NCBI RefSeq assembly: GCF_963921235.1 | Contig: NC_086107.1 | Coordinates: 106,580,001 to 106,644,000, forward strand | Direction: 5' to 3' | Length of the DNA stretch: 64,000 nt | DNA from: Mobula hypostoma | Lineage: Eukaryota | Shown: positions 1 to 64,000 of the stretch, piece after piece | How positions within the stretch are numbered: position 1 is the first letter of the stretch | Layout: each line of letters opens with the position of its first letter | Notes under the pieces: model-generated | What the model was told of the DNA's origin: nothing | Seen by the model: the letters and a program-made list of their open reading frames with translations, nothing else | Databases searched by the model: none | Position numbers and translations under genes: made by a program

Positions 1-1199
1 CTCTCATTCTTCTAAACTCCAGTGAATGCAGGTCTTGATAACCCAATCTCACCTCACACAACAGTCCTGCCATCGCATGGGTCAGTCTGGTGAATCTTTC
101 TGTGGCAGGCATATCTTTTCTTATGTAAAAAGAACTTTGTATAATACTCCAGGTGTCAATGCGTCAAGGACTTGTATAACTGCCCCTGTACTCAAAACCT
201 CTTGCAACTAAAGCCAATATACCATTTGCCTTCTTAACTTTTGGTTGCACATGTAAGTTTACAGGCGTAAAAAGAGACCCACTTAACTTTGTACGTCAAT
301 GTTTCCTGATCTATTTGAATAATACTCTACTTTTTTTCTTACTATAATGTATGATTTCACATTTATCCACATTAAACTGCATCTGCCATGTATTTACCCA
401 CTTGCTCAGGGTGTCTATATTGCCCTGAAGTTTCTGCTTAGAGTTCAAAGGTCAAAATAAATTTATTATCAAAGTTACGATAATATCACCATATACTACC
501 TTGAGATTCATTCACAGTAAAACAAGCAGAATTGGTGCAAAACTGCACACAGAGACTGACAAACAACCAAAGTGCAAAATAAATAACGATAAATGATAAA
601 TAAATAGCTGGATAATAAACAAGTAAACAAGTAAACGAGTAAGTAAATAAATACCGAGAACATGAGCTATAGAATTCTTGAAAGTGGGTTCATAAATTGT
701 AGAATCAGTTCAGAGTTGAGGTGAGATTCCGATTCAAGATTCGAGATTTAAGATTGTTTAATGTCATTTCCCGGACACAAGTGTTCAAATTTCAAAGTAA
801 ATTTATTATCAAAGTACATATACGTCACCATATACAACCCTGAGATTTGTTTATTTGCAGGCATACTTAATAAATCATTAACAGAATAATTATAATTAAC
901 AGAATTAACAGAATAATTATAATTAACAGAATTCATTAATAGAATCAATGACGGACTATGCCAACTTTGGCATTCAACCAGTGTGCAAAAGACAACAAAC
1001 TGTGCAAATATGAAAAGAAACAATAATAATACATCAGCAAAAAATATTGAGAATATGTGATGAAGAGTCCTTGAAAGTGAGTCCATAGGTTGTGGGAACA
1101 CTTCAGTGATGGGGCAAGTGAAGTTATCCCCTTTGGTTCAAGTGTAAAGGAGAAGGTGAAGATATCCACTCTGTGCGTAAATAATGTAATGTCATTATC

Positions 1200-1802
1200 A
1201 AGTCATAGTCGTAGTCATAGTCATAGTCATACTTTATTGATCCCGAGGGAAATTGGTTTTCGTTACAGTTGCACCATAAATAATTAATTAGTAATATGTA
1301 AATCATGCCAGGAAATAAGTCCAGGACCAGCCTATTGGCTCAGGGTGTCTGACCCTCCAAGGGAGGAGTTGTAAAGTTTGATGGCCACAGGCAGGAATTA
1401 CTTCCTATGACGCTCTGTGTTGCATCTCGGTGGAATGAGTCTCTGGCTGAATGTACTCCTGTGCCCACCCACTACATTATGTAGTGGATGGGAGACATTG
1501 TCCAAGATGGCATGCAACTTGGACAGCATCCTCTTTTCAGACACCACCGTGAGAGAGTCCAGTTCCATCCCCACAACATCACTGGCCTTACGAATGAGTT
1601 TGTTGATTCTGTTGGTGTCTGCTACCCTCAGCCTGCTGCCCCAGCACACAACAGCAAACATGATAGCACTGGCCACCACAGACTCGTAGAACATCCTCAG
1701 CATCATCCGGCAGATGTTAAAGGACCTCAGTCTCCTCAGGAAATAGAGACAGCTCTGACCCTTCTTGTAGACAGCCTCAGTGTTCTTTGACCAGTCCAGT
1801 TT
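1200..1802 (-). mobile_element. Rex1/Babar-type non-LTR retrotransposon, 3' fragment with (ATGACT)n tail
   Basis: Minus ORF 1398-1706 (FYESVVASAIMFAVVCWG...SHPLH) resembles the Rex1 RT C-terminus. Simple-repeat tail at ~1200-1230. Confidence 0.75.
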
Positions 1803-3666
1803 ATAATATCACTATATACTACCTTGAAACTCAAATTAAAAATGTTACATAAATTCCCATGTTCAGAGCATTGATGAACATTATACCCCAAATATTGGTT
1901 CCTTCTGCATCTCCGTGATCACTGTCTGGAAAAGATCCATTCATTCTTGTCTGACAACCAAGCCTTAACTGTTATTATGGCAATATTGTCTGAAGGGTGG
2001 ATACTAGTCCAGTACACCTGGGGAAAGGTCCTGTGTCCTGAACCAGTGCAGACCCTCCAATAGCTGAGAATTGATTGGGAACACTTATGCTGAGTAGGAA
2101 TTCAGGCGGAACTTCTCCACAAAGAGAGGAGCTTGCTCTGCCGAGGTGAATTTAAGGGAAGCTGAGGGGGGAAGGAATCAAGCACCATATTGTTGGGGGG
2201 TGGGGGGGGGGAGATGAGGAAAAGGGGGGAGAAACACCATCCTTGAGCAGAGAGGCCTGGTTCTTAGATATCGGTTCCCTACAGAACAGGGCTGAGAGGA
2301 GCAGACTGACAGGGCACACTCATGAGGAAATGGCTGACACAATCATGTGCAACGGGTTAAACCAGCAATAAAACATAGAACATCACAGCACAGTACAGGC
2401 CCTTCAGCTCATCTTGTTGCACTGACCCTTTATTAAGATCAATCTAACTCTTCCCTCCGACATAGCCCTCCATTTTTCTATCATCCATGTGGCTATCTAA
2501 GAGTTTCTTAAATGCCCCTAATGTATCTGCCGCTACCAGCAGCCCTGGGAGGGCAATTCATGCACACCCACCACTTACTGTGTAAAAATTTACCTCCAAC
2601 ATCCCCCTTATTCTTTCAAGTCCAAGTTTACTATCTTCTAACTGTACATACATACAACCAAATGAAACACTGTTCTTCTGGACCACAGTGCACCCACAAA
2701 ACACATATCACACAGAGCACACAAAACAAAATATTACCACAGCTAATAAAATATAATTCAAAATGCACGAGGTGTGCAGCACAGGTAAATGGTAAACAGT
2801 GTCCTGGTAATGAGAACCAGGTGGTATTTATGAGTCTCTCAGCCCGAATGAAGAACCTGTCACCCAGTCTGGCAGTCCTAGTCCTGATGGTCCTGCACCT
2901 CCTTCCTGACAGTAGTGGGTCAAAGTGGAGGGTGGTAGGGATCCTCAGCAATGCTCCAGGCCTTTCATAGGCAACACTCCCGGTAATCGTCACAAATAGG
3001 GCGGAGGAAGACCCTGATGATCACCTCAAGTTGCCCTAAAAGTATGCTCCCTCTTATTAGCCACTTTCACCCCGGGAAACATGGCTATCCATTCGATCTA
3101 CACCTCTTACCATCTTGCGTCTTCTAAATACTGTTGGAAGGACCTGCTTCCTTGGATCGGCGCCTCCTAACTGATTAACTGGCCAGTGCATTGGCCTTTG
3201 TAGGGTCTTCAGAATCAAGTTTTTATCTCTGACATACAGTACTGTGCAACCGACTTAGGCACCCGAGCGACTTATACGTGCTGCATATTGGTTAAAATAG
3301 GAAGGTGGTTGGGAAGCAGAAATTAGAGTACTTAGCTTTGTATTAGTTCCGTCATATTAAGTGTTATTTGGTAACTGGAAGGACATAATATACAGTATTG
3401 TGCAAAAATCTTAGATACCCTAGTTATATATGTGTGTCCAAGACTGTCCAAGACTTTTGGACAGTACTGTTGTCGTGCAATTCTGATTGTGAGTCCTGAT
3501 GATGGGTCTTGGCCCAAAACATCATTTCCACGGTTGCTACCTGAACTGCTGAGTTTCTCCAGCATTTTGTGTGTGTTGTTGTGAAATTTGTTTGCAGCTT
3601 CTGTACAGTGCAATACATAAATATACTATAAATTATAACAAGAAATATATATAAATATAATATATA

Positions 3667-3670
<4 letters not shown>

Positions 3671-3710
<40 letters not shown>
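3671..3710. repeat. (TG)n microsatellite. Others: (TA)n ~7933-7954 and (CT)n ~37266-37293
   Basis: Seen directly in the sequence. Confidence 0.95.
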
Positions 3711-3720
<10 letters not shown>

Positions 3721-4325
3721 ATGGCTCCTTAAGGTTGTTATAGCCTGAGGTGGTAAAGGGGATCAGTCCCACTATCTATTAAATGCTCCCAATGGCACGT
3801 ATCTCAAATAGTCTCTGACAACCAACCAGCTCCTGGCCTTCACGTGTGGCTTAGCTACTAAGCTCGGAAGAACCATTCCTACTGACAGGAGAAGGGGCAA
3901 TGGTGGGCTACTGACACCTTAAAACCGGTCGCTTTGGGCAGACTGGCTTATCTGTCGTGGTCGGCAGCTCATCTAAGAGAAGGAAAACTCTGTTCTCAAA
4001 CCCTCGCTATCTTGAGGCTATACCTACTCTTGGGGGGAGGCTTCAGGAGTAAACACTGAGGAAAAATCCAGAGCTGGAGTCCTAAGGCAGTCCTACATTG
4101 AGATCAACACTGACTGGCAACTCCTGCGACGCCACTGGTGCCAAACCGTATCAGTCTCTGCCGTTCCTTTGGATTGTTCGGCTGCGTGGAGAGGGGGAGC
4201 TTGCTGTACGGGCAACAGCTTGATCTCCAAATCGTACTGCCCCAGCTTACGTATTACATTGAGTGTTAGGACGCAACATCCATGGTCGACCTTGACTAAC
4301 GCAGCGCCTCAGATAAGTAATAATG

Positions 4326-5445
4326 GGGGCGTAGTGGTTAGCACGACGCTTTACAGTACCAGCGAACCAGGTTCAATTCCCCCACTGCCTGGAAGGAGTT
4401 TGTACGTTCTTCCCGTGATTGTGTGGTGTTACGTACCCCGTAACTGGGTTGCCAAACCAGCAGAAATGGATCACTCAGTTGGAGTCTGGAGTACTAGAAC
4501 TAAGAAAGTTTTATTAAAGAAATAAGCAACACAGTAATCGAAAGGATAATAAATGCAACAGTTCAGCAATGATAACCACTCATGTGCACAGAATTAAGAT
4601 AACAGCATCAATCAAGCTCTATCGTTGTCTAGGGGTAAATGACCAAATTTCAAAGTGACTCAAAGTTTAGTTCGCAGTAATCGTTGCCATGGCGATGGAC
4701 AACGTGGGGGGAAGAGAGAGATAGAACAGGAACAACTGATCATTCAGAACGGCTTCACTCACAGACCGGCGATATGGCTCACAAGCAACTTTTGGGCGGG
4801 TCCTTGGTGATGTCACCTGGGGTCACCGACTGTGACCCCTCCTCCAGATGCGGTCGATCCTCTGCAGTGAACCCGGCATCCAGGCAAGGGCGGACACACA
4901 CCGGGTTCCCGCTGATCGTACCTTTCCACCCTGGTTGTTGTCTGATACTTCTCACCCACTCGTGAGAGGCGCACCGCTTCCAGGGTCTCGTTATCTCGGG
5001 TGTCATGTGTGTGTGCCTTAGCGAACCTGTCCCTTTTTATCCCCCTGCTGGGGCATCGCCTGTCCATACTTCAAACAGTTCAAGGTTCAAAGGGGGGAGC
5101 CGCTCCAGACAGCTCTCTCTCCCACGTCCCTTCATTACACATCTCCAGACGCTGCTCCATTGTTCCTTATCTCTCCTTCCCCTGAGGGCAGGTGGCAGAC
5201 CACTTGCTGATGTCACTGATGCTAACCCAGGCCAGCAAACATCTTAATTTTATGTGTATTCTCGTCACAGTGGGTTTCCTCCGGGTGCTCCAGTTTCCTC
5301 CCACAGTCCAAAGATGTGGGTTAATATGTCGTTGTAAATTGTCCTGTGATCAGGCTGGGGTTAAATCAGGGGAATGCTGGGTGATGGGGGTCGAAGGGCC
5401 GGAAGGCCCGATTCTGTGCAATATCCCAATAAATAAATAAATAAA
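4326..5445 (+). mobile_element. tRNA-derived V-SINE (HE1-like), split by the solo LTR. Further copies at e.g. 9650-9840(-), 12130-12320(-), 23580-23800(-), 30095-30360(-), 33060-33345(+), 44715-44980(+), 51440-51685(+)
   Basis: A-box-like gtagtggttagc, B-box ggttcaattcc, central GTGGGTTTCCTCCGGGTGCTCC..TTTCCTCCCACAGTCCAAAGA core and (AATA)n tail. Confidence 0.8.
4427..5269 (-). mobile_element. Solo LTR (843 bp, Gypsy-like) inserted inside a V-SINE
   Basis: TG...CA termini (tgttacg / cgtcaca), 4-bp TSD GTGG at 4423-4426 and 5270-5273, and the SINE resumes seamlessly on both sides. Minus-strand GATAAAAA near 5035 and AATAAA near 4512. Confidence 0.85.
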
Positions 5446-8400
5446 TTTATATAATAAATAATGTAAGTAATAAATATGGATATATTTATGTATACTGTAC
5501 AAATTATATACATAATGCAAAAAGGCCAAATAAAAATGTTGTGTTCACGGGTTCAATGTCCGTTCTGAAATCTAATGGACCTGTTCCAAAGGGACTGAGT
5601 GTCTGTCTTCAGGCTCCTGAAGCTCCTTCCTGATGGTAGCAATGAGAAAAGGACACATTCTGGGTAATGTGGGTGGGTCCTTCATGGCGGATGTTGTCTT
5701 TCTGAGGCATGGCCTTTTGAAGATGTCCTTGGTGGTTGGGGAGGCTGGTGTCCACGGTGAACCTTGTATGTCAATGGTTGTGTCACTTCCTTACAGACAC
5801 GGCACGCTTCTCATGTGGTTTGCCCAGTGTAAAAATCATCAGTGTCATGAAAGCCGACGACTAATTGCACTTTTATTGCAATTAACTGTGTTCAAATATT
5901 GTACAGGCAGGTTGCTCCTCAGAGGGAGGCAGTGGGGCGGGAGACCAAAAGGGTTAATTTCCAGAACAAGAGCAACAGTAGGCCATTCTGCCCCTTGTAG
6001 CTGCACTGCCATTCAACGAGACCCTGCTACTTATTTACCTCTGCACTCTTTTGTACAATAACCCCATATCCCTGAAGTTCCTAAATACTGAAAAATCTAT
6101 CACTCTCGGTTTGGACTGAGCCTGCATAACCATCTTGGATAGAAAATTCTTCAGACACATTACCCATTAGATCAGGGTTTCCCAACCGTTGTTATGCCGT
6201 GTACCCTTACCATTAACCGAGAGGTCCATGGGCCCCTGCACTGGCTGAAGAAACCCTTCTCTTATCTCCATCTTCAAAAGCCAACTCCATATTCTGAGGC
6301 ACAAGAGACTGCAAACTTTGGAATCTGGAGCAACAAATAATCTCCTGGAGATCTCAGTGGGTTGAACAGTATCTGTCGGAGGATAGGAATCGCCAACATT
6401 TTGGGCGCAAGCCCATATTTTGAACCTTAAGGTTCATAATCCGTGGTTTTTCAGCTTTTTCCTCATTGGCCCATTCAGCAAAGTCATAAACTGCACATTT
6501 TCCCTTGTTAATTTCCATGAGAATTGTAAGCGTTAATACAGAAAATTCACAAGGATGTTTCCGGGACTTGAGGACCTGTGTCATAGGGAAAGGTTGAAAG
6601 GTTCGGACTTTATTCCTTGGAGCGCAGAGAGAACGAGGGGAGATTTGATAGAGGGATGCAAAATTACGAAGGGTATAGATAGGGTGAATGCAAGCAGGCT
6701 TCTCCCGCTGATCTTGGGTGAGAATAGAACTAGAGGTCATTGGTCAAAGGTGAAAGGTGAAATATTTAAGGGGAACCTGAGGGGAGACCTACTGACTGTG
6801 TCATTGCCTGGTACGGGAACTGTACTATCCTCAATCGCAGGGCACTGCAGAGAGTGGTATAGACAGCCCGGTGCATCTGTGGATTAGAACTCTCCTCTTT
6901 TCAGGACATTTACAGCAGCAGGTGTAAAAGAAAGGGCCTGGAGGATCATGAGTGACTCCAGCTACCCCAGGCACAAACTGTTTCAGCTGCTACCATCTGG
7001 CAAATGGTACGGCAGCCCTAAGGCCAGGACTCACAGGCTCCAGGACAGCTTCTTTCACCAGGCAATCAGATTTATCAATACAAATTGATCCGACTGTACA
7101 TCGTATCTGAGTGTACATACATGTATACAAAATAGATATGTATACAATCTCAGTGTATGGGCAATATCCTCCCACATCTCCCTTCCTTATTTCTTGTACA
7201 CTGCGACAGAGACACAACATCAAGATTTTCACTCACTTGGATGTAAGAAATAAAAAAAAATAAATAACTTCTTCACTCAGCGGGTGGTTTGAGTGTGGAA
7301 TGAGCTGCCAGGAGAAGTGGTGGATGTGGGCAACACTTAAGAGAAATATGGACAAGTGCATGGCGGAAGATGGTTATAGATATCTATGGTCCAGGTACGG
7401 ATCCATAGGACAAAGCTGAATAACTCTTCAGTATGGACTAGATGGGCTGAAGGGCCTGTATCTGTTCTGTGGTGCTGGAAGGAGAAATCCAAACCCATGC
7501 CATCAGGTTGGAGGCTACTAAACTAAAACCCTAGTTACTAGTTCCTTGCAACTAAAGCTCTGCCTGTTTTCTCAGGCATTATGGGATTTTTTTTTCTGTT
7601 TTAGCGTCAAACTTTTAATCTCCAGTCCAGCTCTCACAAAACGCCACATCTACAAGACGAGGAGCTTATTTTAGTGTGCACGAGCGCCTCATCTGAAATG
7701 TACTCCGTGCTGGGATCGGGAAGAACTGTGGTCAACCACAACGGCCGGGCAACATCTGTGACTTGACAAATCCACTCAGCTCACACTCACTGTGATAAAT
7801 TAGTCCTGGGATCTGCTTTTTTTTGTGACCCTCCAGCAGCTGGGAGTTTTGTCAGAATGAATTTTGTCAACAGCCTGAAGGCCAGCTTGTTAGATTTTGC
7901 TCTCCTTCCTACCCTCTAATTAAAAATCAGTTTATATATATATATATATATATATCTCTATCTTGACCCTCTGAAGGGTGAGGGGAGGGGATTTGGTCAC
8001 AGACCCAAATCTTTGAATTTCCCTCTCCACAGGTTCTTTCTTACCCGCTGAGTTTACCCATCATTTTCTGTTTTTGTTTCGGATTTTCAGCATCTGCGGT
8101 TTGGTTTGAATTTCAAGCTGTCAAATGACGAATATTGTCTCAGGCTGCTAGAAGATAACTCTCTTCATCATATTCTAGTGCTTTTTCACCCCACTGAAAC
8201 ACCTGGGGCGACTCAGAACAGAGACGTGATCTTAGAATTTGAGTCACCACTTTCAGAAGAGAGCTTAGGAGATGTGAGGCCCTCCATTGGCCAACCCCGA
8301 CCATGGATGCTGCGTCCCGGCAGTCTACGTGATACACAAACCGGGGCAGTACGATACGGAGAGCAAGCTGCTGCCCGTGCAGCAGGCTCCCCCTCTCCAC

Positions 8401-8589
8401 ACAGCTGATGAATCCAAAGGAACGGCAGAGACCGTTACAGTTTGGCACCAGCAGCGTCACAAGAGTTGCCAGTCAGCGTTAAGCTCAACGTAGGACTGCC
8501 TTGGGGACTTGAGCTCCGGATTTTTCCCGTGGGGGTTTATTGCTGAAGACTTCCCTGTGAGCGGGTATATAGCTGCAAGGCAGCAGAGG

Positions 8590-9005
8590 TGTAATGAGCA
8601 CTCCAGGCCTGTGGGGGTGCTGGACAGCATTGGGCTCTGAGGTTTTTAAGCGCATCCTAAATGGTTAATTGTTGTTTAATGAGAGTCACTAATCATTTAA
8701 AGTTCCTTGTGTTTTTTTTCTTGAGCGACTTATTCTTTGTAATGCAGTCTCCTGCTGCTTTCTGTCGTTAAGTTTATCTTGATAGACTTGGGGATTCTGT
8801 GTTACTTGTGTTATGTAAGCGGATGCCCTATTGGAGCTACTTGCGGGGTCCTAGTTTTGAGAATGCTACATCTTGCGGTGTCGCTGGGCTGAGCTACTGA
8901 TATTCTATTGGAATTATTATGAATAAATTCTGATCGCCATCTCTGCACGGGAGTCGGTCTTTCCTCCGCACTTGGGTTCTGATGTCGCCAGTGCATATCG
9001 AAACA
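8590..9005 (+). mobile_element. Probable older solo LTR interrupting a dispersed repeat
   Basis: Begins TGTAA and ends AAACA, with AATAAA near 8922. It splits a repeat that is uninterrupted at ~3980-4010(rc) and 19260-19300(rc). The TSD is imperfect. Confidence 0.5.
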
Positions 9006-12000
9006 GGAGATATGAGATCAGAGTTTTCATTCTCCTAGACGAGCTTCCAACCAGGACTGATGAGAAGCGACTGGTTCTAAGGCGCCAGTAACCCGTCTCT
9101 GCCCCTTCTCCTGTCACTGGAAACGGTTCTGCCGGGCCTAATAGCTAAGCCACATGTGAAGGCCAGGAGCTGGACTTGGTTGTCAGAGTCTATTGGAGAT
9201 GCACGCCATTGGGAGCATTTAATCGGTAGTGGGAGCTTGTCCACGTTACCTCACCCGGCTATAACTACCTTAAGGAACCAATTTATGAAATATCTCTCCA
9301 CAATCTAGCTGGTGAATGTCTCTTTGTCATAAATAGCAATTGATACCGGGTGTGTCATTAACTTCAGATGTGAAATTGATTGTGCAGTTGTTGACATGGG
9401 CGTGGTCGTATGAAGCATGTTGTGCTGTGAAAGGGATTTGCTCAACAATGGTGGTACAGGATATGGGGAAAGGAAGAGTGCTGATACTCTAAAATGAGAT
9501 TCAAAATGCTGGAAATACTCAGCCGGTCAGGTTGCAACCGTGGGAGAAGAATCATCAGCTAGTGACCTATTATTTTATTTATCTATCTACCTTCCCATTT
9601 ATTTATTTGTTTGTTTATCTATCTATCTACTTAGAGGCACAGTATAGAACAGACCCTTCTGGCCCACCGAGCCTCACTACCCAGCAATCCCTTGATTCAA
9701 CCCTAACCTAGTCACGGGGCAATTTACAATGACTAATTAACCTACTAGCCGGTACGTCTTCGGACTGTGGGAGGAAGTTGGAGCAGATGGAGGAAACCCA
9801 TGCGGTCACGGGGAGAACGTACAAACTCCTTACAGAAGGTGCTGGAACGTCCAGCTGTACTAATTTGGTCCGGGTAGGGAGAGTAAAAGAAGCTGGCCCT
9901 CCATTCTTGCGAGATGCTCGATATGACAAGCGAGGTCTGTACTCCGCTGTCATATCCTAAACCTCTGCTCCAGTACAACACTTGAACACTAAGTTCCAAA
10001 TACTTACTTCACTCTGTCCAGCCACGGGCCAGCAATTCCCAGCAATCAGCGAAGATGCTGAATTTCTTCAAGGAGGCTTTGGCCACATCCTGAACCTTTC
10101 TCTCATGGCAACCCTTCCCTGTGACGGATCTCGATGTAGAGTGTGTGGTTCGGCAGCAAAGGCAAAGTTGCCTTCCCGACACAAGCAGCTGGGCGTAACG
10201 AGGACCACAGTCTTGTGGATGTTGGCCTAAGAGAGAGAGAGAGAGGACACTGAATTCTTATAAATGAAAATTATTTGAAATTTTGTTGTGTGTTCTTTCC
10301 CAGTTCAGCTCAGGGTATTCACAAACAAAGGAGACATTGCATGTGCTCAAGGCCCCAAGAAAACACTTCTTTAGAACTAGCATAAATGTAATACAGAAAG
10401 AAAACAAATCTCAACAGTAGTAGCAGTACAGAAATCAAAATAATACTTACCATAAGACCTTAAGATATAGGAGCAGAATTAGGCCATTTGGCCCATCGAG
10501 TCTGCGCTGCCATTTCATCATGGCTGATCCATTTTCCCTCTCAGCTCCACCTGCCTTCTCCCTGTATCCCTACATGCCCTGACCAATCAAGAATCTATCA
10601 ACCTCTGCCTTAAATATATATAAAAACTTGGCCTCCATAGCCGCCTGTGGCAATAGTTTCCAAAGACTCACCACTTTCTAAATCAGATATCATCCTCTAA
10701 ATGAGCTGATCTGTGGAATGGCGACAGACTTTCACGCAGTCTCTCAGTCTCTCTAACTCTCTCTCTCACCCTCTCACTCTCTAACTCTCTCTCACTCTCT
10801 CTCTTTCTCTCAGTTTAACTTTAACTCTGACTCGACATAAACTTGACTCTCTGTACCCTGTCTTAGCACAAGCCACCAGCCATCAACCAGCCAAGGACAA
10901 AACTCTGCACCCTTGGACCAAGAAGCTGCCCATTTTATACCCTGCAAAAAACCTTACACTGGTACTTTTCCATATACTTAGTACCTGCACTTGCACAACA
11001 ATGTCACCCTCCTGTGAAAAATCCTATTTTTCTTCATCTTCCATTGTTATAGCTGTACTCTTTACTTCCTCTCTTAACTTTCCTTTAACTTCCTCAAAAC
11101 ATTAATGCTGTGAACTTCCTCTTGTACTTCCCAAAACAATTCATCTCCAAGCTTACAACACTTTGTCTTACTGACCTCCATTCTATTTTAGGATATACCA
11201 AGAAGGAATCACATTTAACTTTTCCCTGAAATTTATTCTTCTAGAAGATTTGGATGCATTTGTCAAAAGTAGCATCTTTGAGACGTCTTCGATACTTGGT
11301 CCAAATCTCAGAAGCAAAGAAACTATAAAGAAACCCTCCCGCCGAATGGTTTCGGCCCGAAATGTCGACCGTAGTTTTTTCCGTGGCTGCTGGCTGGCCT
11401 GCTGAGTTCCTCAACGTTTTGTGTGTGTTGCTTGTTTTAAAGATAAAGATTAGCTTTATTTCGAACAAGAGAAAATCTGCAGATGCTGGAAATCCAAGCA
11501 ACACACACAAAACATGGGAGGAACTCAGCAGGCCAGGCAGCATCTATGGATAAGAGTAAACAGTCGATGTTTTGGGATGAGACCCTTCATCAGGACAGGA
11601 GAAAATAAGATGAGGAGTCAGAGTTAGGTGGGGGGACGGGAGGAAGACCCGCATGGTGATGGGTGAAACTGGGAAGGGAGGGAGGGATGAAGTGAAGAGC
11701 TGGGAAGCTGATTGGTGGAAGAGACACAGGGCTGGAGAAGGGGGAATCTGCTAGGAGAGGACAGAAGGCCATGGTAGAAAGAAAAGGCAGAGGAGCATCA
11801 GAGGGAGGTGATGGGCAGGAAGGTGAGAGCAGAAAAGGATTTCTCAAACTTCCAGTAATGCCTCCCCTTCTCCATTCCCCACCCCCTTTTCCCTCTCTCA
11901 CCTTATCTCCTTAATTACCCATCACCTCCTTCTGGTGCTCCTCCCATTCTCTTTCTAACATGACCATCTGGCCTCTCCTACCAGTTTCCCCCTTCTCCAG

Positions 12001-14699
12001 TCCTGTTATCTCTTTCACCATCAGCTTCCCAGCTTTTTACCACACCCCTCCCCCCCCCACACAACTCCAGTTTAAATACACACTGAAATGTACTGCTTGT
12101 GTCAAGGATATGCTGGGGGTAGTCAATGTGCTTCCTGCGCAAACCTTGCATGCCCACGACCTATTAACCCTCGCTCGTAATTGGACTGTGGGAGGAAACC
12201 AGAGCCCCCCGGAGCGAACCCATGTGGTCACAGGGAGCGTGCAAACTCCTTGCAGACAGCGGCAGGAATTGAACCCCGATCTTACGGCTGGCACTGCAGT
12301 GCATTGCACTAACCGCACTGCTGCCTGTTAGTTTCCTGCTGCGCTTGAGGTCTCCATCTTCAGAAAAACAGTTGGCCAAAGGTTGCTGTGGCCCAGCGAA
12401 GCTTTGTGTTTAGAATCGGAGTTACAGCGCGGAAACAGGACTTTAGGTCCATCTAGTCCATGCCAGACTAGTATTCTGCCTTGTCCCATCGATCTGCACC
12501 TGGACCATAGCCCTCTACAACCCTCCCACCTATATACTTGTCCAACCTTCTCTTAAATGTTGAAATCAAATCTGCACCCATCACCTCCACTGGCATCTTG
12601 TTCCGCACTCTCTCCATCCTCTGAGTGAAGAAGTTCTCCCTCATGTTACCCTTGAACATTTCACCTTTCACCTTTAACCTATGAACTTTTGCTCTGGTTC
12701 ATTGTTGAGTGGGTGCTGCTGTGAGTGGTTCATGGCCCATTGTTGTTGGACTGTAAGACCGTAAGACACAGGGAGCAGAGTTGGCCCATTTGGCCCATTG
12801 ACTCTGCCCCACCATTCCATCTTGGCTGATTTATAATCCCTCTCAACCCCATTCTCCTGCCTCAGCTTCAAATACACCCAATGACTTGGCTTCCACAGCC
12901 AGCTGTGGCACTGAATTCCACAGATTCACCACCTTCTGGCTAAAGAAATTCCTCGTCTCTGTTCTAAAAGTCTCCAATCTGATATGCATGAACATAGACT
13001 TCTCTACCCTCTGGTAATTTCTCCCTCCCCCCTGCCCCTTCTCTCTTTTTCCTTTCCCCACTCTGACTCCCCTCTTACCCCTTCTCTTCTCCTCACCTGC
13101 CTATCATCTCTCTCCATTGCACCTCCTCCCTCCCATTCCCCCATGGCTCACTCGCGTCTCCTATCAGATTCTTTCTTCTTCAGCCCTTTACCTCTTCCAC
13201 CTATCACCTCCCAGCTTCTCAGTTCATCCCCACTTGGTTTCACCTATCACCTGCCAGTTTGTATTTCTTCCCCTGTCCTCCACGCCGCACCTTCTTAATT
13301 CTGGCCTTTTCACCTTCCTTTCCAGTCCTGATGGGACGTTGACTCTTTATTCCTTTTCATGCATGCTGCCTGACCTGCTGAGTTCCTCCATCATTTTGTG
13401 TGCAAAATTCCCAGATTTTCTGTTTTTATTTCAGATACTTAGTATCTGCAGAATTTTAGGTTTACTGCTTTGCTTATAACTCCGGTCCTATTTTATAATC
13501 ACATTGTTTTGTGAGGATTATAGATCAGATTATATTTAACACCTTTTTTCACAGTTTTCTTCCAATTTCCTTTCCCCTGAGTCAGAGAAATAAACAGAAT
13601 TTGCCATTTTGTGACTGGCCAAGGAGACACAAGAGCATAAGACAATAAGGCATAGGAAAGAATTGGGCCATTTGGCGCATCGAGTTTGCTCTGCCTTTCC
13701 ATCAGGGCTAATTTATTCTCCTCCTCTTCTTCTCAACCTCATTCTCCTGCCTTCTCCCCGTTACTAATCAAGAATCTATCATCTGTGATGTTTGTTTGTG
13801 TTTTTGAGCTATTGGGTGATGGGAAGCATCGCAGCCGAGACCAATCCTGTTTCCACACACAAACTCACAATATTCCAGCACCCTTTCCTCAAGAGCTGAT
13901 ATCCGCAGCCTCTCCACAATCGGAGCTCCTGAACTTCTTGTTGCCTGTGATTTTTAACTGACCGTCCCACTCCAGTTCTGCACTCTCAGCCTGAGGCCCC
14001 CTGTGCTGTGACAATGAGGTCCGACATAATTTGGGAAAATAAAACCTCAGCTTTGGCTGCAGCTTGAGAATCCAATATTAAATTCTCCAACTCTAGATAA
14101 CGTGTTCTGCCTTCCTGTTTCCTACAATGACCACATTTGATTGCTTGTGAAGAGCTTGGAGGACATTCCAAAAGGGATATGGAAGATAGGAGATTGGACA
14201 TGCACATAGGAGATTGCTCAGAGGATGCAAATCCAGAGTAACAGATGCAAAATGCTGGAGGAACTCAACAGGTCAGATAGCATCCATGGAGAGGAACATA
14301 GAACAGTACAACACAATACAGGCCCTTCAGCCCACAATGTTCTGCCAACCTTTTAACCTACTCCAAGATCAATCTAACCCTTCCCTCCCCCATAGCCCTC
14401 TGTTTTTATATCATCCATGAGCCTCTTAAATGTTCCTAATGCATCTGCCTCTACCACCACCTCTGGCAGCACATTCCGCGCACCCACCACTCTCCATGTT
14501 GGAAACATACCTCTGACATTCCCCACTATACTTTCCTCTAATCACCTTAGTATTATGCCCTCACGTATTTGCCATTTCCTCCCTGGGAAAAAGGCTCTGT
14601 CTGTCCACTCCATCTATGCTTATCTTGTACATCTGTATCGAGTCATCTCATCCTTCTTTGCTCCAAAGAGAAAAGTCCTAGCTCATTCAAACTATCCTC

Positions 14700-15290
14700 A
14701 TTCAAAGTTCAAAGTAAAACTCATTATCAGAGTACATACATGTCACCACATACAACCCTGAGATTCGTTTTCCTGAGGGCGCACTTAGCAAATCGATAGA
14801 ATAGTAACTGTAAACAGGATCAATGGATGACAAACTGCGCAAATGCAGATCTAAATAGATAGCAATAAATAATGAGAGCATGAAATAACAAGATAAAGAG
14901 ACCTTAAAGTGAGACCATTGTTTGTGGGAACACCAGGAGTAGACTGAGTGTAGTTATACCCTTTGGTTCAAGAGCCTGATGGTTGAGGGGTAGTAACTGT
15001 TCTTGAACCTGGTGGTGCGAGTCCTGAGGCTCTTGTACCTTCTACCTGATGGCAGCAGCGAGAAGAGAGCATGGCCTGGGTGGTGAGGATCTCTGATGAC
15101 GGATGCTGCTTTTGTACAGCAAAGTATCATGTAGATGTGCTCAATGGTTGGGAGGGTTTTACCCCAGATATAATAGGCCGAATCCACTATCGTTTGTAGG
15201 ATCTTCAACTCAAAGGCATTAATATTCCCATACAACGCTGTGATGTAGTCAGTCAGCACACTTTCCACCAGACATCTAAAGAAGTTTGCC
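14700..15290 (-). mobile_element. Rex1/Babar LINE 3' fragment. Same family at 15880-16720(+), 21920-22870(+), 39440-40055(-), 40405-40910(+), 47400-48280(+)
   Basis: Recurrent peptide FYRC.VES.L..CIT.WYGN...DPHHPGHALFSLLPSGRRY.SL...T.RFKNSYYP in the ORF track. Confidence 0.8.
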
Positions 15291-17627
15291 GATATTTTGT
15301 TATTGATTTTCCCTTGTATTATTTCAAATGGTCTGCATGGGTGGCGTGCAAAATGTTTTTCACAGTACGCCAGTACATGCGACAAAAGTAAACTAGGTTA
15401 CCAATTGCAACACAGACAAAAAGCTAGAGGAACTCAGCAGGTTAGGCGGCATCTGTGGAAATGAAGAAAAAGTTGACGTTTCGGGCTGAGACCCTTCTTC
15501 AGTACTACCAATTTACTATTTGAGCTCAATGTGCGAAGAGAGGCCAAGGTCAGGATGGTTAGGACCTGAGACTAGAATCGAGGCACGATACGAGACTGAG
15601 ACGAGGACAGGATTCTAAACTAGATGCTAGACAAGAACAAGAATCCAAGTTGAGCCGATAATTGAGCACCGAACCTCAGTTCAGGTGCTCTTTAAATATT
15701 CAAATCCTGGCACCAAAACATGGCCACCTACTAGCGGGGTGAGCTGAGTCTTTAAAAGTGCTATCCATATTCTGGAGAGATGGAGTATCTTAACCCTGGA
15801 AGCTGGTACAGTTGGGTGCATATCGTAACATGGTGTTCCATGCTTCCTTCTTCTTTTACTTGTATGTCCTTGGCTGCTCAATTTTAGCAAACTTCTATAG
15901 ATGTGTGGTGGAAAGTGTACTGGCTGGCTGCATTACGGCCTGGTATGGAAACACCATTGTCTTTGAGCAGAAAATCCGACAGAAGGTGGTGGATTCGGCC
16001 CAGTACATGAAGGATAAAGCCCTCCTAACCACTGAGCACATCTACATGAAACGTTGCCATAGAAAAGCAGCATCCATCATCAAAGATCCCCACCACCCAG
16101 GGCATGCTCTACTGTCGCTGCTGCCATCAGGTAGAAGATACAAGAGTCTCAGGACCCGCAGCACCAGGGTCAAGAACAGTTACTACCCCTCAACCATTAG
16201 GCTCTTGAACCGAAGAGCAAAGAAACACTCATTCTACCTCTGGTATTCCCACAACCATTCGTCTCACTTTAAGGACTTTATGTTGTTATTTCATGCTTGT
16301 TATTTATTGCTATTGATTTATATTTGCATTTGCATAGTTTGATGTTCATTGATCCTGTTTACAGTTACTGTTCTATAGATTTGCTAAGTACCCCTGCAGG
16401 AAAAAGAATTTAGACAATAGACAATAGGTGTAGGAGTAGGCCATTCGGCCCTTTGAGCCAGCACCGCCATTCACTGTGATCATGGCTGATCATCCACAAT
16501 CAGTACCCAGTTCCTGCCTTATCCCCATAACCTTTGATTCCGCTATCTTTAAGAGCTCTATCCATCTCTTTCTTGAAAGCATCCAGAGACTTGGCCTCCA
16601 CAGTCTTCTGGGGCAGAGCATTCCATACATCCACCACTCTCTGGGTGAAAAAGTTTTTCCTCAATTTCAGGGTTGTATGTGGTGAGACGTATGCGCCCTG
16701 ATAATAAATTTTACTTTGAACTTTGTATTAATTTCCAGTGTGGAGACTAAATAACATGACCAGACTTTGCAGCTCTTGCGATTCGTTACACAAGTGAGTT
16801 TAGAAGGTCCATTTAATGGCTGCCCCATTTCACTCCATCAGGCCTTCTACCCTTCTCTCGCCCCCACCTTCTCTCTCCCCCACCTTCTCTTTTACTCTGA
16901 CTAGATTGCTACTTCTGTTTCTCAGTTCTGATCAAGTCTTCCACCTGAAACTCTTCTCTCTTTCTGACTGGCTTAGCTCTTCTGTCTTTGTTACCTCAGA
17001 CTCTCCTTGATTCGCTCAGTAGGCAACTCTTTGAGACGCCGAGCTCTTCCCCAGAATTGCCCAGTTTTGCCTTCTCTAACCGGATCTTTGGTCGATGTTG
17101 TGCTGAGCCGTCTGTCTCTCGCCTTGCTTGAGAAGTCTTGTTCTGAAACTCCTGTGAACTGGCTCTCTCAGTCGCTTCAGACTACAGACACCTGAATTGC
17201 TCTGAACGGCCTGCCTTTGAGGGTTGTGAATAATCGCATTGTGTTGAGATACCATACACTGGATCTGTTCATGATCTTTCCCCAACCCCACGGGCTATTC
17301 TGTCTGGGATGGTGGAGGCTCAGGGAAGTCTTCAGAGAAGTTTATGACATGATGACAGGCGTACCATCAGAGACCTGAACTGGCATGGATAAACATCATT
17401 CACCACTACTCTGAACTAATTCTATGACCTGCAGCTTCACCATTCAAGGACTTTGCAACCCACGTTCTTAGAACTATTTATTTATTTATTACTTTCATGA
17501 TTTGTCTGTTTTTGCAAATTGGTTGTCAGTCTTTGATTATGCATAGTTTTTCATAAATGTTATTGTATTTCTTTATTTTCCTGTAAATGCCTTCAAGAAG
17601 ATGAATCTCAAGGTTGTACCTGGTGAC

Positions 17628-18066
17628 CAATGTTCCCTCTAAGCTGTGCGTGCACGCATCTTTTGCTACTAGCGCACAAAGGAATTTAAACTGCGCACAA
17701 AATGTCGTCACCCTCCACCTCCGTGGGTTAGGTACATTTCACGATTGTACGCAATCACATTTCCTTTACGGTTTCTGATGCTGATGGTGCTGACTACATG
17801 GAATTTGCCATGATTTGTCTGCAGATTTTAGAATTGGCTTATTTATACTGTTTTTACTGAAGAAATTATTGATTCACTATGTCGAATTCCAAGGACGCAA
17901 AGGGCTTGAAGCGCAAAAGTACGGGATGGCTTATCATCCCCAGAATAGCTTCAGGTTAACTTCCACTTAAACATCAAGTGTGCACATGTTGTTGTCACTG
18001 GGCAAAAAAATTGCACAGCACAAGATTTTTGCGCTCACTGGTCATTACAAATTAGAGGGAACATTG
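17628..18066. mobile_element. Non-autonomous hAT-type DNA transposon (439 bp)
   Basis: 15-bp TIRs CAATGTTCCCTCTAA / TTAGAGGGAACATTG and an 8-bp TSD with one mismatch (ctggtgac / atggtgac). Confidence 0.85.
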
Positions 18067-19933
18067 ATGGTGACGTATATGTACTTTGATAGTTTGACTT
18101 TGACTTATCGTTGTCACATGTACCGAGATACAGTGAAAAGTTTGTCTTACTTTTAAGATAAGATTGCCTTTATTTGTTGCGTGTACATCGAAACGCAAGA
18201 GTGAAATGCACTGTTTGCGTCAAATCAAATCAGCAAGGATTGTGCTGAGTGGTGACTGCAAGTGTCACCACACTTTCGGTGCCAGTATAGCACGCCCAGA
18301 ACTCAGTAAGGCAGATACATTATGGGCATCTAAGAAACTCGTAGACAGATGCATGGACGGTAGAAAAAATGGAGGGTTATGTAGGAGGGAAGGGCTAGAT
18401 TGATCGTAGAGAAGTTTACAAGGTTGGCACAACATCGTGGGCCAAAGGGTCTGTACTGTGCTGTAATGCATGTTCTGTGTTCCAGCCCTAACTGTACATC
18501 TTTGGATTGTGGGAGGAAACCAGAGCATTCTGAGGAAACTCACAGGGAAAATGTACAAGCTCCTTGCAGACAGCCGTGGGAATTGAACCCTGACCTTACA
18601 GAGCGTGGTGCTAACCTGTTCACTTGCGTATTGATCACAGAACACTGGATTATTACACAGCGCGTTGAAGTAGAACAAGGCAAAATAACAATAACAATGC
18701 CGAATAAGGTGTAGCAGCCACACGGAACATGCAGTGCAGGTAAACAATGAAGTGCAGGACCTTAATGAGGTAGATTGTGAGGTGAGGAGTCCAATTTATT
18801 GCAAGTGTCTGCAATGTCTGCTTGTGACTGCTGTATAGGTTTTGGCACTGCTCCACCTTGCCTGATTGGGCAGGGTCAATGCTCCCCAGAGTATAATTTC
18901 TGGATCTCCTGGCTATACAACACTTGGAGTGTCTAAAACCATCTTCCTCTGTCTTGAGGGAAAGAGGTATGGTCATTTGGAACCACATTCTGACCTATCT
19001 GAGAATAATGAACATCTTCTTGTTCTCAATCAAAAAGCTCTGTAGATATTACTCTACCTCTTTTTGGCTCAAGCACATGGGGCTTGTCCCCTCCTCTTGA
19101 AGAAGCAAAACTCTGATCTCAAACCTCCTGACCTTCACGTGTGGATTAGCTACTAAGCCCAGTGCAATTGTTTCTACTGTCAGGAGAAGGGGAAAAAAGC
19201 GGGTTACAGGCACCTTAAAGCCAATTGTTCTAAGCTGAGTTGGCAACTCATCTTGGAGAAGGAAAACTCTGATCTCAAAACTCCGCTGCCTTGCACCCAT
19301 ACCCACTCATGGGGCAGGCTTCGGGAGTAAACCCTGAGGGAAAAATCCAGTGCTGGAGTCCCTAAGGCAGTCCGATGCTGAGCTCAACGCTGACTGGCAA
19401 CTCCTGCGATGCCAGTGGTGCCAAACTGTATCAGTCTCTGCCACTCTGCTGGATTCACCAGCTGCGTGGAGAGGAGGAGCCTGCTGCCTGGGCTCCATAT
19501 CGTACTGCCCTGGCTTGCATATCATGTAGGCAGTTGGGACGCGCCATCCATGGTTGCCCCTGGCCAAAGGAGGACCTTCTCTTTGGTTGTGGCCTTTCAA
19601 CCTGCCCATTCCCAACTTCATTCTACACCCCCCCCACACTGTCTTCTGTGGGTCCATCTGAGTTTTTTGTCTGCCTTTATCTTCCTCTGTCTCCTAGCAC
19701 CACTCCTCCCCTGCTTTCTCCAACTGTCCATCATCCTTTGGTCCACCGATCACCTGCTGACCCATTGTCTCCCACCTCCCCTTCTCCTCTTCATACCAGC
19801 TCTCGTCCCTCTCCACTCTCGGTCCACAATAGAGACCCACATCAGAATCAGGATTAGCATGACTCACATATGTAAAGAAATTTGTTTTTTTTTGTGTGTG
19901 GTAGCAGCACAGTGCAATACATAGAATTACTAG

Positions 19934-19994
19934 AGTACTGTGCAAATGTTTTAGGCACCCTTGTATATGTGCCTAAGACTTTTGCACAGTACTG
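19934..19994. mobile_element. Short palindromic MITE (TIR CAGTACTGTGCAAAAGTCTTAGGCAC-like). Family members at ~3236-3468, 42895-43320, 56415-57177
   Basis: gtactgtgcaaa..ttaggcac ... gtgcctaa..tttgcacagtac inverted ends recur through the window. Confidence 0.65.
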
Positions 19995-22386
19995 AATTTC
20001 ACATCTCGAAGTGCCATCTCCACTCCCATTGCTATTCTGCACCAGACCTCCGCCATCTCAAGTAGTTCTACTTGACTTTCCCTGATCTGCAACCCGCACA
20101 CTCAGTGATCCCACAATACCTTATCAGTAAAGGTCTGAAGATGGTATCTCTTTGCCAGTGCCTCCTGTCTAATCACTTTCTCATCAACCATTTCCTCTGT
20201 TCCCTGATTCTGTGTTCCAACTTGGTAGTTCTCAGAAAACTGCGATGGTGGCAGATTAGAACGTCCTTGCAAGATTTCCACCAGGTTCTGAGAGAGACCT
20301 TGCTAAGTGTGAATGAAGTCATTGATGTTTCACATCTCTTTGGCTCTAAATCGCCTTCTCTTGGGTGCTATTGCTCCATCCTTGTCTGGGATTTCAGTGA
20401 GTTTGTTCACCCTGAGGAACTTTTCCCCTTGTTCCATAAACAGGGCAAACACTTTTAATTCCTGAACTCACCACACATAAGATACTGGAGGAACTTAGCA
20501 AGTCAAAGTTCAAAGTACATTTATTATTGAAGTATATATGCACCCTTAAATTCGTCTTCTTGCAGACAGCCACAAAACAAAGAAACTTTATAGAACCTGT
20601 TTAAAGAAAACCACCACACGAAGACGTGTGAAGAAAAAGAACAAATCGCACAAACAGCACAAAGTGAAGAAATAACACATTTAACATCAAACCCTAGAGT
20701 CCTCAAAAGTGAGTGTCAGGCAGTATCTATGGAGGGGAATAAACAGTCGATATCTCATCTCATGGTGGGACCCTTTTTCAGTCCTTTACCTCTTCCCCTT
20801 ATCCCCTCCCAGCCTCTTAAACCACCCCTCTTTGACCACCCACCCATCTTCCCCATTATCTGGTCGCACCTATCACCTGCCAGCTTGTACTCCTTCCACC
20901 CTCTCCCCACCTTCTTATTCTGGCCCCCCAGTCCTGAAGAAGGGTCTCGGCCCGAAATGTCAACCATTTATTCCTCTCCATGAATGTTGCCCGAATCTGC
21001 TGATTGCTCTGGATTTCCAGCATCTACAGAATCCCTTGTGCCAGTATAGATGTCGGGGGCACTGCCCACTGCTCCTCCAGTTGGAGGACCCCATTTCTTT
21101 TCTTCCTTTAGACTGGATAACCGACCTGCATCTCCTGACTGAGACATCCCTAACTCAGTGGTAGGGCTGAGTATGCAGGCTCTTGCAAACAACAGAGCTT
21201 AACTATTAGTCAAAAAACAAAACCTTTATTGAAAACAATAAGCTGTTATAGCAGTGTCAAGTGCCACAATATATCAAAAGTCATACCACCTGATAAACCA
21301 AAGCACGGTGAAAAATGCCAATTTGCACGTCACCCAAGAGTTCACTTAATCAAGACAGCAATCAGGTTATTGCAGGCAAAAGTTCCCATCTTTTTCTTAT
21401 ACCATGGAACCCTGCCCTCTTCCCCGGGGCACCACTGCTCAATACAAGAGGACATGGCTTTAAGGTAAGGGGTGGGAAGTTCAAGGGGGATATTAGAGGA
21501 AGGTTTTTAACTCAGAGAGTGGTTGGTGCGTGGAATGCACTGCCTGAGTCAGTGGTGGAGGCAGATACACTCGTGAAGTTTAAGAGACTACTAGACAAAT
21601 ATATGGAGGAATTTAAGGTGGGGTGGGGTTATATGGGAGGCAGGGCTTGAGAGTCGGCACAACATTGTGGGCCGAGGGGCCTGTACTGTGCTGTACTATT
21701 CTATGTTCTATTAACTGAGGGGTCCATGGACTCCAGGTTGGGAACCCCTGGTACAAAGGAAAGGCCAGAATGAAGTGTCACACTTATTGAGAAAGTGTAG
21801 TTCAGGTAACCAATGAGGTACAAGATCATGATGGGTAGACTCTAAGCTCAAGGGTCTATCTTAGTGTACTAGGGTACCATTTAATAGATGTGTAAATATT
21901 ATACCTTTATTGAAGTCTGTAATAGTGTAGTGGAGAGTATATTGACTGGCTGCATGACGGTCTGGTATGGAAACACCAATGCCTTTGAATGGAAAATCCT
22001 ACTAAAGGTTCAGCCCGGTACATCACGGGTAAAGCCCTCCCAACCATTGAGCACATCTACAGGAAATGCTGTCACAGAAAAACGGCTTCTATCATCAGGC
22101 AACCCCACACTCAGGCAGTGCTCGCTTAGAATATTGAAATCTACAGCACATTACAGGCCCTTCAGCCCACAATGTTGTGCAGACCATGTAACCTACTCTA
22201 GAAACTGCCTAGAATTTCCCTACTGCGTAGCCCTCTGTTTTTCTAAGCTCTAGGTACCTGTCTAAGAGTCTCTTAAAAGACCCTTGCTCCTGCCATCAAG
22301 TAGAAGGTACAGGAGCCTCAGGATTCACACCACCAGGTTCAAGAACAGTTATTACCCCTTGAAAAAAAGGGGGATAACTTCACTCA

Positions 22387-22589
22387 AACAACAGGAATTC
22401 TGCAGATGCTGGAAATTCAAGCAACACACATCAAAGTTGCTGGTGAACGCAGCAGGCCAGGCAGCATCTCTAGGAAGAGGTACAGTCGCCGTTTCAGGCC
22501 GAGTCCTGACGAAGGGTCTCGGCCTGAAACGTCGACTGTACCTCTTCCTAGAGATGCTGCCTGGCCTGCTGCGTTCACCAGCAACTTTT
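22387..22589. mobile_element. Fold-back (inverted) Penelope terminal-repeat insertion
   Basis: Inverted arms around ~22500 and an exact TSD ATAACTTCACTCA at 22374-22386 and 22590-22602. Confidence 0.85.
22502..22537 (+). ncRNA. Minimal type I hammerhead ribozyme motif (Penelope-borne)
   Basis: agtc-CTGACGA-agg(gtctcgg)cct-GAAAC-GTC-gact: intact core, helix I agtc/gact, helix II, and a loop-less palindromic helix III. Confidence 0.72.
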
Positions 22590-25500
22590 ATAACTTCACT
22601 CACTTGCCCATCCATTGAGATGTTCCCACAACCAGTGGTCTCACTTTAAGGACTCTTTATCTCATTATCTCATGTTCGCGTCATTTATTGCTATTTATTT
22701 ATATTTGCATTTGCACAGTCTGTTGTCTTCTTCACGCTGGTTGATCTTTGATTGATCCTGTTATTGTTACTATTCTATAGATTTGCGGAGTATGCCCGCA
22801 GGAAAACTAATCTCAGGATTGTATATGGTGACAGATATGTGGTTTGATGATAAAATTTACTTCGGCTTTGACAATAGTTTTATAACAGCAGGGTAGAAGC
22901 TGCCCTTGAGCCTGTTGGTACATAATTTCAGTCTTCTCTCTCGTCAGCCTGATGGGAGGAGTGAGAAGCGAGAATGCCTGGAGTGGGCGGGCTCTTTCTT
23001 TATGTTCGTTGCTCTAGTGAGTGAGAGATGTAGTGAGAGATGTAGATAAAGTCCGTGGAGGGGGAATTGGGTCTTGTAATATGTTGAGACATATCTCTGC
23101 TGTTTATTGTGGTCCCAGGCAGAGGCTGTGAAGGTTTATATAAAAATTGGCAAGAGTTAACAGGAACATGCTGAATTTCTTTAGCCTCCTGAACATGTCA
23201 AGGTGTTAGTGCATTTTCCTGGCTGTGGTGTCAATGTGTTTGGGCCTGAGCAGGCTGTTAATGAGCAGGCTGTCCCAGGAACATGAAGCTCAGCTTCAGT
23301 ACCATTGATGTAAAGTGGAGCACATAGACCACCTCACGTCCAGAGGGATCTGAAATGGAATGTGTGGACCATCCCACATCCTGAGGGATCAGAAATGGAA
23401 CGTGTGGACCATCCCACATCCTGACCTCTTGACATAACATATTTACACAATATGCACTAACTAAGAACGCCTACAATTTAATCGTTCATCCATTCATTCA
23501 TTCATCTATCTGTTTCTTTATCTATCTATCTATTTGTTTATCTATCTACCTGTATGTCTATTTAGTTGTCATTTAGAGGTACAGCACGTTAACAGGCTCT
23601 TCCGGCCCAACGAGCCCACACCACCCAATTACATCCATGTGACCAATTAACCTGCTAACTCGTACACCTTTGGGATTTGGAGGAAACTGGAGGACCCAGA
23701 GGAAGCCCACACCGATCACGGGAAGAACGTACAAACTCCTCGCAGACAGTGGCGGAATTGAACCTGGATCGCTGACACTGTAATAGTGTTGTGCTGCTAT
23801 GCTAGAGATAGAGTCACGAAGTGTCTATTTTTTGATGGGCTTCAGTCCAGTTGGACCAATTTCCTCACCCACAACTTTCTCATCTAGCAATATTCTTTAA
23901 CGCCATCCATCTGGAATTGGTTTGATAAAAAAAATAAATGTTCAGGCATCATGATGGCTTACTACCACCCACAAAGCTGTTCATCTCCAGGACCCCTGCT
24001 GCTGGAGTCCATGTTTTTGTTACCTTGACTACTCCTGTCTGTTCCTCTGTTCAACCCTCCATAAAGCTGGAAGTCATCCAAAACTCTGCTCCCCATGTCC
24101 AAACCAGCTGATACGATTCACCCATGGCCCCTTCCCTCACTGACCCAAATTGGGCCTCATTAGGCAGGGTGATTTTGAAACCCCGCTCTGTTATCACTCC
24201 TTCTGACCTCTGTAACTTCATTTGATTCTGGAAACATCCGCTCTTTCAGTCCAAAGTTTAATCTTCCCACTGGACGGAACGAGATCTTCGACCACCTGAA
24301 ACCTCAGTTTCTGAGACCCCTCCCTAAACCCCCTGCCTCTCTTTTTTCTAACACACCCTAAATTCACTTATTTCTCTGAAATGTGGTTCATTGTTTGTGT
24401 TTTTTATTCCATCTCCTTTTGTTGCTCTGACATATTTTGTTTGGTTACCCTTGCGTGAGGCGCCTTGGTGCTCCCCGTGTCCTGACCAGCCGATACCATT
24501 CACCTATCGTAAACACAGAACTCTCTGCAGATGCTGGGGTCAAAGCAACACTCACAACACGCCGGAAGAAGGGCTCCGGCCCGAAACGTTGACTGATCGT
24601 TTCCACGGATGCTGCCCGACCTGCTGAGTTCCTCCAGCGTGTTGTGACCATTCACCCCTCGTCACGGACCCAAATTGGGCCTCATTAGGCAGGGTGATTT
24701 TGAAACCTCTCTCTGGTCTCACTTCTTCTGACCTCTGTAACATCCTTTGATCCTAGAAATCTCTGCTCTTTGTGGCAAGAGCGCTGTACTAATGCTAATT
24801 ATAGGCTCACCATGCCACATATCTGCATTCGTAAAGGTCGTCCAATTATTTAGGACTTATTTATTCAAAATATTTTCTTTTAATGATTAAAAAATGATGA
24901 ATATTTCATACTGCTGGAACATAGTCACAGAGAACAGCACTGTGGGTGGCGGTGAGAAGGTCCCCATTCACACTGCCTCATGCTGGCGACCTGCTAAGCT
25001 TTGGCCTATTTAACGAGCTCTGCAAACTCCCGTAGAAACTAATTGTGTTTCGTTCACTGTTTCACCCTCTTGCAACAAAACATCACATCTTGCAAAACAA
25101 GGAGAGGCTGCTCAGTTCGCTGTGTTTGTAACCACTCTGATGGAACAGCCCCAGATTAAGCCCACCCACTCACTTTCTCTACGTGCTCTACCATTTCCAA
25201 GCAAGTCCCTCTTCCTCATTCTCTCCTGATTGGCCCATGCTGATCTTAAATTAATTCCATTATCTTAATAGCTTTTCATTGTCCCTTATGGATCCTCTCC
25301 TGATCCACTGCTCCGAAATCTTCTCCATGTTGTGTGTTAAACCCTCTCCAACCCCAAACTAATCCCACCGTCCCACTTTTTCCTGTCGCACTGTTCCCCA
25401 CTGCTCCACTCTCACCCCCAGAGCCTGATTCAGTCCATAACTATTTCCAATATCCCGTGTCTCTCCATTGCCCAGTTGTCCAACCAATTCTGTTGTTCGA

Positions 25501-28159
25501 TAGCCATTGTTTCCCATTTGCTGCGCCAAAGGGAATAATGCTTTACTCATTTGCTCTAAGTGGTAAGAAAGCTGGCTGTGTCTCTCACCCACAATGGTTG
25601 GAGTTAATGGCTTCTGCAAGGAACACATGTTCAAAGTTCAAAGTACATTTATTATGAAATAATATTTATTTATTATTTATTCATAATGAATCTTTTTATC
25701 ATTTATTTATATCTATCCATCCACCTGTCCATCCATCCATCTATTTATCCATCTATCTATTTATCTATTCATCCATCTATATATCTATTTATGTACAATA
25801 ATTTATGAATATATGTCACCATATATTACCCTAAGATTTGTTTTCTTGTGGGCATTCACAGTAGGTATAAAGAAACACAATTGAGTGTTGTGAAGCAGAA
25901 ATACAATGTGAAATCCACTCACTTGTATTAAAGATTCAAAGTACATTTATTATCAAAGTACGTTTGCAATTTACAACCCTGAGAATCATCTTCCCCACAG
26001 ACAACTACGAAAACAAATAAAACCATGGAACTCGTTCAAAAAAAAAATCATCAACCTCCACATGCAAAAAAAAACAACAAATCACGCAAAAGGCAAAAAA
26101 AGAACAAGTGGAAAACGCAGAATATAAAACACAAAATCGAAAGAGGCCAGGCATATGTAGTTCAGCTCAGTTCAGTTTAATTTAGTGCTGTGTCATTCAT
26201 TATACGGCTACTTATTAATGTATCAACTTACACAAAATGCTAGAGGAACTCAATAAGTCAGGCAGCATCTACGGAGGGGAATAAACCACCTTGCTGCTAA
26301 TACACAACGCACTACAGCAACACTAAAATTCATTTTGATCACTGCCCAAAAATGGACTTCATTTCTTTATTCTAATTGAGTTCTTTTGGTAAAAATTGTG
26401 TCTTATTTATATGTATTTTATGTTTTTCTTGTGAATTTTTGTTACAAGATGCTAAGTGTCTGGCATGCTGCTATAAGTAAGTTTTCCATTGCACCTTTAG
26501 TGTGTACTTGTGTGTCTGACATATAAACTCGACCTGATAAACCAATTTACCAGTTTGTGGGAAAAAGAAACAGTTAATGTTTCAGGTCATTTCAGCATTG
26601 CATAGCTATTGCAAAGTGCAGAGCTGATAGGTGAAGGTTTCTCACCAGGAAACGTACTTTGCAATTGGTGTAATCTGCACAGTGGCGCCAAGTTGAATGT
26701 GCGCACACGCAGACTGAGACACACAGGCAGTTTGAGGAAGTAAGAGGGTTCTTGTGGTGCATAGGAATGTTTAAGCTCACAGTCTCCTATACAGCACAAG
26801 CATGATGTTGTCCACACACTATTTATTTATTGACACACAACATGGAGTAGGCTTTGAGCTACGCCACCCAGAAATCCCCCAATTTAATCGCAGAGCAATT
26901 TACAATAACCTGTGCATCTTTGGCAGGAGGACCCGGAGGAAACCCAGGTGTAAAGGGGGTGGGGGGGTGGGGGAGAACACACAATCTCCTCATCTCCTTA
27001 CAGGCAGAAGTGGGATTTGAACCCACGTTGCCAACACTGTGCGGCGTTGTGCTAACCACTATGCTACCGCGCCGCCCTGTGTTCGAACTTTCACCGGCGT
27101 CCGTTCACCCTCCACCCTCGCGTCCGCTGGCTACAATGGTCAGATTCTAAGAACTTCTGTTCTTTTGTTATCAAATCCGTCTCTTGCCTTCTCAGAGTCA
27201 AAATTGAGTTTATTGTCATTTGCACAAGACCATATACGCACAGGTGCAATAAAAAACTTACTTGTAGCAGCGTCATGGGTACAAAGCATCATATAATTAC
27301 AAGAAAAACGTAAATTATACACATGTGTGGGAAACCACTGATATTTTATTAATACCTTTTATAATATTTGTACTTTTTAACATATTCATGTAGTTTTCAC
27401 ACACTGGCAGAAAACGATAGAGTAGCTAAACTAACGGTTAATCGCCTTTCTCATTCTTCATTGACTAAGTGTTAGCGCATTACCCACATGACGTAATTTG
27501 TTTAATTTTGTAGCCCATTAACTATTCATTCCTACCTGAGGAATTTCTCTTATCTACAAAAATGGGGGATTTTTCAGAGGAACCATCGGTATTCTTTTGT
27601 CTTACACCCCTTAGCATTAATTCCCCTCTTAGCATCGTTTCTCACCTCTTTATTTAGGTTGCACAGTATTTGTACGTTTGTGCTCCAAAATAAACTGAAA
27701 TCTTTGAAATAAGACTGCTCGCCAGTTTTCCCTCCCAGAAGAACACTACGGATTAGAAAATAAATAACACGAGCAAGAACAGAATCGGAACTGAAAAAAA
27801 CCCATCTATTTTAGTGCAGTGATGCAAGATTTCGACGCTAAATCTTGGCAATTCCTTTACTCCTGCAGGTGCTGCTTTCTCCACTGAGTTGCTCTGGCAG
27901 ATTGCTCGCTGCTCCAGATTCCGGTATCTGCTGTCTCTTGTGGCTCCATCGCTTGTTCTGCTCCTCCCTGTGTCTGTTATCTCCTCCATCTCTGTCACAC
28001 CCAGAGATCTCAGTGCTTCGCCCTGCAGACTCTGGAAGTTCATCCCAAAGACCTCTCCATCACACCCTCATCCTTTGAATCAAGCATTTGATCCGTCTCC
28101 TTACAAACTTATGTGCATCTATGTAACATTTTGTTGAATAAGCTCAGACAGGGCATTGA

Positions 28160-28590
28160 GACAGTGTGGCACTCTCTCTGACAGTGAGACACTCCCTCAG
28201 TACTGTCCCTGTGTCAGTGACACTCCCTCAGTACTGTCCCTCTGACAGTGAGGCACTCCCTCGGTACCGTCCCTCCGACAGTGCGGCACTCCCTCGGTAC
28301 TGTCCCCCCGACAGTGAGACACTCCCTCAGTACTGTCCCTCTGACAGTGAGACACTCCCTCAGTACTGTCCCTCTGACAGTGAGACACTCCCTCAGTACC
28401 GTCCCCCTGACAGTGAGACACTCCCTCAGTACCGTCCCTCTGACAGTGAGACACTCCCTTAGTACCGTCCCCCTGACAGTGTGACACTCCCTCAGTAGCG
28501 TTCCTCTGACAGTGAGACACTCCCTCGGTACCGTCCCTCTGACAGTGAGACGCTCCCTCGGTACTGTCCGTCTGACAGGACAGCATTCCC
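28160..28590 (-). repeat. 33-bp minisatellite, about 12-13 units (CACTCCCTCAGTACYGTCCCTCTGACAGTGAGA)
   Basis: Visible periodicity and 11-aa periodic ORFs in several frames. Reverse complement of the 52.8-kb array unit. Confidence 0.95.
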
Positions 28591-31500
28591 TCAAGAATGC
28601 AGTGTGTGAATACAGCACACATGTATTTATGAGTACTTGGCCACACTTTGTAATGTTTTTCGCAGGGCGAATAATATATCACCTCCCATCACCTTGAATG
28701 CAGTACCAGATATGAACCAACCTCGGATACGGTTTCTCCAGACAGTTACTCCCCACCACACCCTTTCTCTGAAGTTGGTAGTCTTGCTTTCTGCAGGGTC
28801 CTGACAGAGGCTGAATATTGAAAAACTGTAAACAGAAGAGAAAGACTGTGTTTATAAAAATTAAAAACTGTGTTTGGTTCATTTGCAGTCATCTAACTGT
28901 AAAGATCTAACCCCCCATCTTTACAGTCAACTGCGCTCTGTAGATACCCGCCAATGTCTCTTTTGCGACTTCAACAGCACTACGAGCACATTCTCCTCAT
29001 CTGCATGTTGTGGGGACTGTATTTCCTGATATTGCAGCTGAGGTCAAACTGCAAAGTACTCAAAACACCCAAAATGCTGGAGGAACTCAGCAGGCCTGGC
29101 AGCATCTATGAGAAAGAGTACAGTCGACGTTTTGGGCCGAGACACTTCATCAGGATTCCTGAGGAAGGCCCTTGGCCTAAAAAGTCAACTGTACTTTGCT
29201 GCCAGGCCTGCTGAGTTCCTTCAGCATTTTGCGTCTTGCTTGGATTTCCAGATTCTGCAGATTTTCTCTTGTTTGTGATTGAAAAGTACTCAATTGGCTG
29301 TAAAGTGCTTTGGAGTTGGAGAAGGGTGCTAACCAGTGCTCCAATCTACAGTGGTAAAGGGTTGTGGAAGGAAGATGGGATGTTGCTTGGGTGCAGACGA
29401 ACAGATACTAGCAAGAAGGATGGGCTGAAAAGCCTCTTATCACCAGGACCTGTAGCTACTTATTTCCCGCCTATATGCCACTGGAGTTTATCACAGCAAT
29501 GAGGGTCCTCCATCTGTGGCGGTGTTCAGGGCTTCCTTCATCATGTCAGTAGCTTCCTCGCAGTTTCTACGACTGTCATTCTCGCAAGTCCCGGGTGGAG
29601 ACTCAGGAATACCGTCGCACTCAGATGCAGAAGGATTCTCCGTTGCTGTTTCCGTAACAATTTTGTTTGACCAGTCAGGATGGTTAGGCCTGTGCTGAAT
29701 ACCAGAACCACTCTCAGTCTGGCCTCTACCCTTTGACCTGTTTGGCATGGTGACCCTACCAAGAGCCAAAGCATGAAGTTCTGACTCCAGCCAACATCGC
29801 TCTCCAGGTCATTGAGCCTCCAAACCCTACCACAGGGTTGTGGTCCTCTTGGACCTGTACTAATATATATATTTTTAAAAACCTGAAGATGCCGGAAATC
29901 TGAAATAAAAGAGAGAGCACTGGAGTAAACAGCAGCATCTGTGGAGAGAGGAAAACAGGCTCTCTTTCCCTTCCCCAGAAGCTGCCTGACGTGCCGAGTA
30001 TCCTTAGTATTGTCTTTATCCTTTACTCTCTCTGTCTCATTTCATTATTTATTTCAGTAGCGCCTTTCATCATATTTATTGATTTATTTGTTGAGATACA
30101 GTGTGAAATATGCTCTTCCAACCCTTTGAGCTGGGCCACCCAGCAAACCCCTGATTTAATCCTAGCCTAATCACAGGATAATTTATAATGACCAACTAAC
30201 CTACCAACCAGTACGTCTTTGGACTGTGGAAGGAAACTGGAGCACCCGGAGGAAACCCACGCAGTCACGGGGAGAATGTACAAACTCCTTACAGGCAGCA
30301 GCGGGAATCTTACCCGGGTCGCTGGAACTGTAAAGCATCGTGGTAACCACTGTGCGGATGGCAGCATGTACGGTCAATAAAGATGTTCTGCGGTGCAGTT
30401 GTTTTCACTACTGGATCGATATGTCAACAGTGTGTGTGACAAATTCCTCTTCGGATGAGCAGGTGTTTCATTTTCACATTCGGTGGGACAGGACGTCCCC
30501 TGAGGCTGAGATCAGAGGTCTGAGCAAAACCGACCTCACCATATTACGGACAATAGTTACCAGCTGTACTAAGTCACCGAAACGAGAGATTCTGCAGGAA
30601 GTCTAGAGCAACACTCAGAAAGTGCTGGAGGAAAGTCAGGATGTAGTCGGTGAGCTTTGCTTCGGTGGGGGGGGGGGGGGGGGATGGGAGGCGGTTGCCA
30701 CAGTCTGAACTGCAAAGCCTTGCAAGTTATTGCAGCTTCTGCTAAACCCAGCGAACCTCAAACTTGCAAGCTAACTTCCCGCTCCACCTTTCGTGAGCTC
30801 CTCCCCCTTCCTTTCAATGGTGTTTAACCGCAGACCACTGCAACTGATGGCGGGTACTCAGCGACCCTCTGGCTCCCATCTTGGCACGACAAGCCCTCAT
30901 CGGTCAGGGCACTTCACTCCCAAAGTCCATCTGGCTACCCTTGACCTGGCCCACACTGAACTGGTTGACTTGACAGGTCCATTGGACACGGGAAAGCCGG
31001 CTACTCAGTCAGGTCAGTGGGAAAGCAAGTTGGTCCATAACACTATGAAAAGGTAATTACTGCCCAGGGGGGGAATAAACAGTCGACTTTTCGGGTTTGA
31101 ACTGCTCAGCCGATGAAGGGCCTTGGCTTGAAACGTTAGCTCTTTAATACTCTCCATAGATGCTGCCTGACCTGCTGAGTTCCTCCAGCACTTTGCATGT
31201 GTTACTCTGGATTTCCAGCATCCACAGAATCTCTCGTGTTCATAATTGCATGCCTTCTGGTATTAGAGTTGAAATGTCTAACAGCAGAGCGCATGCATTT
31301 ATTGTGTACTTAATATTTCAATGCTATTTGAAATATACTGTTTAATTAAGCACTCTTATTTGTTTAAATAATTAATTACAGGTTATATGTAAAGTTACTT
31401 TAATTGCCTACATCATTGTGCTACCACGTGATACGTGAAAAGTAAAGAACGAACGAGACCCGTATTTTCAGACTCCCGTGAGTTTCTTTGAACTAGTTAG

Positions 31501-31878
31501 ATGTTTTGAAGTTGCAAAACGTAACAGCTTTTAAAGTGAGAGGAGGGGTAAATTCAAAGGAGATGTGCTGGGCAGGTTTCTTACGTAGTGCGTGGAGGGG
31601 AACATGGGCTGTATTGTCTGGAGTGGTGATGGTGGAAGCAGAAAACAATCGAGTGGATTTTAGATAGGCACATGCACGTATAAAGAATGGAAGGAATTCT
31701 GCACTCTGGATTAATGTAGCTGGGCCTTTGATGACTAATATGATTAGTTCAGTACAACATCATAAAACACAAGGGGCTGGTCCCGTGATCTGCTGGTCTG
31801 TGGTCTATATTCCAATCGAGTTTGAATTCCTATATGCTTTTGAATAACTCAAGGTGCTTTATATCAATCAACTGTTTA

Positions 31879-32441
31879 CACTCAGTGACCATTTTATTAG
31901 TTACCTCCTCCACCGAATAACGTGGCCACTGAGTGTATGTTCACAGTCTTCTGCTGCTGTAGCCCGTCCACTTCAAGGTTTGACTGGTTGTGCATTCAGA
32001 GATGCTCTTCTGCACACCTCTGTTGTAATGGGTGGTTATTTGAGTTACTGTCACCTTCCTGTCATCCTGAATCAGTCTGGCCATTCTCCCCTGACCTCTC
32101 TCAATTAACAAGGCGTTTTCACCCACAGAACTGCTGCTCACTGGTTGTTTTTTGTTTATCGCAATCATTGTCTGTAAACTCTGTGCGCGAAAATCCCAGG
32201 AGATCAGCAATTTCCACGATACTCAACCCGCGCCCTCTGGCACCAACAATCATTCCATGGTCAAGGTCACTTGGATCACATTGGTTGCCCCATTCTGATG
32301 TTTTGGTCTGAACACCAGCTGAGCCTCTTGACCATGTCTGCATGCTTTTATGCATTGAGTTGCTGGCACATCATTGGCTGATTAGACATTTACAATAACG
32401 AGCAGATGTAGAGAGGCGCCTAATAAAGTGGTCACTGAGCC
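31879..32441 (-). mobile_element. Internally deleted Tc1/mariner element
   Basis: TIRs CACTCAGTGACCATTTTATTAG / CTAATAAAGTGGTCACTGAG with TA on both flanks. Minus-strand fragments MIVGAR..GLSI.EIADLLGFSRT and RMARLIQDDRKVTVTQITTHYNRG resemble the Tc1 transposase HTH region. Confidence 0.85.
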
Positions 32442-32449
32442 TATTCTAA

Positions 32450-32745
32450 AATGCAGCAACTCAGGAGACAAGTTGTACACAGGAAGCTCCCAGAAACCGC
32501 AAAGTGATAATGATCCATTAACTTGTACTCAGTTTTATTGATTAGGGAATAAATAGTACCCAGGAAGCCAAGGGGGACTTCCCAGTTCTTCATTTGAAAT
32601 TACACCATTCAGATCCACCTGAGAGAGACAGAAAAGGCCTCATCTGAAAGACTGTGCAACGGGCACTCCAGCACACCCACAGTACAGCCCGCAAAGTGAG
32701 ATCCGAACTGTTGCGTTCAAGTCTCGGAAGTGGGGTTTGAACGCA
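32450..32745 (-). mobile_element. Degenerate Deu-domain SINE remnant (SacSINE1/AmnSINE1 relative). Another at ~63670-63920
   Basis: Resembles the Deu-SINE consensus as I recall it (aagctcccacaaacagcaatgtgataatgaccag...gggataaatattggccagga). Not aligned computationally. Confidence 0.5.
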
Positions 32746-34640
32746 CCGGTGCGCCGTACAGAATCACGAACAACACCATAAGCGCTCCAATCACAAGCAA
32801 GGGAAAATCTGCAGATGCTGGAAATCCAAGCAACAGCCACAGAACGCTGGAGGAACTCAGCGGGCCAGGCGGCATCCATGGAAAAGAGTAATCAGTCGAT
32901 GTCTCGGGTCGAGACCCCTCATCAGGACCTTGATGAAGCAGGGCACCTTGGTTCCCAGTTCACTGTTCCTGGTGATATTAGTGTATTCCATACACCCGTA
33001 AATGTTCACTAGTTTGGGCAGACTGTGATGACACAGAAGATCATGGTACTCGGTACTTCAGGGGCCACAGTGGCTTAGCTGTTACAGCAACACTATTACA
33101 GCTTGGGTTGTCGGAGCTCGGAGTTAATTTCCAGCGTCCCCCATGATCAAGCTTGTATGTTCCTTCCTGTGAGCACGTGGGTTTCCTCCAGGTGCTCTGG
33201 TTTCCTCCCAAAGACGTACCAGTTCATAGTTAAATTGGTCATTGTTAACCCTCCGGTGATTAGGCTAGGGTTAAATCAATGGGTTACTGAGTCATGCAGT
33301 CAAAAGGACCAGAAGAATCTGTTACATGCTGTATCTCTACAATAAAACTAAACTTAAAATAAACCAGAGAGACTAAAGCCGTTAATTTCCTTCCCTAGCC
33401 ACCATTAGTCAACGTGAGGATTTTTGGCACAATCCTTTCAACGATTACTTACTTTCCGTTATGCTGCTCGTGTTTCGGGCAGCAATGAAGGTCCTCCATC
33501 TCTGGAGGTGTTCAGGGCTTCCTTCATCGTGTCAGTAGCCTCCAATCGGTTTTTGCTATCGTCAGTCATACAAATCCCGGGTGGAGACTCAGGAATCCCG
33601 TCATACTCAGGTGTAGAAGGATTCTTCATTGCTGTTTCTGTAAAAGTTTTGTTTGAACAGTCAGGACTGTTAACCCTGAGCTGAACCCCCGAACCTTCCT
33701 TCTTTTGTAAGTCAGAATCAGAATCAGGTTTAATATCACTGGCACACGTTGTGAAATTTGTTAACTTAGCAACAGCGGTACAATGCAATACATGATAATA
33801 GAGAGAAGAAAAACTGTAAATTATATACTGAATATATAAAATAGTTAACATAAATAAGTGGTGCAAAAACAGAAATAAAAAAATAGTGAGGTTGTGTTCA
33901 TGGGTTCGATGTCCAGTCAGAAATCGGATGGCAGAGGGGAAGAAGCTGTTCCTGAATCACTGAGTGTGTGTCTTCAGGCTCCTGTACCTCCTCCCTGATG
34001 GTAACAATGGGAAGAGGGCATGAAGGGGATGATGGGGATTCTTGATGATGGACACCAGCTTTCTGGGGTTCTGGATACTATGGAGTTAGTGCCCATAATC
34101 AATTTCTTTTCCCTAAAACAAAATCTGAACTATCCCATGCATTACTGATACAGGTTTGGGAATTAGCTATCAACTAACAAGACCGGTCATCCACTCTACT
34201 CATTGCAGGTGATTCCTGACAAGGCAGTAACCTTGGCATGGCCGCTTCAAACAGTGGGTTCACTACTCTTTCATTACAGAGTGGTACAGCCTCCTCACAA
34301 ATACAAAGGGCAGACTGACCTGGTTCTGCACTGCCGGGGGCACCGGACAGCATGAAAGAAAGGTCTCGGCCCGAAACGTTAGCTGCTTATTCACTTCCAC
34401 AGGTGCTGCCTGGCCTGCTGGCTTCCTCCGGCATTTTGTGTGTGTTACTCCGGATTCCTGGGGTCTGCAGACTTCCTTGCGCTTATGCTCACTCCAAAGC
34501 TGTTTTCCTGCTCAGGCAGACCTTACTCTGTGTTCAGGCTAGGGCCGGGTCATGGGCAGGCTTCAGTATCAGGCCTGCGCCCCCCCCCCCCAAGTCGGGC
34601 GCTGCGGGTGGGTGGGTGTCTGGTTTTAGGAGATCGTGTC

Positions 34641-35575
34641 CAAAATGAGTAACAGCTGGGGTACGAGAGGGAGGTGGGGCCTAGCGGAAGTTAGAGAAGT
34701 CAATGTTCATGCCATCAGGTTGGAGGCTACCCAGACGGAATATAAGGTGTTGTTCCTCCAACCTGAGTGTGGCTTCATCTTTACAGTAGAGGAGGCCGTG
34801 GATAGACATGTCAGAATGGGAATGGGATGTGGAATTAAAATGTGTGGCCACTGGGAGATCCTGCTTTCTCTGGCGGACAGAGCGTAGATGTTCAGCAAAG
34901 CGGTCTCCCAGTCTGCATCGGGTCTCACCAATATATAAAAGGCCACATCGGGAGCACCGGACGCAGTATATCACCGCAGTCGACTCACAGGTGAAGTGAT
35001 GCCTCACCTGGAAGGACTGTTTGGGGCCCTGAATGGTGGTAAGGGAGGAAGTGTAAGGGCATGTGTAGGAGGAACAACACCTTATATTCCATCTGGGTAG
35101 CCTCCAACCTGATGGCATGAACATTGACTTCTCTAACTTCCGCTAGGCCCCACCTCCCCCTCGTACCCCAGCTGTTACTCATTTTTATGCACACATTCTT
35201 TCTCTCACTCTCCTTTTTCTCCCTCTGTCCCTCTGAATATACCTCTTGCCCATCCTCTGGGTCACTCCCCCCCCCCGTCTTTCTCCCTAGGCCTCCTGTC
35301 CCATGATCCTCTCGTATTCCCTTCTGCCTATCACCTGTCCAGCTCTCGGCTCTATCCCTCCCCCTCCTGTCTTCTCCTATCATTTTGCATCTCCCCCTCC
35401 CCCTCCAGCTTTCAAATCTCTTACTCACTCTTCCTTCAGTTAGTCCTGACGAAGGGTCTCGGCCTGAAACGTCGACTGCGCCTCTTCCTATAGATGCTGC
35501 TTGGCCTGCTGCGTTCACCAGCAACTTTGATGTATGTTGCTTGAATTTCCAGCATCTGCAGAATTCCTGTTGTTT
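34641..35575. mobile_element. Penelope-like element 3' region with an internal inversion. GIY-YIG endonuclease on the minus strand (~34681-35067)
   Basis: VIYCVRCSRCGLLYIGETRCRLGDRFAEH...E..LIFRLGSLQPDGMN is a PLE GIY-YIG domain. The sequence flips at ~35067 and repeats the ORF end plus 3' UTR on the + strand. Confidence 0.9.
35442..35477 (+). ncRNA. Minimal type I hammerhead ribozyme motif (Penelope-borne)
   Basis: agtc-CTGACGA-agggtctcggcct-GAAAC-GTC-gact, predicted cleavage after C35473. Confidence 0.72.
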
Positions 35576-35833
35576 AACTTAGATGTAACCAAATATAGGT
35601 CAAAATCAGAAAAAGAATGGTTTTGGGGATGAGATTGGGAACATTTTGCTGAGCTAAAAGTTCAGATGTTATCCTCCTGTTTCTATATCTAATATTCTAA
35701 AACCATGTGGTTTAGTGGAACAATATCAGAATCATTCACTGTTGTCTGGTGTAATCAGACCATAGAAAAGTTGGTAACTAAGTGAGGTAACCAGTCCTGC
35801 GTGCCACTGTTGGTATTGGCTAGGAGAATAAAG

Positions 35834-36383
35834 GGGGAACTTTACCCTATATCTAACCTGTACTGGCCCTGTCCTGGAAGTGTTTGTTGGGATAGTGTGG
35901 AAGGGAGATTTACTCTGTATCTAAGCTGTACTGGCCCTGTCCTGGGAGTGTTTGTTGGGACAGCGTGGAAGGGAGATTTACTCTGTACCTAACCCGTACT
36001 GGTCCTGTCCTGGGAGTGTTTGTTGGGACAATGAGAAGGGAGATTTACTCTGTATCTAACCTGTACTGGCCTTGTCCTGGGAGTGTTTGTTGGGACAGCG
36101 TGGAAGGGAGATTTACTCTGTACCTAACCCGTACTGGTCCTGTCCTGGGAGTGTTTGTTGGGACAGTGTGAAGGGAGATTTACTCTGTATCTAACCCGTA
36201 CTGGCCCTGTCCTGGGAGTGTTTGTTGGGACAGTGTGGAAGGGAGATCGTACTGGCCCTGTCCCGGGAGTGTTTGTTGGGACGGTGTGGAAGGGAGATTT
36301 ACTCTGTATCTAACCCGTACTGGCCCTGTCCCGGGAGTGTTTGTTGGGACGGTGTGGAAGGGAGATTTACTCTGCATCTAACC
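35834..36383 (+). repeat. ~68-bp tandem repeat, about 8 units (GGGAGATTTACTCTGTATCTAACCCGTACTGGCCCTGTCCTGGGAGTGTTTGTTGGGACAGTGTGGAA)
   Basis: Period of 67-68 bp measured between actctg anchors at 35912, 35980 and 36047. One unit has an internal deletion near 36245. Confidence 0.93.
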
Positions 36384-37257
36384 TCAACTAGCAATGTCTG
36401 ACAGCACAGGGTAGAACAAAATTATCTCTGCATCTGCCTTGTGTTGGTTCCTGCTCTGGGTGTGTTTGAAAGGACGAGTGAGTGGAAGAGAAGGGAGGGG
36501 AAGCCCAAGTTTGGAGGGAATTTCATTCAGTAAACTCACGGCCAACAGTGGAAGTATATCAGACGGGAAATAAGTAGCTGGCCAGTTTATAAAGCTATAG
36601 GAAGAATTCTGCAGATTAGCTCATTTTTTATACAAGGAACGAATGAGAATGGTTTTCTATTTTAGAGCAGTTTCTGTGAAAAATGTGAGAAAACATCTTG
36701 TACGATGTCACAGGACATCCTGAACTGAGGTTGGGATGGTTTCCAAAACTCTGTCACCGTATGAATGCTAATAGACCAGCTCAGGGAGAATTAATTCATT
36801 AATTAATTTAGCGATGCAGTACTGAGCAAGCTCTTCCGGCCCTGCAAGCTGTCCCGCCTACCAACCCTCGACAACCTCCGATTTAACCCTAAATTAATCA
36901 CAGGACAGTTGGCAATGGCGCCCAATTTAAGCTGATGGTGTAAGGGCATTTGGCTCTCAAACTGGCTCAGATACTTTTCATGGAAACACTCATACCCCGC
37001 AGGAGCAGATTTGAGAACTTCCTGCTCTCAGATCACATGTCCTTCGGCCATCACATGGTCGTCTTTCTTGCCCTGGATTCCTAGTTCAAGTTATACCCTG
37101 TACTTTCCAACCCCACCCACCTTCTCTCTACACCTCCAAGAGGCTCTTCTTTTGCTGTCTGCCTCCTCCTCAGCCTTTTCTGCTCCTGACAGCTAAGGTT
37201 TGTCTTTTCTCACTTTCTCCTAGTTCTGACAAGGGGTTTTGAATCATTCCCTCTGTT

Positions 37258-37295
<38 letters not shown>

Positions 37296-39332
37296 GATGC
37301 TGACTGACCTGCTGAGTATTTCCAGCACCTTCTGTTTTTTATCCCTCAACTTCTCCTCGGTTGTGAGCTAAGCTCTTCCACATCCGTTACCCAGGGCAAA
37401 TAAAGATTTTCAAGATGATCTTCATTTTGACACATGGAGAGCGAAACATATGGTTTGCTTCAATGATCAACCCAGTCAAGGATGTGCTGGTGGTAGCCCA
37501 CAAGCATTGCCCAGCTTCCTGTGCCAACAGATCCTGCCCACAACTTCCCAGCCATAACCCATACATCTTTGGACTTTGGGAGGAAACCAGAGCACCCAGA
37601 GGAAACCCACATGGTCAGGGGGAGGACATACAAACTCCTTACAAACAGGGGCAGTATTGAACCAGTTTGCTGGTGTTATGATAATGTTATGCTAACCACA
37701 GCGCTACTGCGCCAAAAAGCCTGGAGATGTGCAGGAAAAAAAGAGGCCCTTCAGCCCATCAAGTCCATACCCAACAACAAATATCCATTTACACTTATCC
37801 AACATTAATCACATTTTCATTATTCCCCAAGGTCTCATCAGATCCACCCACCCCCCCACAATTCTGTCACTTACCCACACACTAGGGGCAATTTACATTG
37901 ATCAATTAAAATTTCAAGCGGCATGTCCTTGGGATGTGGGGGGAATCCCATTTATAGAATACTGTATAAAAGCAAGGTTGTAATGTTGAGATTTTATAAA
38001 GCACTGGTGAGGCCTCACTCGGCAAATTGTGAGCAGTTTTGGGCCCCTTATCTAAGAAAGGATGTGCTGACATTGGAGAGGGTTCACGAAAGTTATCCTG
38101 GGATTGAAAGGCTTGTCGTATGAGGAGCGTTTGATGGCTCTGGAATTCAGAAGAATGGGGGATGACTTCATTGAAACCTATCAAATGTTGAAAGGCTTTG
38201 ATAGAGTGGATGTGGGGAGGATATTTTCAGTGGTGGGGGGGATTCGAAGATCAGAGGACACAGCCTCAGAGTAGAGGGGTGTCCTTTTAGAATGGAGATT
38301 TGGAGGAATTTCTCTAGCCAGAAAGTGGTGAATCTGTGGAATTTGTTACCATAGGCGGCTGTGGCGGGCAAGTCACTGGGTATATTTAAGGAAGAGGTTG
38401 ATAGATTCTTGATTGGTCTGGGCATGAAGGGATATGGGCAGGAAGCAGAAGATTGGGACTGAGAGGGGAAATGGATCAGCCGTGATGAGATGGCAGAGCA
38501 GACTCGATGGGCCAAATGGCCTAATTCTGCTCCTATATCTAATGGTCTTATAATGACTTATAAAGTCACGGAGAAGGTGCAGACATCTGAGGTTAGAATT
38601 GAACCCAGTTTCCTGACGCGGTGAGGCAGCAGCTCTCCCCACTGCACCCCTGCACCCTCTTAACCTTGTGTCTAGTCAGAAGTGTAATTACACCTCTGCC
38701 TGTGTTTACCACGTCAGCCCTTGATCATAGCCTCACCGTCGCAGCATCAGACACCAGCTCCTTATTAAGACAGTTTCGTTCATCTACTGGATGTGAGCAA
38801 GCCTGCACAACTGCCCACATGGAGGCAGTACTGTGCCAACTCCATGTTCCGCTGGAGCCCGTGGCTGAAAGTGTTTCCGTGGCAAAAATGGTGAGATCCA
38901 AGCCAAAGAGCAATGAAGGAATGGAGATTTATGACCCAGTCAAGAAGTTGTGTGATTTGGTGGAGGGCTTATGGTTGGTGCCTCTACTGTATTCTTCCAG
39001 ACCAGGGGTTCTCAACCTGGGCTTCATGGATTAAAGGTTAAAGTCTGTCCCGAGCCTTGTGGCCCATCAGGCCGGTGCTTATGATGGTTTCCATGGTATA
39101 GTCAGAGCCAATCGTTCTTTCTCTCTCTCTCCTTTTTCTCCCTCTGTCCCTCTCACTATACCCCTTGCCTGTCCTCTGGGCTTCCCCCCACCTTTGTCTT
39201 TCTCCCTGGGCCTCCTGTCCCATGATCCTCTCATATCCCCTTTGCCAATCACCTGTCCAGCTCTTGGCTCCATCCCTCCCCCTCCTGTCTTCTCCTATCA
39301 GTTTGAATCTCTTACTAGCTCTTCCTTCAGTT

Positions 39333-39368
39333 AGTCCTGATGAAGGGTCTCGGCCTGAAACGTCGACT
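39333..39368 (+). ncRNA. Minimal type I hammerhead ribozyme motif in a Penelope 3' end (~39115-39433)
   Basis: agtc-CTGATGA-agggtctcggcct-GAAAC-GTC-gact. Confidence 0.72.
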
Positions 39369-42300
39369 GTACCTCTTCCTAGAGATGCTGCCTGGCCTGC
39401 TGCGTTCACCAGCAACTTTGATGTGTGTTGCTTGTTATTCCAAATCAGAATCAAGTTTAATATGGCGTGAAATGTGTTGTCTTTGAGGCAGCAGTACAAT
39501 GCAATACATAATAATAGAGAAAACAGTGAACTACAGTAAATGTAGATATATATTTAGTTAAATAAGTAGTGCAAAATAAAAATGAAAAAGTAGTGAGGTA
39601 CTACATGGGTTCAATGTCCATTCAGAAATCTGATGGCAGAGGGGAAGAAGCTGTTCCTGAATCGTTGAGTGTGTGCCTTTACGCTCCTGTACCTCCACCC
39701 TGATGGTAACAATGAGAAGAGGGCATGTCCTGGGTGATGGGGGTCCTTAATGATGGATGTCACCTTTATGAGGCACTGCTCCTTGAAGGTAACCTGGACA
39801 CTATGGAGGCTGGCGTCCATGATGGAGCTGACTAAGTTTACAACTTTCTGCAGCTTACTAAGAATCAATGCAGAGCTCCACCTCCAAACTAAGTGGTGAT
39901 ACAGCCAGTTAGAATGCTCTCCACAGTCCATCTGTAGAAACTTGCCAGGGTCTTTGGTGACGTGCCAAATCTCCTCAAACTCCTAATGAAATATAGCTGC
40001 TGCCGTGCCTTCCCTGTAGCTGCATTGATAAGTTGGGCCCAGGATGGCCATTGTAAATGCAGGTGGTGCTCAGTAAGTCTTATGGTATGAACTGGGGAGA
40101 GCTGATGGAATGTAGGGAGGACAAAAAAGGAGATACAAGAAAGACTGAAGGCCCCGTAAATAAAAAAAAGCAACTTTCAAAGTGCTGGAGAGACTCAGCA
40201 GGTGAGGCAGCGTCTATGGAGGAAAATGGACAGTCGGCATTCTTCATCATGTGTAAATGGGTGGATTGATAGTTAATATGCACTTAGCGCTCTTAAGCAT
40301 TTGTTTCTATGCTCGCTGACACCATGACTATAATTCCAGTCCAGGCAAAATAATTCCTGACAATGCTGCTATGGCAACCAAGACTAGTTATGACTTCACA
40401 CTCAGGAGTGGAGAGCATTCGAACTGGCTGCGTCACTGTCTGGTGCGGGGTTGGGCAAGGGTGGGAGGTGACTGCATGGAATCAAAATCAGTCCGCTCCA
40501 TCATGGGCACCAGCCTCCCCAGCATCCAGGACGTCTTCAAGGAGCGATGCCTTAAAAAGGGGGCGTCCATCATTAAGGACCCCCATCACCCAGGCCATGC
40601 CCTCTTCCCATTACTACGATCAGGGAGGAGGTACAGGAACCTGAAGACACACACTCAGTGATTCAGGAACAGCTTCTTCCCCTCTGCCATCTGATTTCTG
40701 AATGGACATTGAACCCATGAACACTACCTCACTACTTTTTTATTTCTATTTTTGCACTATTTATTTAATTTAACTATTTAATTTTTTAATATGTATACTT
40801 AGTGTAATTCACTTTTTTCTCTCTATTATTATGGATTGCATTCTACTGCTGCTGCAAAGCCAACAAGTTTCACAACATATTCCGGTGATGTTAAACCTGA
40901 TTCTGATTCTCAAGAAACGTAGAAACATAGAAAACCTACAGCACAATACAGGCCCTTCAGCCCACAAAGCTGTGTCGAACATGTCTCTACCTTAGAACTA
41001 CCTAGGCTTACCCATAGTCCTCAATTTTTCTAAGCTCCATGTATCCATCCAGCAGTCTCTTAAAAGACCCTATCATTTCCGCCTCCTCCGCTGTCACCGG
41101 CAGCCCATTCCACCCACTTACCACTCTCTGTGTAAAAAAATTACCCCTGTCATCTCCTCTGTACCTAATTCCAAAACTATAGTACCTTAAAACTATGCCC
41201 TCTTGTGCTAGCCATTTCGGCCCTGGGAAAAAGCCTCTGACTATCCACACGATCAATGCCTCTCATCATCTTATACACCTCTATCAGGTCACCTCTCATC
41301 CTCCGTCGCTGCAAGGAAAAAAGGCCGAGTTCACTCAACCTATTCTCATAAGGCATGCTCCCCAATTCAGGCAAAAGCCTTGTGAATCTCCTCTGCACCC
41401 TTTCTATGGTTTCCACATCCTTCCTGTAGTGAGGCGACCAGAACTGAGTAAGTGGGGTCTGACCAGGGTCCTATATAGCTGTAACATTAACTCTTCATCA
41501 GAACTGAACTCCGGTCCTTTACTACGAGGGTTGCGGAAATTTCTCTTTTTTGTTTACTTTTTGGACGTGTGCAACGCCTTTGCTCAGACGCTCTCTCTAA
41601 CTGCTTGTAAGGAAAATTTCTGTTCGGATCCTGACAGTGCCATCATCGCTTCTGCCTTGGGATAACTGAAAAGAAACACGTTGATCGCGGTTGTGGAGTA
41701 AGTGTTGCAGCCGGGGAGAATCGTTTAAAACGCAGGTATTGTCAGTTGTGCACTGGCTGTCAAAGATGAGCGATGTGATAAAAAGGAGTATTCTGTCAGT
41801 TGCTTTGCTATCAGATGGTGTCAGGAAGTGGAGAAGAAAATCAAAGGGTTTTGATGTGCAGAGCTGACGTTGGCCTTGCTCTTTGAGGTAACACAGGTGC
41901 ACTGTGAGGAAATCAAGCGTTACTCTGTGACCTGAAGCTGCAGTAGACAGATTTTCTCATGGTGGCATGTTCAAGAGCCAAGCACAAGGCAAACACCTCT
42001 TGGGAATTTATAGGATCTTTCCGGGATGGCATAAAAGCCATTCAGACCACAGTCGGCTCTGTTGCATTTCTTTTTATTTTCTGATCCTTAAGGTTTTCTG
42101 GGAGCCGGAAATGATGAACAGTCTTAAATTCTTAATGATCATTTATCTTAAAATACAAGAACTAGGTAAACTAAATAGCGAGCTGAGAAATGAAGCTAAG
42201 AGGTGAATGAACAGCAAAGAAGAAGATGGCGCCTCTGAAAAATCCATCACTTTTATAGTTGAGATGAGGAAAATTCCGTAGATAAACTAAACCAATCAAT

Positions 42301-45030
42301 CGTTGCACAATTGCATCATGTGGATAAGGTGCTAATACTTAGCCAATGAAAAATGAGGAAGGTGATAAACCGTTAGTTTAACTGCTATACCGCTTTCTGC
42401 CTGTGAATGGGAAGGAACCCCCACATAGAGTTTGTTAGAAAGTACAAATGATTAAAATATAACTTTAGTCTTACATTAATTCACCATATAAAAAGTATTT
42501 AAAGAACAATGGTTTCCAAAGCTCTTAGTTTGAGCTATTCAACTTGTCTTGCACCACCACACAATTTTTTGCCCCTTAAGCTTCACCAGATTTTCGGACC
42601 ACTTGAATAAATGTCATACCCTCTTCTCACTCTTCTCATGCCTACCGTCAGGAAGGAGGTACAGGAGCCTGAAGACAAACACTCAATGATTCAGGAACAG
42701 CTTCTTCCCCTCCCCAGCCATCCGATTTCTGAATGGACATTGAACCCATGAGCACTGCCTTCCTATTTTTGTTCTCCTTCAGTTCTACTCACAGTCTGAT
42801 AGGGTGTTTTCTATAACTGTAATACTTTATTCTGTATTCCATTATTATCACTTTATTTGGTGGCCACACACACACACACACACACAAAACCAAGATGCCT
42901 AAGACTTTTGCACAGTACTGAAGTAATTTTATTTATTGCACTGTACTGCTGCCACAAAGAAAAAACAAATTTCATGACCTATGTGAGTGATGATAAACCC
43001 GATTCCAATATGGGTCTCTACTGGGGACTGAGAGTGGGAAGGGGGCAGGGAGAAGGGAGGGAGAGGAAACATCAGACAGACATTCTGTAATGATATATAA
43101 ACCAGTTGTTTGGAATCAAACGATCTTGCCCGGAGTCACAGGGCTGTGTCCGTGCCACCCCCTACCCCTGGCATCCTTCTCTGCCACGGGTCCCACACCT
43201 CTACAGTGGCGCTCCATCCTCGCCATTCTCAACATTCTTTGCTCCCGCCAGGTTTACAAACTCGCCCTCCACTCCACGTTGACAAATACAATACTGTGGA
43301 AAAGTCTGAGGCATCCTAGCTATGGGCCGGCTGGTGGTGTAGTGGTATCAGCACTGAACTTCAAGGCAGAAGGTCCTGAGTTCAAACCCAGCCGGGTCCC
43401 AACATGGGTACCTGCGCAGAAGAAAGGCCTGGCAATCTACTTCTGTATCGTGCCATGAAAACACTATGGACCCCATGGTCCATGAAGTCACAAAGAGTCG
43501 GACTTGACTTAAGAACTGAACAACAAATATATATATGTGTGTGCCTAAGACTTCTGTTCACAACATATGTCAGTGATAATAATCGTGGTTCTGATTCTAT
43601 CATCTGCAATTTGTCCTAGTCCAGCACATAGAAACCACAGCTAAAAAAACTCACCAGTGCTTATACTTCCTCAGACACCCAAAGAAAATTGGCATTACCC
43701 CAATGACTCTGACCTATTTTTATTAATGCATCATAGAGACCATTCTCGGTGCATGCATCACAGTCTGAGGTGGCAACTGCTCTGTCCAAGTCTGCAAAAA
43801 AAGCTGCAGAGAGTTGTGAGCATGCTATCCAATCAGGCAAACCAGCGTTCCCTCCATTGACTCCTACTCTTCCCAAAGCATTGGATAGCAGCCAAGGACC
43901 CTCCCTACCCCGGACATTCTCCCTTCTTCCCTCTCCCTGACACAATCAGGGGTCGTTTAAAAAAATATTTTTTTCAGTGAGTATGTGGATTGTATTTTCT
44001 TGGTGTAACCTTGTGGGTATGCAGTATCCTTGGACTGCTTACCTTTTATGTCCAATTGTTTGCTTTTGGACGAGCCCTGGGTTTTCACTTTGTGTTGCAG
44101 GTGTCTCATTTGAGATCATGGGGATTGTTCAGCTCTCTTTTTATTTATCACCTTTATTCAATTCAGGGCAATTAAACTAGCATGGTACTTTTCAACGTCT
44201 TGAATTGTAGTTGTTGTCTTTGAGGGTTATTTCCTTGGCTGGACACCGAGGCTGTCTGGCCCTGAATCCTCACGTATTTCAGGGGGGCTGTCCTACCTCG
44301 CTTTGCTCGGTTGTTATGCATCCTTGTCTGGTGAAACACTGACTGAGTATCATGAGTGATTTCATTGCTTCAAGATTTGGTGTAGTTCTTGTTAGTTTTC
44401 CTGGTAATCTCTGCAATAGATATTCTGTTTTGCTTGAAACGCCAAAGTCTCTGGGATGCCTGCATTTGAATTTGTTAGTGATCCTGACACTCCCATCAGG
44501 CAGAGGATGCAAAAACTTGTACAGACGTACCATTGGATAATTTCTATGAAGCTGTTATAAGACCAGTAAATAAACAGCAGGTGAACTCTTAATCTCCCGA
44601 TCTGCCTCGTTACAGACTTTGGACTTTGTTTGTTTACCTGCTCGGAACTCTCTTTGCAACTGCTAAGCTACAATCTGTATTCTGCTTTTTTTTTCGCTAT
44701 CTCAATGTACTACAGTGGTGTTGCGGTTCGCACAATGCTTTACTGTACGGGTGACCTGAGTTCAGTTCCTGCTGCTGCCCCATAAGGAGTTTGTACGTTC
44801 TCCCCATGACCACGTGGGTTTCTTCCAGGTGTTCCGGTTTCCTCCCACAGTCCAAAGACGTACCGGTTAGTAGGTTAATTGGTCTTTGTAAATTGTCCCA
44901 GGATTAAATTGGGGGATTGCTGGGGGGAGCATGGCTCGAAGGGCCAGAAGGACCTATTCTGCACTGTATCTCAATAAACAAATAAATATATAGATAGATA
45001 GGTAGATCAATCAATAGATAAATAGATAGT

Positions 45031-45540
45031 ACTGTGTCCAGTTCTGGTCGCCTCACTATAGGAAGGATGTGGAAGCATTGAAAAAGGGTACAGAGGAGAT
45101 TTACCAGGATGCTGCCTGGTTTAGAAAGTATACATTATGATCAGAGATTAAGGGAGCTAGGGCTTTACTCTTTGGAGAGAAGGAGGATGAGAGGAGACGT
45201 GATAGAAGTGTACAAGATAATAAGAGGAATAGATAGAGTGGACAGCCAGCGCCTCTTCCCCAGGGCACCACTGCTCAATACAAGAGGGCATGGCTTTAAG
45301 GTAAGGGGTGGGAAGTTCAAGGGGGATATTAGAGGAAGGTTTTTTACTCAGAGAGTGGTTGGTGTGTGGAATGCACTGCCTGAGTCAGTGGTGGAGGCAG
45401 ATACACTGAAGTTTAAGAGTCTACTAGACAGGTATATGGAGGAATCTAAGGTGGGGGCTTGTATGGGAGGCAGGGTTTAAGGGTCGGCACAACATTGTGG
45501 GCCAAAGGGCCTGTACTGTGCTGTACTATTCTATGTTCTG
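45031..45540 (+). mobile_element. CR1-type LINE 3' fragment. Near-identical partial copy at 21415-21712. Other CR1 pieces at 1-420(-), 6530-6790, 37965-38545, 40915-41490(-), 46335-46870, 49165-49585, 54820-55285(-), 62820-63670(-)
   Basis: LGLYSLERRRMRGD.IEVYKI..GIDRVD...FFTQRVVG.WNALP is the CR1 ORF2 C-terminus. Confidence 0.88.
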
Positions 45541-47210
45541 TGTTTTGTTCTATAGATAAATTAATAAACAAAGTATGGGAAGATCTGGCTATTGTCTTGT
45601 CAACAAAAGCTTTTCACTGTATCGTGGTATATTTAACCAATACCAATATTGCCTGTCAATTCTGAATCTGCCCCTCAGAAATATCTTGTGATGCTTAACC
45701 ACGTCGTCTTCTAAATGACTGGCGGGCTCTCGGTTAGGACATTGACTCTGAGAGCTCTTGACAGTATGAGGTTTCTTCTTGTGCAAGAACCTAGAACCAG
45801 GCTGTGTTACTGTTTAAAAATAAAGGACCCGTCATTTTGAAGAGGCAGAATTTTATCTGAGGTTTTGAGAGTCATCGAAAATCTCTTCTGCCAAGGATAG
45901 TGAAGCAGGGTCAACAGTAGACTGATTCTCAACAGGCAAGGAATGTGAGAGTGAAGGTAAAAATCAGATCGTGCATGACCTTACTCAATAGCAGGACAGG
46001 TTTGAGGGGCTGAATGGCCAGAACCTACTGCTAATTCATATGAACGTAAGTAGATAAGAAAGGAGCAGGAGAAGGCCATTTGGCCCCTCAGTCCTATCCC
46101 ACCATTCAATATGATCATGGCTGATCTGCCCCAGGTCCCATCTCCTTCTCTATGCTACTTCCTTACGAATCTCCCTGCCTTCCAAAAAAAGAAAAACTGT
46201 CTGGATCCTCTTTAAATACCTTCTGTGATCCAGGCTCCATAGCCCTCTGGGTAGAGAAATCAAAGATGTGCCACCCTCGGTAAGAAGAATTACAAGACCC
46301 ACGCACAGAGGGAGGAAAATATCTTGGGGATATTTAGATAGTACTGTTGGAATATTGTGTTCAGTTCTGGTTGCCTCATTGGAATAAGGATGTGGAAGTT
46401 CTAGAGAGGGTGCAGAGGAGATTTACTAGCATGCTGCCTGGACTAGGGGGTAGGTCTCTGGAAGGCAGCTGAGTGAACTTGGACTTTTCTCTTTGGAGGA
46501 TGTGAGTTGACTTGATAGAGGTGTTCAAGATGATAAGAGGCATAAATCGAGTGGACAGCCAGAGACTTTTCCCCAGGGCACAAATGGCTGATATGGGAAA
46601 GGTGGGGGGGGGGCATAATATTAAAGTGATTGGAGAAAAGTATGGGGGTGGGAGGGGAGATGTCAGAAGTTGCACAGAGAGTGGTGAGCGTGTGGAATGA
46701 CCAGCCAGGGGCGGTAGTAGAAGCAGATAGATTAAGGGCATTTAAGAGACTCTTAGATAGGCATGTGGAGGATAGAAAAATGGATTATGTAAGAGGGAAG
46801 GGTTAGATAGTTACCAGATTAGGTTAAAATGTCAGCAAAACATTGTGGGCCAAAGGACCCACCATATTCTATGTTTTTATCAGTACGGTTGTGCTGTGAA
46901 CATACTGATTGTGGTGACCACTTCCTCACCAGAATGTGTCCCTGCCCTTAGACGGTCATGAGTCACTGGACCTCTCTGCGTGGTGGAAACAGAACCTTTT
47001 TTAGTATTTCAGAGAGAAAGAGGAAAGGTTATGGAGGGGGAAGTGTGGAGATGGAATCGAGGTTACAGTCAGGGCAGCCACAGTCCTAATGAATGGAAAA
47101 CCAGGTCTGAGGGGGTCAAACAATTCCTGATCCATCCTCGTCTTTCTCCGGCCATGGAATGGGTGGGAGCCTGAACTGTCTATGTCCTTCCTAGGGCCTT
47201 TCCTACTTAA

Positions 47211-47324
<114 letters not shown>

Positions 47325-48965
47325 TGAGTGTTGGCAGTGCAGGATATCTCCATTGCAGAGCAGGTTACACCCTCCAGCTCCAAGTCAACACTCTTCTTCA
47401 CCAGATGGACTTAAATGGACAACGGTAAGTCAGCGTACAGAGAGGAAGTGGAGAGACTGGTGGACTGGGGTGAGAAGAACAACCTAAGTCCAAATGTGGA
47501 GGAGACCAAGGAAATCATTGTGGAAGGTGCAGATGAACCATCCCCCCCTGCAAATACATGGCACCTCCATAGAGAGAGTCAAATGCATCAGGTTTTTGGG
47601 AGTTCTCATCACAGATAACCTCACACCTGGTTCCTCAATATCACCCCCCCCCCGAACAAGAAGGCAGAGCAATGCATCCACTTCCTAAGGAGACTGAAGC
47701 AAGTGAGGCTTTCCCCCCACACACCCGCCATGTTAACTGCATCTTATAGGAGCACCATTGAGAGCATCCTGACAAATTGCATCTCCATCTGGTATGGGAA
47801 CAGCCAGGCATCGGACCGGAAGTTCCCTGTGAGAACAGGCGAGAGGATCATAGGGGTCCCCCTACCATCCATCGAGGACATTTATCAGGAATGCTGCACA
47901 TGCAGGGCCCTTAGTATTATTAAGGATCTCAGCCATCCATCCAGCATCCTCTTTGCCTTTCTACCATCAGGCAGGAGACTCCGATGCGTAAAAACAAGAA
48001 CGGTCAGGATGGGAAACAATTTCTTCCCTCAGACCATTAGGCTTCTGAACTCCCTGCTGCATCGCATTCGAAATGTCACTGATTAATCTGTTCTGTACCT
48101 GACAATATTTAATTTAGGCGATTGACTTTGTTTATTTATGCGTAGCTTGTCTGTAGATTTTTTTCCTTGCTTTGATAAGTTACTGTGTGTTGTGTCTGTT
48201 ATGTGTACAGCTGTACTTTACACCCTGGTTTGGAGAAACGTTGTCTCGTTTGGTGGTTTAAATGTAAATAGTTAAATTGTGTGGCTGTAAGGAATGGGTA
48301 AAGGATTATCACAGATAGAATATATTTAAAGAATCAACAGTTATAATATGCCAAAGAGCCCCCTTTAGTGTAGTACAATCCAATAATTCTCATCTACCAT
48401 TTGAGTTGTGGGGTGGAGATACATCTCTACCATAGGAGGTGGAAGGTTCTCCTTTCCTCCCCTAGCCTGCAGGTCACCCTTGGACAGGGTGTAGCTCCTG
48501 CTTACCACATCCACCACCTCCCCCCGACCACCGATCATGGTCACGTGAAGCCATGGGAACAGGTGGCAGATGGTCATATGAGCAACTGGTCCACATCACA
48601 AGTCCTGGTTATGTGACCACTGATGCCAGGCAAACAATCTCTGAAAAGTATCGATAATGGCTGGGGTTACCTGTCTTGTAAAGACACTGCCAAGAAGAAG
48701 GCGATGGCAAACCACTTCTGTAGAATAATTTGCCAAGAACAATCATGGTCATGGATAGACTATGATCGCGCAGGTCATATGACATGGCACATAATGACGA
48801 TGTCATACAACACGGTACATAATGATGATGATAATGACCAGTTGAGACTTTAGAGTCACTGGTTTACAGAACTGTGGCTGAGAGGAACCCCAGTCATCGG
48901 AGATGAGGACTTCCTTCACCTTAAACCAATAAGGCATCTTAATATTAATTTATTTTCTCAAACAG

Positions 48966-49085
48966 CTGGTTCCATGCTGGGATTGGCCGAAGCGAAGCAG
49001 AGAACATTCTTTTGGAGCAAGATTTGGGAGCCTTCCTCATCAGAGCCAGCCAGAGTTCCAAGAACGATTTCTCTATCTCAGTCAG
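48966..49085 (+). CDS. GRAP2: GRAP2 exon, first half of SH2 (WFHAGIGRSEAENILLEQDLGAFLIRASQSSKNDFSISV)
   Basis: Pyrimidine tract then aacag acceptor, donor CAG|gtatgt, 120 nt, phase 2 to 2. GAFLIRASQSS..DFSISVR is the FLVRES-equivalent motif in its GADS-type form. Confidence 0.96.
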
Positions 49086-49799
49086 GTATGTAGCACGCTT
49101 GGAGTACAGACTCTCCCTAGTGAAGGGCATTGTCTACTTGCTCTCAGCTTTCATGAAAATGATCCCGGGAGTGTTTAATGGCTCTGGGCCTGTACTCACT
49201 GGAGTTTAGAAGAATGATGGGGGATCTTATTGAAAACTATCAAACATTGAAAGGCCTAGACAGAGTGGATGTGGAGAGGATGTTTCCTGTCATGGAGGAG
49301 TTTAGGACCAGAGGACACAGCCTCAGAATTAAAGGACATTCTCTTTAGAACAGAGATGAGGAGGAATTTCTTTAGCCAGAGGGTGGTGAAGCTGTAAAAT
49401 TCATTGTCACAGACAGCTGTAGGGGCCAAGTCATTGGGCATAAAGTGGAGGTTGATAGGTTCTTGATTAGTAAGGGCGTCAAAGGGGAGAAGGCAGGAGA
49501 ATGAGGCCGAGAGGGATAGTAAATCAGCCATGATAGAATGGTGGAGCAGACTGGATGGCTAAATTCAGCTCCTGTATCTTATGGCTGCGTTACTGTGGAA
49601 TAATATAGCACAGAAAACAGGCCATTCAGCCCCCAGCACGTGTTCTACCCCAGCCTGATTTTTGCACGCAAAAGGGATGCAAGTCAAGTAAACAGGTCTG
49701 AATTATGATGGCAAAGATTCTGAACTCATGCCACTGTTTCATGTGGTAATCGGGAGCTCGGATGATTCACTCAGAGACAAAGATCAGAACTAAGATTAG

Positions 49800-50560
49800 A
49801 CACAAGAGATTCTACAGTTGCTGGAAATCTTGAGCAACCGAAGTGCTGGGAGAATTCGGCAGGTCAGGCAGCTTCTAAGAACCAGCAAGGCCTCTTTGTC
49901 TTACGTCCCATTGCATTTTTGCTGGTTCTTAGAAGCTGTCAAAATGCCGGAGGGGAATAAACATGCAGGTTTCCAGCTGAGACACTTCATTGGGACTGGT
50001 GAGAAAGGGGACAAAAGCCCGAATAAAAAGGTGGTGAGAGGAGGAGGAGTACAAGATGGCAGGTGACGGTTGAGACCAGTTGAGGGTGAAGGTGGTGAGT
50101 GGGGGAAGAGTGGGGGCATGAAGTAAGAAGCTGGGAGGAGATAGGTGAAACAGGAGGAAGGGCTGAAGATGAAGGAATCTACAGGAGAGGACAGTTGAGC
50201 GTAGGAGAAAGTTAAGGAGGTGGAGAACCTGAGGAAGGCAGTGGGCAGTTGAGGAGACGAGAAGGGGTGAGATGGCAACCAGAATGGGGAATGGAAACAG
50301 AGAGAAGGAGGGAAGGTGAAGAAATTGCCATAAGTTAAAGAAATCAGTGTTAATGCCATCAAATTGGAGGCTACCTTGATGGAATATAAGGTGTTGTTCT
50401 TCCAACCTGAGTGTGCCCTTTTTCAATCATTGCAGTGGATGAAGACATGTTGGAATGGGAATGGGAAGTCAGACTGAAATGGATGGCCACCAGGGGAACC
50501 CGGCTTTTGCAGCAGATAGAGCAAAGGTGCTCATCAAGGCAGTTCCCCCATCTGTGTTGG
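49800..50560 (-). mobile_element. Older degenerate Penelope 3' fragment. Similar at 11341-12060 and 12980-13400
   Basis: Minus-strand TLRLEEQHLIFHQGSLQFDGINTDFFN is the same GIY-YIG tail, followed by the family's pyrimidine-rich UTR. Confidence 0.75.
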
Positions 50561-52536
50561 GTATTAATATTAGAATTGGGGTCCAATTGCAGGACTTATT
50601 ATAAGATGCACTGCAATTGGTGGTTAGACCAATTGATGGATAGTTACTGGTTGTCTGATGAATGGACAGAGAGAAGGATTGACTGAATGCATCAGTGGGT
50701 GATAACTAATTGATTGATAGCTCAACAAATAGATAAATGGACAGATTGTTGGTTGGATCAATGGAATCTAAGCATGGATTTAATCAATTAGATTCAGCAA
50801 TGGCGTCGACTTCACAGCTGTTGTGGTGGTTAATAGAGTCGTCCCTATGCTGTTCAGTTCGTTGCTCCCACACGGGAAGAGTTCCCCATGCAAAGTTATC
50901 AATAAAAGTTAAGTAGAAAATCCTGCAAGCTGACATCGTGGTGTGCTCTGTACTATCCCTCAATGTCGAACACAACAACAGCGACACCTCAAACAAATTT
51001 GCAAAATAACCGAGAGGAGTGCAGAACTGAGACTTTCAACAGCACGAAGAAGATAATGCTGTTTGAGGGCGTCAAGAAAATGGGAATGAGATTGAACACT
51101 GGAATTGGAAGGCAGTGCAGCAGATAGTGCTGTTGCCTCACACCCCCAGAAAGCCGGGCCTGAGCTTGCTGTCAGTGGGGAATTAGTGTGTCCTCTCCGT
51201 GACTATGTGAGTTTCTCCTGGGTGATCCGGTTTCTCTCTCTTTCTAGGCGTGAGCTGGCAGGGTTAACAGGATCCTGTAAACAACTGGCAAAAGGAGGAT
51301 GGCTATGAGCCAGGAAAATAGGAGGTGAAATTGGACTGATGCGATTGTACTCCTGAGAGTTGATTGGCCTCCGTCTACACTATTGTTGGAAAACTAAACA
51401 GATTTGGAAAGCTAAACACTTCATTCTAAAGGGGGTGGAACAGTAATGTGGTGGTTAGCACAAAGCTTTACCGTACACGCAACCTGGGTTCAATTCCCGC
51501 CACTACCTGTAAGAAGTGTGTACGTTCTCCAAGTGGGTTTCCTCCGGGTGCTTTGGTTTCCTCCAAAGACCAAAGTTGGTAGGTTAATTGGTCATTGTAA
51601 ATTGTCCTGTGATTAGGCTAGGATTAAATTGGGGCATTGTCAGAAGGGCCTATTCCATGCTATATCTCAATAAATAAATGAATAAAGTTAAAGGCAATGT
51701 ATCATGATGCAATAGTTATCCCACAATAAATCTGAGCATTGGAACATGAGCTAGGTTGACTTGCCAAGTGAGGAGATGACTTGTTTGAGATAAATATGCA
51801 AGAAGCAACAATTTGGTAATTTGGGAATTCATTTTTCGCAACCTAGTCATCCCTGTACTTGGTATTTGCATGAGAGATAGACACTCCATGCAAGGAAGCA
51901 TTATGGAATCAAGGTGGGCAAGTGGAATTACCTGTGGATTTCGTGACCTTGTTGAATAAGTGAACAAATGCAATAAGATGAATGGGTTCCCTTTGTCCTT
52001 TGACGGCCTTGACACATGGTGGTTGGATCTCTTAGCAACATGGAGGTGTTGCACTCAGGCGTACTTAAATGGAATCAATTCAATTTTAATTGTCACTCAA
52101 CCATACATGAGTAGCCATAAATGCAGTCAAATGAGACCCCATTACTCTGGGGTCAAGGTGCAAAACACAATACCAACAGTCATGCACAGCACAAAGCACA
52201 TAAAGGTTTAAGAAAGATACAGACGGCCATGCAATAAGAAGTCTATCAATGCTGCAGAAATCTACAGTCGACCACAACAGAGCTTGTCTTTCTGCCGAGC
52301 GAACAGCCTTGCACATCAGTAACCAAACCAAAATCAATGGCAAAAAAAAAGAGACAGAGTTTTTACAACATTGCAAAAGACTACCATCGAGCGTTTTACT
52401 CAAGAATAATCCCAAATTCTTTCAGAACAAATCTAAACATGATCTCTTGTGCCTTTACCAGACATTGGTGCTCCAACTTGGATTGCTTCAGGGTTCTGGA
52501 ATTATAATTGCATTGCTAACAGATCCTCAGTTATAA

Positions 52537-52737
<201 letters not shown>

Positions 52738-52816
52738 TAGCAGTCCAAGTTCAGATTTCTGAGGCTGTAAAGTTCAAAATGCAAATTGATGGATATTTTC
52801 ACCTGCCATTTCTGTC

Positions 52817-53703
52817 CAGTACTGAGGGAGTGCCTCACTGTCGGAGGGACGGTACTGAGGGAGTGTCACACTGTCGGAGGGACGGTACTGAGGGAGTGTC
52901 TCACTGTCGGAGGGACGGTACTGAGGGAGTGTCACACTGTTGGAGGGACAGTACTGAGGGAGTGTCTCACTGTCGGAGGGACGGTACTGAGGGAGTGTCA
53001 CACTGTCGGAGGGACGGTACTGAGGGAGTGTCACACGGTCGGAGGGACGGTACTGAGGGAGTGTCACACTGTTGGAGGGTCAGTAGTGAGGGAGTGCCTC
53101 ACTGTCGGAGGGACGGTACCGAGGGAGTGCCTCACTGTCAGAGGGACGGTACCGAGGGAGTGCCTCACTGTCGGAGGGACGGCACCGAGGGAGTGCCTCA
53201 CTGTCGGAGGGACAGTACCGAGGGAGTGCCTCACTGTCGGCGGGACGGCACCGAGGGAGTGTCTCACTGTTGGAGGGACGGTACTGAGGGAGTGTCACAG
53301 GGTCAGAGGGACGGTACTGAGGGAGTGTCACAGGGTCAGAGGGACGGTACTGAGGGAGTGTCACACTGTCGGAGGGACGGTACTGAGGGAGTGTCACACG
53401 GTCGGAGGGACGGTACTGAGGGAGTGTCACACTGTCGGAGGGTCAGTAGTGAGGGAGTGCCTCACTGTCGGAGGGACGGTACCGAGGGAGTGCCTCACTG
53501 TCAGAGGGACGGTACCGAGGGAGTGCCTCACTGTCGGAGGGACGGCACCGAGGGAGTGCCTCACTGTCGGAGGGACAGTACCGAGGGAGTGCCTCACTGT
53601 CGGCGGGACGGCACCGAGGGAGTGTCTCACTGTTGGAGGGACGGTACTGAGGGAGTGTCACAGGGTCAGAGGGACGGTACTGAGGGAGTGTCACAGGGTC
53701 AGA
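52817..53703 (+). repeat. 33-bp minisatellite, about 27 units, with a 363-bp (11-unit) higher-order duplication
   Basis: Unit GTACTGAGGGAGTGTCTCACTGTCGGAGGGACG. Identical ORFs recur at a 363-bp offset (53064-53267 versus 53427-53630). Confidence 0.96.
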
Positions 53704-55358
53704 AGCACTGTTTTGCAGAGTAGATGCTGCACTGTCAGGGGAGTTCCCTGTGTCGTGTTAAACCAAACCTCCTTGTTCCCATTGAGGTTGACATTAAAAT
53801 TTCGCTGACACTATCTTACATTGGAGAATCTCCTCTGCACAGTACTCCCTCAAATCATGCAAGGGTCTTTCAGAGAGCCCTCCTTCATGAACATTTTTCA
53901 TCTGGGTGAGAGATTGATCCTAGAGAAGGTTAAAAGGTCATCTCAACATGTTGGACTGGAGGGACTATACTATTCTAAATCCTGTGCCCAAAAGAGCAAG
54001 TCTTGTCAGGAAGAGAGGCGTTTGGGAAACTGGTTTGGAAAGAAGGAGGGAATATGTTTTGGACCACGATGGGTGCATATGCAAATCCAGTCAGAAGACA
54101 CGGAACTGGTGTAACTTCACTCTGACACATTCACATTAGTTCAAAGTAAATGCCTTTGATAGTTTCTAGGAACAATTTGCATGCACTGCCTCAGGGCTGT
54201 CAGGGTTGGGCAAGACCACAGATGAAAGCCAAGGAATGAACCTTGAACCTCTGGTTCTGGGTGCAGGTGGGGGGGAAGAGGGAGGAGAGGGGAGGCCGTG
54301 GGATGGGAGGGTCCAGTGTAAGACAGAAAGTGGGTGTACATCAGAGTCACAGAGAGACACAGAACATCTTCTTTGTGGACTGGGTTCTCACTGACCATGA
54401 TTACTCTAATCCTGCTGTGTATTTGATACTCCTGTCGTATATGGGTATATTGTGGGTGGTGGGGTGGAGACACGTCTCTACCAAAGGAGGTGTAAGGCGC
54501 TCCCTCACTCCACTAGCCTGCATGTCACTTTAGGCAAGAATTAACACCTGCTTAGCACCCCCCCCCCCCACACACCAATCAGGGTCACGTAAAGCCATGG
54601 GAGCAGGTGGTGGGTCATATGAGCAGCCGGTACATATCACAAGTCCTGGTTATGTGACCACCGACACCAGTCAGACAATCTCTGAAGGGTATTGATAATG
54701 GCTGGGGTCACCCGTCTTGTAGACACTGCCCAGAAGAAGACAATGGCAAACCACTTCTGTAGAAAAATTTGCCAAGAGCAATCATGATCCCCACATCAAG
54801 GTGATGGCGATGATGAGCCAGCACCGCCATTCACTGTGATCATGGCTGATCACTCACAATCAGTATCCAGTTCCTGCCTTATCCCCATAACCTTTGATTC
54901 CGCTATCTTTAAGAGCTCGATCCATCTCTTTCTTGAAAGCATCCAGAGACTTGGCCTCCACAGCCTTCTGGGCAGAGCATTCCATATATCCACCACTCTC
55001 TGGGTGAAAAAGTTTTTCCTCAACTCCGTTCTAAATGGCATCAGCGGGAACATGCTTCCTGCCTCCAACGTGTCCAATCCCTTAATAATCTTATATGTTT
55101 CAATAAGATCCCCTCTCAGCCTTCTAAATTCCAGAGTATACAAGCCTAGTCGCTCCAATCTTTCGACATATGACAGTCCCGCCATCCTGGGAATTAACCT
55201 CGTGAACCTACGCTGCACTCCCTCAATAGCAAGAATGTCCTTCTTCAAATTTGGAGACCAAAACTGCACACAGTACTCCAGGTGTGGTCCAGGTGTGGTC
55301 TGGAGTCACAGTCACAGTCACAGTCGTGTGAGTGAAATCTTTAAAAAAAGGGATGGAT

Positions 55359-56270
55359 CCCATTATGATAATAACCTACATCAAAGTTGCTGGTGAACGC
55401 AGCAGTCCAGGCAGCATCTCTAGGAAGAGGTACAGTCGACGTTTCAGGCCGAGACCCTTCGTCAGGACTAACTGAAGAAAGCCTGACGAAGGGTCTCGGC
55501 CTGAAACGTCGACTGTACCTCTTCCTAGAGATGCTGCCTGGCCTGCTGCGTTCACCAGCAACTTTGATGTGTGTTGCTTGAAATTCCAGCATCTGCAGAA
55601 TTCCTCGTGTTTGCGATGATATTAACCTCCCTCTTTGCTGGAGAAATTGTGGAAATCAAAATGCAAACCATTATCATATCTTCTGGGATTGCCCCGTTAT
55701 CAAAGACTATTGGAGTGGGATACACAATGCCCTACAAGACATTTTTAAATGTGAAGTACCCTTTTAGAAAGTAAGACCATATATTTTGAGTATGTACCTC
55801 AAGAATGGTTGAAAAGAGATAAATATTTAATGAATATACTGCTGGTGGCTGGTAAAAAGACTCTTACCAGGAAATGGTTATCTCAGGAGAGCCCAACTTT
55901 AAACACATGGATGGAAATTACAATGGACATTTACAAAATGGAGAAGATAACAGCATCTGTTAATCATAAGTTGAAACAATTTCATTCATACTGGGAAAAA
56001 TGGTTCAACTACATAACACCTCATAGGCCTGATTTTATTCTCACAAATCAATGAATATGTTGTAAAAAAGATCACTCCCTACTTGTACATGGTTTTCTCC
56101 TTTTGCTTGTTCTTTCTTTCCCCTCTTTTCTATAGGTGTACACCTCAGATAAATATTATGTTGAGATTTGTGGCAAATATGATTATATGACATATATGTG
56201 CAATATCTGAAATACATCTTATGGAAGTGTTTGTTTGATGATGAACTTCAATAAAAATTACAAAAAAAAG
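55359..56270 (+). mobile_element. 5'-truncated L1-clade LINE with a nested fold-back Penelope insertion (55378-55615)
   Basis: Encodes CWRNCG...HIFWDCP, the L1 ORF2 cysteine-rich C-terminus, through ...YWEKW. AATAAA plus A-tail at ~56250-56270. TSD AAAAGGGATGGAT at 55346-55358 and 56271-56283 in a TT/AAAA context. Confidence 0.85.
55434..55469 (-). ncRNA. Minimal hammerhead motif on the minus strand. An inverted partner core lies at 55483-55514(+) with a truncated helix I
   Basis: The reverse complement reads agtc-CTGACGA-agggtctcggcct-GAAAC-GTC-gact. Confidence 0.68.
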
Positions 56271-56897
56271 AAAAGGGATGGATTGATTGAGCAAGCTGGG
56301 GCTTTTCTCTTTGGAGAGAAGGAGGATGAGAGGTGACTCAGTAGAGGTGTATAAGATGATGTGACATAGACGGAATGGATAGCCACAGATTTTTTCCCAA
56401 GGTGGAAGTAAATTCCTGTGCAAAAGTCTTAGGCACAAATATAGCTCAGGTGCCTAAGAGTTTTGCACTGTACTGTATTTGTCAACATGAAGCGGAGAGC
56501 GAGTTTGTAAATCTAGTGGAATCAAAGGATGTTGGGAATGGCACTGTGGGAAGGGTGTGGGACAGGTGGCAGAGAAGGAGTGGGGGGGGGGAGTGGTATG
56601 GGTGCAGGCACATCCAGCCCTGAGACACCAGGCAAGGTCATTTGATTCCATACAATTGGTTTATTGATCATTACAGAATGTCTCTCTGGTGCTTCCCACT
56701 TCCTCCCCTCTCCCTTCCCCTTTTCCCAACCATGATTCCCCTCTCCCTGCCCCCTTCCCACTCTCAGTTCACAATAGAGACCCGTATCAGAACCAGGTTT
56801 ATCATCACTCACATATATCATGAAATTTGTTGGGTTTTTTTTTGTGGCAGCAGTACAGAGTTACATAAAATTACTACAGTTCCATGCAAACGTCTTT

Positions 56898-57110
56898 GCC
56901 GGCTGGTGGCGTAGTGGCATCAGCGCCGGACTTCAGAGTGAAGGCTCCCGAGTTCGAATCCGGCCGGCTCCCTTGCACGCTTTCCATCCGTGCTGGGTTG
57001 AGCATCGAGCTAGCAACTCAGCCTCGTAAAAATAAGAAAGCCTGCAAAAAAAACGCCGTCATGACAGCGTCCCGATGACTCCACTGGGAGTTAAGGGCTT
57101 TCTTCTCCTT
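56898..57110 (+). mobile_element. tRNA-headed SINE. Related head at ~43327-43400
   Basis: A-box TGGCGTAGTGG and B-box GAGTTCGAATCC, followed by a non-tRNA body. Confidence 0.65.
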
Positions 57111-58022
57111 CCTCTTCATGCAAACATCTTAAGCACCCTGGTTATATATGTGTACCTAAGACTTCTGCAAAGTACTGTTGCTGTACAAGGAGGGTTAATC
57201 TTTAAGTGTTTGGAGGAAAGTATAGGGCAGATGTAAGAGGTAAGTTTTTTAAACAGAGTGTAGGTGTGTGGAACACTCTGCCAGAGATGGCATTGGAGGC
57301 AGATACATTAGGGGCATTTGAGAGACTCTCAGATAGGCACAAGGATGCAAGAAAAATGGAGGACTAAGTGGGAGGGAAGAGTTAATTAATCTAAGGGTAG
57401 ATTAAAGGGCTGGCACAACATTTCAGGCCAAAGAGTCTGTATTGTGCAGTACTGTTCCATGAATTCCCAAGAAGAAAATCGGGAGGGCTAAAAGAGGGCA
57501 TGAGGTTGCTCTAGCAGAGAAGGTGAAGGAGATATGAAGAGCAAAAGGATAGCAAGGTACAAAATTGGTCTTCTTGAAGATTGACTATGCATGGAGCCAA
57601 AAGAGGTGTTGGCGATCTTAAATGTATTTTTTGCATCTGTATTTACTCAAGAGACAGTCACAGAGTCTGCAGAAGTGAGGCAAACACCAGCAAAGTCATG
57701 GACCATATATGCTTTACAGCGTAGGAGATGTTTGCTGTCTTGAGCCAAATTAGGGTGGGTAAATCTCCAGGGTCTGACGAGGTGTAACTTCTGATATTGT
57801 GGCAGGCTAGAATAGAAATTGCAATGGCCTTAGCAACAAGTGAGATGCTGGAGGATTGGAGGATAGTTAATGTGGTTCCCTTGTTTAAAAAAGGCTCTAA
57901 GAAATAACTGGGAAATTATAGGCCGGTGAGCCCGACATCAGCAGTGGGTGTTATTGGAAGATATTCTAAGGGACCAGATATATAAGTACTTGGATAGACC
58001 TGGACTGATTGGGGATAGTTAA

Positions 58023-58989
58023 GCAGCACACATCAAAGTTGCTGGTGAACGCAGCAGGCCAGGCAGCATCTCTAGGAAGAGGTACAGTCGATGTTTCGGG
58101 CTGAGACCCTTCGTCAGGACTAACTGAAGGAAGAGCTAGTAAGAGAATTGAAAGTGGGAGGGGGAGGGGGAGATTCAAAATGATAGGAGAAGACAGGAGG
58201 GGGAGGGATGGAGCCAAGAGCTGGACAGTTGATTGGCAAAAGGGATATGAGAGGATCATGGGACGGGAGGCCCAGGGAGAAAGAAAGGGGGAGGGGGGAA
58301 GCCCAGAGGATGGGCAAGGGGTATAGTGAGAGGGACAGAGGGAGAAAGAGGAGAGAGAGAGAAAGAATGTGTGTATATAAATAAATAACGGATGGGGTAC
58401 TAGGGGGAGGTGGGGCATTAGCGGAAGTTTGAGAAGTCCACGGCCTCCTCTACTGTAAAGATGAAGCCACACTCAGGTTGGAGGAACAACACCTTATATT
58501 CCATCTGGGTAGCCTCCAACCTGATGGCATGATCATTGACTTCTCTAACTTTCGCTAATGCCCCACCTCCCCTCGTACCCCATCTGTTATTTATTTATAT
58601 ACACACATTCTTTCTCTCTCTCTCCTTTTTCTCCCTCTGTCCCTCTCACTATACCCCTTGCCCATCCTCTGGGTTTTCCCCCCCTCCCCGCTTTCCTTCT
58701 CCCTGGGCCTCCCGTCCCATGATCCTCTCATATTCCTTTTGCCAATCACCTGTCCAGCTCTTGGCTCCATCCCTCCCCCTCCTGTCTTCTCCTATCATTT
58801 TGGATCTCCCCCTCCCCCTCCCACTTTCAAATCTCTTACTAGCTCTTCCTTCAGTTAGTCCTGACGAGGGGTCTTGGCCCGAAACGTCGACTGTGCCTCT
58901 TCCTAGAGATGCTGCCTGGCCTGCTGCGTTCACCAGCGACTTGGATGTGTGTTGCTTGAATTTCCAGCATCTGCAGAATTCCTCATGTG
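58023..58989. mobile_element. Large fold-back Penelope insertion (~415-bp inverted arms)
   Basis: 58023-58439 is the reverse complement of ~58535-58955, with the GIY-YIG tail as spacer. TSD tggggatagtYaa at 58010-58022 and 58990-59002. Confidence 0.88.
58857..58892 (+). ncRNA. Minimal type I hammerhead ribozyme motif (Penelope-borne)
   Basis: agtc-CTGACGA-gggg(tcttgg)ccc-GAAAC-GTC-gact, with a G-C pair closing helix II. Confidence 0.72.
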
Positions 58990-61519
58990 TGGGGATAGTC
59001 AACATGGCTTTGTGCATGGCAAGTCACGTATACCCAATTTTATAGAGTTTTTCAAGGAAGCTACCAGGCAAGGCAGTGGATGTTGTCTACACGGACTTTA
59101 GCAAGGCCTTTGACAAGGTCCTGCATGGGAGGTTGGTCAAGAAGGTTCAGTCGCTTGGCATTCAAGGTGAGCTAGTAAATTGGATTAGACATTGGCTTCA
59201 AGAGTGAAGCTGGAGAGAGGCAGTAGATGGTTGCTTCTCTGACTGGAGGCCTGTGGCTAGTGGTTTGCCGCAGGAAATGGTGCTGGGTCCAATATTGCTT
59301 GTCAACTATATCAATGATCTGATTAATAACATAGTAAACTGGAGATGACACCAAGATTGGGGTGCAGTGGACAGCAAGGAAGACTATCAAAGCTTGCAGT
59401 GGGATCTGAACTCAGCAGGAAAAATGGGCTGAAAAATGGCAAATGGAATTTAAAACAAGAGAAAATCTGCAGATGCTGGAAATCAGAGCAACACACACAA
59501 AATGCTGGAGGAACTCAGCAGACCAGGCAGCATCTATGGAAAAGCCCCATCCTGATAAAGGGTCTTGGCCCGAAACGTCGACTATACTCTTTCCCATAGA
59601 AGCTGCCTGGTCTGTTGAGTTCCTCCAGTATGTGTTAGATGGAATTTAATGCACACAAGTGTGAGGAGTTGCTCCTTGGGAGGACAAACCAGGGTAGGAT
59701 TTACATGGTAGAATAGAGAGATCTGGGAATTTATGATTCTTTGAAAGTGGTATCACCATAAAGAGAACTTATGGCACATTGGTCTTCATAAATCAAAGTA
59801 CTGAGTACAGGGTTTGAGATGTTATATTGAAGTTGTACAAGACATTGTTGAGGCCCAATCTGGAGTATTGTGTGCAGTTTTGGTCACCTACCTACTGGAA
59901 AGTTGCTAATAAGATTGAAAGAGTACAGAGAACATTTACAAGGATGTTGCCAGGACTTGAGGGCCTGAGTTACTGGGAAAATTTGAAAAGGTTGGGACTT
60001 TATTCCCTGCAGCGTAGGAGAATGAGGGGAGATTTGATAAAAGTATGCAAAATTATGAGGGGTGTAGATAGGGCAAATGAAAGCTGGCTATTTGCACCGA
60101 GGTTGGGTGAGATTGGAATTAAAAGCTATAGGTCAGGACTAGGTTTAATATCATCGGCATGTGTTGTGAAATTTGGTAACAGCAGTACATTGCAATACAT
60201 GATAAATATAGAAAAAAATAAAATGAACTATGGTAAGTATATACATATCTTCTTCTTCTTCTTGCGCCCATAACTCCTGGTGGAGTCGTCGGGGTGCCGT
60301 CATGACCAGCTTTGCACCGGTTTGATGTGCTCATCATGCGGCGTGTCTTGGGCATCTGAAACCTGGCGGAGCCCATCCCTCTCCAGGTTTGACCGCAGCC
60401 AATTTCCTCCAACTAGGTCGCTCGCCTCCGTCGCGAACACGTGGCCGTTATAGTTCATCTGAGAACCTTTCCGCCCCAGCCCTTGACTTCACCATGGAAG
60501 TCTTTCGCCCAGTGGTGCCGTGTTAACACCACCCCCTCACATGGTTTAGCCCACCAGCTGACGCGGTTTACCGGGGTATGACGCTTGGGGCCAACACGTG
60601 AGAGATTTAGGAGATGGATGAGGACCAGTGATCCCGTCCACCCTATCTAGTAGGGAGCAGCATGCCAGACATCAAAGTACTGCCTCTATCCAGAGCCCCC
60701 TATACCCCATATATACATATACTCATATCAAATAGTTAAATTAAAAATAGTGCAAACACAGAAATAATAAAAAAGCAGTGAGGTAGTGTCCACGGGTTCA
60801 ATGTCTATTTAGGAATCGGGTGGTAGAGGGACAGAAGCTGTTTCTGAATTGCTGAGTGTGTGCCTTCAGGCTTCTGTATCTCCTTCCGTTAAGGGTGAAA
60901 GATGAAATGCTTAAGGGGAACATGAGAAGGGAGTTCTTCACTCAGAGGGTGGTGAGAGAGTTGAATGAGCTGGTCAGCAGAAGTGGTGGATGCAGATTGG
61001 ATCTCAACGTTTAAGAGAAGTTTGGTTGAGTACATGAATGGGAGTGGTATGGCAGGCTGTGGTCCAGATGTGGGTTGGTGAGACGAGTCAGGTAATAGTC
61101 CAGCATGGACTAGATGGGCCAAAGGACCTGTTTCTGTGCTGTATTGGCTCTATGACTCTGAATGGGAACCAATGTAGATCAGTAAGCACTTGGGAAGAAG
61201 ACATTACATTGCTCTCACTTCAAACCATGTCACTAGGTGAGCTGCCTTGTAGTAATGGTGAAGAGCAGGAAGAGGAAGCCCACCTTCCTCCTCAACACCT
61301 CCCACAGGTGGGCAGAGAGGGGGTGGGGGGTTCTTCCAAGTTGAAAGAGTGCCATGGAAGCTTTTACATCGACCTGAACAGGAAGCAAGGTTTTTGGTTT
61401 AATGGTACCAAATCTCCAATAGTCCAATAGTTTTTCACTGTTAGAGGGACGGTGCCAAGGGAGTGCCACACTGTCGGAGGGACGGTGCCGAGGGAGTGCT
61501 GTCTTTGCAGCAATGTATC

Positions 61520-62203
61520 AGTCCGCGGCCCGGAGGTTGGGGACCACTGAATTATAAGTCAATAGCATCATAACATTTTAAGTAATGTTTGGATATTAAA
61601 CACACAGCACGTATGTTCCTCGTATGAACATATAAAATCATTGCAACACACCCACGTCACTGAATCAGTGGGATCCCTGGGCTTGTTTTCCTGCAACAAG
61701 ACGGTCACATCGAGGGGTGATGGGAGACAGCGATACTCGAACGGGGTTCCTTATGTCCAGTCTATTCCGCAATTTAGTTTTCGTTGCATTCATTGCAGAA
61801 AACTCCGCTTCGCAGAGATACGATGTTGGAAATGGAAGCAACGTTTTCAGTGCTTCCGTAAGCTATCTCGGGATATTCAGCCTTGACTTTGATCCAGAAT
61901 GCCGACAGAGATGTTATGTCAAACATACTTTTCAGCCCACTGTCATTTGCAAGCTCGAGGAGTTGATCTTTTTCCCGCACTGACATGGATGATTCACGGG
62001 GGACATTCACACATGGGTCACGGACCCATTCATTTGCACATCTTGGGTCATTTGCGTTTTGGGTCACTGATGACCTCGCGTGCGTTAAAGTTCAACAGTG
62101 GGGGTGACAGGGAATGAGGAAAGGTGCAGCTGACTCATATCGTTTCATATCGCCAAATCATATCGTTTCCTCGCGGCCCGGAAGCGCAGGTTGGGGACCA
62201 CTG
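61520..62203 (-). mobile_element. hAT (Charlie/Buster-like) transposon remnant
   Basis: Minus-strand LLELAND..LK..F....LSAFWIKVKAEYPEIA / LLPFPTSYLCEAEFS...KTKLRNRLD is the hAT C-terminal dimerisation domain. Terminal CAGTGGTCCCCAACC (rc) at ~62189-62203. Confidence 0.85.
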
Positions 62204-62258
62204 GTTTAGATAACATAAAGCAGAATGGATTTTAAGACTTTTTTTTTATATCTTCCAG

Positions 62259-62717
62259 GGATTTGCCAGCTACCCTGATGCACGGATGACGGGAGCGCGC
62301 ATGTCAGAGCACCGGATGCCAGAGCCCCGGATGCCAGAGCCCCGGATGCCAGAGCCTCGGATGCCAGAGCCCCGGATGCCAGGCTCCCGAATGCCAAGCT
62401 CCCGGATGATGGATTCCGGAATGCCAGATTTCCAAATGATGGAATCACGAATGGCGGCCCCCCGGCTGCCAGATCCCCGGCACGATTCCCGAATATCAAA
62501 TTCCCGCATGCCTAGTTCCCGGGTGCCGGAGCCCCGGCCGGTGCCCTCACTGGGCCGCAGCGCACACTTCAGCGAGCCCTCCATCCGCAGAAGCTTCAAC
62601 CCGCAGCCGTCACTGAGCGAAGCAGTTCCCCGGTTCAGGCAGTCCTGTAGCCCACAACCGCCCTTCCAAGAGGGCCCAGTGGTAACCAGGAAGCCCAGTG
62701 ACTGCCCTCCCGTGCAG
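62259..62717 (+). CDS. GRAP2: GRAP2 exon encoding the SH2 to C-SH3 linker (153 aa, Pro/Arg/Met/Ser-rich, ending RKPSDCPPVQ)
   Basis: Strong acceptor tttttttttatatcttccag, donor CAG|gtaagt, 459 nt open in phase 0 to 0 and compatible with the previous exon. GC-rich island. A long linker after the SH2 distinguishes GRAP2 from GRB2 and GRAP. Confidence 0.85.
62283..62534 (+). repeat. Coding 15-nt tandem repeat (consensus CGGATGCCAGAGCCC, RMPEP), about 17 units
   Basis: Four RMPEP units flanked by degenerate ones (RMTGA, RMSEH, RMPGS, RMPSS, RMMDS, RMAAP, RLPDP, RVPEP). Confidence 0.92.
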
Positions 62718-64000
62718 GTAAGTCCGAGTCAAAAACACACTGAGTGGTAGGGGAGCAAAAAGATCGATTGCGTTTACGTTTGGCCAGGGTGCTTCAGGTC
62801 TGGCGGAGGACTTGGGACGTAGAACATAGAATATAGAGCAGCTCAGCTCAGAACAGGCCCCTCCGCCCATGATGTTGCAATGGCCACTTAACCTTTGGCA
62901 TCACTGCAGGTCAAGTCCACTCTCGCACATAGCCCTCCATTGTTCCTTCATCCTCGTTCCTCTCTACGAGTGTCTTAAAACTCCTTAATGTATCTGCCTC
63001 TACTACCACCCCAGCACTGCGTTCCACGCCCCTATCTCTGTGTAAAAAAAACACATCTCTGGCATCCACCCTCTATGCTGTCCACCAACCACCTTAAAAT
63101 TACGCCCCCTCATAATAACCATTTACACTCTTGGAAATGGGCGCTGGCTGTCCACTTGATCAGCTATCATTTTATAAGCCTCTATCGAATCATCTCTCAT
63201 CCTCCTTTGCTCCAAAGAGAAAAAACCTAACTCACTCAACCTTTCCTTCTAAGACATGCTCTCTAATCCAGGCACCATCCTAGTAACACACATCAAAGTT
63301 GCTGGTGAACACAGCAGGCCAGGCAGCTGAAGGGCCTCGGCCTGAAACGTTGACTGTACCTCTTCCTAGAGCTGCTGTCTGGCCTGCTGCGTTCACCAGC
63401 AACTTTGATGTGTGTTGCTTGAATTTCCAGCATCTGCAGAATTCCTTGTGTTTGCATTTTTACCATCCCAGTAAGTCTCCTCTACACCCTCTCTAAAGCT
63501 TCCACATCTGATCCTCCTATCGTGAGATGACAGGAAATGAACACAATACTCCAGAGACTAACCAGGGTTTTGTAAAGCTGCAACATTACCTTGCGGCTCT
63601 TGATCTCAATCCCCTGACTAATGAAGGCCAACACACCATATACCTTCTTAACCACACGGTCAACCTTTTGGAATGTGGCCACTGTTGTGACAGAGTAAAC
63701 ATGGCAGCTAATTTAGACATGTGGGGTTGGTGCAGGAAAGGGCCACTGAGATAAAGGAAGCAAACTCGAGGGGCTGAGGGGCTGACTTCTACCTCTTCTT
63801 CTTAAGCGCAGCAACCTCTCACAAAATGCAATTTGATGGTGGCTGGATGATTTGCGTGAGAAATGTGGACAGAGGGGAAACATATTGTCCAGGGCAACAG
63901 CGCCAATCCTTCTGCTCTTCAATGTCCTGGTACATAAACGAGCGCACATCAGGTCAGGAGTAACTCTCACACGAAAGAAAGCACATTTAATAGTGCAGCG

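Follow-up and report, generated by a model that had tools for sequence, protein, structure and literature searches.

Minimal hammerhead motifs around GRAP2 in a Mobula ray: probable relics of a Penelope-like element

The GRAP2 Region and Its Hammerhead Motifs

The window, that is, the whole 64-kb stretch of DNA analysed here, carries part of GRAP2 of a Mobula ray on the + strand. This gene identity had been put forward by a sequence-only reading of the same DNA and is borne out by matches to the exons of the SH3 domain, the SH2 domain, and the linker:

44806..44865, + strand: repeat-derived segment with which the coding part of annotated isoform X2 of GRAP2 (P0027) begins
47233..47323, + strand: GRAP2 exon, second half of the N-terminal SH3
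48968..49086, + strand: GRAP2 exon, first half of the SH2
52555..52723, + strand: GRAP2 exon, second half of the SH2
62259..62717, + strand: GRAP2 linker exon

A strict minimal-hammerhead descriptor (helix I of at least 3 bp, CUGANGA, an optional extra base, helix II of at least 3 bp, GAAA-X-Y-U-H, and a loop-less helix III) returned five motifs in the window, four on the + strand and one on the - strand, compared with 0 matches in 200 Markov-2 shuffles; a looser hammerhead pattern gave 10 matches, with 1.39 expected by chance. These five are exactly the copies that the sequence-only reading had named as intact (22502, 35442, 39333, and 58857 on the + strand, 55434 on the - strand) when it proposed such a search, and the predicted cut positions also agree:

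22502..22537, + strand: descriptor-complete minimal hammerhead, C3 at 22506, predicted cut after 22533; forms the + arm of an insertion built as an inverted repeat
35441..35478, + strand: descriptor-complete minimal hammerhead, C3 at 35446, predicted cut after 35473
39332..39369, + strand: descriptor-complete minimal hammerhead, C3 at 39337, predicted cut after 39364; its copy (~39104-39434) stands alone and lacks a tail
58856..58893, + strand: descriptor-complete minimal hammerhead, C3 at 58861, predicted cut after 58888; in the + arm 58440-58995
55433..55470, - strand: descriptor-complete minimal hammerhead antisense to GRAP2, C3 at 55465; arm of an inverted pair
15470..15506, - strand: older copy with an intact core, first pair of helix I mismatched

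The core (CUGANGA and GAAA..UH), the closing of helices I and II, and the location of the ends within helix I are those of a type I hammerhead. In 5/5 descriptor motifs helix III is the palindrome ACGU without loop 3, as had been described, and in 5/5 one base is inserted between A9 and G10.1. The older copy had been singled out for its intact core and weaker helix I (~15470-15503, - strand); the core is indeed intact (15478-15502), and the weakness is an A.A mismatch at the first helix I pair. What had been overlooked is a further intact core at 55483 (+) and the inverted-repeat arms of several copies. An Rfam search placed no hammerhead family among its 24 matches at E<=1; its miRNA-family matches, which score below the gathering threshold and mirror the hairpins described below, were set aside.

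Given the position of the linker exon, 55434, 55482, and 58857 fall within the intron before it. The first GRAP2 coding exon was not found in the window by a motif search, among ATG..GT candidates, or by tblastn of the first 27 residues of P0045 (best E=3.7), so that the first coding exon of isoform X1 would lie upstream of the window. All four + strand copies are therefore likely intronic in X1, which is firmer than the earlier view that only 58857 was certainly so. In isoform X2, by contrast, 58857 is the only one of the four to be included; the X2 coding start lies downstream of 35442 and 39333. In four runs guessed to be RNA, the share of the 47100-49200 words present was 0.09-0.15, and these runs provide no evidence of GRAP2 expression.

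A Highly Amplified GIY-YIG Penelope-Like Element

The motifs are the pLTR end of an abundant, highly amplified GIY-YIG Penelope-like element. An iterated profile gave 40 matches in the 64 kb (3492..63451), 37 of them at E<1e-5, a few of the 40 being overlapping halves of single insertions. They are dispersed copies of the same retroelement end, mostly mutated and 60-130 nt in length; all 12 mutated copies listed earlier are present, although their total had been underestimated. One insertion includes the GIY-YIG endonuclease region:

35069..35575, + strand: retroelement 3' end, with the last GIY-YIG codons, a pyrimidine-rich UTR, the hammerhead, a downstream box, and a tail
34640..35068, - strand: inverted 5' partner with a GIY-YIG endonuclease region, 93% identical to the Mobula hypostoma RT-EN protein P0001

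The GIY-YIG match at 34684-35142 (-) has a Pfam E of 3e-4, slightly short of the curated cut-off. Among proteins, the fragment is closest to RT-EN sequences of rays and sharks, which carry YIDD and a C-x4-C-x2-C linker; the identity to P0001 holds over the query length, and the linker is present in P0001 and P0006. The hammerhead sits 3' of the GIY-YIG C-terminus both in 35069-35575 and in 58440-58995, which together with these homologs upholds the Penelope origin proposed at the outset. Assignment to the Neptune clade is likely, on the protein sequences, with the RT known from homologs only and the window's fragment retaining just the last linker Cys; a CX2-5CxxC zinc-finger-like RT-EN linker is the Neptune criterion, and Nematis has the linker motif too (PMC8557442). 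The window holds no intact element ORF, and the interval from 35442 to 39333 showed no RT or EN match, which ruled out a full element there.

The abundance of the repeat is apparent from a 751-base stretch around copy 39333: in three runs, each from a different organism, it matched 141,286, 85,493, and 38,021 contigs, with contig depth peaking over the hammerhead region. Among the rows listed in the contig comparison (there were 79 more), those inside the ribozyme were at N7 and 11.1 only, both tolerated positions. None of the contigs listed for relatives spans the 39333 insertion or the corresponding empty site. A metagenome search with a 20-base flank motif gave 27 loci; the longest match was 32 nt, none continued into the element, and they were attributed to chance.

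Insertion Architecture

Target-site duplications of 10-14 bp with at most one mismatch flank 7 of the 9 insertions tested. Copies lie on both strands, frequently as inverted pairs with a tail, judged by eye, on one arm only. Besides 34640..35068, intact motifs are accompanied by these partner arms:

22388..22506, - strand: partner of the 22502 copy in inverted orientation, beginning inside helix II and having a tail; 13-bp target-site duplication at 22374 and 22590
55482..55610, + strand: partner arm of the 55433 copy, with an intact core but no 5' strand of helix I; full pairing with that copy's arm is predicted
58013..58438, - strand: the other, inverted arm of the insertion that holds 58857, with 94% identity over 366 nt; this arm's own hammerhead has A in place of G16.2

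The 55433 pair is flanked by duplications at 55365 and 55616, and the large inverted insertion whose + arm holds 58857 is flanked by a 13-bp duplication at 58010 and 58990.

The 5' ends of short copies gather at the 5' edge of the ribozyme (10/28). Starts at the cut site are not enriched among them (2/28, p=0.47), and the idea that cleavage defines the 5' ends was accordingly rejected. Reverse transcription of the short copies would start ~95-125 nt downstream of the ribozyme and would then run to the RNA 5' end or to a splice junction at helix I; we hold this route only tentatively, at somewhat less than even odds. As to a spliced-RNA origin, inspection by eye showed no upstream exon sequence common to the short copies. 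The pile-up at helix I rather than at the cut site bears on the copying mechanism of Penelope-like elements.

Conservation and Age of the Copies

Every intact copy is a member of the youngest subfamily, in which 5 of 6 complete copies are intact. In neutral simulations with CpG x5 and 1-2% divergence, P for this share was 0.45 and 0.11, and it fell to 0.023-0.003 at 3% divergence or CpG x10; the observed flank differences are 9/324, some of them common to several copies. The intact share is thus somewhat high under some neutral settings. Within the young copies, core and flank box have changed to similar extents (1/81 vs 3/220, p=1.0).

A comparison of core with flanking positions had been suggested as a means of refuting ribozyme function. 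Over all copies in the window, non-CpG core positions are better conserved than flanks (17/245 vs 659/2898 mismatched, p=2e-10), a result that is expected from selection on the element, yet is also compatible with host selection, so that the comparison does not tell the two apart. In older copies, core CpGs decay as other CpGs do, with mismatches at 42-45% (8/18, 18/43, and 10/22), compared with 29-32% at loop-2 and helix-I CpGs.

Predicted Folding in the GRAP2 Transcript

Nearest-neighbour folding, which leaves out core tertiary energy and proteins, predicts a helix I pairing probability of 0.00 in context for all four + strand copies. The arm 22388..22506 is predicted to pair with the 3' half of the 22502 ribozyme in the + transcript, and 22502 and 58857 are both predicted to be sealed in long hairpins (MFE -183 kcal/mol over 331 nt and -914 kcal/mol over 1001 nt, respectively) whose partner arm is transcribed first. 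The 35442 and 39333 copies are predicted to misfold: the open hammerhead fold has P ~1e-6 for these two motifs in 80-300 nt of context, and P<=0.02 even for the 38-mer in isolation.

Inert Relics or Active Ribozymes

Most probably (about 0.88), these hammerheads are truncated terminal-repeat pieces of an amplified GIY-YIG Penelope-like element, likely of the Neptune clade, that lie inert in likely GRAP2 introns. Selection on the active retroelement would have preserved the core, which would act there either as a dimer or with help from the element's protein; once inserted, the core would decay neutrally. In GRAP2 pre-mRNA, the upstream antisense arm would capture 22502 and 58857 during transcription, while 35442 and 39333 would take other folds; negligible cleavage is predicted for these reasons. 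In published work the minimal hammerhead is inactive as a monomer and weakly active as a dimer or trimer (PMC4209133), and the ribozyme of an anole element cuts only with the element's protein and is dispensable for insertion (PMC11167929).

The insertions might instead act on GRAP2 by other means, as double-stranded intronic hairpins (editing substrates) or through cryptic 3' splice sites upstream of the core. The inverted arms reach ~420 nt at 94% identity, long copies have a polypyrimidine tract and YAG immediately before the core, and the intron of a D. virilis element ends at helix I (PMC4209133); the annotated isoforms P0027, P0045, and P0028, however, use none of these sites. Such an effect, which is compatible with inert ribozymes so that both may hold, is improbable, if less so than the readings that follow.

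Occasional collateral trans-cleavage of solo intact copies, by way of other nuclear RNA copies or the element's protein and with no selected host function, has rather poorer prospects. Protein-assisted cutting is established for the anole element, and the repeat is very abundant and turns up, as 5,896 contigs matched to the 39333 stretch, in a run that is RNA only by guess. That guess, and the lack of strand in the contigs, weaken the latter point; moreover, anole RNA-seq showed no reads ending at the ribozyme cut site (PMC11167929), and both the lack of enrichment of copies starting at the cut site and the lack of an intact ORF in the window count against it. Slightly less probable again is that introns of ray genomes contain intact minimal hammerheads in such numbers that expression of a Neptune-like protein would let solo copies, 35442 and 39333 among them, pair either in cis over 3.9 kb or in trans with other nuclear RNAs and cut host pre-mRNAs, that of GRAP2 included; a retrotransposon protein would then act as a switch of intron cleavage throughout the genome. 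Were the element's protein to help intronic copies in this way, it would amount to a new kind of transposon-host interaction, which is purely hypothetical here.

The original proposal, that intact sense copies dimerise in cis and cut GRAP2 introns co-transcriptionally, is very improbable. In practice it comes down to 35442 and 39333, two complete cores in sense orientation within what is likely a single intron. A strand-swapped dimer with 14 intermolecular pairs can be drawn for them, their spacing of 3891 nt is near the ~3 kb of ribozyme pairs in whole elements (PMC4209133), and some support might come from the somewhat high intact share and from CPEB3, an intronic ribozyme known to tune its host mRNA (PMC10919898). 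Against it, the active dimer is predicted to lie ~9-10 kcal/mol above a pair of misfolded monomers and ~17 kcal/mol above an inactive dimer, even adjacent dimers are weakly active in published work, the other two sense copies are predicted to be sealed, the coding start of X2 is downstream of the pair, and strand bias is absent (19 + vs 21 - profile matches, p=0.87; 4 + vs 1 - intact copies, p=0.375).

Comparison With Known Systems

Inert Penelope-like relics of this type belong to an already described class of element, of which the cartilaginous-fish family is a further example. Like the minimal hammerheads of metazoan Penelope-like elements (PMC4209133), the Mobula motifs have a loop-less palindromic helix III, a helix I of 4-5 bp, an extra base between A9 and G10.1, and a G10.1 whose pairing partner at 11.1 is C or U, and they occur mostly as solo dispersed copies with some close opposite-strand pairs. 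Their helix II, however, is short (3 bp and a U-G pair, compared with 7-8 bp in Schistosoma), and many young copies have G10.1-U11.1. Names of sharks, skates, and chimaeras were not found in the searched supplement text of that paper, and a literature search gave no paper on Penelope in Mobula or on a hammerhead ribozyme in an elasmobranch. With its many near-identical copies, the cartilaginous-fish family offers useful material for learning what Penelope hammerheads do.

The Poseidon element PAc of Anolis carolinensis (PMC11167929) shares the pLTR hammerhead, the GIY-YIG C-terminus, and two 3' end positions ~30 nt apart 3' of the hammerhead (the tail), whereas the Mobula family, known from sequence alone, has a Neptune-like CxxC linker and no start codon at stem II. 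EN+ elements of the Neptune clade (PMC8557442) are similar in their heavy 5' truncation, inverted 5'-truncated partner, one-end tail of 30-40 bp, and CX2-5CxxC RT-EN linker; unlike in that clade, microsatellite targeting is not evident at the Mobula junctions inspected by eye, and the window is without a full-length copy.

Non-LTR retrozymes, which have been reported in one chondrichthyan genome (bioRxiv 10.64898/2026.07.22.740005), also have type I hammerheads in short non-coding pLTR-related repeats (PMC7229834; bioRxiv 10.64898/2026.07.22.740005). They form head-to-tail tandem arrays, unlike the Mobula units: none of the 34 TRF rows of the window is a tandem array of the hammerhead unit. 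The amniote hammerheads of RECK, CTCL, and DTNB (PMC6155905) and the HDV-like ribozyme of CPEB3 (PMC10919898) resemble the Mobula motifs as self-cleaving motifs on the sense strand of host introns. These domesticated ribozymes exist in few copies, show deep conservation, and have either tertiary contacts, as in RECK and CTCL, or an activity that has been measured, as in CPEB3, whereas the Mobula copies are young members of a high-copy repeat that lack a helix III stem-loop and, given their low open-fold probability, are not expected to reach the active fold by themselves.

Minimal Hammerheads and Their Parent Retroelement

The hammerhead motif at GRAP2 is real and of a known kind. The four + strand hammerheads that the sequence-only reading had picked out are present in the sequence, and a strict minimal-hammerhead descriptor matches exactly five times in the window and 0 times in 200 shuffles, while a looser core pattern gives 10 matches vs 1.39 expected. 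The strict matches, placed by the core residue C3, are:

C3 22506, +, hammerhead (copy 22502), strict descriptor; predicted cut after 22533
C3 35446, +, hammerhead (copy 35442), strict descriptor; predicted cut after 35473
C3 39337, +, hammerhead (copy 39333), strict descriptor; predicted cut after 39364
C3 58861, +, hammerhead (copy 58857), strict descriptor; predicted cut after 58888
C3 55465, -, hammerhead (copy 55434), strict descriptor

In all five, helix I has 4-5 bp, a single extra base follows A9, helix II consists of 3 bp and a U-G pair, and the ACGU is loop-less. They agree with the Penelope minimal hammerhead in every feature that could be tested, whereas the features of tandem retrozymes, and those given for domesticated intronic ribozymes in the available text of two papers (PMC6155905; PMC10919898), are lacking. 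The hammerhead family is absent among the 24 Rfam matches in the window, and a literature search returned no paper on Penelope in Mobula or on a hammerhead ribozyme in an elasmobranch.

The surrounding repeat has 40 iterated-profile matches in the window, some of them halves of one insertion, with no strand bias overall (19 +, 21 -; p=0.87) or among intact motifs (4 vs 1; p=0.375). Upstream of the hammerhead, long copies carry a pyrimidine-rich UTR and, before that, a GIY-YIG endonuclease C-terminus. The longest coding piece, 34684-35142 (-), has a Pfam GIY-YIG match with E=3e-4, slightly under the curated cut-off, and its closest homologs are ray and shark proteins, headed by one from Mobula hypostoma (P0001, 93% identity). 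These homologs carry a reverse transcriptase (RT) with YIDD, which in P0006 matches RVT_1 at E=9e-5. They also have a C-x4-C-x2-C linker, a type described for both Neptune and Nematis elements (PMC8557442, in the part available). Target site duplications of 10-14 bp with at most one mismatch flank seven of the nine insertions tested, none being convincing at 34640 and 39104, and in head-to-head pairs, judged by eye, one arm has a ~30-nt tail and the other has none. This architecture is textbook for Penelope-like elements. Two older copies at 11338-11850 lie tail to tail with ~30 nt between them, the reverse of the usual arrangement.

Contigs matching 751 bases around copy 39333 number 141,286 in a DNA run, with 85,493 and 38,021 in runs from two further organisms. 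Summed depth is greatest in the hammerhead region, roughly a million-fold that of unique flank. These figures are not copy numbers and are read only as "very abundant". Several ray proteins containing the GIY-YIG region (P0003, P0005, P0008) bear host-gene names (divergent protein kinase domain 1C, mucin-2, receptor-transporting protein 3-like), which suggests gene models that absorbed the retroelement.

Position Within GRAP2

Four GRAP2 exons were matched:

47233-47323, +, GRAP2 exon
48968-49086, +, GRAP2 exon
52555-52723, +, GRAP2 exon
62259-62717, +, GRAP2 linker exon

Both Mobula proteins match the SH2 exon at 100% identity, and the number of linker repeats agrees with M. hypostoma. The linker exon codes a pentapeptide repeat (15-nt unit, 7.2 copies) that varies in number from ray to ray (P0027, P0028, P0029); one ortholog, from a skate, bears the annotation periaxin-like. 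The last SH3 exon and the first coding exon of isoform X1 (P0045), which was searched for, are absent from the window. Because the latter lies outside, all four + strand copies are likely intronic in X1, and the intron after the first coding exon apparently exceeds 47 kb (window 1-47232). Isoform X2 (P0027) has its coding start in the repeat at 44806, downstream of three + copies; copy 58857 is intronic in X1 and X2 alike. The X2 segment (44806-44865, +) belongs to a dispersed repeat with six further matches in the window and takes the place of the first half of the N-terminal SH3, and this start may be an annotation artefact.

Folding and Prospects for Cleavage

The sequence-only reading had proposed that intact sense-strand copies dimerize in cis and cut GRAP2 introns co-transcriptionally. 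Intact copies are indeed present and likely intronic in X1, but an active dimer is predicted to be disfavored and two copies to be paired off. Copies 22502 and 58857 each form the + arm of an inverted insertion, with an antisense arm upstream that transcription reaches earlier (94% arm identity over 114 and 366 nt, respectively), and in both the GAAAC-GUC half is predicted to be paired (MFE -183 kcal/mol over 331 nt and -914 over 1001 nt). The remaining candidate pair is therefore 35442/39333, 3891 nt apart. As isolated 38-mers, these are predicted to favor an inactive hairpin pairing G5-G8 with C15.2-C17, the open hammerhead fold having P=0.001-0.02, and ~1e-6 in 80-300 nt of context. The strand-swapped active dimer is predicted at -11.5 kcal/mol, less stable than either two monomers (-20.2) or an inactive dimer (-28.5); these energies are indicative only, because core tertiary contacts and proteins are left out.

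Published activities agree with this predicted poor cleavage. In the available portions of the sources, minimal hammerheads of Penelope-like elements are inactive as monomers and weakly active as dimers or trimers (PMC4209133), and a review gives very low rates, dimers included (PMC6765202); the anole ribozyme cleaves only when the element's protein is present, is not required for insertion in vitro, and has no RNA-seq ends at its cut site (PMC11167929). Most likely, the hammerhead copies are inert in GRAP2.

Long near-perfect dsRNA is predicted from inverted intronic arms at 58013-58995, 55372-55612, 22388-22590, and 34640-35190, a possible substrate for A-to-I editing.

Conservation of the Core

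Comparing core with flank, as the same reading had proposed, does find the core better kept in the 37 of 40 profile matches with E<1e-5: non-CpG core positions are off-majority in 17/245 cases vs 659/2898 in flanks (p=2e-10), the flank figure including subfamily differences and local alignment dropping decayed ends. This contrast shows what appears to be selection acting on source elements. Among 27 older copies, core CpGs (G12 8/18, C15.2/G16.2 18/43, C17 10/22) differ no less than other CpGs (10/34, 7/22, 3/17), and the core (1/81) is on a par with the best-kept flank box (3/220; p=1.0) among 10 young copies. Six complete young copies have 8/222 differences in the 37-nt ribozyme region vs 9/324 in flank. 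From these counts, post-insertion evolution looks neutral. All five intact motifs lie in young copies, and the intact share among complete ones (5/6) counts against neutrality: its simulated probability is 0.45 and 0.11 at 1-2% divergence with CpG x5, but 0.023-0.003 at 3% or CpG x10. The differences at N7, 11.1, and 39382 are inherited variants common genome-wide, so true private divergence is lower.

5' Ends of Short Copies

Ten of the 28 copies whose start falls at -19 to +70 relative to C3 (between 3492 and 63324) begin at -5 to +1 (p=3e-5 vs uniform), a window picked after viewing the data; the cut site is not enriched (2/28, p=0.47), and the other 9 of 37 copies begin further upstream. 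Among the 5' loose-end positions listed, 39333 is the largest (1592, 1445, 1213, and 158 contigs; flanks long and heterogeneous); the conserved helix I strand begins at this base. Older subfamilies with a different UTR account for part of the clustering. Long copies have a polypyrimidine tract plus YAG at the helix I edge, a context compatible with the initiator consensus, and this fits either a splice acceptor or an initiator. The D. virilis element has a splice acceptor at the corresponding point (PMC4209133, available part). RT would start ~95-125 nt 3' of the ribozyme, as in the anole element (PMC11167929, likewise), and run off at an RNA end of either kind at the helix I edge, which would explain the ~130-nt solo copies.

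Other Repeats

A 33-nt minisatellite occurs at three sites in both orientations (28176-28593, 52819-53692, and 61436-61499; 12.7, 26.5, and 1.9 copies, respectively), and a 68-nt tandem repeat (35841-36383) lies between copies 35442 and 39333. A weak tRNA-like Rfam match at 27002-27073 (-), at 27.9 bits under the 29-bit cut-off, is perhaps a SINE head.
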